Source of the DNA: Paecilomyces variotii
Lineage: Eukaryota
Reading direction: 5' to 3' (one strand)
NCBI GenBank assembly: GCA_004022145.1
Contig: RCNU01000009.1
Length of the DNA stretch: 64,000 nucleotides
Part shown: one piece after another, positions 1 to 64,000 of the stretch
How positions within the stretch are numbered: position 1 is the stretch's first letter
Layout of the letters: each line of letters begins with the position of its first letter
Notes under the pieces: generated by a model
The model's input: the letters and a program-made list of their open reading frames with translations, nothing else
Databases searched by the model: none
What the model was told of the DNA's origin: nothing
Translations under genes and position numbers: made by a program

Positions 1-129
1 GGGGCTGCTAGCTCGATTCCCGGTGTGAACTCGTTGATTGGGAAGATCGGCGCAAAGAGACGACGGGATGGCATTATTCTGGGTGCTTTTATTGGCTTTT
101 GTTTCCTAATGCTGCTCTTTTTCCGATGA
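1..129 (+). CDS. GOS1: Golgi SNARE Gos1, 3' end (partial)
   Basis: Frame 1 reads GAASSIPGVNSLIGKIGAKRRRDGIILGAFIGFCFLMLLFFR*: the IPGVNSLI..I..KRRRD motif plus a C-terminal tail anchor typical of Gos1/GOSR1. Stop TGA at 127-129. Confidence 0.85.
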   Translation, partial: GAASSIPGVNSLIGKIGAKRRRDGIILGAFIGFCFLMLLFFR

Positions 130-303
130 AGCGGATCTGATCCTTAACATACCCTCTTTCCCTGACATCAGCAACGGCGTTCCTTGGGTATCATCTTTCC
201 GTTTTTCTTTCATGTCCTGCGGATCAATTATGGTACGGTCTGGCGTTGGTTGGTTCTATCGATCATCATAAATGTACATATAATATACAGATTTGTTTGC
301 CCA

Positions 304-1490
304 TCAGGCTCTCGACACTACCCGTGGTCTGAGGCTTGCCGGGCTTTTCTGTTTGGTGCTTTCCCACTCTGCAGCTGGCGTGGCCGACTCAATGGATTTC
401 TTTTTCTCTGCAATCAACCTCAACAGACCATTGTTCAGAGAATCCAGCTCCTCCTCCTCAGCGGGTCCACTGCCAGCCCAGCGGATCCTGCAGTTCTCGT
501 CTAGAAGGTAGACGTATCCGACCTTGCTGTTCATCATGCCGATAGCCTCCTTCAGACCGTCGTCGAGACCCTTCCGCACAAGGAAATACTTGTCATGCTG
601 CTCCTTCGGCAGTTTCCTCCTCATGCTCCACATAAACATCCGAACTATCCAAGCCTTAAGCGCATTTTCTTCCAAATTAATATCGACCTTCTGCGCGAAC
701 CGGTTCTCACTCGCTAGAATCTCGTACAACCCCGGGTTCTGCTTCGGACCCGTAAATGTAGCGACCTGCGTCTCTGCCCAGACACTAGAGAAGAGGCTCA
801 CGATGGAGACCTTGCCGCGAAGCAGGGTGGTCGTATTCAGTGGCTTGCTGGGCGATGCCAATGTGATACCGTACATGTTGGGGAAGTAGAGGGCGGCATC
901 GCGCTTGAATAACCGCGCAGGTGACAGGAATGACTTTCCCTCGTGATACTGCATATTTGTCCATTCGCGGAAATACGGCTTGGAGACTTGTCGAGTTCTA
1001 TTCGGGGTGAAAATGACTAGGTTAGCAATGTCTTTGGGTGAAAAGCAGATATATGACTCCATTGCGAATGTGCAGAAGGCGGTTCATACAGCTCTTTCCG
1101 TCTCTGAATATGTTTCTCATAATCGACAAAATCATCACGACGCTGTCGCAACGTGCGCGCATCGATTCCGGTATTCTGCCATTCCTGCGGAGGATATGCG
1201 AGGCCCAGAGGACGGTCGAGCGGCTTGGGGATGAATTCGGGATTTGGGTTTTCTCCCTCGATTGGTTCTGGAGAGGGTTTCTCTTCTGCGTCTTGTGTCT
1301 TCTGTTCTGGAGTCGGAGAGGGTTGTTTTTCCTCGTTGCCCGTGCTGCTTTTGCTGGCGTAGTGTCGCCGGACAGATCTTGAGATTGGAGTCGCATTGCG
1401 GAATTGGCAGCCTAGGCACCGACCGCTTTGCAGAAAGGAGGAGCTCTCGAGTAGGAAGGAGAATGATGCCGGTTTCAACATGATGGGCAT
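304..1490 (-). CDS. ATP10: Mitochondrial ATP synthase assembly factor Atp10
   Basis: Exons 1490-1090 and 997-304; intron 1089-998 (GTATGA...CTAAC...TAG) joins KEL|TRQVSKPYF in frame. Arg/Ser-rich presequence-like N-terminus; ATP10-family motifs ALYFPN and GYVYLLDENCRIRWAGSG. Confidence 0.92.
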
Positions 1491-1865
1491 GCTTGGGACT
1501 GCAGCCTGGAGGTCAATGATAATGATTAACTGCGCGGTAGAGCATTACAGTTACCATCACTTGGGCCGCATTTAAGTGACCGACCGCCGACAATAAGTCC
1601 GTACCCCAAACGGGTTAAATGAAGTGGAGGACAAGTAACGTGACTTGGCGGCATTTTCGCGGAAGTTGTCCCTCGCGTCTACTGGTAGGACGTGTTACCC
1701 CGCCTGGATGACCCAAGGGTGAAGAGAGGCATATGCGCTTCTTTGCCTCGTTTACTCGTTAAAGTTACACAAGTTGGCTCTCACTTTAGGCATCTATTCT
1801 GCCGTCCACATGGCTTGCTGTTCTTGTTCAGATGGGATAGTGCGGCGGGACAGGAAGCGGCAGAA

Positions 1866-4128
1866 ATGGCGGGGAGAGGCAGCAAAGAAAGCTTTTTCAA
1901 AGAGCTTGATGACTTGGATAATCTGAGCGGTGACTCTGATGTTGATGATTTTGAGAAGCTTATGAGAAAAGGTCTCGAGAAGAAGAGTCAGAGAACTATC
2001 AAGCCAGCGCGTGTCCCTCACACGAAGACTTTCCAGCTGGGGAGCTTACTTCGGGCAGAATCGGCTCCGGAATCTTCACTACAGCGCAAGAACTCAGACG
2101 AGATCATTATAGTCAAGGAAATGCCATGCGGAAAATCCGGCGGGGAGGCTGACACAGGAACAATGAAGAGGCTGAGGCCAGAAGGACCTTCTGGAGGTAG
2201 AAAAGAGACCGCCGCAACCAAAAAGAGACGGGTCAATTCCTTAACTATATTACCAGAATCGCAACAAATATTCAAGGGCCTCACTTTCTGTACGTGTTGA
2301 TATATGCAGCCACATGAAGTTTGGTGCTAACTGTCCAAATGTAGATTTCTTCCCGAATAACGATGTTGCTCCGGCTAGACGGTTGCGCATCCGCAAGGCG
2401 CAGGAATATGGCGCTGTCTGGGCGACGAAATGGGGTGATAGCGTCAGTCATGTAATCGTGGACAAAGGTCTTGTCTTTGAAGACGTGTTGAAATTCCTTA
2501 AATTGGACGCTTTCCCGGTACGTCCCATTCTAATGCCGTCAGGACGTCTCTTACAGTAACGCAGGCAAATATAGCGCTAGTCACCGAAGACTATCCCTCA
2601 GAATGTATCAAGTTTAGGTCGCTCCTTAATACGACTCAGTCGCGCTTCCGGGTACACTCAGCAAAGACGACTGTAGACCAGGAGGATAAACCCGCTTCTG
2701 CTGGCCAAACTTCGGATGCCTCGCTACAGTTAAAGCCGCCCAGGAAAAGGGTAGGAGCATCACCAACTCCTTCTCACAGCGAACACGCTTCAGCTCCTGC
2801 TGAGCCTGGCACTGAGGAACGGTGCGAGTTGCCTCCGTCTCGAGAGAGGGATGTTTTAGATGATGTAGTAGACGAAGTTAAAGCTGTTGAGCATCTGGTA
2901 TGTATACCTGATGTACTATGTGGTAATAATAGGGCTGATATCAACATGGCAATAGCCGTTAGATCCGCTGGAGGATGAGAATGGCTCTGTCGATCCTAGT
3001 TCCGAATCTCCCGTAACATCAGATTCCGAAACTGATGCACCGAGGAAAAAGGCGAAGCGAGCCCGGTCAGATCCTGTAGCTCCAGCCTGGCAGCAAAACT
3101 TCAGTTGTATGAAGAAGCACGATGGGAAGTCGGAGACAGCCAATCCGAACTCCCGGACCATCGAAGTCTTGCAGCAAATGCTGGATTACTACACGAGGAC
3201 TGCGGACCTCTGGCGTACGATTGCTTATCGTAAAGCCATCAGTGCTCTTCGACAACAGACAACAAAGATTGTGACCAGATCGGAAGCACTGGCGATCCCC
3301 GGGATCGGAGAGCGTCTTGCAGCCAAGATCGAAGAGATCGTCTTCACAAACCGTCTACGGCGTCTCGAGAGTGCCAACTCCACTACCGAAGACCATGTAC
3401 TCCAGCTGTTCCTTGGCGTCTACGGCGCCGGAATATCCCAAGCGTCGAGATGGATAGCGCAAGGTTACCGGTCACTGGATGATCTACGAACTAAAGCAGA
3501 CTTGACTAGAAATCAGCGGGTGGGTGTCGAACGCTACGATGACTTCCGTCAACGCATTCCCCGCTCCGAAGTGGAAGCACACGGTGCTATTGTGAGGAAG
3601 ACCATCCACGAGGTCGATCCCGATGTGCAGGTCATCATCGGTGGCTCTTACCGCCGGGGAGCTGCGGACTCGGGTGATATTGATCTGATTATCACCAAAC
3701 CCGACGCTACGATTGAGCAAATCCGGGACCTGATGCTGGATGACATTGTCCCCAAACTGTTCGATCAGGGTTTCCTACAGACCGGGTTGGCAACGACGTC
3801 CCGCGGCAACGGATCGAAGTGGCATGGCGCCTCCGCGCTGCCGGGAAGCGCGATCTGGCGTCGCATCGACCTCCTGTTTGTTCCCGGAGCGGAGATAGGT
3901 GCTGCCCTGCTGTACTTTACCGGGAACGACATCTTCAACCGTAGCATGCGACTGTTGGCAAGTAAGAAGGGCATGCGTCTGAATCAGCGCGGTCTCTACC
4001 GGGACGTGCTCCGGGGAGCCAACCGGGTGAAGCTGACCGAGGGATCTCTGGTTGAAGGTCGCGACGAGCGGCGGATCTTCGAGATCCTGGGGGTGCCCTG
4101 GCGGCCTCCGGAGCACCGCGTCTGTTGA
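1866..4128 (+). CDS. POL4: X-family DNA polymerase (Pol4/lambda-like) with N-terminal BRCT domain
   Basis: Exons approx 1866-2289, 2345-2517, 2565-2897, 2955-4128. BRCT (IFKGLTFYFFPNND...SHVIVDK), 8 kDa lyase/HhH (AYRKAI, IPGIGERLA), palm GSYRRGAADSGDID and RRIDL, and YFTG (lambda/beta type, not the GWTG of mu/TdT). Confidence 0.92.
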
Positions 4129-4367
4129 CGACTCGAGCGTCCCGAGCGGTGTGGCTTCTTGGGCGGCGGAGAGGTCTGGAGCGGATCATGACAGGGATCA
4201 ATCGCAGTGATCTTCCTGGTTAGTGGATGCCTTGGAGATAGTCTAGAGTAGATAGTCTAGTGTCAATAAATAAATAATATCGCAGATATAGAATAATAAT
4301 AATAATACCAAGGAACCTGTTGTACCACTTCTCTGTGTAGTTATAACTAGTTAGTTATAGCGCCAGC

Positions 4368-4374
4368 TGAGTCA
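4368..4374. promoter_or_regulatory. TGAGTCA (Gcn4/CpcA, AP-1-type) element upstream of the transcription factor gene
   Basis: Exact TGASTCA inside the near-palindrome GCTGAGTCAGC, about 470 bp upstream of the ATG at 4844. Motif match only. Confidence 0.3.
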
Positions 4375-4843
4375 GCCGGGCATCCACCGCCTCTTAGCGG
4401 TGAGAAAGCGGCGGGAGGAAGCGGTGACCGCCCTCGCATAAGGCGCTGTTTTGCCGCTGGTTTTGCACTTCTTCCGCCCAAATCTGCCCTGCCCGCATCC
4501 TCTTCCTCTGAGTCCATCTGGTCGCGACGGCCACTGGATCTTCACTGGCCTTTCAACCGCCTCAATCGACCTCTCCTTGCTTGTGTTTGCTGTGAACTTA
4601 TTCTCCCCTCGTGAATCCCGCCTTCTTGACGGTTACCGTCATTGACACACACCCCTTCACGTCACTCTTCCGCCTCTCTGTCCCTTCGATATCTGACCGT
4701 GCGACACCGGTGGCCTCCCAGGTCCTTTTTGTCCGGCATAAAATCACATCTCGCAGAACACTAGGGCCCACCCCAAGGGCGTTTCGACAGCTGCCACCGT
4801 CTTTCTGTGCCCTGTGTGCCCCCGTGAACAAGCAGCGGGAAAG

Positions 4844-7425
4844 ATGGGTAGGAAACCTAATCAGCTGATCTTAGAGTTCTTCATCCGCGGGCAAAAGCTG
4901 GAGGATGCCAGTAACCGCTACCAACACACCTGCAAGGCCTGCGGAGAGAAGTTCCCCAAGGGCCGCATCGATAGCCTGACAAATCACCTTGTTAAACGGT
5001 GCCAGGCCATTCCGCTGAGGGATCGCCAACGCGTCCTGTTGCGACTGCACGAGCTGCCTGATCTCGCGGACGGGGATCTCAACAAAGACTCGAGCAACGG
5101 CGGAGGAGCCAAGGGCGGTAAGGTCGATCTGCCGTACTCGACCAGGCCGAGTTTCGACGGCCTCAATGTGTTGGCGGAAGCGTCGCGACAGGTCGGCGCG
5201 TCTGACCAGACCAAGCGTGGCCCTGGCTACACCCAGGCTGTGACCGTCGGAGGGAAGACGGTGATCGTCGACCCGGCCCTTGAGGCAGAAGGCTTCCAGG
5301 GCCATGCAGGCCACTCCGAGAATGGAGATGAGAACGGGGCGAATGCGACAGGTATGCGATTGGATTACAGCTGTCGCCTTTCCACGAAACACGTCTGCTA
5401 ACATTGGACTGACAGCTACCCCTCCCACTTCGACCGCGCCCCCTCTTCCTGCGATCCAACCTCTACCATCCGTCGACCAGCCTTCGTCGACCTCTCCACA
5501 GTTGGGTGATGCGTCCCTCACGCCGGAGTCGGCCCCGAGCGCCCGTCAGTCGTCGCAGCTCTCGATGATCGCTGCGTCCGCGAATGAGATGGTGCCTCAG
5601 AACCTGACATTGGATCAGGAGAACGGTGGATTAGGCCAGGATGGGCTTCCGCGAGTTGGCTCGACTTGGCCGAATCAGCCGCTCTCTTCCTCCGAACAGC
5701 TGCTCTTTGAGAGTCTCCAGGAGCATGATCCGTCCCTGACATCCGCCGCTCAGCGCGCAGCCACGTTCCCACGGCCCATCGCAATGAACCCGAGCTCGCA
5801 TGCTAAGGGCTTCGTGAATGAATTTGGAAATTCCACTAAACCGACCAAACCCAAAGTTCGCGGACGGTTCTCGGCCACCAGGCGGCGCGAAGTGCAGGAG
5901 GTTCGAAAGCGGGGAGCTTGTATTCGCTGTCGCATGTTGAAGAAACCCGTACGTGGAGATCTTCCCAGCCCGTGTTGTTGTGACCCTTTGTATTCCCTGA
6001 CTGACCTCTGGTATAGTGCTCTGGCGATAGCCCCTGCAGTACGTGCAGTAGTGTCGAGAGTGCTCGGCTCTGGAAACAACCATGCATCCGCACCCGAATT
6101 GCCGACGAGTTCGAACTCTACAATGCTGGTGAGTCATTCTATATTCCCCTGGACCGTTTTTGCTACGTGGAACTGCAAGCTGATGTGGCCGTAGGCCTGC
6201 ATGCCACTCTAGCTTACCACGATGTCAGTAGCGTGAAGAGTCACGTGAACTTTGAACATTATGCTGGCCGTATCGAGGTCACTCACTTCGCGGACAGCTC
6301 GGTGTTCGTCACTTTCAGTGGCCTCCAGGGCCACAAGCCGTCGGTCTCAACCTTGGATCCGCAGCTCCAGGGCCTGGGCGACGATGGACAGTTCCACGGA
6401 CCGCTCCATGAGATCTATCTGCTCGACGGTGATGCGGATGACCTCCCGGGAAAGTTGGAGGCATATACCAAGAAGATGGCCCCGTTCTTCTACGAGCGTG
6501 AATCTTCAGAATTCATGCGTTCTACCTTGACCCTTGCAGCCGAATTGAGTGAGCAGAAGAAGGTAAGATCCAGGTCGTCCCGCATGTTAGATTTAGTTAT
6601 GGTCAGTGGATCCTAACTAGCTGCAGGATACGCTTCTCGAACGTGTCCTCGAACTCTGGCTAGCAACTCACATCCTCATGGACACTGAATTGCAGTGGAA
6701 GACCTTTGTCAATCCGACTCTTCCCCCCACCTCCATGCATACTCTAGCCCCATCTTCCGATGAGGGTCGCATGCCAGTTGATGAAGTCAGCAACCCCGAG
6801 TCTTACGGTCTCCTCTGTAGCCAGCTACGATCTGCGACCGAGAAGCGGGCTGCGCAACTTAGCAAGACCGTGATGAACGATCTCGAGAGAAGACTGCTCC
6901 AGCGTCAGCAAAGTGGGTGGTTTGAAACGTTCCTGGTGGCTCTAATCCTCCTCAACTGTGTGGAGCGGACCTGCTGGCTATTCCGCTCTTGGGACAACGA
7001 CAACTACGCGGCGCGTGTAAGTATTAAGTGTGACCAGGTTGTCTACATGTGACTAATTCTTGATGCAGTGGCCGCTGGACAAGCGTCCGCCCTACTATGC
7101 AAGCCAGGGCGATCGTTTCTCAGACATCCTTCATATGCTTCTGAAGATGCGCGGCTTGCCGCCAAAGACCACCCCGAGACCGGAGAACGGCATTTTGAAG
7201 GCTATTGATGGTAGTGACGAGAATGCGATCCGCTGGTTTGACACCATCAAAGTTACTCGTAAGTAGCATTGCCTCATCACACTATCTTGGAAACCCCATC
7301 TAACATCGGTAATAGCCCAATTCCTTGAGCAGCGCCAGTCTGCCGAATTCGACCCGAATGATTCTCGCTCGCTCGAACTAAAGTACGGCGCGAGGCTCCT
7401 CATGCCGGCGAACGCATACAATTAA
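4844..7425 (+). CDS. Putative transcription factor with N-terminal BED-type zinc finger and central Zn2Cys6 cluster
   Basis: About 7 exons (approx 4844-5351, 5416-5948, 6017-6128, 6195-6561, 6628-7016, 7069-7258, 7316-7425). CKAC...HLVKRC at the N-terminus; after splicing CIRCRMLKKP|CSGDSPCSTC...WKQPC; ends ...ARLLMPANAYN* (TAA 7423-7425). Confidence 0.85.
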
Positions 7426-8634
7426 TGCCGTGAATCTCATCAGTGCAGTTGAGGCAGAAACAAATCTGCGAGTTCAACACCCAGTAACGATTAGTGACGC
7501 TTGATGACGATACTTAATACTATCTTCCTTTTTACGAAGTCATCGACCTTACCGATGATTTAGATGACTTGAACAGACCCTTTTAACCGGGAGCATACCT
7601 TGGCAATGCGCAAGGTTCAAGGGCAGCGAGGACTTCATTCTTCTCTCTCTCTTTATCTTTTTTTTCCTGCTTCTCCTGTCTTCTCTCCGAACTTCTTTCA
7701 GAATTGCAATTTCTCCGAGACGCACAGGAATAGAACAAAAAGCGAACTTCCTGGGGAGGCTGTCTGTTTTCTTTTTCACTCGAAATGAGGTTTTCTGTTG
7801 CAATCTTAAGTTTGCACTTCACTTCTCGACTGTACCTCCGACAGTTCATGTAATTTTCCCATAGCCTTTTTTCCTGTCTTTTGTTCTCTGGATTACGGGG
7901 TTTTCCCCACCAGATCGATTCCCACCAACTCTACGCTTTCTCTTGCGCCTCTCGTTCCGGACATTGTCACCTTCGTTCGGACAGTTCTCTATGTTCCCAG
8001 AACTCGATTCTCGACTTCTGTCCTCAGAATCCTACCTACTCTCTGGGTTCTCACAGCCTGGTAGTAGCAGATGGGCCATCATTTCCTAACTACCCTATTA
8101 TGTATGTACAAGTGACTCAAAAAGGCGTGATACGGTAATTTCTTTCATTTTCAGGTTTTCTTTTGACCGCCTTTTTCTATCTTCTAAAGGATAAAAATAG
8201 GGATCCGACGAATGGATCGATTTCTAGTTTTCAAGCCTAGCTGCTTTGTGGTTTTTCTTCTGTCTCCTCTGGGGCTTTTCTTTCCCTTTTCCTATCATGT
8301 ACGGTAACTAAAAATCCCTAGAGGAAAGGTAATTTTTTTTCTAACATTCAGACCTCCGTATTCGCCTGTATGCGAAGTTATCTATATTGACAATTATTAC
8401 TGTAATTCCTCATCATCATATTTACTCCACATGCGACAGACAAAAGTCTCCATCACACGACATAGTAGTAATAGTCTAAGTCCCCTATTCATCAAAAAAA
8501 AGAAAGAAAGAAAGATATGACTATTTCCCAACATATTACACCTAATCTTCTCCATTAAGACACAGAACTAAAACAAGCGCTACCAAACCAAACTCAACTC
8601 TATTTCGATTTGTAAAGACGCAACGTTGCTTATT

Positions 8635-9029
8635 TTATTTTCTCTCAGGTACAGGTTCACGAATCTGCTCCACGATAGCAGCGAAGAATTTACCCTCTTC
8701 TGATATATCGTTGTATGGTGCTGCGCCGAGGAGGGCCCTGTAGTTAATTAAATATTGTTAGAGATGTAGTTTCTGATTTAGGAAAGAAATACATGGTAAT
8801 ATAAAACAACATACCACCCCTTAAACCTAACAAGACCCAAAAGGTCTGTAAGTGCTTTCAACAGACGTAAAGGCAATTCCAACATCGAAGACATCGGCGG
8901 TATAGGACCGGAAATTGGTAGGCCTGACACATTGACGAGCTTGAAGGTGGTACCATATGTGTTTGTTGGGTCTTTGGTTTTTTGGAAGATGAGGAGGCGT
9001 TTTGCGGTTGTGGGTGTGGGGGGTGTCAT
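8635..9029 (-). CDS. Small hypothetical protein (~105 aa)
   Basis: Exons 9029-8815 and 8737-8635; intron 8814-8738 (GTATGT...TAACTACAG) splits the Trp codon. Protein: MTPPTPTTAKRLLIFQ...LELPLRLLKALTDLLGLVRFKGW|ALLGAAPYNDISEEGKFFAAIVEQIREPVPERK*. Confidence 0.75.
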
Positions 9030-10023
9030 TTTTCTTTATTTCTTTATTTCTTTCTTTGTTTTTTGGGATTTTCTATGTGGGATTTTGGAAGAGGAGGAGG
9101 GCTCTAGAGTTGGATGTGGATTGGACTGGGATAAGTAGAAGATATTGTTGAATGAGCTTTTTGGACCTGCCAAACTGTTGCCTTTTTAAATCAAAAGTCA
9201 TACTCAACTATAGGGTAAAAACTCCTGCCGGAAAGAAGCAAACAAATAACCAGATATCCCTCTTCTTCCTAAAGCCACATACGTATAGGCAATCAGGAAG
9301 TGCAAGCTAACTATTCAGCGAATAACATCTGCATAGAGATGCTAGAATAACTTTGAAGCCTCTCTAGGTATATTTACTCTGAGTTTGTGTGACGCAAAGA
9401 GGTGATTGGTACTGATACATTTCTCCGCGTTGGGATTGATTGTACACTGCGCGAATGCCGTTTGTAAAAAAACAGAAGAAATCAAAGATAATGGGTCTTT
9501 ATGAATTAATAGAAGATCCAGACACCATTTGCGCCTGAGACCGCAGCGTAATCTTGAAAGTTATTACAACACAGCTCCCAGAGACTTCCCACAGAATGCG
9601 AAACCGGAAACACAGCTTTGGAACAAAAGAGAAGGAGCCAGTCGATGGCGATAAGTGTCTTGGAGAATGAAAGAGAATATAAAACTTACGTACAGCTTGA
9701 TGGGTATTCGGTAAAAATGACATAAAGAAACAGAAGAAGTGAAGTCAGAAACACTCGGGTATCGAGAATGCACCACGCCGCCGGCCTTCGAAAGCCCAGT
9801 TGTTTCGCCATAGCCTCGCAAGGAAAAAGAAAACAAATGAAAATAAAAGAAGTGAAAAGAAAAGAAATAAAATAAAATGAACCGCTGGCTCAGCTATTAA
9901 ACGGATATCGGAGAGAATCAAGGCCAAGGCCCCGCACATTATTTCGTCGCCCATAAATCCCAGTCATAGTATAAAAACAATTGTATAACCTGAAATGATC
10001 AAGTAGATGGGCTCCGAATAGGG

Positions 10024-12783
10024 TTAAGTATCTAGCTGGCCATCCAGCACACGTCTCGCCGCATCGAGACGCCTTCTCAGCAAGCGAGCAGTCTTGGGGT
10101 CCGGATCGGGCGAGTCTATGATTGTCTGCAAATCTGTGCAGACTCTTCCAAGGCTGTCAAAGAGCTGGTCTAGAAGCCGTAGGTCATCGTTGTTGAGAGA
10201 TGAGGATCCGGGTGTGGTTGCATTCGGATTCGGACTCGATGCTGCAACAAGCGAAGAAACAAATGCCGAAGTCGGGGTAGTAGACCCAGCCACATCGCGA
10301 GCGGGGGAGAAAGGAGAGGTGATATTTCGAGAATTACGGTGGGAAGAGTAGTCTCTGTTCGGGCCATCCTGAAGGTCGGGTCGAAGACGATTCGCGCGTG
10401 GAGTACCCATATTATCATCAGGATACTCAGAACCATTCGTTATTTGTCTCGAATTATATTCGTATATATTGCTAGCCGGGGAGTAGTCAGGCGGTGGAAG
10501 ACCTAGTGACGGCGGTTAGCGGACAACTCAAAACTGTGAATCACAGGCAGACACCTACCCTCGGTGGCCTTCCTGTCCCAGTAAAGGGCATTATCAATCT
10601 CGCCTTGAGAACTTTCTTCATACGCATTTGCCCCTTCAGTTGCAGTAGCAAATGTAGCCACCGTTGATATAGAATCAGCGCTATTTGTGCGCGAGTGTCT
10701 AACAGAGTGTCCAGACGGAGCCGGCCGTGTCGTTTCAATGGAAGCCTGTGAACCATTACTTCCTCGGCGCATCTTAGCTCGCGAATAGTTACCCAATGCG
10801 CTGTGGAGGAAGAAATTCTCATAATCGAAGGCATCCTCGCGCTCCTCGTGGGGCGTCGTTTCAGGAAAATCTTCATAGACTGAGGCTAGATCATCATCCA
10901 GCGGCTCGTTCAGGATCTCGTTGAGTGCGTCACGATCAATCTCGGAAGACTCATCATCGTACTCGCCCTCTTCAGCGTCTTCATAATGGCTCTCGATGAT
11001 AGACTGCTGATCCTCATAATCGGTCTGCTCGTTATAGTCAGGCTGCGAATCTTGTCCATCAACAGTCGTGCCGGACTTGTCCGAGTCATTGCGATAGTCT
11101 TCCTGTAGCTCGTACTGAGAGATACCGGAATCCCTCCAGTTTTGAACATGGCCCCCATTGAGCTCGAAGTCGTTGTTAGCCTCACGCACCTCCATCGAAT
11201 TGGTGATCCACTTGTCTGCTGACGTCAAGGGACTAGGAGTCCGCAAACTCTGGAGACTGCGCCTACGGAGGTTATCTTCCTGTGTCTTCACCTTCAAGGA
11301 CGAGATCTTGATCTTAAGACCTGTCATTTGATCCTTGAGGTCTCGCACTTGTAATTGAGACTGAGCACGCGACGGTGGATCCTCTGGAGGATAGGCAGTA
11401 TTAAAATCTTCCATAGAAGTAATTTTAGGGCCCTCCTCTTCGGTCTGTGAGATTCCGAGTCCTCTCGGAGATTCCCGGCCCACAGTCGATATCGGTGCAC
11501 TCTTGGGTTCTTCTGTAAGAGCGTTTAAAGTTGTAGGGTAAAAAGCAGTAGTCGAGGCTCTATGATTAAGCTGGCCCTGTGATCCGCCATGAGAGAAGGA
11601 ATCGTCCTCGTCCTGGTGACCAGACGTGCTGCTAGTCGCCATTGCGCTGAGAGAACGTGGGAGGGCTCTCTGCTCCTTATCCAGACGAGTAGCCTTCAGG
11701 TGTAGCGGCAGATTCGTCTCGCTCTGCACCCGCGAGTGCCAGTTACCAGTCCAATCCTGCGAAGCATCATATGTCGGTCGTGGTCTCAGGAGGGAGGCAC
11801 GGGGCTCAGTTCGGGAGATCGATCTGTATAGGCCACCTGGTTCGAGCGATCCTATGTGGAGAGGAGCTGCCAGAGGCGAGGGAGAGGGCGAAGACGTTAC
11901 GGGAGTGTTCATCCGCATTGAAGTGCGCGCTCTTGTGAGGTTTCCTTCCATCAGCTATATCAATGTTAGCACCCGCCTTGATATGGCCCCGCACGCAGTT
12001 CAAACATACCGACAATCGGCGCTTCGCGTTCTCCAAGATCCTCTCCGCCTCGTTCGTTAGAATTGCAGACGAGGCATCATCACCATTGCCTTCCTCATCT
12101 GCCTTCGACCCCGTATCAGCATGGCGTCCTCCTTCTCCATTCTCCTGCTGGATGTGGTGAATACCAGACCCATTGGTTTCGGTGCTTTGAATGTTTTGAA
12201 GGCCTGGAACCGTACGGCTCCCCTGTTGTGTCCCAGCGCTGACCGTCGAACTCGATCCACTGCTGCGCGATTCACTTCTTTCGTCTCGCGCAGTTGCGGA
12301 AGATGACCTCGAGGAACTGTTGCTCTGCGGTACCGTAAGATGATAGCCCTCCCGGCCTCTCGACGGTGGTGGTGAGTTGTCATCCTCCTCGCCAATCTCC
12401 GACAATGGCCGGCCAGGCTCATGCCCTTCATACAACCACATAGTCCGCGGAAACACTTTCTTCTCTGGTCGAGCGGGCACTGAGATGGCGACTCCGATCT
12501 GTGAATTGTCCGCCCCCGCATTCTGATTGGCGTCTCCCTGGAAGTATTGGCCACCGTAGGACGAGTGCATATTGGCGAGCGACTCAAGGGAGGGCAGGTT
12601 GAAGGGCGGAGACGGCGTCGACTGCTGACGCTCGGTGTCGTCCCAGGGCAAGATCATATCCGGGTTGGTCAGAGTCGGGGATGGCGGAACGGAAATCTGC
12701 ATCACATCCTGGTCCTGATTCTGGTCATCTCCGCCAGAGACGCGTCCAAGCGCACTCTGGTTCTGATGTGCCGTCATTAACAT
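10024..12783 (-). CDS. Hypothetical protein, Ser/Asp-rich and largely disordered, with coiled-coil segments
   Basis: Three exons (12783-12010, 11954-10559, 10502-10024) with canonical introns join three ORF-track segments in frame. Ordered islands: PPSPTLTNPDMILP, AERILENAKRRLSLMEGNL, VRDLKDQMTGLKIKISSLK, HEEREDAFDYENFFLHSALG. Confidence 0.8.
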
Positions 12784-14073
12784 GGCAGCAAACAATATTA
12801 ACTATTAATCGTGAAACACGCGAGAAGCTATCCACCGTGCGGATGACAATGGACCCTATATTATGGAAGCAGCCGAATCTGATGCTGATATCACCTTTGT
12901 CGATTGAATTGACCCAACATCAGGACATCTGTTTGTAATTGTAGGCAATCGTAAAACTTCGGAGCCGACAGAAATGCGATGTATCAACCCGCAGAATGTG
13001 GGCCTAGACAGAATGACAGCAGAGCCTGGGGTAAGACAGAGGACAGCCACGTAGGCGCAGGGCTGGGAGAGGAATGCAAAGGGCAAAAAGAATGACTTCA
13101 CTGCTGAGCCTCCAGAAAACAAAAAGGTTCAACAGTGTGCAACCTTCGCAAAGGTCGCGGGATGCGATCTGGAGGACGGTTTGTCCCTGAAGTTGCACCC
13201 TCTTTTTTCGCCGCAACCGGTAGTGATCGGTGCAAGCCAGATCTCCACCGCGCCCACCAAGCCAAACCGCAGTGGATATAACTGTGATCTGGACCGTTTC
13301 TGGGGACAAAAATGGCGAATCCACGAGCCTTCTACTCGGCTCTGGTGCGATGTCAGGTCCAAGAGACTGGGGTAATGATTCTTTCTGCTGAAAGGCTCAC
13401 GGCACACGTCAAATACGCCCGAAAAAGTCCCTTGTTTTGCTGGCGTCCGACCTCTACCGCAGACGGCCTAGATACTAAATTACTCTAAAATGGCTTAAGC
13501 CAGGAACGGGGGCGCATGGGCGCTGCCACCCCTGAAAGCGCCATGGGTTTGTGTATCCGTGAACGGAATCAACGTCCACGGTTCCAACAGTGGCTTGTCC
13601 CAATAACCAGAAGGCTTGGGACTCGCTGCGGAACTTTGAGACTCTGCGGTCGTGTGCGCTATATCCAGAATCAACAACAATAATGGGGATCACTAACTGT
13701 ATGCTACTCTAATATCGCGGTCGAAGGGAATGAGAATTCAACCAAGTAGGAAAAAGAAAATAAGCTAATCTTACCGGCTGCATGGGAGATCCCGGTATGA
13801 TCTACTAAACCCACCGTTAAAGCAATGTGAATCGACTACGCGATCGCTCCTTTATGCGGACGCATAAAACATAAAAAGCGTTGGCAAGAGTGTGAGAATC
13901 GCCACATGAGGGAAACTTTTTGGATGATTACTATCTACAGAAATAGCTCTAAATGCCAACCCAATGGTACAATACATGGACCTCCGGTAAAATAGGATAT
14001 AAATGCAGCCAAAGACGATTTTTGAAAAGGTGACTGTGCCCTGAAAGAATGTCGTGAGAAGCGTCCAAGATGT

Positions 14074-16223
14074 TTATCGGATCTTTTCGAGCAAGAGCTT
14101 GGCGCCACTGCTGGCAGGGCTCGCCTTCTTCTTCCCATCCTCTCCAGCGGTAGAGGCGGAGGCAGCTTTCTCCAAAGCCTTGCGGTTCTTCTTGAGTGTC
14201 TTGAGCAGCTCATCTTTCTTGTCGAAATCGTCGGATTCGGCCAGCGCCACAACCACGAAAGGATTCGAGCCTGCAGCCCAGGCCATAATCTCGTCTTGGA
14301 TCTGTCCATACAGGATGGCATTGAACTTGAGCGGGGGTTCCACCTTCTCAATGGTCTTTTCTTTGTTGTTGAAGCGTCCACCCTGGACCAAGGATTTCAG
14401 CATACGTCCGACGTGGGCGGCCTCTTTGGCTTCTGGCTTCGACTTAGCGGCAGTGGCAACAGCGTTGAGCGCTGCAGACTTGTCGCCGTCAGCGTCAAAG
14501 AGAACCTCAACAATGAATTGGCATCCGAAGGTAGTCTCCATCAGAGACTCCGCTCTCGCAGCAATGAACTCGAGCAGTGTCTGGGATGCCGCCTTGACAA
14601 GCTCCAGACGACGGATGGCAGGTTCCTTCTTAGAGGTCTCCTGTCTGATATCGCGGATCTCCTTCAAGACTGGTTGGTCTGCCTCAGGGAGCAGCCACTT
14701 CACCTTATCTCCTGCAAAGGGGAAGAGGATAGGAATGCGGGCAGTTATGTCGTTAACCTGCCAGAGAAGCTCTTCGTAACGGGCTTCTTCCGCCGAACCT
14801 TGGTTCAGAAGCTCGGGGAAGATCGATTTGGAACTAAGCTTGGTGTCGTCCACGACTTCGTACGCGGCCAAGAGGACCATGTGGGCGTGTAGATCACCAG
14901 CCATCATCTTAATAGTGTCTCTGTAGAATCGGAGCAGGTGTTTGCGGTCCTTCGCATTCGAGTAAGCTAGGCATAGGCACATGAGCCTAGATCCTGACTT
15001 TGTGAAGGCCATGTTCTTGGCGAGATCTCCCTCCTCGTCACCCTTAATCAATTCGATGAATTCGTTCGCTTCAGTACTGCCGGGCTTCGTGTTCAAGAAG
15101 TACTGTAGCATGGCGTCGTGCAGCATCGTAAAGCCAGTTGCTTTCTTCTGGACGAGCAGGTTGATGAACTCAAGCAGGTATTGCATGATAGGGCCCCTCT
15201 TCTCGGGATTCTCCGCGAGAATCTGCGACAGGTCGGCAACGACATCTTCTCCCTTACCAACCTTGAAGATGACAAACTCTGCACCATACCATTCACGCAG
15301 AAGTCTCGACCTCTGGTCCTTCGTAGCAACGGTCCGGTAAATGTCATCCACAATCCAAGAGGCCTCCGGGTGTCTCATCAGGCGCTTTACGTGCCCGTAG
15401 AACTCGGGAATAACCATATCACGAATCTCGTTGTCTCCATGCACAAGCAATTTACCAATAAGGAACTTGGCGTAACGGCTCTCAGCGAGATCCCTATACC
15501 GGCCCTTGAGTTCCCCAGCGATCTGTTTCCGCTGTTCAGGAGTAGCGTATTTCAAAGCGGTCTGAATAACACGGACGGAGTCGTGCTTAAACACGAAATC
15601 GGAGACACGACCAGTGATGATCTCAAAGAGTTCCGCAACAAGCTTCTTCCGCTCGTCCTTGGGTACATGGGACTTGCGGCGCAATCGTTCCCAGAGCTTC
15701 TTGGACCGAGCGATCAAGTCTGCATTCGGCTTCGCGGCCTTGCGCTCCTGCTGCAATGCCTTCTGTTTGGCGTGTGATTCGCGTGAGGAATTTCCATCTG
15801 AAGTGCAAAGCAAAGTCAGCATAAAACATCACCGGCGTCAGACGAAATCATAGACGGGATCGTACTCTTCGCAACAGCATTCTTATCGCCGTTCTCCTTG
15901 GTCTCCTCACTATCGCTAGCATCGCCCATATCAACGTCGCCATCTTTATGATCGGCTTCGTCCTCAGAGATCTCAGATTCCCCCATGGAAGAATCGAATT
16001 CATCATCTTCACTCTCGTCCTCTTCTGACTCGCTCTCCACAACTTTCTTCTTGTTCTTCTTCTCCACCTTTGTCGACTTCACTTCCTTCTTTGATTTCGA
16101 CTTAGGAGCAGAAGCGGGAGCGCCATTCTTCGTGGACTTTGAGCTTTTGAGCGCATCCTTCACTTTGGTTCTTTTACCACCGTGATCTTCGCCGGCTTCA
16201 ACGCGGCGCTTGATTCCAGCCAT
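14074..16223 (-). CDS. PUF6: Pumilio-family nucleolar RNA-binding protein Puf6 (PUM3/CPL type)
   Basis: Exons 16223-15866 and 15797-14074. Lys-rich then acidic N-terminus, then SRESHAKQK, FVFKHDSVRVIQTALKY, LAESRYAKFL, LLREWYG Puf6-type repeats. Confidence 0.93.
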
Positions 16224-17114
16224 GATGATTCTCTCAGTTGCAAGATTGGATGGATTCCCGGTTATAAATTAAATCGGTAGGGAAAATAATAAAAATTGGC
16301 AGCTGTGCCCACCGCCTTTGCTGCTCGATATTTTTTTTCTGGATAAATTATCGCCGGGGACGTTTTTCGCGGGTCCCGGTGGTGTTTGCTGTGTTTGCAC
16401 TACATCTGGACCCACGCAGCATTTATCAATGGGAGATAAGGGAAAGATGATGGTATCATGGGAATGACTTTTAATCGGAAAGAGCTGTGCTTTATTATTT
16501 CTGATATTATGGTTTGGATGATGTTGGTATTAATGGAACATAGAAGAATTTTCGAGTTACGTTGAGCATCCCGAACACAAATTCATCTTCCCTGGATAAA
16601 CGACTCACGAATTATATACAATGGATGCTGGCTGGACTCTCTGGTCTTAGTATGATCATATCTCCCTAGATTATAGACGAACGAGGAGGATATAAAGATC
16701 AGAAACGCAACATCTGTTGACCAGGTTTTCAAGAGGACCTCCCACGAAAGGAATATTCAAAAACGATCACTGTTCAAAACTCTCGGCTTTAATTATACCT
16801 GTTATGAACCTAATAAAGGCTCAGATACGAGTTATGTCCACGTCGGTGACAATCATTCACGAAATTATGGCTGCTCCCTCTGTAATCAGTGCCTGCACTA
16901 GAGATCCAAACGAAAGTAAAGTAGTAGTATGCAGACGAAACGAAAAGATCAGGCCAGCCACCGTCGGCGTCTCGTAGACCAATATTATGTCCCAACCCTC
17001 TGATCTCGACAGGCGAGCACTCCAAGATGAGGGATTGCCCCAATATAAATAGACCAACCCGGAACGCCGCCATTCCCGTGCAATGAGTCAATTCCGTATT
17101 CCTTCCATGGATCA

Positions 17115-18016
17115 TCATACAGTACTCTCCACTTCCGTTCTCTGAGCTTGCGCATTCACGCTCCCTAGTTCGGACCCCTGACCGCTATGAGTCCGTTTCC
17201 TACCAGGTAGGAATCCAAGATAGGAGGAGGACGGTCTGCTGTTATTGGTGGTAGAGGGCGTCTCGCTCAAGGTTTCACCGATGCGAGAGAAGATACCCTT
17301 CTTTCTTGGTTTGACATCGTCACCCAGGACGACGTCTTCGAATCGTTCCTCCTCCATCGATTGAGGTCGATCGAACGTGCTTCCATTGATTGCCGACCGC
17401 GAAGTAATGCGCGAAAACCGGGAATCGAGAGATGTACGAGAAGGTAGTGTATCGACTTGGCTGACAGGCGAGCGCGCAGAAATGTCCTGTGCAGAGAATT
17501 AATCTTTCTCCCTGCAATTGAGCCGAAGGAAACTCTCAGGCACTAACAAACGATCGACGGTATGAGTCGAAGGACTCTCGTGAAATAGAGAAAGGCTCAT
17601 TCTCATTCACCAGACTTCGGTGGTTCGACGACCCAGCCGAGCCGGGGTATTTGCTCCAGAAACTCTGCTTCTCTGGGGGCGACGGCTGTCAATTGCTCGT
17701 CAGCTGTAAATCCTACCAAGCGCGATCGACAAATGCTTAGAGGTCACTGGGAAGCCCTACAGGAAGATAGATGCCGCTGTCGTTGACCACTGCAATAGGT
17801 CGGTCATCAAGCCGCAATGCCCACGAGAGTGGTGACATTATACAGTCACCCCGTCGTAAATTGTGACCTACCACTCATCTTGTACTCATTAGGCCCCTCA
17901 TCCTGACTCCGCCTCACATTCAAGGGACTTGAGCGTTGGTTCTCGTCGTTAACAGTAGGTTGGATATCAGCCACGGCTGTGGGCTTTTTGCCCAAGAAAT
18001 TACGGAACGGAGCCAT
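17115..18016 (-). CDS. Fungal hypothetical protein (~227 aa, 4 exons)
   Basis: Exons 18016-17872, 17789-17761, 17685-17548, 17486-17115, all GT-AG and in frame: MAPFRNFLGKK...EYKMSVVNDSGIYLPPSPPEKQSFW...EPFSISRESFDSYRRSFDISARSP...GRKRTHSGQGSELG. The ORF track shows only the last 80 aa. Confidence 0.8.
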
Positions 18017-18744
18017 GGCGGCCAGATCTGGTCTCTATGGAATATAGTATGGTCGCGCTTTAAATGTATGAGACTTCTGGTAACAACGATAAGAGAAATG
18101 CAGAGATGACGGGGCGGTAATTGGAAAGATCGCTCCTTTTGGGTTTACGAGGGACGAGATTGGGTTGCTCCAGACTCACATGATCGGAGGGCCGGAGGGG
18201 ACAACTTCCTTCTGCTGCTCTGCCGTATTCGTCCACACCGACATGGACTGATGCGCAGCATTAATATTATGATCGGAGCTGACGCTAAACGGACTGGAAA
18301 GCCACGGTTGTAATCTGACCGAGGCAGTGGTCGCATCATTCTCGTTACGCTGTGGCACAGACCCTACGTATAGATAACTTGGTTGGCCGATACATGTACG
18401 ATCGTCGGCTGTTCCTTGCTCCTTTAGAGTTACTCTTAGAATACTCTCGCCACCAGGGACGGTCCACAAGCGGGGAGATGTTGGTGCATGCCAAGGTTGA
18501 AAGGTCCGAATGAAAGATTTTGCTTTTGTTCGCAAGCGGCCATAGAGGATAGTCCCTAGTTACCTGGTAGCTAATTCTCTGCCTAAGTGGTAGGTAATAT
18601 GTATTGTTATACAATAATGTTGGCGATCTATAGTGTATGATCATTGCCGTTAGCAACCTTGGGGGAATTTCCTTCTTCATTCTCATTATTAGATACTTTA
18701 GACAATTCCGTTCCCATATGATTTTGGGGATGAGTGGGACTGGG

Positions 18745-18752
18745 TTATAAAA
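18745..18752 (+). promoter_or_regulatory. TATA box of the Pol III SRP RNA gene
   Basis: TTATAAAA about 25-30 nt upstream of the inferred 5' end at ~18773. Confidence 0.5.
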
Positions 18753-18772
18753 CAAAGAAAGGTTCTAATTCC

Positions 18773-19036
18773 GATCTGTCATGGATAGTCTAGTGGAAGG
18801 GCGACTGTAAAGCTGGCAACCCTGCTTAGGTAATTACCAGCGGGCAAGGTGCCTGGTTCGAATCCTGGAGTCGCTGTTGTACTCGTGCGAGTAATCCACG
18901 ATCGCTACAACGCGTTAAGCAATGAAGATGACCCTTGAGGGAAGCAATTCTGCAGAGACATCTTCACTCTGGGATGGCGGCACCAGATTACACCTGCCCG
19001 TTACAGGGAAGCTGGCTGTTAGGTCGCACAACTGCT
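18773..19036 (+). ncRNA. SCR1: Signal recognition particle RNA (fungal SRP/7SL, SCR1/srp7 homolog)
   Basis: 5' minimal Alu hairpin ATC-TGTCATG-GAT (compare fungal CTGTAATGG); internal A box TAGTCTAGTGG and B box GGTTCGAATCC (18855-18865); helix 6 GTTGTA/TACAAC with GTAA loop; helix 8 TGAAGATG/CATCTTCA enclosing GAGG-GAA-GCAA-TTC-TGCA; GCGAC near the 5' end pairs with GTCGC near the 3' end; ~265 nt ending at a T7 run. Confidence 0.88.
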
Positions 19037-19042
19037 TTTTTT
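19036..19042 (+). terminator. Pol III oligo-T terminator
   Basis: TTTTTTT immediately after CACAACTGC, followed by further T runs. Confidence 0.7.
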
Positions 19043-20405
19043 GTTTCTTTTTTACTCTTTTAGAAACCTGTCTATCTTTTTCAGTTTCTTTTTTTTTTAT
19101 TTTCTACACAACTTAGGTAGGTAGTCAGCCTTTTACTTTTAATGGCATAGTTACCTAGGTAGTTAACCAATTTATTGAGTGGTTCGCCCCATGTGCCAGC
19201 AAGGACCCGGAACGACAAGCCTTGGTCGCTATTTCGACCTATCGGTAGGAACAGAGTCCGTATTATTCCTGAAAAGTATAGGTCTTTCCCCCGCTTTTTT
19301 GTGGTCATCTCTCGTTTCTCTGAAATCTGCATGCTGGATGGGCGAGACAGCGATAAAATACGAAATATGGAACAAGGCAGTCACGCGGAGATGCCACTCA
19401 GACAGATGGACGTAAGAGAACACCAGCACTTAGATCATCCAGCTACCCAATCGTTTCTGGTCATAGGAGCCCAAGGGATATGTTAGATCCAGACAGACTA
19501 CGAGTTCTCCTTTTTGGTCGACTGGCAGAAAGCCATGAGAATAGGTATATAAAACTTGGCCACTAGACGTAAAAGCAGGATCAGCCAAGGCAGCACGAAA
19601 CGTGCCCATACTACGGAGAGAAGACAAATCTCAGAAAGACACCTCTAGTCTATCCACTGGGATCGCGCAGGGATTAAGGAGACCCCTCAACTCTCTTTGT
19701 GCCTAAGATGAGTTGGATGGTAGCACAAAGACTTAAGCCGCATACCCGCAGATGAGCAAACGCCGGCTACCGAGTATATGTCAATTTCCAGGGCCGTGAG
19801 CCTCACTTGTCTGGGAGTCATATTCCATTCTTTCTTACCCGGTGCATAGTATGAAACAGACGTATGTACATACATTGACAGACTCGCGAAGTGAAGAGCA
19901 GCTGTACGCAAATTCGCACTATGGAAGTGAACTTCAGTAGACGTCGGGAACCGTCAATGTAGAGTCGTTCTTTCCCACTCTATTTCGCACACAGTAAGGA
20001 CGCAGAACATACAAATCAGGTAGGTAGCACTCTTTTGAAATCTAAGTAGCGACTCTTGAGTTGTGGTCTATGATTCCTAACGAGGTGTTCGAAGTAGATC
20101 ACGACTTCTCAAGCCGCGTGACATCTTGCTTTCGCTTGCCAGTGTTAACCTCTCCTGCTCGAACAGGATCAAGGGACTCCCCGTGTGCTTCTTTTCTGGT
20201 ATAAACGCCATACAATATCTCTTTTTGTCAACAATAAAAACATCCTATTGTCTGGATGACAACGTTTTAACTTCACGGCCGGACCCAAGAGAGCCGTCTC
20301 AACCCATTACAATTCTGTACCTGCATTGACTGTCTTGCTGGGTAGTTGGAGATCTGACGAAGACAACGAGTCAGAAGTGACTACAAACTAAGCCCCGGTT
20401 TGACA

Positions 20406-21544
20406 ATGGCATTCTGGACAGGATGGCAGCTGTGGGAGAAAATGTGCCTAGTAAGATTGGGTCATGTTTCCATTCCGAGAGAAGAAATACTGATTGCGGT
20501 TGCCTACAGGTTCTTGGTGGCCTTATAGTAAGATTTTTGTGAGGAATAACCTGAGATACCCACTGACAGTGCGCCTAGTTCGTCGTACTTGTCTATGCGC
20601 TGTGCATCCTTTCCTACAATAAGCGGACGATCAGAAAACTGGGCGCAACAAACCTCTACCAGAAGACTGATCTAAACCAGAACCGAGATAGCAGTGATAC
20701 GAGGAGAGACGATATACCTTTCGGTGCGAGGGCACTCGAAAGTGGAATTCAGATTGAAGGTATCTGGATATCGAACCACAACACGCCGGTACCCAGTCCA
20801 TATCAGTCGGGTACTCCAGTAGGCAGCAGATCACCCAGCCCTTCTCGTCTGGCAGCTCAGCTATCTACTGTCGTGGCGAACTCGAAGGAGCGACAAAGAC
20901 TCCCAACTGCGCCGCCAGGACTTCACCTGAATGATGCATTGACTCCAGGATATCGTGGAAGCTACTCAAGCGTCCCCAAGAGAAAAACAGGCCCTGAGGA
21001 CGAGAATGAGCAAAACACTTTTGCCCTGGAAAGATTAGACTCGAGACGGAAAAGTTACTCCGAGACTTGTCAAAGTCACACTCCTCGCACGTCAGGTTCT
21101 ATGATCAACTTAAACAGATACAGCGAATCAGATAGTGGCAATATGAATGCGACCATACCATTAGACATCTATGGTCGAAGACCAGAGACGGGCTGTGAGT
21201 TATTCAGAACATGATCGAAGTAATTGGTATATTGCTAAACTACTTTTTTACCAGTCAGTCGCCTTCACGACGATGCCTCTGAGGAATTTGGAGAAGCAGT
21301 GACCCGTCTGCTCAACGAGAGAATGAGCTCCCACTGGCAGACAGTGGATCCAGAAAATGACTGTCGCCAGGTTGATTTGGAGGCCATGAATAACCATAGA
21401 CGATCGCACGTTGCAGAGACGGGACAGCTGGGAACACCGCGAAACAGCATCCTCAAGTTACAAAATGAGGACATAAACAGTGCTCTCAGCGGAGATGTAT
21501 TCAGAAGCAATCCTGATCCAAGACGTCAGGATCCTCGGGGATGA
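20406..21544 (+). CDS. Fungal single-pass membrane hypothetical protein
   Basis: Exons 20406-20450, 20510-20527 (18 nt), 20579-~21194, ~21255-21544. Protein MAFWTGWQLWEKMCL|VLGGLI|FVVLVYALCILSY...DIPFGARALESGIQIEGIWISNHNTP...RRSHVAETGQL. Exon 3 is in frame with ORF 20873-21214 and exon 4 with ORF 21299-21544. Confidence 0.8.
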
Positions 21545-21802
21545 AAGTCCGTCTGGCGAGAATGAAGGTACGGTAATTGAAATGACGAAGTATCCTAGTT
21601 TTGTTCTTTGGACTATCTGATGTGTATATCTCTAAAGTCTCCTATTATTGAATAAATAAGGAATCTTTAGACACTGTAAGGCGGATTGATACCCATTCAA
21701 ACTATGTTTCTTCGGAACTGTAGTAGAGACCGTGACTTGAATGTTCTAGATTTCCCAACTTAGCAGCCTGATTCCGCGCACGTGACCTCGCGACAGGCAG
21801 CG

Positions 21803-21808
21803 ACGCGT
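21803..21808. promoter_or_regulatory. MluI cell-cycle box (ACGCGT) upstream of RAD51
   Basis: ACGCGT inside the perfect palindrome CGACGCGTCG, ~265 bp upstream of the RAD51 ATG, with other CGCG cores nearby. MCB-type control of RAD51 is established in yeasts. Confidence 0.45.
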
Positions 21809-22071
21809 CGGGAAGCGCCTTCAGTCAATCGACACAACAACAAAGTCCAGTCCATCTTTGCCACAGCGAAAAGACCGAAAAATCCTGCTTCTTTGAATCG
21901 GCGTCCTCACGGTGAGGACTGCAGCAGCTGTTTCTTCGATATTTGGAGTTTCACATCGTACATTGAAACAATCCCGAGCGCGTGGTTTGGCGTCTGAGTG
22001 TTTCCCGGCAGTCGAGACAAGGAGAGGGTCTACTTGCTACTCAGACAAATTTATCCTTCTTACCTAGACAG

Positions 22072-23362
22072 ATGGTTGCCGATATGGAATCGCAGAACGA
22101 AATTGAGGATAATGGCCTTCCTGACCCTGGAGCGCCTACGCCTCTGTCTGCTCTAGAGGTAAGAAGACCTACCGGGGGAAGAAATTGCAACGCGTTACGC
22201 AAACTATATTGCTCTGGTTCAATGGATATTCTGACAGCTTAACAGGGCATTGCGGGTCTGACGGCACGAGATATAAAGCTCTTCGTTGATGGAGGGTTCC
22301 ATACTGTTGAGGACGTAGCATACACGTAAGGATACCTGCGATCTTATGCTAAAAGCGAAATATTTCAGCCAGTATGCAAGAAAGAGAATTTTCTGACCGA
22401 AATACTGTTCTACAGTCCCAAACGAGTATTGGAGCAGATCAAGGGCATCTCTGAACAAAAGGCGACCAAGGTCTTAGCCGAGGGTAAGTCGTCATAATCG
22501 GTTGTCAGACTCTTGAATAAGGATAGGAGACTAATATCTTCGTTACGAAGCTGCCAAACTCGTGCCCATGGGGTTTACGACGGCCACTGAGATGCATGCT
22601 CGGCGAAGTGAGCTGATATCAATCACAACGGGTTCGAAACAGCTGGATACTCTTCTGGCGGGAGGTATAGAAACGGGATCAATTACCGAGATTTTCGGAG
22701 AATTCAGGACTGGAAAAAGTCAGCTCTGCCATACCCTCGCTGTGACCTGTCAGCTTCCATTTGATATGGGTGGCGGAGAGGGAAAATGCCTGTATATCGA
22801 TACAGAAGGTACCTTCCGTCCGGTCCGATTGCTAGCAGTTGCTCAGCGATACGGTCTTGTGGGAGAAGAAGTCCTGGATAATGTCGCATATGCCCGAGCC
22901 TATAACTCTGATCATCAACTGCAGTTGCTCAACCAGGCATCCCAGATGATGTGCGAGACGCGGTTTTCACTCCTCATCGTTGACTCCGCTACGTCCCTCT
23001 ACCGTACGGACTTCAACGGACGTGGTGAGCTTTCGAGTCGTCAGACGCACCTTGCAAAGTTCTTGAGGACATTGCAGCGCCTAGCTGATGTATTTGGGAT
23101 TGCTGTCGTTATCACGAATCAGGTCGTGGCTCAAGTGGACGGTGGACCTAGTGCCATGTTCAATCCCGATCCCAAGAAGCCAATTGGTGGTAATATAATA
23201 GCTCATGCAAGCACCACCAGGCTGAGTCTAAAGAAGGGAAGAGGCGAGACTCGAATTTGCAAGATCTATGATAGCCCGTGTCTACCAGAAAGTGACTGTT
23301 TGTTCGCAATTAATGAGGACGGTATCGGTGATCCGAGTCCCAAGGACCTGGAAAAGGAGTAG
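22072..23362 (+). CDS. RAD51: DNA recombinase Rad51 (UvsC)
   Basis: Exons 22072-22158, 22246-22325, 22416-22483, 22551-23362. FTTA polymerisation motif, Walker A GEFRTGKS, Walker B LLIVD, L1 [25 protein letters not shown]. Confidence 0.98.
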
Positions 23363-23856
23363 GGTGGGAGAGAAGCCCATTATGATTTTATCATGTGTCA
23401 TGCATTACTCTGCTTCAGTTGTACGTTTGTTTTGTGGCATAGTACTAGGCGTCTGGATTATATGAGTGAAGAATAGTTATCTGCCTCAATGACTTCGTGA
23501 CTCCTAATAAAAAAAGCTTTCCTGCGTAAGTTGTGTCCCAATCACAATTTATCAAGTAATGATAGACAATTATAAAACCACATTGGACTTCGCAATCTAG
23601 TACACAAGACTAGTTAATATCAAAGACACGAAAGAGACGGGGACAAGCATTGCGGGGAACAGCGCAGTTTATCCCGAAAGGCAAGGCGGTGCGCGTTGGA
23701 GAACGCCAAGAAAGTGTTTTTTGAGCAGCTCGAGAGCTCCAGCTTCCGCGCCCTTCATACGCAGCGAGATCCCACACGACGCCAACTAACCGCCATGGAG
23801 ACTTGACGCGCATATATCTGAATACGTGGGAGATATTGCGCTGTCCTTGATCCGCA

Positions 23857-26800
23857 ATGGCGAAAATTTACAAGGAGACCAAGGTCGATCTTCGACCAGT
23901 GTCCCCCAGCACCGTCGTCAACATCCAGATTCCGACCCAGGATGGCGCGCAGCGTCGAGCTAGGTTTTCGATAGCACCATTCGATGCGCAGGAAGAACCG
24001 ATATCTAAGGATGAGGAGGAATTCGTGAAACGATATCTAGCGACCCAAGGATCCATATACTTCCGTCAGCGAAAGGCTTATCCACGAGCCTTTGTCTGGA
24101 GGGTGGTCGACGACAACAGAGTCCTGGAGATCCAGTCTGCCGACTTAACCAGGAGCGCACATGAGCATCATGAAGCCAACGTTAGACTTCGATTGGATTT
24201 CCAGGAGGCGATTATCCCGTCAGGAGTTGCACTTGCGGATCCGGAAGATCATGAGGTGGTGAATGTGTTCGTGCTCACTGTCTCAAAACAATTGCACACT
24301 TTGACCCTGCGGCCTGAATTCTTTCGGAGGACATCTTCAATTGATGAAAATGTATCAGATTGGTGCAAGACGTCCACACCAGCGCCCTTGGCTTTTTCAT
24401 ATCCGCATCGACTCCATGCCAGCAGCCCATACGAACTTTTTATCTCCTTGGACAGTGGAGCGCTACTGCGCTTGACAAGGAGAGCTGGAGACGATGGTAT
24501 ACCTTTTCTTACCCTTGAACTTACTTCCTGCTAGTAGACACTGACTCGGCTTCATTATAGGCTCCCACTGGTCGCCAATTACGTTTGATGAGAAGACTTG
24601 GGGTGCGTCGCTACGCGGCCTTGTGAAGTGGAATGCCCAGCCAACGATTCGATTCGATGGTCGTAACCTTGATCAGACAACCGCTACTGCTATTGCAACA
24701 ACCTCTGACCAGACTTATGTCTTCGCCGTTTGCCTAAACCACACGTTGAAAGTATGGAACCTGGCGTCGAATAAGCTGGTTGGTTCGAAAGATCTGTTGA
24801 ACCGCCCGGTACAGCCTCAGGACACACCCTCGTATACCCTCAACCCGGCAGATTCATCCTTCATTCGGGTGTTCAATGCTGAGAGGGCAATGGATGGCGG
24901 TCATCGATACTACATCGCTACCTACTCCCCGCATGAGGATGGAATTTTCAAGTTCTGGGCTGTCAAGGGAGGTTTAACGGCGCCGTTAACCATCGAAGAC
25001 CTCTTCCCCGACGCCACTCTCAAAGTCCCTGATCCGGACCCATCAGGAAACATGTTCTGGAGTGTCGCTGATTTCCAGATTAGACCCATGGAGGAGGGCC
25101 GGCACATGGAGTTATGGGTTTTGTGGCGGAACAAAAGTCTGTACCAGTTGAACAGTCTACACTTCGACTTCCAAAGTTTGGTTCAGGACTGGTCGACTAA
25201 CTGGGTTTCATCGGCCATGGAACTGCGTCGTCATGAACCACCCCCGGCTATGGTATCTTCAGATGCGGTTGATCCAACCGAGAAGTGGTTGGAATATATT
25301 TTCAGTCCTGGGAGATACTCGCCTGAGACTTTAGAGACAGCTCTAGCAGCCTACCAAGAAGCCCTAAGACCCATGTCTTCGGCTTCTGCACTCAAGAGAA
25401 GCGTACCGTTGCAGGAGAGACTCTGCTCTACTATCGCAGCGACAGTGTCCCTGCGGAAGTATTCCGAGGATGATATGGACTTCACCAGATACAGAACTGA
25501 TACGGATACCAAGTGGCGGCAGTTTTGGCAGATAGCCGACGACATCAACCAAAGGCGAATGGAGCCGTTATCTCTTGCTTACGATACATATGCTGATATG
25601 CCGTGGGTATTGTTGTCGGATGCCTGCATCCTCGTACGCGAATGCAGCGCTACAGAGCTGGTTCTTCATAACTCAGGCTCAGTGTTGCGCGATGAGATCG
25701 CCAAAATCGGCGATCGTTGGCGGCACCGGAATGTTGAGTCGGAGTTAGGTGACTTATACGAGCAGACACCGTATCTAATCAATGTCGCTGCAGGCTTCAG
25801 GAAAGGACTATCCCCTGAAGTTGACAGAGCCTGCCAGGCCGCCTTGCATGCAGAGATATTCGTTGAACCATCCCTTTCCGTTCCAGATCGAATGGCAGCT
25901 TTCCAAGAACGGTGTGAACTCGGTGAACGCGTCACTGACGAGGCCTTTGACAATCTCTGCGCTGCCATGAATGAGCACTTGAACATATACAACCTCCCAA
26001 GCGAGCTCTTTTACTCCATTATAAGCACGGCACCGCTAGGTTTCCCAGGAAAGGACTCGGATCTTCTCTGTACTGTATTTGGACTCCGAGCTACGGTCAA
26101 CGGTGCTCAAGAGATGATACTGCACACGAAACAGGTTCTTTATGATCTTCTAATCCTTGTAGTCTTCTTGGATGGAGAGATTAACCAGGAGGAAGGCTCG
26201 ACCTTCGATGCGGTCGACCTGTTCTCTACGCTTGTTGATATGCTGAGAGAGTACGAGATGATGTCTTGGTTGGGTTCGCACACCCGCAAACGCACTGAAC
26301 GGCATCTTGAAGAGTCTGAGACGGCAGGTTCAACTTTCTCACTAAAGAACCCAGAGACAAAAAACAGAAATGTCAGGGTTACTACAATTCTCGAGGATCT
26401 TTTTGCCGTCCACATAAAACCTCGCCCACCAATTGGTATACCGCAGACTTGCACGTTGACTTATGGCATTCGTGATGTGATATCATGGGTGACAAGACAG
26501 GGTGAAGTTGCTTATCCTAATGTCCTGGTCTTTATACAATGCGATCTAATCGCCAACGGGAATATCAACCTTGCGTCTGATTTCTGGCGGTTCCAACCGA
26601 CTACTGCGTGGGCAACTTATGTGAAAGGCCGACTGTGCATCGCGAAGTCAGAATATGACATGGCAGCCGTTTACTTCAAGAAGGCCGCACATCTACTTTG
26701 TGAGTTATATGCATAGCATGAATTCGTGTGCTGCAATGCTGACTTCTTTTCCCTCTAGCTTCCGGAAGGGCTCTCGGGAATCTCCACGAGATGTCGTCTG

Positions 26801-27915
26801 GCCTTATCGATATTCTCTCCGTTGATAACTTCAATAATGGGCTTCCCAAATATTTCCAGCATATTCTTACTCTATTCGAACATGCTAGGGCATTTTCTTA
26901 TGTCGCTGACTTTGCGATCCTTGCGTTGCAAGCTCTCGAGTGCGATAACAAGAATTCCATACGTGATTCGGACTACGCCTCTCTGCGCACCGACTTACTA
27001 TCACGACTTTTCCATGCATCCCTGAAGACCTGTCAATTCGACCAGGCTTACTCGGCACTCTCCCGCTACACAGATTTGGCGTTGCAGAAATCCGCGCTCG
27101 GCTCCCTGATCACCAGCATACTCTCAGTGTCAGGCCCCGGTACCGCGGGTCTTAAGCAGCTTCTCCACTTACCTATTCCCCTCACTCCCCACCTCTCATC
27201 TTACGTTGATGATACACTTGTGTCACTATCCAAGAGGCAGACTTCCTTCATTTCTCCTCTTGAACCCAGCAATAGGAGTCCTGACTATCAGAGGATTCTC
27301 CACGCATATCGGATTTCACGCAACGATTTCCGTGGTGCGGCCGAGGTGGGCTACCAAATCGTGCAGCGACTACGGAAAGCAAGAGATGCCCCATCTCAGC
27401 AATTGATATTCAAGAAGAACAATGACAACGACGATACAAAACGCATGATCGAGGAAGATGACCTGGAGAGCAAAGAGATAAGACACGAACTTCTCGCTCT
27501 GATAAACCTGCTTGCCTGCGTTGAGAAGAGTGAGGCTTATATCTTCGTCGAAACCGAAGAATCTCTTTCCGGTGGGGAACCTAACAGACGCCGCAGCCTG
27601 CAAAAGGACGACGACGTGTTCATGGATGATGTTAGCATTGGTTCACCGTCTGCAAGTCACAGGGCAAGTTCTAGTGGAGGCTTCAACTTGAGTGGCCGCA
27701 GAGATAGCAGATCGTCTATAGGTGGTGGTGCTGGATTCAATGGCTTCCATGAGTCAAATAAGCCACGCCGGAGGGTCATAGTCACTCTTGACCACCTGCG
27801 TCGGGAATACCAGGCGGAGTTGGATCGTGTGAGCCGGATCGAGCGAGGCGACTGGGAGTTTGGCGCAGTTGAGGCAGATGAAGAGGACAATGAAGACACC
27901 ATGGTGCTCTCGTAG
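23857..27915 (+). CDS. NUP120: Nucleoporin Nup120/Nup160 (Y-complex)
   Basis: Exons 23857-24496, 24561-26699, 26759-27915. Beta-propeller-like N-terminus (VFAVCLNHTLKVWNL), helical middle, C-terminal YRISRNDFRGAA and VIVTLDHLRREY motifs typical of Nup120/160. Confidence 0.85.
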
Positions 27916-28424
27916 CCTGTTGCTACGAACCCTGACTTCTTTGTAGCACTTCGAAATCTCATTGTTCTGTGTTCTGAGATCCCCTTATACTGTACTTTCA
28001 TGATGGCGAGGGGACATGACGATGTTTGGCTAATTTCATCTTACTGAAGGGAGGAGTATTTAGGCGTGTCTTCTCATCGGATTTCGTATCAGGTCCTGGG
28101 GGAATAATCCTAAAATCAGCATCTCGATCAACCTTACAAAATCATATATGTAAGAATAGTCGCCAATTACCCGAACTTCAGAGTTTCAATTTGTTTTCAG
28201 TAGCTTAAATCATAATAGGACATAGAAACATAAATTCAACCAGAAAGCATATAAGAAAATGAGAGGCATTTGCGTTAAACTATTCATGTCCTTCGTCATG
28301 CAATTTACTGCTCTTTTTGTTTTTGTGCTTTGATGGGACTACACCGTCCGCGTAGCATTAACCCTGGAAGAACCAGGCCATTGATCGAGTCTCGTATGTA
28401 ATTACGAGGTCAGTCCATCTCTTC

Positions 28425-31400
28425 CTAATCTGACTCCTCGGCAGCAGCGTTTGCATAGAATCTGCTGAAAGCAGAGTCTGTGGACAACAATGTATACGGA
28501 TCGTCGAACGCAATAAGTCGGCCTGCCTCAAGCATAGCGATCTTGTCGTAGTCAAGGATAGTATCTAATTTATGCGCAACTGTTATGATGGTATGATTCG
28601 CAAAATTCTCACGGATGATACGCTGCATAATGTTCTCAGTCTTGCTGTCGATGCTATTGGTAAGCAAGTAGTTAGCACTGTGTTGCAGGTTTCGCTTTTA
28701 ATTTTCCTTACTTGCTGGTTGCCTCATCAAGGATTAGAATTGTGCTCGGACGCAACATTGCTCGTGCTAGGCAGAATAGCTGTTTCTGGCCATGTGAGAG
28801 GAAAAGCTCATCTATATCTGTGTCCAAGTCGCCTTTCTCCTGAATTACAGACATCAACTGTACGCTTTCCAGGGCATTAATTATGGCATTTTCTGAACAC
28901 AATCCTGTAGGGTCGGCGTTTAGTCGTACAGTTCCTTTAATTAGAAATGGATCTTGACAAACACCGATGATGCGAGAACGGATCTCCTGGCGGGGTATGG
29001 TGGAAATATCAATACCATCGATGGTTATTGTGCCGGAAGATAGCTCAATCATGCGGAATAGAGACAGGACCAGAGAGCTCTTACCGCTTGAAGGGATCGT
29101 CAGCTTGTAACCTTCTATGGAGCAGATTTTTGCTTACCTCCCGGTCCTTCCGCAAATCCCAATCTTCTCACCCGTCTGTATAGAAAAAGATATATTGCGG
29201 AGTACAAGCTCGTCTGGTCTGATAGCTGGTTAGTTTCAAGACGTATTTATACAGTAGAAGGGCATTGAACTAACGTATAAGCTGCTGAGACATCTTTGAA
29301 TTCAATGCTACCATTTGAGGGCCAATATGTTGGAACTGGGCCATTCTCTGTTGGTAGGTCTTCTGACTTGACGCTTTCGCTGAAAACCTTCACACGAGCA
29401 ACGGCTCCAATATGTGTCTCCAGGTTTGTCCAGTATGTTACCAGTAGCTTGATGCTTTGGCTGAACATTATGACGTTCAAAAGTGCAACACCAACGAAGC
29501 CAGCACTAAGATCAGGGCGTAGCTCTACAACGAGGATTATCAAGAGGGTTGCTATGCCAGCGACCATTAGATCCAAGACCAATGTCAGCCAGCGTTGAAC
29601 AGCAAAGAGAAGATAAAACGGTCTTTGAGACCTATCGAGGAGTTGGTGGTTCTTTCGTTCCATAGCCTGTTGCCATCCGAACGCTCTTAGGGTGAGGAGT
29701 CCGCAAAGAGATTCAGCAAAGTGAGAATATAGTGGAGCCTTTGACTCAAGATCCATAAAACGTAGCTGGCGGGAGGTTCGCAAGTAGACTTTTTGACAGA
29801 AGTATAGAATAGCTAGTACTGCGGGAAATGAGATAGCCGTGTATGGTGATGATACTCCAATGAGAGTCATTTGCGCAATGCAAAGGACAAAGGCTACCCA
29901 TATGTCATCAGCTTGCGTCCAAGAAGCGAGGTAAGATAATAAACTCATTAAAGCATATCTAAAGTTTGGAACTTACTTGCAAATGTGTTAAGAGCAACGA
30001 CAGGCAGCTCCATATCTATAAGCTGCAAGTCCTGGCTAAACCTGTTAAGCGTGACGCCGATATCTGTAGTTGAGAAGAATGTTGTAGGAGCGCTACTCGA
30101 AATTAGCATATCGCAACACAAATGAAAGATAAGACATCACCTCAGAACAGTATTCAGCAAAGTCCAATGGAAATGCTCTCCTGATCTAGGAACCATTGTG
30201 ATTATAATTTGCCTGGTTTGAGAAAATTAGCCAGAAGCATAGATGCGTCTTTCCTCACTCACCAGCACGCGATGACCAGAGAGCCAAGCGCCAACACACC
30301 AAGCATAGCATATATTCCAAGGTAGTAAGCGAGGTGTTTCCCTGGCTCTTCTATGTTCGAAATTGCCCACCATTTTACCCATATGCCTGATGAAGAAGTT
30401 AGAATATCGAGTACTGTACTTGTGGAATCAGGATAGAAGTTGCTCACTTGGAAACGAAATGCAGAAGACAAATGCGCTTATGAAGATAGCAAATATTAAA
30501 GCCCCGAGCTTTCCTATGCTCTTAATGTAGTAAAGATAAACTGCGATATCTCCTGTTTTCTTGTTGGCTTCTGCTTCGATGCTCTGTTCCGTTTTCGCTG
30601 CAATCGGCGAGGAACTGGCATTTGATAGCAATTTTGACTTTGAGCGCTTCTCAGGTTTATAGTCCCATTCAGCAGGAGGTAGCTCAAAGCTCGATACATA
30701 GCCACCTGACGCATTAAGGGCGTGAAATTGTCCTTGCTCTTTAATACGGCCTCCTGTATCTAAGACGATGATATGATCGGCGTACGGAATACGTTTCGCT
30801 GTGCAAAAATCAGCTTTGTGCATCTCTTTTTTAAATTCTGATGACGATGAAGGTCGTCTCTACCTGAGCTGGAGGCTAAGATAACGGTCGATCGAGATCG
30901 GCGTAGCAGCCCATCTTTACCTATTAGGCTATGAAATATTTGATTCTCTGTGGCCGCATCAAGCCCGCTAAACGAATCATCAAGGATGACGATCTCCCGT
31001 CTCGAATATACGGCCCTTGCTAGCGCCTAAGATCTGATATTAGCACTCGTTGGTAAATGCAGGGACCATTAGACTTACGATTCGCTGTCTTTGTCCCCCA
31101 CTAAGTGCAACCCCCCTGCTTCCGATTATCGTTTGATCTCCAGCAGGTAGCAGGCGGATATCTTCCTCCAGTGCGCACGACCTAATGACAGTGGTATACC
31201 AGGCCGGGTCAAATGGAGACACTGCAGCTATACTTTTCTGGATAGTCTCATTTAGATGCCATGGACTTTGGTCACAGTATGCGATATTCTCCGAGGAAAG
31301 CTGTACAGTCCCTTCCAAACAGGCGACCTCGCCAAGGAAAGCTTTAAGCAAGGTAGATTTGCCGCATCCGACGGGGCCAACCAAAATGGCGAATTTTTCT

Positions 31401-33663
31401 CGAGGAATTACAATATTTATTGATTTCAGAATAGGTTCTCCGAGATCCCATCCGAAGTGACCGTCATGCACAGTGACTGCGTCATTATAGAGTTCTCTCA
31501 GATTACCTTTTATTGAGCGACTCATCTCGGACGTCTTTGTACCAATACTTATTTTTTCAGAGCCAAATGACGGTATAGAATGCTCCGAAATGTCGATTGA
31601 GGATTCCGAAGATTTCGATGGCAGTTGACGTTGATCGATATAGTCTTCTTTGCTCAAGAAAGTTTGTATCCTGGTAAAAGAACCAAGAGATCCCATGAAT
31701 GATACCAATGACATTACCAGCGACGCCAGGGGATCCGTGAGTAGTGCAAAGAGTGACAATGAAGTGTATATCCGTGCTGTGTCGAGGATACTGTCGCCTC
31801 CACTCTTGGGGGATATAGCCACGTATACAGCGAATGTGATTATGGGGACGAATATTTGAGACACATATGCTAGAATGGTTATCAGAGTTGAATATCAGCG
31901 GTACTTAGGAAGATTAGAAAGGCCCTCACCTAGAGTCATGTTCCAAATCAGAAGTCTTCGAAACTTCTTGGAGATAGTCAATTCGCTAATGCGAAGCCTT
32001 TGTAGACTCGATAATAGGACCTGTTTCAAGCCACACATTTTGATACCTTTCATGGATCCAAGCATGGAGGTAGTGAAAGACACCCGCCTTTCTATTGCTT
32101 CAAGCCACATGGCCTGGCGAGAAACGACGAGAAACATTGTGATCATGGAACCCACTAGAGTAACTATCCAATATAGTCAGGGTCTCGATGTTATTGACTT
32201 ACAGAATAAAGGTTCGTTTACTTACTGATTGATACTCCCACGGGAACAGCACAAGCAACCCCTAATTGGATATCCAGAAGGTATATAGCAACACAAACTT
32301 CAATAATATTAGCCCATATTTCATGCATTGTCTGCCAGCCTTGGACAATCCGTTCGATATCAGCACTCATGAGTGTGAGGGAAGCAGCGGGGTCGACGTC
32401 TTTCGCATTGAGTCGAATCGCCTTTCTGTATACCATTGATACGAGCGCTCCCCTCAGCATGGTAATGGCGCGATATGTTATATGTTGATATTGGCCCATA
32501 AAAATCTAACACGAGTCTCGTCAGCCTACTATTGGGCAGAGACGATATGATTTACGAACCGCTATCCCGCCATATACCAGTACGTATGCACCAATCAGGC
32601 CATATCCGAAATTATTTGTCTGACTGGTCACATCCTGTATTGACAGTATGAGAGTTCTGTTTATCAGCAGAGGCTGGCAGAAGTTCAACGCTATCAGGAA
32701 TGCCCGAGGAGTGGCGGCAGCTAACAAAGGCCATTTTAACGTGTTCATTGCGACGAAGAATAGTGAATGCGGATTTCTTCTTGTTACTGGCCGAATAATC
32801 AATCCTCTGAGGACTCCGACGCATTTTCAGGGATGAGTACCTTTATTATTCCACATAGCTGTCATGGTGCTATCAATACGCTCAGATGCTAGATGCTTGT
32901 CGAGAACGAATAGATCATCGACGCCCAGAAGCTGTGAGAATCCTTTTCGGAACAATGGATTGAGCCACCAAAAGAGGCTTCTATTCCATATACTTGCTGT
33001 TGCTTCATGTGGATAGCTCCTGTATTCAGGCAATAGAATACCTCTCTTCTCGAGTGCTTCAAGTATGAGGGCTAACGTTTTAATTCCCACGGTGACCGTG
33101 AACATAGTCGCGATAAGTCCATTGTAATCATTTGTCCGACGCAGCCATAGAGTTCTCGCTCTGGGTATGTCGAATGCAAGACTGAGAAATAGGTAGATGC
33201 TTAGCATGATAGACGGCCGGACTGAGTTCTTGTGCTCTGTGTACGAGAGGATAAAAAAGACAGCTGTCCCTGCTACTGTGATTACAGCTGTTGGAATTGA
33301 GGCCGGAGTCCTTTCCGCCGGTGGAAGAGCCCATAATATGATGAGGATGGTTTGGATCACTCCCAGAGCTATAAATGCTGTCTAGGTATGACAGAATAGT
33401 AAGTGCATCTGGATGTATGGGCGAAGGCTTGATGTTGACTATACAATTTTCACTGGTAACAACCCACCATGTGTCACCTTTCTCCTCTTTCTCACCAGAT
33501 AAAGGATTCGTAAAGGTGCAATTGTAATAAATAAACAAAGCGGCAACAGAGTGAGTATACTCTCTTCGAATAACAGAGTGAAGTCAAACCCTCCGCGACA
33601 ATACGACGCATGAAGACGCAGTGTACTGTCGAGTGTCTGGCAAGATAACTCTTGTGATGCCAT
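28425..33663 (-). CDS. ABC transporter, ABCC/MRP family (TMD0-TMD-NBD-TMD-NBD), likely peptide exporter
   Basis: Multi-exon. N-terminal [19 protein letters not shown]1 [17 protein letters not shown] and degenerate Walker [14 protein letters not shown]2 [23 protein letters not shown]2 [35 protein letters not shown]. The first four junctions were checked in frame, the rest were not. Confidence 0.93.
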
Positions 33664-34273
33664 ACTGTGTTGATGATATGAATTGGTCTTGGGGACCGAA
33701 GAGATCTGTAGAGATTGACGCGGATGAGGCGGTTTGTCCAGCGTAAGTCATAACAAACACGTTTTCTGGTCTGGTTCCCCAGTATTTGCGAACGAAAAGA
33801 GTACCCGCTGTAGTTTCGCGATACACAGCCCCTTATACTCAGACGATTACGATTGGCTTTGTGTTAAAAAAGATTTTCTATTCTGTTGCGTGTGCAACAA
33901 GGGTCTTCGTGGCAACCGGAAAATTTACTTCTAGGCTGTGTCTTTAGTCGCAAAAAAATCCAGTCTGGATTCGAAGCTCAGTGGTCAGGACTAATGTACT
34001 TGTGTACGACCATGCATGTTTTAAACCTGATTCCAGCCTGCTGTAAATTGAGGGATGACCAATACTCTTCACGCAATACTTGAACTCAGAAACTCTTCGC
34101 TAGTTCCGAAGCTTCAGTGACCGGATAAAAACATAATATCAGATTACGTGTGGTCGCAGGGAGCTAGGAGTTTTCGTCTGTGTAACCAACTGTGGGGCAA
34201 GAAAAAGTAAGTAATAGCATTTGCTATTTCTTTTTATTTATTTGGGGGTACCAACAGTTTGTGCAAGCTGAAA

Positions 34274-34313
34274 CAAGATGTATGTATGGCATTGTATGCA
34301 AGATGTATGTATG
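34274..34313 (+). repeat. 15-bp direct repeat CAAGATGTATGTATG x2
   Basis: Identical copies at 34274-34288 and 34299-34313 in the ABC/NRPS divergent intergenic region. Confidence 0.8.
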
Positions 34314-36005
34314 TGGGTGACAGTGTTAGCTACTTACAGGCTTAGACTATTCCACGATAGTTCCAGGAATCTGAGATCAGGAGAAAGATGCCGGTCGGCC
34401 CGGAAGGAGTCTCGATTGTTCTAGATCGATGGTGTACTGGCTATAGTACGGATGTGTCTGCTCAATGAGGATTTGCGGAGCAGTGGTCTAGATCAAGGAC
34501 GACCTCGACCTCGACCGAAAGTAAGACAGGTATCAAGTCAATTACAGCATACGTAACGCGACTATTGGTAATTGCTGCCAAGTATAAAAAGCAAAACCCC
34601 ATAAAACGTGTGATCATCACATAAGTACAGAGAACGTGGCAAAGGCTAGCAGGGGAGAACTGGGTCATGCTTCCGGAACGAAGACCGACATATGGTAGCA
34701 TTGCAGAATGAACGCGATACATGGATATACAAAAAATGAGATGTGACTACGGAGAACATCGGATATGCACAAGAGTTAAGTATAGTCGGAGATATTTTGA
34801 CGAGACACTAAAGGATTGGACAGACTTTTTACTGTGGAACGCAACGTCCCTTCTGACCTCTCTCATAGAACTGTGTCATGGAAACAGCCTGGAAGGTAAT
34901 AATTTGATGTTACTGGAATATCTCATTGAACAAAGTAGCTGTTTACTGTGGATGAAGAATCCTTTCCCTGCGCGAAGGCTTACAGACCCCGGAGTGAGAT
35001 CTTATCCACCTAAGGCAAAGCAATGTAACTTCCGTGGAACACAGGGAGTAACTTGTAAGCAACTTTTCAGAAACGTCGCATTGGACATATAGAGTGGCAT
35101 CTGTCTTTGACATCCTCATTTGGTAGGGTGACCACTATGATCAAGATGTAGGCGCATGGTTTACGCCGAGGCTAATAGCCATTGACGCTTCACTATCACA
35201 GGCATGACACATGTATTTCGTTTATTTATTCTATTTTCTATCAAGAATGCATGGAATATTAGCTGAAGACTTGGGTATGCCCTCTCATTGGACCAAGAAC
35301 AAGCAGGGAAGACCTGAAGATGACTTACTAAGTTGATTCCAATGCAGAACTCCGTTCCAGCATAGGCCTTGTTGGGACGGCGAAGTAGTAGGTGCAGTCC
35401 AGAAAAAATGCTTTCGTAGCTCAATTCACATTGGGCTTTGTCTAATACTCCCGGCTAAATCCGTAGTCTAGTTGAGACAAATCCAGTGACATACACGAAG
35501 GGCTACGTGGACACAGGAAATGAATGGTAAGTCACAGACTAACAATTTTTGAATTTTGAGAGGCGAGCATACGGCCTGCATGGATTGAATATCAAGAGGA
35601 AGCATGAGTTGTATGTGGTATTTACCGGGATAATACGTTGGTATCTGGCGCTGGATCATATGGTCATATGGTTGCATATACGAGCTGTAGTGATACCACG
35701 AGGATGAGATGCCCGTTCTTGCAGCTAGGTATGGGCTCGGCGATTTCAAGGGCGAGGTGAATTTCCAAAAGGGGGTCTATCATGAAGGGACCCTTTCACA
35801 GGTGCCCCTTTGCTATCTATGCTCTTATCCACCTCACACCGCTGCATCCGTATCAAATATATAAAATGAGACATGTACCCATCTAAGGCCAACGTGTGAG
35901 CCAGACTTTCGCAAAGCCTCAACAGTATTCACTTACATATGCTAGAAGCTGAGAATTAGCCCTCAATCCCCACACTGTATAGAGCTGAATATACCGTCGA
36001 GCGAA

Positions 36006-39000
36006 ATGGAAGCGTACCATCGAAAGCCCTGCTGTATCGGCAACGATGACGAAGTACAACCGAGCCAATGCTATTTTCCAAGCTTCGGTGGTTTGACTGG
36101 AGGCAACAAGCGCCAGATGTTGACGGCAGTAGATCTTCAACATGCACAGCGACTTCTGGTCTCAGGAAACTCGGATAGTATACCGCAGACTTTAAGAGTA
36201 GCTTGGGCCTTGGTTCTCAGATGCTATACGGGCTCTGACAACGTTTGTTTTGGCTATGAGGAAACCGCTCATTTGTTGGACAGAGAGGGTTCAAGCAGAT
36301 CTCAGAAAGGAGGCACATGTACGACCTGGTTCAAACTTGAAGATGATATGACTCTATCTACGGTGGTAGAGTATACGAAAGGACTTGTTTCCACCGAACA
36401 GTCAAATCATCCTGCGGAAAGAGACGCCTGTCTTCCAGCAGAGAATACAGCATATAATACTGCATTCCTGTTGAACAATCACACTGAATCTCCCTGTTAC
36501 AGTACAAAGTGTACTATACTTGACTCAGCGTCTGTTGCCAACGGCTCAGAAAAGGTAAGAGGAGAAACTTGTTCTAAAGGCCCCAGTTATTGATTCTCTC
36601 CAGACTAGGGTCCGAATCATTGTAGATCTCTTCTCAGAGGGACCTAAAATCTTTCTTGAATGGAGCTATCCCGATATACCTCCGGAGTTCGCAGCTAATA
36701 TCGCCCACGTTTTCGACCAAGTAGTGGGTAATATTCTTCTGAATTCCCAGAGTACGATCGGCCAAATGGACCTTTGCACCGATCGTGACATGCGACAGAT
36801 ACTGAACTGGAATTCTGAATGCCCTCAAGAGGTCGATAGATGTGTGCATCATCTGATTTATGATAAAGTGCTTGTACACCCTGGAAAAGAAGCCGTGTGT
36901 TCTTGGGATGGCAGCTTTACATATGGCGAGCTCTACGAATTGGCTGTCAAAGTAGCACGTCAGCTTGTGAAACTGGGAGTCCAACAAGAAACTTCGGTAG
37001 CTCTTTGCTTTGAAAAATCCGTAAGTGTAGAGCTCATTTCTTGAAACCAAGTTCCAACTGACATAGAACGATCAGAGATGGAACATCGTGGCAATGATAG
37101 GCGTCTTGATAGCTGGAGGAACCTTTGTTTCCCTCGACGCTTCTCATCCACCATCGCGTCTGCAGCAAATGGTCGAAACCGCTGGAGCACAAGTTATCCT
37201 TTGTTCTCGCAAGAATGTTACAATTGCTCGCGCTCTTGCTGACTGTGTCCTTTCTTTGGACAACGATTGGGCTGAGAGACTGCCAAGCAGTTCAGATGAA
37301 GCGAACTTCTCGCCTTCTGTCACACCCAAAAATGCCGCTTACATCATATTTACTTCAGGGTCTACAGGAGCACCGAAGGTAAAGAATATTGGGAGTTCTA
37401 TGATTGGAAGTATGGAATGCTGATGTGATGATAATCCTAGGCTACTGTCGTCGAGCATCGAGCCTATTGTTCTAGTGCCCATCTACATGGACCTAGAATG
37501 TTAATAGGAGAAGATTCGCGCGTCCTACAGTTCGCCTCTCATACCTTCGATTCCAGTTTGGTGGAGTCTTTGACTACGTTGATGCAAGGAGGATGTGTCT
37601 GCATACCGAATGAGGAAGCGCGTATAAACGATATCGCATCATCCATCAATAGAATGCGTGTCAACCATGCGCTCCTCACACCTTCCTACATTGACTTCGT
37701 GGATGCAGGAGCCGTTCCCGGACTCAAATCACTTGTCTTGATGGGAGAACCTATGTCTCCGGAACATGTGGCAACTTGGTCCAATATCAACCTCGTCAAT
37801 GGATATGGACCTACGGAGAGCTCTGTTGTCGCAGTGGTAAACTCAAAAGTCACAGCCCAGACAGACTGCAAAGATATAGGACGTCCAGTTGGTGTCCGCT
37901 GCTGGATTGTAGATCCACATAATCATGATAAGTTGATGCCTGTCGGCTGCACTGGGGAACTATTATTGGAAGGGCCGACGTTGGCTCGCTGTTATAATGA
38001 TCCACAGAAGACAGCGGAGTCATTCATTTTTGACCCTAAATGGTCAAGAGATCATGCCGAGGAACCTCGACACAGACGGTTTTATAAAACTGGTGACCTA
38101 GTAAGGTACAACTCGACAAACGGGTCACTTAGTTTTGTTGGACGCAAGGATACGCAAATCAAGGTGCACGGCCAGAGAGTTGAGCTCAGGGAAATTGAGC
38201 ATCACATCTCCTCCAGTCGATACACCAAACATGGACTAGTTCTCTTCCCGGATGCTGGATACTGCAAAGGAAAGATTGTAGCCGTGCTGTCTTTGAGAGA
38301 TAACCTTCTGGAGGCGTCGGAGCCAAAGCCAGCGCCGTTGAGTCCGGTAAAGGGAAAGAACTACAATGTTTATGCCACGCAAATTAACCAAGACTTGGCT
38401 AAGAGACTGCCACTTTACATGGTCCCCTCTATGTGGCTGTGCGTCGGATCTGTCCCTCTTCTGCCCTCTGGCAAGCTCGATAGAAAGAGAGTTAGAAATT
38501 GGTTGGAAAGTATGACAGAAGAGCTCTACTGCCAATACACACAGGCTGTTATAGAACCAAGCACAAGTGATATGGAAATCGCAAACACTATGGAACGGGA
38601 AATGCTTTCCATATGGAGCAGCGTGCTTGGTGTCTCTCCAAGTCGAATAGGTTTACATCGCAGCTTTTTGAGTTTGGGCGGGGATTCGATTAGTGCGATG
38701 AGTTGCATGAATCAGTGCAAGAGGAAAGACATCGGCATCACAGTTCATGACGTGTTGCAAAGCAAGTCTATCAAAGAGTTAGCAAGTCGCGCGAAAGTGG
38801 TCCAGCGTTTTACGTACGATGAAGCTGTCGACGAACCGTTTGACCTGTCGCCGATACAAAAGCTGCACTTCCAAGTTCGTGGTGAAAAGGAAGGACATTT
38901 TAACCAAAGCTTTTTCCTTCGCGCTACACGAAAGATAGACGCCAGTGACCTGCGTCGTTCAGTCGAGGTCATAATTCTGCGCCACTCCATGCTCCGCGCC

Positions 39001-42000
39001 CGCTTTGGTAGAACTGGAACCAATAAAGAGTGGCAACAGCGCATAACAAAAGACGTACATACGTCCTATCGATTCCGTGTGCACAACATATGCAATATTA
39101 GCGAAACTAAACGTGCGATAGCAGATAGCCAAGCATGCTTGGATATTGCCCTTGGACCCATGCTGGCATTCGACCTTTTCAACATAGAAGGTCAAAGTCA
39201 GCTAGTATCTATGATTGGCCATCATCTAGTAATAGATCTGGTTTCATGGCGCGTCATTCTGGAAGAGTTGGAAGAGTCATTGACAAACCCTGACAGTTTC
39301 TCACTTCCAGAGCTTTCGTTACCCTTTCAAACATGGTGTCGTTTACAACGCGATCGGTGCAGTATACAGGCTGCAGAACAGTACTTTCCGCCAGAGGATA
39401 TCCCTTCCGTGGACTTCCAATATTGGGGAATGGAAAATCACCCAAATCTATACGGAGATGTTATATCGGAAGGATTCGAAATCGACTCAACCACAACGTC
39501 TCTGCTGCTGACAGAATGCCACAAAGCCTTACGAACAGAGTTTATAGACATATTGATCGCCACTCTTTTGCACACTTTCTGCGTGGTTTTCCCAGATCAC
39601 CCGGTTCCGGCGATCTATAACGAAAGCCATGGCCGAGAACCATGGGACATATCTATTGACGTCTCGCGGACCATCGGATGGTTCACAACTCTCTATCCCA
39701 TTGCTGTCAAAGTGAAGCCTTCTGATAGTATTATACGGACATTGATACAGGTTAAAGACCTGCGTCGACGGGTGCCGGATAGCGGCCGCACATACTTCGC
39801 AGCTCATATGCTCAATAGCCAAAAGTCCGAAAAGCACAGCCACATATATCCAATGGAGATGATTTTTAACTACCTTGGGCAGTATCAGCAACTTGAAAGA
39901 AAGGACTCCTTATTTCAGGCAGTCGATAATATGGCTGGGGAGGCTCGGGGGGCTGGAGGAGCAGCGGATGTGGGAGAGACAACGCCCCGTTTTGGACTTT
40001 TCGAAATATCTGCAGTTGTGTTGCGGAACAAATTACGGTTCTCCTTCACCTTCAATCGGAATTCGAAACACCAAGATAGGGTGCTTGATTGGATCTCTCA
40101 GACTCAGCTGGCGATCTGCCAAGTTTCAACAGAATTGGCTTCAATGAAGCCGCGCCTTACGCTCAGCGATTTCCCGCTCCTAAATTTAGATTACCCACAG
40201 CTCGAGACCATGGTCCTGGAAAAGTTGCCCGGCATTGGCGTCACGTCTATGGAGAACATTGAAGAGGCCTATCCTTGCTCATCGACGCAGAAAGGTATCA
40301 TTTTCAGTCAAATGAGGAACACTTCGTTCTACAACGTCAGTTGCACATATGCAGTGAAAGCTAGAGAAGGCGAAGTGATCGATATCAGCAGACTCTGCAA
40401 TGCATGGAGAAGAGTCATTGAACGGCACGGAATACTTCGAACTGTCTTTGTGGAGAACATGACGGATAAAGATGTTTATTCTCAGATTGTGCTTAGGCAA
40501 TTTGTACCTGAGATTTGTCAATTTGAATGCAGTGAAGACAGCGAGGTGCTGCAGACATTGGACAGACAACATAATGTGGACTACAGTCGCCACAGGCCAG
40601 CACACCGATTCACGATATGTCGAACTACTGTAGGAGGGTTATATTTCAGGCTTGAAATGAGTCATGCGATCATGGATGGGGAGTCAATCTCGATTATTTT
40701 ACGCGATCTGGCCCAGGCATATGAAGGGGCACTTGGCGTCGAGTCTGTACCACGATTCAGCAGCTTCATCCGTTATTTACGTGCAAGACCACTAAACCGT
40801 GGTATTGAATACTGGTCCTCGTACTTGATGGATATGGAACCTTGTCATTTCCCGACTTTGAATGATGGCGAAGATTCAGACCACAAGCTATGCACATTAC
40901 GATTACCATTCAGTAATTTCTCAGCGCTGCAGTCAGTATGCGCAAAAAATGGCTTAACCATGTCCAACGTCTTCCACGCCGCATGGAGTTTGACACTCCG
41001 CTGCTATTGTGGTTCGGACGATGTTTGTTTTGGATACCTCTCATCGGGGAGAGATGCCCCTGTTGATGGTATAGAAGAGATGGTCGGGCCAATTATCAAT
41101 ATTTTACCCTGTCGAGTCAAAATCGCTGCTCATGTCTCTCTGAACGTGATCATGACTGATATTCAGAAAGACTACTCCGAATGTATCCCCTACAGACATA
41201 CAGCACTCGCAGATATCCAGCATACCCTGAAACTCTCAGATACTTCGCTTTTCAATACTTGCGTATCCTATCGCAAGCTCACATCGAAAGTCACTGCCGA
41301 GGGACATTCTCTATTTACACAGCTTGGGGAAACACAAGATCCGACAGAATATCAATTGTCAGTAAATATTGAAGCCTCCGATGACGATCTCGCTATTACC
41401 ATGGACTACTGGAACGACGCTATAGCGCATGAACAAGCCACGAACATAGCCGGAACCTTCTTGCGGTCGCTGCAAAACATCCTTGAACATCCAACAGAGG
41501 AGGTAGGGATGCTAGATACGATTAGTGACGACAATAAACGGCAAATAGCAATCTGGAATAACAGCTTGCCTGCCAGCGTCAGTTGTTGTATTCACGAGGT
41601 GATCGAGGAGCAAGTCAAAAAGCGACCAGACTCTGAAGCTATATGTGCCTGGGACGGATCTTTCACGTATGCAGAGCTTAGTGACTTATCATCGAAATTA
41701 GCAGATCATCTCATTCAGCTCGGACTCACTGCCGAGACCTTCGTACCTTTATGCTTCGACAAATCGGCATGGATGATAATTTCAATGCTGGCAGTGTTGA
41801 AGGCAGGGGCTTGTTGTGTCCCTCTAGATGCGACATACCCTAAGTCATCTCTACATGCTAGGATAGTCGATATCGGTGCCCGGGTCATTCTCGCAGCCCC
41901 AGAATGGACACACCTATTTGACCGTATTGTTCCCGACATCGTCACCGTGAGCAAACACTTCATGGAAAGCTTGCCAGCGAATAGTGCAAGGTCATATACA

Positions 42001-45000
42001 ATAGCGAGACCTTCGAACGCTGCATTTGTCATCTTCACATCTGGTAGCACAGGAAAACCCAAGGGCGTCGTCCTTGAGCACAGAGCGTTCATCACTAGTG
42101 CTATTAGCCATGGGTCTGCACTCGGAGTCAGCGACTCTACAAGATTCTTGCAGTTCGCTGGTTATACTTTCGATCTCAGCCTCGAAGAAATATTCACGAC
42201 CCTTGTGCACGGAGGTTGTGTCTGCGTGCCGTCAGATAGTGATCGACTGGGTAATCTTGCTACAGCTATCAATACGCTGAAAGCAAACTTTGTCGATCTT
42301 ACACCTACAGTGGCGAGTTTACTCTGTCCTAGCGATGTCCCAGGCATAAAGGCAATTGCGGTTGGGGGCGAACCCTTGACAAATGATGTAAGGGAGTTAT
42401 GGGGAAAGCACGTACCTCTATACAACGTGTACGGCCCGTCCGAATGTTCAGTAAATTGCACTGTGAACCCCAATGCCGGCGAATCGAAGGAAATCAACAA
42501 TATTGGTCGCAGCATTGGAAGTATATCTTGGGTAGTGGATCCGAGAGACCATGACCTTCTAGTTCCTATAGGTTGCGTTGGTGAGTTACTGGTCGAAGGT
42601 CCAATTCTCGCCCGTGGTTATCTCAACGATGAAGAGAAGACGAAAGAATCGTTCATCGAAAACCCCAAATGGAGACCAATGTTCCAATGCAATGGCGGTA
42701 CTTATAGGGAACGTGAGGATAGTGAAAACCCTAGATGGAGAATGTACAAAACTGGCGATCTGGTCCGATACAATTCCGATGGGTCGCTGGTCTACTTGGG
42801 ACGAAAGGATTCCCAAGTAAAACTCAATGGGCGGCGTATAGAGCTTGGCGAGATCGAATATCACATCAAGAGTGGCCTTCCTACTAGAGGCCAAGCGGCG
42901 GTTGACTTGATCACAGTCAGAAATGAGAAGCTGGACGGAAATGTTCTGGTAGCTTTTGTGCTACTAGAAAATATCGACGCAAATCACATAGACGATGAGC
43001 AATGTTTATTGCCGATGTCTAATATGTTCAGATCTACTATGTCCTCTTTGGAGGCTGCTCTATCTGGCTCGTTACCACGTTCGATGATCCCACAGCTATG
43101 GATACCAGTTGCAAGTATGCCACTCACTTCATCTGGCAAACTAAATCGTCGAAAACTAAGAGGGTTGGTCCAAAGCCTTTCGGCGAAAGATATATCTTCT
43201 TACAGGATGGGAGAGAAAAGCGGCAGACGCCCGTCAACACCGGCTGAGAACCTGCTCCAGATGCTGTGGGCTTCGGTCCTAGGTGTGGAAGCTAGAAATA
43301 TCGGCGCTGATGATACGTTCTTTATTCACGGAGGAGACTCAGTTGGAGCTATTCGACTTGCCTCTACTGCGAGGGAAGTTGGTTTGACACTCACCGTAGC
43401 GAATATCTTCCAGACACCAACACTCTCGGAAATGGCGAAAAATGTCACTTCGTCGTTGGGTAATTTGAGCAATGATCCAACATTTACCTACACGTCCTTT
43501 TCCCTCATACCCGAAGGAATTTCTGCCAGCAATCTGAAGAAAGAGATAGCTACACTCTGTAAAGTTGGCGTCGAATTTCTAGAGGATATATACCCGTGTA
43601 CACCGATCCAGGAAGGACTCGTCGCGCTTACGGAAGGACAGCCAGAAGCATACATAACGAGGAATATTTATCGCTTGCCCAAGAGTATCGACATCGAAAG
43701 GTTTAAGCGTTCTTGGGAGGCCGCCTGGCAATCACAACCCATCCTTCGGACAAGAGTGGTGCACACGAGGACTAACGGATTTTTCCAAACAGTGATCAAA
43801 CAGCCAATGAATTGGAGGTCATTAGGGCAGCTCGAGGATCTACCGGGGATTTGCGCCTCATTGCCGTTTACAAATGGGGGTGTTCTTAGTGAGTACACCA
43901 TTATTGGCCGAGATAAGGAAACTCGATACTTCGTGTGGACCATTCACCATGCACTTTACGATGGCTGGAGCATACCCATACTTCTCGATACGGTTGAAAG
44001 ACTGTACAATAGCACCCACGATTCAACGCAGACAGTAGCGGCCAATTACACTGCGTTCATAGGATTTCTATCTGCTATTGATGAACAGGAATCCGACAAT
44101 TTCTGGCGCTCACGTCTGGAAAGCCCTGCGTCTGTACAATTTCCCCGTCTCATTGACCAGTCTTACCGAGTCGAAGCAAATGATACCCTACAACGTACTT
44201 CGAGGATATTGAGGCCTTCATTACCTGATATAACTGTGTCTTCATTAGTGAGGGCGGCTTGGGCCCTTACGCTTTCGGCCTTCTCAGGATCCGATGATGT
44301 AGTGTTCGGGGAAATCCTGACAGGCCGCGATGTTCCCGTCAAAGGCATCACTGAAATTATTGGTCCTACCATGGCGATTGTTCCTACCAGAGTGAAGATT
44401 GGCAAGGACACGAGTGTTAAGTGCTTTTTAGAACTTGTCCAGAAGCAACTGACAGAAACACTTCCGTATCAATTCGCAGGTTTGCACAATATCAAGCGAC
44501 TTAGTGAGGATGCATTAATATCTTGTGATTTTCAGAATATACTCACAATCGAACATGAAAGAGAAGGGCCGTCTGAAGAGATGTGGAATCTCCTGCAGAA
44601 AGAATCTTTACAGTCTCGGTTTTTCACGTATCCTCTCAATGTTACGTGTAAAGTTGGTTATGAGAAGCTGGAGATCCTTGCGAATTACGACAAACATGTT
44701 ATACCGGCAGTACAAACAGAGAGGCTATTCTCCCAACTCGAGACGTTTCTCGAGAAGCTGTGCTCGAGTGACAATCAAGAAAAGAAAATCGGCCAACTGG
44801 AACTTCTTGGACACGAAGACCTCATGACCATACAAAAATGGAACTCGAAACAGCTAAAGATTGTTGACAGGTGCATTCACGACATGGTACATGACAATGC
44901 AATATCTCAACCTGAAGCACCAGCAGTATGCTCATGGGACGTCACATTGACCTATGAAGAACTCGATAAAATGTCAACATTGCTTGCACGTTATATATCT

Positions 45001-48000
45001 GAATATAAGCCACGGCAAGGAAATGCCTGGTTTGTTCCAATGTGCTTAAATCCGTCAGGCGTCTCTATCGTTGCTATTTTGGGGATACTGAAGGCTGGTG
45101 CGGCTTTTGTACCTTTGGATCCGAAGCATCCGACTTCGCGGTTGAGAGCTATAGTCAAAGATCTCACATCTGAAATTATTATATGCTCAGAGGGGTATGA
45201 AAATTTGTGTAGGGGGTTTTCAAATAGAGTTCTTCCTATCAACATTGCACTGCTGAAGGACCAATCTCTTTCTGAGTTTGAAACTCCCCTCTGCACACCC
45301 AATGACCCGGCATATATAATGTTCACCTCAGGAACCACGGGAAATCCCAAAGGGATAATAAGTACAGCACACTATTTCATATATGTAATTGTGTACTGGC
45401 AACGCTGACACATCACAGTTGAACATGCCGGTTTTTGCTCTGGATCTCGTAAGCAGGCAGCAGCTTCGCTGATATCACACGACTCCAGAGTGTTGCAATT
45501 TGCCTCTTACACATTTGATGCAAGCCTCATTGAGATACTGACAACTCTCCTTGCTGGTGGATGTGTCTGTGTGCCGGATGAGAATACTCGGCTTAACGCC
45601 CTTGGAGACGCTATCAACAAAATGGAAGTGACTACAGCCATTCTCACCCCATCAGTCGCCCAATTACTTAGACCTTCGGAACTTCCAGGTCTGCGGACTC
45701 TAGTACTTGTCGGTGAGCCAATGACCCAGAATCACATCTCGACCTGGGCTCAGAGTGTTGTTCTCGTCAATGGGTATGGACCCAGCGAATGTTCCGTGGC
45801 GGCAGCTTTCAAGACAGGAATGACAACAAAGACAGACCCGAAAAACCTTGGACATCCCGTAGACACTTGCTGGATTGTGGACCCAAACAATCACCATAGG
45901 CTTATGCCGGTTGGTTGTACAGGCGAATTGGTTATCGAGGGGCCGACTGTTGGCAGAGGGTATCTCAATAACGAAGCCAAAACAGATGAATCATTCATCC
46001 GCAACCCAGGCTGGCCTGTAACAGGGATATACCCTTTTACAAATCATGAAAGGCGTGTGTATAAGACTGGTGATCTGGTCAAGTATGCTCCTGATTGTTC
46101 TGGTGAGATCTTATACGTTGGCCGCAAAGATAACCAAGCCAAACTCCACGGACAGCGCATTGAACTTGAGGAAGTGGAATATTACCTCAGAAAAGAAAAT
46201 CTAGTTCACCAGGCCATTGTGGCACTACCGAAACTAGGTCCTTGTGCCGGAAAATTAGTAGCTGCTTTGGCTCTGAAAGACCTTACGAGCTCTTCCTCTT
46301 TAGAAGAGTTTACAGTGGTTGACGGAAGGTCTGTTTCAACCAACATCGCAAATATCAGGAGACGACTTGAGTCTGTTGTCCCTCTGTACATGATACCATC
46401 CCGCTGGATAGTGTTGCGAAGACTTCCATTGATGCCCTCTGGGAAGTTGGATAGGAACGCAATCACGCAGTTTCTCGGGAGGTTGAGCGAGGACACTTAT
46501 GGACGAATGGCCTCTTACGAACTTGACGACACCGACGAATCCCGGAAGGCCAATGCTACAGAATACCGTCTTCAAGAAATATGGAGCGAGGTTCTGAATC
46601 TTCCGATAGGGAAAATAGGATTGAATCGATCGTTTATTCGTCTTGTGAGTGCAGGCAGCCCTTCCATCGCAAAATGGAGACTAATGCATTCTCAGGGTGG
46701 GGACAGTATGTCAGCAATGCAGGTAATGTCCAAATGCCGGTCAGAGAATCTAGCAGTCACTGTTAGAGATATCATGTCCAGCCGATCTATCACAGAACTC
46801 GCCCTCTTGGCCACTGTACCGGAAGAAGTTCGATATGATGATGAAGATGAACAGGAATTTGACTTGTCCCCGATACAAAAACTCTATTTCCTATACGTGA
46901 ATGGAAAAGATACTCGTTTCAACCAGAGTATAATGCTGCAAGTCAAACAGTCTGCAAGCCCACATCCAGTTGAAGCGGCATTTGACATACTCGTGAGGCG
47001 GCATCCAATGCTACGTGCTCGGTTTTCCAGATCTGGTGACAATATCTGGAGACAGCATATTCACCATACAGTGGACGGATCATACCATCTATCTATTTTC
47101 AAAGACAAGAGGGATTCAGAGATCGAGCGAATCATGGAATCCATGCAGAAGAGTCTCAGCATCACCGAAGGCCCACTCATAGCTGCTGCTTTGTTCCAGA
47201 CTAGGTCTGATGATGATATCCTCTTCATGACTGCTCATCATCTTGTGGTGGATATAGTATCATGGCGTATCATCATTGAAGATCTAGAGAACCTTTTACA
47301 ATCTCTACCAATAACAGTCCCACCCTCTGTCTCATTTAGGACGTGGTGCCGACTTCAGACAGAAAAAGCAAGAACGCAAAAATCAGGATTTCCGCTCCCA
47401 CTCGAGGGTGATATTCCAATTGCTGACTTTTCTTACTGGGGTATGCAAGAGCACGTCAATCTTTACAGGGATATTACAACTGAGGACATTAAACTCGATT
47501 ATCACATCAGTCAAAAGCTATTGACGTTCTGCCGTGTAGACGGAGAGACAGAAATTGTCAATGTGATACTAGCGGCACTGCTACTGTCATTTGCTGCTAC
47601 ATTCACGGATCGCGAGAGACCCCCTGCGATCTATAACGAGGGACATGGGCGTGAAACTTGGGACTCAAGCATTGATCCTTGGCATACTGTTGGATGGTTT
47701 ACGACGCTCACTCCTGTGCATCTGCCAAGGCAGAAGCATTCCCTTGAAGGTAAGCAAATTCCATCACAACCTATGCCCGAAACCCTTTTTAATGGAAGAT
47801 TTCACGAGTCGCTAAGTGACTGACACAACTTGCATCCAGACGGCGACTTTGCCAAATGCGTTCGTTGGATCAAGGACTTGCGCAACCGAACACCTCATCA
47901 AGGCCGTCAATACTTTGCCCGTCGATTCCTGACAAGTGATGGCGATTACTATAAAAGTCATTGGCCAATGGAAATTATATTCAACTACCTAGGGCAGTTC

Positions 48001-51000
48001 AATGACTACGGAAGCTCAAATGCTTTACTTCGACCGCTTAATGGAACAGGCCAAGCGATAAACGCAACGACTGACATTGGAAACGACGTACCTCGCTTTG
48101 CGCTACTTGAGATATCTGCGATGATCAACCAAGGGTCTTTGGATATTTCGTTCTCATACAACAGATTTATGACACGCCAGAATGAGCTGCGGATGTGGTT
48201 CAACAATTTCACAAACATGCTCCGACTGGCCCCCGAACAGCTCAGGAAGTATAGAACTGGACCGACATTGAGTGACTTTCCTCTTCTTCCTCTAACATAT
48301 GACGGAATAGAGCACCTGTCCCAGCAGTTGAATAGCCTAGGCATTTCATCACTGGAGGAAGTCGAAAACGTGTTTCCTTGTTCCCCGATGCAGCTGGGGA
48401 TGCTCTTGTCTCAATTGAGAGACCCCCAGAAATATGCTTACACGGCAATCTTTGAAATTCGGTCGACTGAAGCCGACAAACCTGTCGATATTGAAAGGCT
48501 TGAGGCGGCATGGCAGCACGTAGTACAGCGCCATCAATCGTTACGGACGATCTTTATTGATAGCCTTCCCGGCGAATCTTTCATGGATCAGGTGGTCCTC
48601 AAAGCCACATGCCCTAGGACACTCTGCTATGAGTGCGACGATGAGAAGGCATATGAGTTTCTATCTAACATCGAACGTCTGGACTACACAGATAGGAAAC
48701 CTCCACATCGATTAGCAATCTGCAAGACAGATTCGGGACGCATCCTGTGCCGTTTTGACTTTAGCCATGCCATATGCGACGGTTCTTCTATGCCGCTTCT
48801 TCTGCGAGATCTTTCCAATTCGTATATGAGAAGAGGACCAGAACGATCAGTAGGACGTGTGTGCAGCGATTTTATCCAATATCTACAGTCGGGTTCTAAA
48901 GCTCAATCTATTACATACTGGAAGAAGTACGTCGACGGTATAGAGCCTTGCATCTTTCCGTCACTCTGTGAAGATAAAGGAGAAAAACGGCTCAAATCAC
49001 GAGTGCTAGAATTGCAAAACATGAACGGCCTACACAAGTTCTGCAGAGACGCAGGAGTGACTGTGTCTAATTTGCTCCAGCTGGTCTGGGGTTTAGTCCT
49101 TCGATGTTACACGGGTTCTGGCGATATCTGTTTCGGTTATTTAGCTTCGGGAAGGGATATACCAGTCAGCGGTATACAGGATGCCATCGGAGCTTTCATC
49201 AACATGCTAGTATGCCGGATTAGGCTCACAGACGAACTCAGCTTGATCGATGTCCTACTCAGAGCTAAGACGGATTTCGTCAGAAGTATGGAGCATCAGG
49301 CTGTCTCTCTCGCCGAAGTGCAACATATCCTTGGACTGTCGGAGACGCCCCTGTTCAATACTGTCTTCAACTATCAAAGACGTCAAATCGAAGGATCCGA
49401 GAATGGCTCATTGGTTTTTGACCTTCTTGAAGTGAATGACCCTAGCGAGTATATGATTGTTGTCAACGTGGAAGCGTCAGACCACTCTCTGGAGGTTCAC
49501 TTTAGCTATTGGTCTAATAGCCTGTCTGATGAAAACGCAGAATACATCGTCGACACTTTCGGGCACATTCTGGATGACATTCTTCATCGAGATCGCGTCA
49601 GCACAATCGGAGATCTCAACTTTGCCAGCCCTCGCCATTACCAGCGCCTGTGCTATTGGAATGACAGGGTGCCTGAAAGAGTTGAAAGATGTGTTCATGA
49701 AATCATTGCAGAGCACGCCTTGACACGCCCACCCTCAACACCAGCAGTCTGTGCCTGGGATGCGAGCTTTACTTACGAAGAGCTTGAGAGACTATCGATG
49801 ACTCTAGCAATACATTTACGGGCGCACGGCGTTCAAGCAGAAGTCTTCGTAACACTGTGTTTTGAAAAGTCCGCGTGGGCTATTGTTGCTCAACTTGCTG
49901 TTCTTAAGGCAGGCGGTGCCTTTGTCTCACTCGATCCAGCGCACCCAGAAAAACGCTTGCGGGACCTTGTAGAGACTACCAATGGTCCCCTTACTTTATG
50001 CTCCTCGAAGTATAAAAATAAGGCTCGCCGGATTTCGAAACTAGCTCTTGTTGTTAGTCGAGATGCTATGTGCAGGATGGACGATATCTCACCTTCGTTT
50101 ACCCCAGCTTGCACCAAACCCACCAATGCGGCTTATATGATCTTTACTTCCGGTTCCACAGGAAAGCCAAAAGGCACAGTCATCGAACATGTTTCAATTT
50201 CCACCAACTCGTTTGCCTTCATGAAAGCATTTCACATGAACTCTATGAGTCGTGTGTTCCAGTTTGCATCTTACACGTTTGATGCTAGTATCATGGAAAT
50301 TCTGAGTACGTTGGTCAGTGGCGGCTGCATCTGTATACCGAGCGATGATGATCGATTGAATGATATAGCTGGGGCTATAAGGCGCTTAAATGCTGATTGG
50401 GCTTTTATGACGCCGGCTGTTGGGAATACTATAAACCCTGAGGAAGTCCCTACGCTGAAGACCCTTCTCTCAGGTGGCGAGGCTATGCCAGCGGAGTTTA
50501 TTGAGAAATGGGCAAAGAGCACATGTCTCATTAACGCATATGGCCCAACAGAATGCACTGTCTTGTGCATTGGAGATACAAAAGTCGACTCTGGAGGCGA
50601 CATCGTCAATCGGGATCCCAGAACAATCGGACGTGCTGTTTCTGGACGTTCGTGGATAACGGATCCGCAAAACCACCATCGTCTTATGCCAGTTGGAGCA
50701 ATCGGTGAGCTCATAATTGAAGGTTGCGCTGTTGCACGTGGATATCTCAACGACGAAGCTAGAACCAGGGAAGTTTTCGTTGAAGCCCCAGCGTGGGCAA
50801 GGGACCGCCACCTAACAGGCATTCCAGAGCCTAAAGGACGCATGTACCGGACAGGAGATCTCGTGCGATACAATCTCGACGGAAGCATCAGCTATCTGTC
50901 TCGAATAGACAACCAGGTCAAGCTTAATGGCCAGCGCGTGGAGTTAGGGGAGATCGAATATCAATGCAGAAAATGCCTTCCTGACGAAAGCCAAGTGGCT

Positions 51001-54000
51001 GTTGACTTAGTAGTCGGCGAAAAGAGAACATCAGCAAAGAAACTCGCTGTCTTTTTCACAGTCCCAAACGAACCCAAATATGCTTACTCTCCGCCTGGGC
51101 ATGATAAATCAAATCACTCGGAGGAACTTCTGCTACTAATGACTGCGCCCATCCACTCACTAGCGCGGGAGTTAAAAGATTCATTGACGGCAATATTACC
51201 TGCATACATGGTTCCAAAGCTATTCTTTCCTATCCATAGTTTGCCGTGGGCCACTTCTGGAAAGCTCGACCGCCTCAGACTCCGAAAGGCTGCGGAGATG
51301 CTCTCGAGGGAAGAGATGAAGCCCTATACGCTAATCAAAGACGCCAAAGGACGCAGGACTGGAACAAAAGCGGAGGATTCACTGCTGGCCTTATGGGAGA
51401 AAGTATTGAGTCTTCCTCAAGGTTCAATTCATGCCGATAGCAATTTTTTTGAACTCGGTGGTGATTCATTAGCAGCAATTCGTCTCATTGGAGAGGCGCG
51501 GTCACAACGGATCTTACTTCGAGCAGTCGACATCTTCCGCTATCCTCTGTTGACCGATATGGCTACTCACTGTGAGCCTTTAAATGATGCGCTTACACCC
51601 AGGCCAAAACCTTTCAGCTTATTGCAGACAGCGACTTCCATAGAACATACGGTCCGCGAAGCAGCCACCGAGTGTCAAATTGACAAAGATTCAGTGTCTG
51701 ATGTTTACCCATGCAGTCCGCTACAGGAAGGTTTAATTGCACTTTCTATTAAGAAAGTCGGTGTTTACGTTGCTCAACTCACGTTTCGACTTGACGAGGC
51801 CACAAATCTTGACCGCTTCAAAGCTGCTTGGCAACAGGCTGTCAATGAATATGATATGCTGCGAACTCGAATAATACATACGTCTTCTGAAGGAATCCTT
51901 CAAGTCGTGACCAAACATAATTCTATCTGCTGGTACGCTGCCGAGAGCTTGCAGAATGTTGAAAGGCAACCCATCGTCATGACACAACATAATGGAGCGC
52001 TGCCATTACAATTTACACTAATAACAGCGCCTCAATCCGCGAGACGTTATTTCGTGTTGTCTATACACCATGCTCTCTATGATGGTTGGAGTTTGAGTCT
52101 TATCTTCCGCAGAGTGGAGGACATATACTTTGACAGAGCGTCAAGGCCAGCAGAGTCTTCTTACGCCAAGTTCATCCGCTATCTCCTTCACAGAGATACA
52201 TCAGACTCAGATCAATTCTGGACGTCCTACCTTGCGAATTCCTCCCCTACCCACTTCCCACTGGCTGGGAGCTTCCCATCAAGCGAAACGTCACCTATGC
52301 AGTCCATAAGGGGCGACAAAGAGTTTTCGTACGCTGCTCTTAGGAAGGATATCACTGTCCCAGAACTTGTCCGGGCAGCCTGGGCTATTTCAGTTTCATC
52401 ACATACAGGCTCGAATGATGTCTGCTTTGGGGAAACTTTGACTGGTCGGAACAGTGAAATAGCTGGAGCATCTGAGATAATTGGTCCTGTGCTGACCACT
52501 GTTCCCACTCGGATTGTTCTAGATCGACAGTGGTCGATATCACAGTATCTGCAAGAGGTGCACAAAATAACGACAGATATGATACCACACCAGCACTCGG
52601 GGCTGCAATGTATCCGACGCCTCAGTGAAGACACGTCTGTTGCATGTGACTTCCAGAACCTGTTGATCACACAGACTTCCAGGGAGAATTTAGATGAACG
52701 CCTATGGGCATTTGAATCATCGGAGTCTAACCAAGGCTTTCTAACATATCCCTTAGTTGTCGAATGCAATATCACTGGTGCTGGGATAGCGATCAGTATT
52801 CATTACAACGAGACTATGTTATCCCGGTGGCAGGCAGAACGGCTGCTTCATCAACTTGGATTCCTTCTGACGCAGCTCAGCGAATTATCCACGGATAATT
52901 CATCGAAACTCAGTGATCTAAAATTGTTAAGCTCAGAGGACATCTACCAGATAGGCAATTGGAACCATCTGCACCCACAGCCGATCGATAAATGCATACA
53001 CGAATTGTTCGAGGAAAGGCACATTATACAGCCAACAGCTCTGGCAATCTGTGCATGGGACGGAGAGCTCACGTATCAAGGATTAGCCAGGTATGCTTCT
53101 CGGTTTGCATCGTATCTCATTACGCTCGGCGTTGGGCCCGAAGTCTTCGTTCCAGTGTGCATAGGCAGGTCAGTATGGACGACTGTTATACTTATGGGTG
53201 TGTTGATGGCTGGTGGTGCTTTTGTGCCATTGGACCCAGGGCATCCAATAAGACGACATATAGAGATACTGGAAGAGTTGGAAGCGGAGATTATGATATG
53301 CTCGCCTCTTTACAGTTCTCGATACAGGAAACTCGTCAAACGCTGTATTGAAGTGGACGGTTCCACCATCACTTCTCACTCAAATCCAAACACGAGCGTA
53401 ACTCACCAAGCGAGAGTGTGTGGATCGAACGTCGCATACGTTATCTTCACTTCGGGGACAACCGGCCGCGCAAAGGGCATCATAGTCGAACATAGAGCAT
53501 TCGCTAGCAGCTCTGTAGCGTTCGCGCCTGTATTGTCCATAAATTATACTTCTCGTGTTCTTCAGTTTGCATCTCTCAGTTTTGATGCTGCGATTATGGA
53601 GATATTTACAACACTGATCTCCGGTGGATGCATATGCGTTCCCAATGAAGAGCAACGCCTTACGGACATTTCAGGAGCTATCCAGGATCTCCGCGTCTCG
53701 TGGGCTCTCCTTACGCCCTCAGTTGCAAAAATCATTGACCCAGCAACAGTGCCTTGTTTGAAGGTCCTGGTATGTGGCGGGGAAGCCATGACTTCTGATG
53801 TGATTACGAGATGGGGAGACTTTGTGAAGCTCATAAATGCTTATGGGCCCACCGAAGCGGCTGTTGTCTCAACAGTCAATGCGACTGTAACTCCTGAGTC
53901 TAGCTCGCACTGTATCGGCCGCGGTATTGCTTCGACTACAACGTGGATTCTAAGCATTAGCGACCAAGATCGCCTAGCGCCTCTAGGGGCCATTGGTGAA

Positions 54001-57000
54001 CTTGCTCTCTCAGGCCCGGCATTGGCTAGGGGTTACCTTCGAGATCCAGCCACAACAGCTGTATCATTTATTGAGAACTCTTCATGGACACAGAGTCTAG
54101 CGGGCAATCTGAAATCACCGGGGCGGATATATAAAACAGGTGATCTCGTGAGATATAATGCGGATGGCTCACTTGAATACATTGGACGTAAGGACAATCA
54201 AGTCAAAGTCCATGGCCAACGAATAGATCTTGGAGAAATCGAGTGCCGTATCATCTCCGATCAACGAGTTCATCAGGCCATTGTCCTATTGCCAAAGAAG
54301 GGTCATTGCAGGGGTCGAATAGTTGTGGTACTGACGCTCGACGGGTTTGACTCAACTACACAAGCAATCGCAGGTAGTTCATGTGAACTGCTGAGGAAAA
54401 CATGCCTGAAGAGAGCGCTGCCCCAAATAGAGGGACTAAGAAGCTTTCTCGGAGAGCGACTACCTCCATACATGCTTCCTCACGTATGGGTAGCCCTCGA
54501 AAATATGCCGATGCTTGTATCCGGAAAGCTTGATAGGAAAGGCGTCTCGAAGTTCATCGAAGACATGTCCGAAGAAACGTACAACTTGATAACAAACACG
54601 AACCTCAAAGAATCGAGCAAGGTGATAACGAGAAATGAGGAACTGCTTGGACATATCTGTGCTCAAGTGCTCAATCTACCCTCCGGGAACGTCGATTTGA
54701 ATAAGTCTTTCTTGAACTTAGGTGAGTTCCAGACCATCGGAATTGATTCAGGCACTTATTGATCTCCTTACTATATAGGTGGTGATAGTATATCAGCAAT
54801 GTCTGTTATGGCTCAGGCACGCAAGCAAAGCCTCCGTCTAACACTCTATTCAATCTTACAATGCGAATCCATCTCCAAACTTGCTTTGAGTGTGGGATCC
54901 AGCACTTTAGTTTCTCAACAAGAGAAGACAGGCGACGGCTTCGATTTATCTCCAATTCAGACCCTTTACACCCGATCAGCACGAAACTTCAATGGAGAAA
55001 GTCGATTTAACCAAAGTCTCACCCTTCGGCTGGCTCATCCCGTAGAGCCGCATACCCTTGAACATGCTATCAGAGCCGTGATCAAGCGCCATTCCATGTT
55101 ACGAGCGCGCTTCAGCATCGGAGTCGACGGCATTTGGCAACAGACGGTTACGGATGTAGGACCTCATTAATACGTTGTCCCCTGTTGAGAATCTAAAGGT
55201 TGACATCTTTTACAGGAAGTTGATCCATCCTATCGTTACCGATCGCACCATATAGATGCCACACAGAAGATGCAACCACTGATCGCCAGTAGTCAAGAAT
55301 GTCTGAACATATTTGACGGTCCGATATTTGCCGCTGATCTTTTCCTGGGTCCCGAAACTCAGGTCCTCTTCATGGTTGCCAGCCATCTTTGCGTTGACAT
55401 GGTATCTTGGCGTATTATACTCCAAGACATTCAAGACTTTATGGAGACTGCATCCTTGCCAGCTGACGTACCGCTGCCTTTCCAGTCTTGGTCGAGGTTA
55501 TGTTCAGAGCACAACAAGGACGTGCAATTGCCTCTTCCGTTCAACATCGGTCAGACTCCCATTGACTACTGGGGTATGGAAAGGACACCGAACATCTACG
55601 CCGATGCAGTGGTTGAATGCTTTTCTTTGAACGAGGAGATTACGAAACACGCCTTGGAAGAATGCCACAGAGCGTTTCGTACAGAGCCTATAGATTTGTT
55701 TCTGTCGACAATCATCTATTCCTTTCGCAGTGTCTTTTCTGATCGAGGACATCCGATTTTGTTCAATGAAGGTCACGGACGCGAGTCGTGGGACCCAGAA
55801 ATAGATCCTTCTGGGACTGTAGGTTGGTTTACCACTATTTGCCCTTTAAAAGTCCTTTCTGAGTCAGGTAAGTATAAAAAAGGCCCTTCGTGTTTTCCTA
55901 GCTAATTTCAAAAATAGGCGACAAATTGGATATCTTGAAGAAAGTCAAGGATACTAGACGAAAGTTCTCCGCCAGTGTTAATGCATACCTCGCGCATTAT
56001 CTGTCGTCTTCAGAAAAGGGCTCTAGCGTTGAAAGATCTTACGTCCCGATGGAGATATTGTTCAACTATCTCGGACGTTTCCAACAGCTGGAGCAAAAAG
56101 ACTCGTTGTTCCAACATGCAGAATCACGACTCAGTGAGTCTGCTACTACTGACGACGTCGGTCCTTCGACAGTACGACTGGCTCTGTTCGAGATAACCGC
56201 GATCGTAATCGAAGGACGACTGCAATTCTCCTTCACGTATAACAGAAGGATGAAGCATACCCGGGAAATCTGCCGATGGATATCTGAGTTTCAGAAATCG
56301 TTGGAGCAAACCGTTATCCAGCTGAGAAAATGTCCTCCTGAGCCGACTTTAAGTGACTACCCCCTATTGCCACTTACCTATCCAAATCTTCAAACCCTCG
56401 TCAAGCACACCTTCCCCAAGATAGGCGTACAGAATCCAGAGGATATTGAAGACATTTATCCTTGCTCTCCCGTGCAGGAAGGTATCCTGCTAAGTCAGAT
56501 CCGGGATAAAGAGACATACTTTTTCCATGTCATCTTCGAACTGAGAGACAAGCGACGCAATCCCAGCGTGGCATGTCAAAGGCTAAAAGAGGCATGGCAA
56601 AAAATAACCCGGCGACACCCAGCCTTGAGAACTATCTTGGTTGACAGCGTCCACAAAGGCGGGACTTTCGATCAGATAGTCATGAGATCAGTGAGAGAAA
56701 ACATCAAAATCTTCGCTTGTGAGGATTTCGGAGCCGTCGACAAGCTGAGATCCACAAAGCTGCATATGGAAAATTCCGAAAAAGGGCATCGTCTTCCGCA
56801 TCTATTGACAATATGCACGACGACAACGGGGAGGATCTTTGTCAAGATGGAAATAAACCATGCAGTTATAGATGGTGCATCTGTTCCAATCCTCCTTAGA
56901 GACTTCGCGCTTGCATATACTGGCAAGCTACCTGAGGGACGTGGACCGCTAATCAGTGATTATATCCGTTACATTCTGGATCAGCCACTAGATGTGAATA

Positions 57001-60000
57001 TGTCGTTTTGGAAAGAGAAGCTGCGAGGATTGCAACCGTCAAACTTACCAATACTCACCCAGAATCCATCGCAGGGACACAGATTAGCTACCATGGAAAT
57101 GCGATTCGAGGCATTCCGTGAACTACAGGGATTCTGCGACCGTACCGGCATCACACTTGCCAGCGTTATGCAAGCCGCCTGGGCTATTGTTTTACAAGCC
57201 TATACACATTCGGAAGAAGTGTGTTTCGGGTATCTATCTTCGGGGCGCGATGCGCCCTTAGACGGGATTCAAGACGCAGTCGGTCCATTTATCAATATGC
57301 TATGTTGCAGGGTGAAGCTTGAATCTTCTCAGTGCCTTAGCGACATCTCTCGAAATATCCAGAATGACTTCATCGATAGTATTTCGCATCAGCATTGTTC
57401 GCTAGCACAAGTCCAGCACGAACTTGGATTAGCAGGAAAAGCTCTATTCAACACTGCCGTCTCGATCCAGAATCACTCACTGCCGGATGACTCTCAGGGA
57501 GAGCTGATAACTGATGTGAAGTCCACACATGATCCTAACGAGGTATGCTGACACCATTTTAACAACGGTATTATCATGTCTGCTAATGAAACGCGAACAG
57601 TACGCTGTCACAGTGAATATAGAAACTTCCCGAGGACAGGAAGGGGTCTTATTCACCTATTGGGAAGATTTCGTATCCAACAAGGAAGCTTCACGACTAG
57701 TTTCGAGAATGACAGCCATTCTTACGGAGTTCATTAAAAACCCAGAAACGAGAATATCCGACTTGAGAATCGACGCCACAGAGAAAGCTGAACATGTGGA
57801 TGAAAATCCTCCGCACGAAGAACCAGTGTCTCCGAACGAGAAAGACACTGGCAATCGGTTCGCCGACCTAAGTGACCTTGCCTTACAACAGCTCGTCGAT
57901 AAGCGTGTTCGGGAGACCATCAAACAGCTACTCAAGGACGGCACAATTCCTGGTGCTGCCGGGCAAAAGACACCTAACGAGAACATACAGTATCCAGAAA
58001 CCCAGTCTCTCCAAGATATTCCTCCAACAGAAGAGCCAAAATCCTCCCCGGAATTGGACAAGGTTGATCCCCATCCTCCATTTACTGAAGCCTCCCGGGA
58101 AACGCCTTATGAGCTAGAGAGCACACTTCTCAGTCTCTGGTGCTCGCTACTAGACTTGACGACAGACTCGATAAACAAAGACGACAGTTTCTTCGACCTA
58201 GGAGGAGACAGTATTCTTGCAATGAGACTAGTCGGTGCCGCGCGCGAGCAAGGCCTGACTCTGACAGTAGCCGATGTATTCCGCAACCCCATCTTTGAAG
58301 ATATGCTCGGAATCATGCGTGTCACAGACATCATTAGTATCTCAGATCAGAATGAAAAGAAGACCTCCGAAATAATGGACGACCTCCTCACCTCTTCAGC
58401 CAGCAAGGAACTCGTCCAAAGATTCTCTCTTCTAGAAGCTGTGGATCTTAACGAGGCCTTTCTCCAAAGCACCATATGTCCTAAAATCGGCGTCTTCAGG
58501 GGCGGTATCGCTGATGTGTTTCCCGTAACGGATTTCCAGGCACTGGCGATTGCAGGGGCGCATTTGAAGTCTCGATGGATGCTGAACTATTTCTCTCTCG
58601 AGGGCCGAGGCGTTTTGGATCTTAAACGTCTCAAAGAAAGTTGTTTCCGCGTGGTCGATGCCTTTGACATCCTACGAACCGTCTTCGTCTGTACTGGAGG
58701 CCGATTCGTTCAGGTCATTCTTCGGAGATTGCGTCCTGAATTCTCAGTCTACGAGACAGACAGTACTCTCGAGGAGTTTACGACGACGCTACGCCGTCAA
58801 GACAGCGAGACCACACTCAAACAAGGGGAGCCATTTGTGCGGTTCATCGTCATCAGAGAGAAAGCGAGTGATCGACACCGTTTCTTGATTCGATTGTCCC
58901 ACGCGCAGTATGATGGGATATCCCTTCCTAGGATACTTGCCGCCACTCGATCCGGATACGAAGGTGGTCCGATACCTTCGACGAGATCATTCGCAAACTA
59001 TGTACGTGCATCGACAGAAACGATCACATCAACCCATTACGAACACTGGAAGTCTTTTCTGAAAGATAGCAAAATGACCGAGATCATCCCTCGTCAGACC
59101 CCGAACTATAACAGATCGTCAGTTACAGCTGTTAATCTGACGAAGAAAGTGCAAATCCAATCAATAGCCCATGGCAGCATTACAACAGCAACAGTCATCA
59201 AGTCCTCGTGGGCTCTGACTTTGGCGAAAATCTCAGCACAACCGGACGTTGTCTTCGGCCACACCATCAGCGGTCGCAATGTCTCTGTTCCCGGCGTAGA
59301 GACGATTGTAGGCCCATGTCTGAACATTGTTCCCGTTAGGGTTCCATTCCGGAATGGCTGGTCGGGTCTTGATTTACTCCGCTACGTCCAAGACCAGCAA
59401 GTGGCCCATATGCCTTACGAGGCACTTGGCTTCAGGGAAATCATCAGGCGCTGTACTGATTGGCCAGACTGGACGTACTTCACCAGCACAGTCCAACACC
59501 AGAATATAGATAACCGCAAAGAACTACAGATGGGAGACATCAACTACACCGTGACTGGTTATGGAGCCGATCAGGACTTTTCTGACTTTGCAATCGTCTC
59601 CACGCCCTTGGACACCGGGGTCGTGGAGATCACACTAAGCTTCTCAATCAACAAGGACAACAATAACAACATAACCACATCCTTCGCCGAACACGTCCTA
59701 GACATGCTCTGTACAACAGCCCATCTCATATCCAGCCATCCAACAACAATTCTCCCCACTCCAACCACTCTCTCAGACACTCCATCTCTAATCATCAACA
59801 ATCAACCATCCCCATCTCCATCTCCATCAGAAAAAGAAAAAGAAGAAACCTTCCTATCCAACCACCTAAAGGGACTCAAAAGATCCGAAATCATCGCTCT
59901 ATCAGATATCCTCACTCGCATATGGCGACAAGTTCTAACAGATCCTGAAACCAATCGCTGTCCATCCATTCAGCCAGATTGCTCTTTCTTCGATCTAGGT

Positions 60001-60312
60001 GGAGACATCGTATCTCTCGCGCAGGTTGTGTGGCTATTAGATGAAGAAGGGTTTCAGATTCAGATTGAAAGTTTGATTGAGCATCCTACGCTCGTGGGGC
60101 AGATGGTTGTGCTGAATATGTGTCGTGAAGAAGGTAAAAGGGATAAAGAAGGGAAAAGCATGCCTGTTGTAAGAAACAAGGAGGTTGTAGCGGCAGCTAC
60201 GAGAGCAGAGAGGAGGGGAGAAAATAGGAAGAAGATGTCTTGGGTTAGGGTTGTGAGGCTTGCTAAGAAGGTCATACGTCGAGATGGAAGGGTTCAAATG
60301 GTTGAAGCATAA
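36006..60312 (+). CDS. Multimodular NRPS, Pes1/HcpA/NPS4-like: (half-C)-A-T-E-C-A-T-C-A-T-E-C-A-T-C-A-T-E-C-T-C-T*
   Basis: 11 exons: 36006-36554, 36604-37020, 37076-37378, 37441-45361, 45419-46644, 46696-47749, 47840-54721, 54779-55155, 55216-55867, 55918-57542, 57601-60312; total 23,718 nt, divisible by 3 (~7,905 aa). Five A domains (FTSGxTG, YGPxE, YxTGDL, SGKLxR). GGDS carriers near 38677, 43330, 46696, 51457, 54779 and 58201; GGDI near 59998. Three E domains (xHLxxDxVSW, ExHGRE, GWFTT). C domains SHAIMDG, HHALYDG, SHAICDG, HHALYDG, NHAVIDG and terminal SHAQYDG. Confidence 0.96.
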
Positions 60313-60921
60313 GTAGTGGGCTGGTAATGATGATGGTTTATTCCCTATTTCCTTTTTGTATTTTTTTTTCTTTTCTCCTCCGGTTGTCTTCATGAAGACA
60401 CATGTCAGCTTGTAAGTTCATGATTGATAAATTTCCTTTCATACCAACACTCTTGCTCTAGTTTTCTTATAATGTCGTTCTTTATTTCCCAACATGATAC
60501 GCACGTGCCACAGAAGGAAACAGAAAGATGATTTTTCTCATTAAATTAAATCAATCCAGTTTCTATTATTCTCGAAACAACAACGAGAACAAAGTGCCAT
60601 CCATCTATAATACAGACCCATAACGAAGAAGATCTCACTCAACTTTTTTCTTTAGTTCGTATGTCCATCCTTGTCGTATGTTCCAGGGTAAACCATCGTA
60701 ATATCAGTTCGACTCGAACCTAAATGCGTCGAGATGCCTATGTACAAAGTTGGGATCAAATGCAGATACTGAATGCGTATGGGATATTCGCAAATATTCG
60801 AAGGCGGGTTGTGTGCTCAATGCACAAAAGTCGAAGGAAGGAAATAGCAGTAAAAGCGCAAAATGATATCGTGCAGCGAAGATTCCGGAAATAGATATGC
60901 TTTCAGCCAGATATGAACCGT

Positions 60922-62781
60922 CTAGTCATTATACACCGACGCTCGGGACCACTTGCCCCTAGCCCTGATGCGTTTTCCGAAGATGTAGAATAAGTAAGGA
61001 ATTGGAATCAGACCTACAGCGATAAACCCGAGCACGCTGGATGCCCAGTCGATGCCAAGGTTATGGAACATTGCGTTCGCGAATAGTGGGAAACAACCTG
61101 CGAAGACACTTCGAAGGAATGTGTTTGCTGCGACTGCACTGGCGGAGGTCTTTTGGAAGGTGTCAATGAGATAGTTGAGCGCTGCTTGGAAGATCGTGAA
61201 GAAGCCTAGACCCATGCATGCTGCGCCAATCACTGGGCCAATCCAGAAGATCTTCTTGGAGGATGTCCATCCAAAGATGAACAAACCAGCTGCGAAGAAA
61301 ATGGAGCCGAACATCATTGGAGGCAGGCGGGCTTCAGGAACGGGTCGGTTGCGGTTCGCTTTGAAGCGCTTGATGTAGAATCTCTGGTTCAATACGTTCA
61401 ATGCGGCGCCAATGAAGATACCGACGAGCAGGGCCAAGAAGGGCAACGCCCCCACAAGCAGATTCCAGCCTCGCTCTTCTTCGAACTCGATGGGGAAAGA
61501 GGCAAGATTGAGATATAGGATACCGTACACGAAGGACGCGTAGAGGGCGACGGTAAAGCAGATCGGTGTCGCAAGCAGCTGAAACGGACGGACGAGATAT
61601 TTGTTGCCCATTTCCTTGAAGCTGGCGTCCCATTCCTCATGTCGGGCATGCAATGCCCAGTTTCCCGTCTCGTGGCGTAATTTTTGCGCCTTGTACACCA
61701 AGAGAACAGGCGGATAGCTTTCATCGAGGAAGATAACGTCGAGGGTGAAGAACAGCATCTGCATTATCCCGGTAATCTGAACTCGATTAGTATGTTGAAA
61801 GCAGCGAAGGGCACTCGAGAAGTACTCACATATTCCGTCCACCTCCATCTCAGATAGCTCTGAACAATGGCTCCACCAACAATAGGTCCCAGAACAGGAC
61901 CACCCACCACTGCCATGGCATATCCAACCATCGCAGCACCTCGCTCCTCCGCAGACCAGATATCACTCAACACACCACCAGTATTTGTAATCGGAGCTGA
62001 GCTGAACAGGCCGGTAAAGAATCGAGTGAGCATAATAGTCTGGACGTCTTTGGCAGCGGCGGTTCCAAACGAGAATATTGCCGCGATGAAATACGGGGCA
62101 AGCACGGCAGGTTTGCGGCCATAAAGTTCAGATAATGGAGCCCAGATGAGAGGGCCCAGTCCGAAACCAAACATTAGCAGGGTCAATCCAAGCGTACTGA
62201 CCTCCTCCCCAACATGGAATTGGCCTGCTATCTGACGAATGCCGGGAGAGTAGCTATCATACAGTTAGTATTTCTTAATTCCGTATAATCTCGAGTCCAC
62301 GGCCGGATCAAAAGGTAGACATACACCGAACTAGACCAAGTAGCACCTAAGAAGGAAATCACCATTAGAAACCTGCGAGCTACTTCAGTTTCCAGTGCTA
62401 GCTGCATCAGAAAGACCTACCCATTGTTGTTAACCCGTACAGTAACGTGGTCATTGCCTTCTTTCTAAACCCCCAATTCAACGGTCTATACGGATCATCG
62501 GGCCCATCGAAATCAACAATGACATCAGGTCCTGTCTTCGTATGGGATAACGGGTGCGTAAAGCGCGCTGTCTGACCCGGTTCTCGACTCCGTATCCTCG
62601 AGACTACCGACTGCGCTCGCTGTTCCATCGACGACAGCGCAGACGCTGCTGTGCTTTGCTTTTCCAGGTTGGCTCCATTTGTATTTGCTGGGCCAGCAAT
62701 GGATCCATATTCAACATCGGAGCTGTCATCGTCATGCTCATGAGGATCGGTGTTTCTGCACGTAATAAGATCTGATGCCAT
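60922..62781 (-). CDS. MFS drug:H+ antiporter (DHA1 family)
   Basis: Multi-exon. VDFDGPDDPYRPLNW, GPLIWAPLSELYGRKP, GGVLSDIW, LRWRWT, ESYPPVLL, PEARLPP, NYLIDTF, ANTFLRS motifs; hydrophobic segments consistent with a 12-TM MFS. Confidence 0.93.
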
Positions 62782-63718
62782 TCCTATTCAAAAGAGCGCA
62801 TCGTTCTCCGACGCGAGCTAAGATATTTTTGAAAATATGTACACTTCTTCTTCCTGATCTTCAACAGAAAGACCAAATCAACAAGAGAAGGAGAGAAAAA
62901 AAAGTTTCAGGAACAGCAGACGAGGGGCAGCGGTAGACGTCACCAAAAAAAGCGCCGGAAACATTGGAGAGCGTTAACTAAGTATCAGTCGGAGGCCATC
63001 AAGTCCGAAGTCCAAGCCGGATAGCCGATAGCGGTCTGGATAAAGCCGATGCCTTAATCCGGCAAACTCGGCATTAACTAGCCTATGTTGGTATTGAATC
63101 GTTCTTTTAGAGCGAAGAAAATTGTCGGCATTATTATTATTGCGCTTCAGTTTGCTATCGGACGTCCATACAATTCGGTGGGTCGGCCTGTTCCGACAGC
63201 TTCAATCTCTGTCTGTCGGAAATGTTTCCGACCTGTCGAAGCCAAAGAGATTGTCCATGTCCATCCAGCTTATCCGAAGCACCTTGCGGGCTGCGATCGC
63301 CACCTTCCGGTAAAAAGTTCAGCCCTTGTCTTGTCGCGGGCAAGTCCGCTTAGGGTAGACAACAGAATCCTCTGCTAGATGCTTCATATCATCAATAATA
63401 ATAATAATATGTTCAATAATAACATCTTGAGGCGTGAGAACAAGATTCGGATATGGTCACATGACCAGGAGGACCCTGCAAACATCCGATGACGTACTCT
63501 TAAGCATGGTAGAAACAGCATACTACGATAAACATCAGTGATCCATGATCTTCGTGTTAGTGTTCATCTGATAAGTCTAGTCTTTCGTAGCATTCCTGAA
63601 TCACTTTCCTATCTAGAAGACGTCTATCGGCTTTTCTATATACAGAACACTGCAATACGTACGGCGTAACAAGAAACATACGTGCGCAGCAAAATGGGGG
63701 AGAATATATAGACATGGC

Positions 63719-63790
63719 GAAAAAAAAAGAAGAAGACGAAGAAGAAGAAAAAGAAAAGAGAAGAAGAGAAGAAAAAAAAAGAGAAGAGAA
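63719..63790 (+). repeat. Purine-rich low-complexity tract (GAA/AAAG/poly-A)
   Basis: About 70 nt almost entirely A/G directly downstream of the IML2-like stop codon (pyrimidine-rich 3' UTR on the minus strand). Confidence 0.7.
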
Positions 63791-63798
63791 TGGCCATC

Positions 63799-64000
63799 TT
63801 AGGCAGTGGTCGAAGCCGTGGAACGAGAAGCTTCCCACTTTTGCAGCGCCTCTTCACCAGCAGTCACCTTGAGTCCAATACGCGCATCGAGTTCGTAGCT
63901 CTCCCATTTGGCGGTTTTATCCAAGTACTCCTTGCACTCGCGAACCTTCTCGCGCTCAATGGCTTCCACGTCTTCCTGTGAGGTATTAGAGGCCGCGGCG
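63799..64000 (-). CDS. IML2: Iml2/TTC39-like protein, 3' end (partial)
   Basis: Minus frame reads ...[52 protein letters not shown] (TAA 63801-63799). The [14 protein letters not shown] motif was recognised from fungal Iml2 C-termini. Confidence 0.7.

What the first reader, a model, noticed from the sequence alone, without database searches (positions are those of the whole stretch)
36006..60312. Five-A, six-T NRPS predicting a cyclic hexapeptide with alternating D/L residues
Seen: E domains follow T1, T3 and T5 only. C domains after E carry SHA/NHA-xxDG, those after L modules carry HHALYDGWS. The last C has the SHAQYDG motif of fungal terminal cyclising domains, and there is no TE or reductase. 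Knowledge: Penicillium HcpA (fungisporins, tetrapeptides) and A. fumigatus Pes1 have four A domains and a C-T-C-T end; Fusarium NRPS4 makes the D/L-alternating hexapeptide fusahexin. Inference: a fusahexin-type architecture at a Eurotiales pes1-like locus, giving cyclo(D-X1, L-X2, D-X3, L-X4, D-X5, L-X6), a product I cannot match to a known compound. Alternating D/L rings can stack into beta-sheet assemblies, which may explain a surface or membrane role (speculative). Best candidate for an undescribed system here.
Basis: partly seen in the sequence, partly recalled or inferred. Interest (0 to 1): 0.82.

Follow-up and report, generated by a model that had tools for sequence, protein, structure and literature searches.

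The report
Paecilomyces five-module water-repellent-peptide synthetase gene
This is an intact, transcribed gene of the mould Paecilomyces variotii for a giant peptide-making enzyme of the known Pes1/HcpA/NRPS4 family, which probably makes a still unidentified ring of six alternating D and L amino acids that helps keep the fungal surface water-repellent.

Summary
Window 36006-60312 (+) is one NRPS gene: 11 exons, 7,905 aa. Seven of its ten introns are confirmed by spliced RNA contigs.

- **Layout:** half-C, A1-T1-E, C-A2-T2, C-A3-T3-E, C-A4-T4, C-A5-T5-E, C-T6, a TqaA-like terminal cyclising C, then a serine-less T-like domain. There is no TE or reductase.
- **Organism:** Paecilomyces variotii (Eurotiales).
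- **Not an undescribed system.** It is the orthologue of Pes1, HcpA and NRPS4. A 2026 preprint names this family WARP synthetases: 3-6 modules, an E domain in every other module, an adjacent ABC exporter, and a role in surface hydrophobicity. That exporter lies intact and divergent at 28428-33663.
- **Architecture is shared.** The same five-A layout occurs in 5 of 150 representative relatives, from several fungal classes. It matches the published description of five-module NRPS4, which makes fusahexin.
- **Evolution.** A-domain phylogeny and half-C scars suggest the four-A Aspergillus Pes1 form is this layout with internal deletions.
- **Product.** A D/L-alternating cyclic hexapeptide is the likeliest product, inferred by analogy only. 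No P. variotii product is in print in what I searched.

Verdict: a new member of a known kind, of modest interest.

The parts
28428..33663 (-). ABCC-type (TMD0) ABC transporter gene, transcribed divergently from the NRPS. It is the family's usual exporter partner.
   Evidence: Pfam finds ABC_tran, ABC_membrane and TMD0_ABC in the ORF pieces. P. variotii protein P0407 (1473 aa) maps from aa 1 to 1473 onto 33663..28428, interrupted by introns only.
33664..36005 (.). Intergenic region of 2.3 kb between the divergent transporter and NRPS genes. Presumed to be a shared promoter region.
   Evidence: Position only. No C, T or A domain signal was found here. Promoter function is an inference.
36006..60312 (+). 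NRPS coding region: 11 exons, 7,905 aa. Introns: 36555-36603, 37021-37075, 37379-37440, 45362-45418, 46645-46695, 47750-47839, 54722-54778, 55156-55215, 55868-55917, 57543-57600.
   Evidence: Gene model. The last seven introns match joints in RNA contigs of runs X3 and/or X7. The first three rest on motif continuity and on alignment to Aspergillus Pes1.
36048..36792 (+). N-terminal remnant: the C-terminal half of a C domain (aa 15-246, spanning intron 1).
   Evidence: It matches positions 190-428 of my 428-position C model. No N-terminal half is found upstream. The same remnant stands at the start of the Aspergillus, Podospora and Stictis relatives.
36859..40260 (+). Module 1: A1 (36859-37998), T1 (38599-38787), E1 (38797-40260).
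   Evidence: A1 core motifs are present. E1 carries HHLVIDLVSW, SHGRE and FNYLG and has E-domain best hits in the PDB.
40261..43440 (+). Module 2: C2 (40261-41538, SHAIMDG), A2 (41605-42624), T2 (43252-43440).
   Evidence: The best PDB matches of C2 are C domains, including the one that follows the E domain in bacitracin synthase 3 (chain 9rde, residues 478-909).
43582..48363 (+). Module 3: C3 (43582-44823, HHALYDGWS), A3 (44890-45966), T3 (46567-46806, holding intron 46645-46695), E2 (46816-48363).
   Evidence: T3 reads SFIRL|GGDS once the intron is removed.
48364..51567 (+). Module 4: C4 (48364-49641, SHAICDG), A4 (49711-50748), T4 (51379-51567).
51697..56447 (+). Module 5: C5 (51697-52944, HHALYDGWS), A5 (53011-54039), T5 (54643-54888), E3 (54898-56447, SHLCVDMVSW).
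   Evidence: The E domain at the same position in A. fumigatus Pes1 reads NHLCVDMVSW.
56448..58311 (+). Module 6, which has no A domain: C6 (56448-57789, NHAVIDG), T6 (58123-58311, GGDS).
   Evidence: The NH motif at this position is conserved in 12 of the 13 family proteins checked; Coccidioides, Chaetomium and F. poae are N-terminally incomplete.
58510..59787 (+). Terminal condensation-like cyclising domain (CT type, SHAQYDG).
   Evidence: The best PDB match is the TqaA domain at E 1.4e-40; the next family scores 1e-19. The motif aligns with SHSQWDG of TqaA.
59908..60309 (+). Serine-less T-like domain (FFDLGGDIVSLAQV, 59908-60099) followed by a basic C-terminal tail.
   Evidence: Weak match to my T model, score 11.7. 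GGDI stands where GGDS is expected. None of the 21 family tails that hold this region has the serine.
60925..62264 (-). Downstream MFS transporter gene. Only ORF pieces were examined and the gene limits were not worked out.
   Evidence: Pfam MFS_1 at E 7.5e-23 in piece 61767-62264. A review lists an MFS gene in the F. graminearum NRPS4 cluster.

Best explanation
This is the Paecilomyces variotii orthologue of the Pes1/HcpA/NRPS4 ('WARP') synthetases. It forms a cluster with a divergently transcribed ABCC exporter.

Shown here:
- The gene is intact, spliced and transcribed.
- The layout is (half-C)-A1-T1-E-C-A2-T2-C-A3-T3-E-C-A4-T4-C-A5-T5-E-C-T6-CT-(serine-less T).
- All five A domains, all three E domains and six carrier domains keep their core motifs.

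Inferred by analogy with NRPS4/fusahexin and Pes1/HcpA/fungisporins:
- A1 to A5 load T1 to T5.
- The E domains invert residues 1, 3 and 5.
- The carrier T6, which has no A domain of its own, receives a sixth L residue. The most likely donor is A5, so residues 5 and 6 would be the same amino acid in D and L form.
- The TqaA-like terminal domain closes the ring head to tail.
- The ABC transporter exports the peptide, or a family of related peptides, to the hyphal or conidial surface, where it adds to water repellence.

The predicted product is cyclo(D-X1-L-X2-D-X3-L-X4-D-X5-L-X6), made mostly of hydrophobic residues whose identity is not resolved.
For: **Gene model and RNA.** Searches give the model. 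All 7 introns within the laid stretch 40313-60312 match GT..AG joints in metatranscriptome contigs of X3 and X7, which come from two studies.

**Domains and motifs.**

**Identity of the E and CT domains by solved relatives.**

**Organism.** A neighbouring PUF6-like exon is 100% identical to a P. variotii protein. The ABC transporter exon is 98% identical to P. variotii P0407, which maps whole onto the window.

**Orthology.** The best named relatives are A. fumigatus NRPS1 (Pes1) at 47% and F. poae NRPS4 at 41%. In a tree of 60 A domains, A1, A4 and A5 group with the first, third and fourth A domains of Aspergillus Pes1, with supports of 0.33, 0.94 and 0.96. A2 groups with the second Pes1 A domain inside a clade with support 1.0.

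**Same layout elsewhere.** It occurs in 5 of the 150 listed representatives, plus one N-terminally truncated protein. Those that carry names are from Podospora, Myriangium, Mytilinidion and a Stictis MAG.

**Family rules in print.** The preprint states an alternating E domain, an upstream ABC transporter and 3-6 modules. It says five-module NRPS4 with a C-T-C end gives the hexapeptide cyclo(D-Ala-L-Leu-D-allo-Thr-L-Pro-D-Leu-L-Leu), and that Pes1 gives cyclo(D-Tyr-L-Tyr-D-Val-L-Val).

**Unusual motifs are position-specific family traits.** SH or NH in the C domains after E (NH at the A-less sixth module) is shared by Fusarium and Aspergillus relatives. SH in E3 is shared only by A. stella-maris, A. 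heterothallicus and P. lecythidis; F. poae has HH there, and A. fumigatus Pes1 has NH.
Against: - No chemistry: neither ring size, nor composition, nor cyclisation is shown.
- The preprint reports that one WARP synthetase gives many products, that lengths can depart from the module count, and that linear forms occur.
- Which A domain loads T6 is unknown. The HcpA paper proposes loading in trans by the A domain that corresponds to A2 here.
- The 10-residue codes (DSVLVMGVVK, DLEDAGVVNK, DAIIVVGVAK, DAMFLGAVLK, DAMLVGAVVK) do not name substrates reliably.
- The RNA contigs are only 95-99% like the window. They therefore come from a related strain in food fermentations, and contigs cannot give expression levels.
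- Introns 1-3 are not covered by RNA.
- E3 has SH in place of HH.
Confidence: 0.72

Rival explanations
1. The synthetase is of the same family, but the main product is not a hexapeptide. It could be a cyclic pentapeptide if C6-T6 is skipped. It could be a mixture of ring sizes (hexa- and heptapeptides) and linear forms if modules are used iteratively or product is hydrolysed.
For: The preprint reports that hexamodular Apiospora NRPS4 makes heptapeptides as well as hexapeptides and linear forms, and proposes 'one NRPS, many compounds'. C6 has NH in place of HH.
Against: C6 and T6 are intact and T6 keeps GGDS. The NH motif of C6 is conserved in 12 of 13 relatives, including Fusarium NRPS4 and Aspergillus Pes1 relatives. 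The characterised members of those groups use this module, giving six residues from five A domains and four residues from three or four A domains.
Confidence: 0.2
2. The product is a hexapeptide, but T6 is loaded in trans by A2 rather than by A5, as the HcpA paper proposed for the orphan A domain that is the counterpart of A2.
For: The HcpA model assigns its orphan 'A4' domain to the C4-PCP4 module that lacks an A domain. That orphan is the positional orthologue of A2 here. Fusahexin has Leu at positions 2, 5 and 6, so either source fits.
Against: In three Aspergillus Pes1 proteins the orphan A domain keeps only 0, 1 and 0 of the 5 core motifs I looked for, and it sits on long branches. Yet A. 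fumigatus still makes a tetrapeptide. In both fungisporins and fusahexin the last two residues are the same amino acid in D and L form. That fits loading by the last A domain.
Confidence: 0.15
3. The gene is a decaying or silent relic with no product.
For: The N-terminal half-C domain and the serine-less last T domain look degenerate. E3 and the C domains after E lack the first His.
Against: The reading frame of 7,905 codons is open once the 10 introns are removed. Correctly spliced RNA contigs come from two studies. The 'degenerate' features are conserved across the whole family, including its characterised members. Differences between strains are in-frame within exons, and indels cluster in introns.
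Confidence: 0.03

Closest known systems
Fusarium graminearum NRPS4 (fusahexin synthetase)
   Same: It is described as five modules plus a C-terminal C-T-C, with an E domain in every other module, and its cluster holds ABC and MFS transporters. Its product is a D/L-alternating cyclic hexapeptide. The window gene has this layout. It also shares the position-specific motifs of a partial F. poae NRPS4.
   Different: Identity to F. poae NRPS4 is only about 41%. The host belongs to another class, Eurotiomycetes rather than Sordariomycetes. The A3 and A4 codes differ from those of F. poae, so a Thr/Pro oxazine is not implied. No glycoside hydrolase gene was seen beside the NRPS. I did not have the F. 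graminearum sequence itself.
Aspergillus fumigatus Pes1 and Penicillium chrysogenum HcpA (fungisporin synthetases)
   Same: These are the closest named relatives (47% identity) and belong to the same order. They share the N-terminal half-C remnant, the C-T-C end with a serine-less T-like domain, and the adjacent ABC transporter. A1, A4 and A5 are orthologous to their first, third and fourth A domains.
   Different: They have four A domains in the 'non-canonical' order C-A-A-T and make tetrapeptides. In Aspergillus Pes1 the region between the two adjacent A domains holds the C-terminal subdomain of A2, the C-terminal half of C3 and the C-terminal half of C4. That pattern reads as this five-A layout after internal deletions. 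P. variotii has complete modules 2 and 3.
Apiospora arundinis NRPS4 (apiosporin synthetase)
   Same: It is a WARP synthetase with alternating E domains and an ABC transporter, and its knockout is wettable.
   Different: It has six modules, starts with T-C-A-T-E, and makes heptapeptides with a Lys-derived imidazolidinone. I made no sequence comparison with it.
TqaA terminal condensation-like (CT) domain, PDB 5ejd/5egf/5dij
   Same: It is the best solved relative of the last C domain (E 1.4e-40), and its SHSQWDG motif aligns with SHAQYDG.
   Different: TqaA is a trimodular synthetase from another pathway. The alignment covers about 330 residues at low identity. In the window gene the domain is followed by an extra serine-less T-like domain.

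Membership tests
WARP synthetase family (Pes1/HcpA/NRPS4 orthologues) | Multimodular NRPS with an epimerisation domain in every other module | tested here: met
   E domains follow T1, T3 and T5 only. Their best PDB matches are E domains.
WARP synthetase family (Pes1/HcpA/NRPS4 orthologues) | ABC transporter gene next to, and upstream of, the NRPS gene | tested here: met
   An intact ABCC gene lies at 28428-33663 on the minus strand, divergent from the NRPS and 2.3 kb away. The rule is stated in the preprint.
WARP synthetase family (Pes1/HcpA/NRPS4 orthologues) | C-terminal C-T without an A domain, followed by a terminal C domain; no TE or reductase | tested here: met
   C6-T6-CT plus a serine-less T-like domain. 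Pfam finds no other domain.
WARP synthetase family (Pes1/HcpA/NRPS4 orthologues) | Sequence orthology to named members | tested here: met
   The best named hits are Pes1 and NRPS4. The A-domain tree shows positional orthology, with supports from 0.82 to 1.0, except for the A1 clade at 0.33.
WARP synthetase family (Pes1/HcpA/NRPS4 orthologues) | Product is a cyclic, hydrophobic, D/L-alternating peptide; loss of the gene gives wettable mycelium | not testable with these tools
   This needs a knockout, LC-MS/MS, Marfey analysis and a droplet test.
NRPS4 (fusahexin) architecture type | Five A domains, three E domains and six serine-bearing T domains in the order A-T-E-C-A-T-C-A-T-E-C-A-T-C-A-T-E-C-T-C | tested here: met
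   It agrees with the published description of NRPS4.
NRPS4 (fusahexin) architecture type | Substrates Ala, Leu, Thr, Pro, Leu(, Leu), giving fusahexin itself | tested here: inconclusive
   The codes were extracted, but the F. graminearum sequence was not in hand. The A3 and A4 codes differ from those of partial F. poae NRPS4. Fungal codes predict substrates poorly.
HcpA/Pes1 'non-canonical' four-A type | Two adjacent A domains (C-A-A-T) and four A domains in all | tested here: not met
   P. variotii has complete C-A2-T2 and C-A3-T3-E modules. The Aspergillus proteins show A-(half C)-(half C)-A.
Fungal terminal cyclising CT domain | Last C-type domain after a T domain, with SHxxxDG in place of HHxxxDG and closest to characterised CT domains | tested here: met
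   SHAQYDG. TqaA scores E 1.4e-40 against 1e-19 for ordinary C domains, and the motif is aligned. That SHxxxDG marks CT domains in general is recalled, not tested here.
Fungal terminal cyclising CT domain | Catalyses head-to-tail macrocyclisation | not testable with these tools
   This needs an enzyme assay or product analysis.

The most novel reading that the evidence does not exclude
P. variotii makes an undescribed D/L-alternating cyclohexapeptide WARP. Its first-position binding pocket (DSVLVMGVVK) differs from the aromatic-type pocket of Pes1/HcpA A1.

The locus also preserves the five-A state from which the 'non-canonical' four-A Aspergillus/Penicillium synthetases arose. That would have taken two internal deletions: T2 with the N-terminal half of C3, and A3-T3-E2 with the N-terminal half of C4.

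If so, the orphan A domain of Pes1 is a dead relic, and the carrier that lacks an A domain is loaded by the last A domain throughout the family. This would revise the published HcpA model of loading in trans.
Probability: 0.4. Interest if true: 0.5.

Novelty: new member of a known kind. Interest (0 to 1): 0.35.

Why it matters
P. variotii is a widespread food-spoilage mould, found in fermentations and occasionally as an opportunist, and it forms very heat-resistant conidia. If its surface peptide is a hexapeptide WARP, that would add a Eurotiales example between the Aspergillus/Penicillium tetrapeptides and the Fusarium hexapeptide.

Because the gene is an unbroken five-module version of Pes1/HcpA, it also offers a clean system for two questions the broken versions obscure. 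The first is who loads the carrier that has no A domain. The second is what the conserved serine-less last T-like domain and the basic tail do.

None of this is surprising to a specialist. Variation in module number (3-6) and the surface role are already described.

Tried and rejected
- **Whole genome:** none is held for this window.
- **Word-index homologue search:** it reached only proteins of up to 5,000 aa, so full-length relatives could not be listed with names that way. An attempt to query the long frame 37441-55155 by reference failed because the introns carry three stops. I did not pursue it.
- **Census of relatives:** it therefore rests on the best 150 of 47,225 representative hits to the last exon. 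Architectures were called with HMMs trained on the window's own domains. The census is incomplete, and I cannot say how many Eurotiales carry the five-A form.
- **Missing half of the N-terminal C domain:** not found within 2.5 kb upstream.
- **Further strong in-frame intron candidate (48633-48695):** RNA contig X3 runs through it without a joint.
- **Runs X2 and X6:** they gave contigs that keep the introns. These are DNA carry-over or unspliced RNA and say nothing about splicing.
- **PDB comparison:** it did not separate the C domains after E from those after L modules. Only the identity matrix within the protein did: 37-38% within a class against 27-30% between classes.
- **Substrate prediction from the 10-residue codes:** not decisive.
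- **Earlier notes of this scan:** none on this genome or topic.
- **Literature:** searches for a P. variotii or Byssochlamys cyclic peptide or fungisporin link found nothing relevant. The P. variotii genome paper has no passage on this gene among the hits for my five search terms. The fusahexin paper (J Nat Prod 2021) is not in the library. I know it only from citations.
Full report
**What is in the sequence**

Between 36006 and 60312 the + strand carries a chain of long open frames. Several are the same frame interrupted by single stops. The stops lie in short GT..AG introns with branch-point-like sequences.

My first model had nine introns and gave 7,922 aa. Laying metatranscriptome contigs on 40313-60312 then showed joints at all six predicted introns in that stretch. 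It also showed a seventh joint that I had missed.

The seventh is an in-frame, stop-free 51-nt intron, GTGAGT..CTAAT..TCTCAG, at 46645-46695. It lies inside T3, directly before the GGDS motif. Removing it turns a split T-domain match into a clean one.

The final model has 10 introns, 11 exons and 7,905 aa, with no internal stop. A strict scan found only one further in-frame candidate, 48633-48695, and an RNA contig runs through it unspliced.

Introns 1-3 were not covered by RNA. Introns 2 and 3 restore A-domain core motifs. Intron 1 gives a gap-free alignment with Aspergillus Pes1 N-termini.

The spliced contigs come from runs X3 and X7, which belong to two studies, and are 95-99% like the window. 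They therefore show that a related strain transcribes and splices this gene in food fermentations. They say nothing about expression level. Contigs of X2 and X6 keep the introns.

**Domains**

Pfam finds only AMP-binding, Condensation and PP-binding above its cut-offs. Using HMMs built from the gene's own domains, the order is:

- the C-terminal half of a C domain (aa 15-246);
- A1-T1-E1;
- C2-A2-T2;
- C3-A3-T3-E2;
- C4-A4-T4;
- C5-A5-T5-E3;
- C6-T6;
- a terminal C domain;
- a weak T-like match.

The evidence for each domain class is as follows.

- **T domains.** Six carry GGDS. The last T-like domain reads GGDI, so it has no serine to carry the phosphopantetheine arm.
- **E domains.** They have HHLVIDLVSW, HHLVVDIVSW and SHLCVDMVSW, plus (S/G)HGRE and FNYLG. 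E1's best solved relatives are the E domains of PvdL, bacitracin synthase 3, GrsA and TycA.
- **C domains after an E domain.** They read SHAIMDG, SHAICDG and NHAVIDG and are 37% identical to one another.
- **C domains after an L module.** They read HHALYDGWS and are 38% identical to each other. Identity between the two C classes is 27-30%.
- **Terminal C domain.** It reads SHAQYDG. Its best solved relative, by twenty orders of magnitude, is the cyclising domain of TqaA, whose SHSQWDG motif aligns with it.
- **A domains.** All five keep their core motifs, with small variants: A8 in A3 and A4, and RAKG for xPKG in A5.

Three additions were missed: the N-terminal half-C domain, the serine-less seventh T-like domain and the hidden intron.

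**Organism and neighbourhood**

A PUF6-like exon at 14077-15828 (-) is 100% identical to a Paecilomyces variotii protein. It is 98-99% identical to the same protein in two other strains, while other Eurotiales reach 72-80%.

The neighbours are ATP10, a family X DNA polymerase, PUF6, Rad51 and Nup120. Next comes an ABCC transporter on the minus strand, then the NRPS, then an MFS transporter. The P. variotii transporter protein P0407 (1,473 aa) maps from its first to its last residue onto 33663..28428. The exporter gene is therefore intact and divergent from the NRPS.

**What is known about the family**

A 2026 preprint, which I read in full in three parts, groups nrps4 (Fusarium, Cochliobolus, Apiospora), nrps2 (Alternaria), hcpA (Penicillium) and pes1 (A. 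fumigatus) as WARP genes. It states that:

- the cluster is an NRPS with an upstream ABC transporter;
- the NRPS has 3-6 modules, with an E domain in every other module;
- the products are cyclic, hydrophobic and D/L-alternating;
- knockouts are wettable;
- the peptides sit on the hyphal surface;
- Ghadiri-type stacking of the rings is conceivable.

It describes five-module NRPS4 with a C-T-C end as making the hexapeptide fusahexin, and Pes1 as making cyclo(D-Tyr-L-Tyr-D-Val-L-Val).

A review, of which I saw passages, lists ABC and MFS transporter genes in the NRPS4 cluster. The HcpA paper (passages and section 15) gives the order A1-PCP-E-C-A4-A2-PCP-C-A3-PCP-E-C-PCP-C-PCP. Bushley and Turgeon 2010 (passages) already noted two to six modules, and module gain and loss, in this group.

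The window's gene fits every structural rule of the family. It matches the published description of NRPS4.

**Relatives**

Among proteins of 4,047-5,000 aa, the best named hits are partial A. fumigatus NRPS1 (47% identity) and F. poae NRPS4 (41%).

A search of 1.84 billion representatives with the last exon returned 150 listed proteins. By my HMMs, 5 of these 150 have the full A-T-E-C-A-T-C-A-T-E-C-A-T-C-A-T-E-C-T-C layout: P0122, P0124, P0126, P0127 and P0149. One more, P0123, has it without the first A domain.

Those with names are from Podospora australis, Myriangium duriaei and Mytilinidion resinicola, and P0124's cluster holds a Stictis MAG protein. The closest representative is a fragment from Paecilomyces lecythidis, at 61% identity. 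Three-A and four-A forms also occur.

**Evolution**

I built a tree of 60 A domains from 16 proteins, leaving out A matches that cover 200 or fewer model positions. It groups the domains by position:

- A1 groups with the first A domain of Aspergillus Pes1 (support 0.33).
- A2 groups with the second, orphan Pes1 A domain, inside a clade with support 1.0.
- A4 groups with the third Pes1 A domain (0.94).
- A5 groups with the fourth (0.96).
- A3 has partners in Podospora and Mytilinidion (0.82) but none in Aspergillus.

In A. stella-maris and A. fumigatus Pes1, the stretch between the orphan A domain and the next A domain matches three things in order: the C-terminal subdomain of A2, the C-terminal half of C3, and the C-terminal half of C4. 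A. heterothallicus keeps only the last of these.

The four-A 'non-canonical' form therefore reads as the five-A form after internal deletions. The orphan A domain keeps 0, 1 and 0 of the five core motifs I looked for in three Aspergillus species. This is my inference. I found no paper stating it.

**Family traits that look like defects**

- SH or NH in the C domains after E is conserved position by position across classes.
- The first His of the last E domain is Asn in A. fumigatus Pes1, whose product still has a D-Val.
- The serine-less last T-like domain is found in all 21 of the 22 family tails that reach that region, and none of them has the serine.
- The N-terminal half-C domain is shared with Aspergillus, Podospora and Stictis.

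These features therefore do not argue for decay.

**Mechanism**

The domain order, the intact motifs, the splicing and the exporter are shown. The rest is inferred by analogy:

- D residues at positions 1, 3 and 5.
- A sixth L residue on T6, most likely loaded by A5. This fits the fact that the last two residues of both fusahexin and the fungisporins are one amino acid in D and L form.
- Head-to-tail closure by the CT domain.
- Export, and a role at the surface.

The 10-residue codes are DSVLVMGVVK, DLEDAGVVNK, DAIIVVGVAK, DAMFLGAVLK and DAMLVGAVVK. My extraction gives DAMFAGGIFK for the fourth A. fumigatus A domain, against the published DAMFVGGIFK (A. nidulans) and DAMFVGGVFK (P. chrysogenum) for the corresponding HcpA A3 domain. 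The codes point to hydrophobic residues, but they do not name them.

**Verdict**

The reading is correct and careful, but this is not a new system. It is an uncharacterised member of a described family, with an architecture already known from Fusarium and present in several fungal classes. Its product is unknown in the literature that I could search.

Noticed in passing
window 46645-46695 and 54722-54778: T3 holds an in-frame, stop-free 51-nt intron directly before GGDS, which ORF reading cannot detect. T5 has an intron one codon away from the same position, and T1 has none. This suggests that the T-E modules are old duplicates that kept an intron.
   Followed up: partly
window 59908-60309, and the tails of the relatives: After the terminal cyclising domain, every family member examined has a T-like domain with GGD(I/V/L) in place of GGDS. 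A conserved basic tail of the type SW..k...LA+K..+R follows. Its function is unknown; it could be a docking or membrane-contact element.
   Followed up: partly
proteins P0132, P0011 and P0129 (Aspergillus Pes1 relatives), second A domain: The orphan A domain keeps 0, 1 and 0 of the five core motifs I searched for, and sits on long branches. This is at odds with the published idea that it loads the A-less module in trans.
   Followed up: partly
proteins P0132 and P0011, aa about 2070-2800: Two half-C-domain scars lie between the adjacent A domains of Pes1: the C-terminal halves of the counterparts of C3 and C4. A. heterothallicus keeps only one.
   Followed up: yes
window 45389-45393, 46651-46679, 47810, 56276-56279, 59651-59654: Differences between the window and the fermentation strains: small indels cluster in introns. 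The exonic indels are in-frame, of 6 nt and of 3 or 6 nt.
   Followed up: no
window 1-28000: Housekeeping genes lie upstream of the cluster: ATP10 (304-1541, -), a family X DNA polymerase (2956-4125, +), PUF6-like (14077-15828, -), Rad51 (22535-23359, +) and Nup120 (23851-27912, +). Several long ORFs between 4.7 and 12.8 kb have no Pfam match.
   Followed up: no
window 8001-10000: G+C drops to 0.40, against about 0.47-0.58 on either side. I did not look into this.
   Followed up: no
window 34712-35092: A 126-aa ORF on the + strand lies in the intergenic region between the transporter and the NRPS. It has no Pfam match and is probably not a gene.
   Followed up: no
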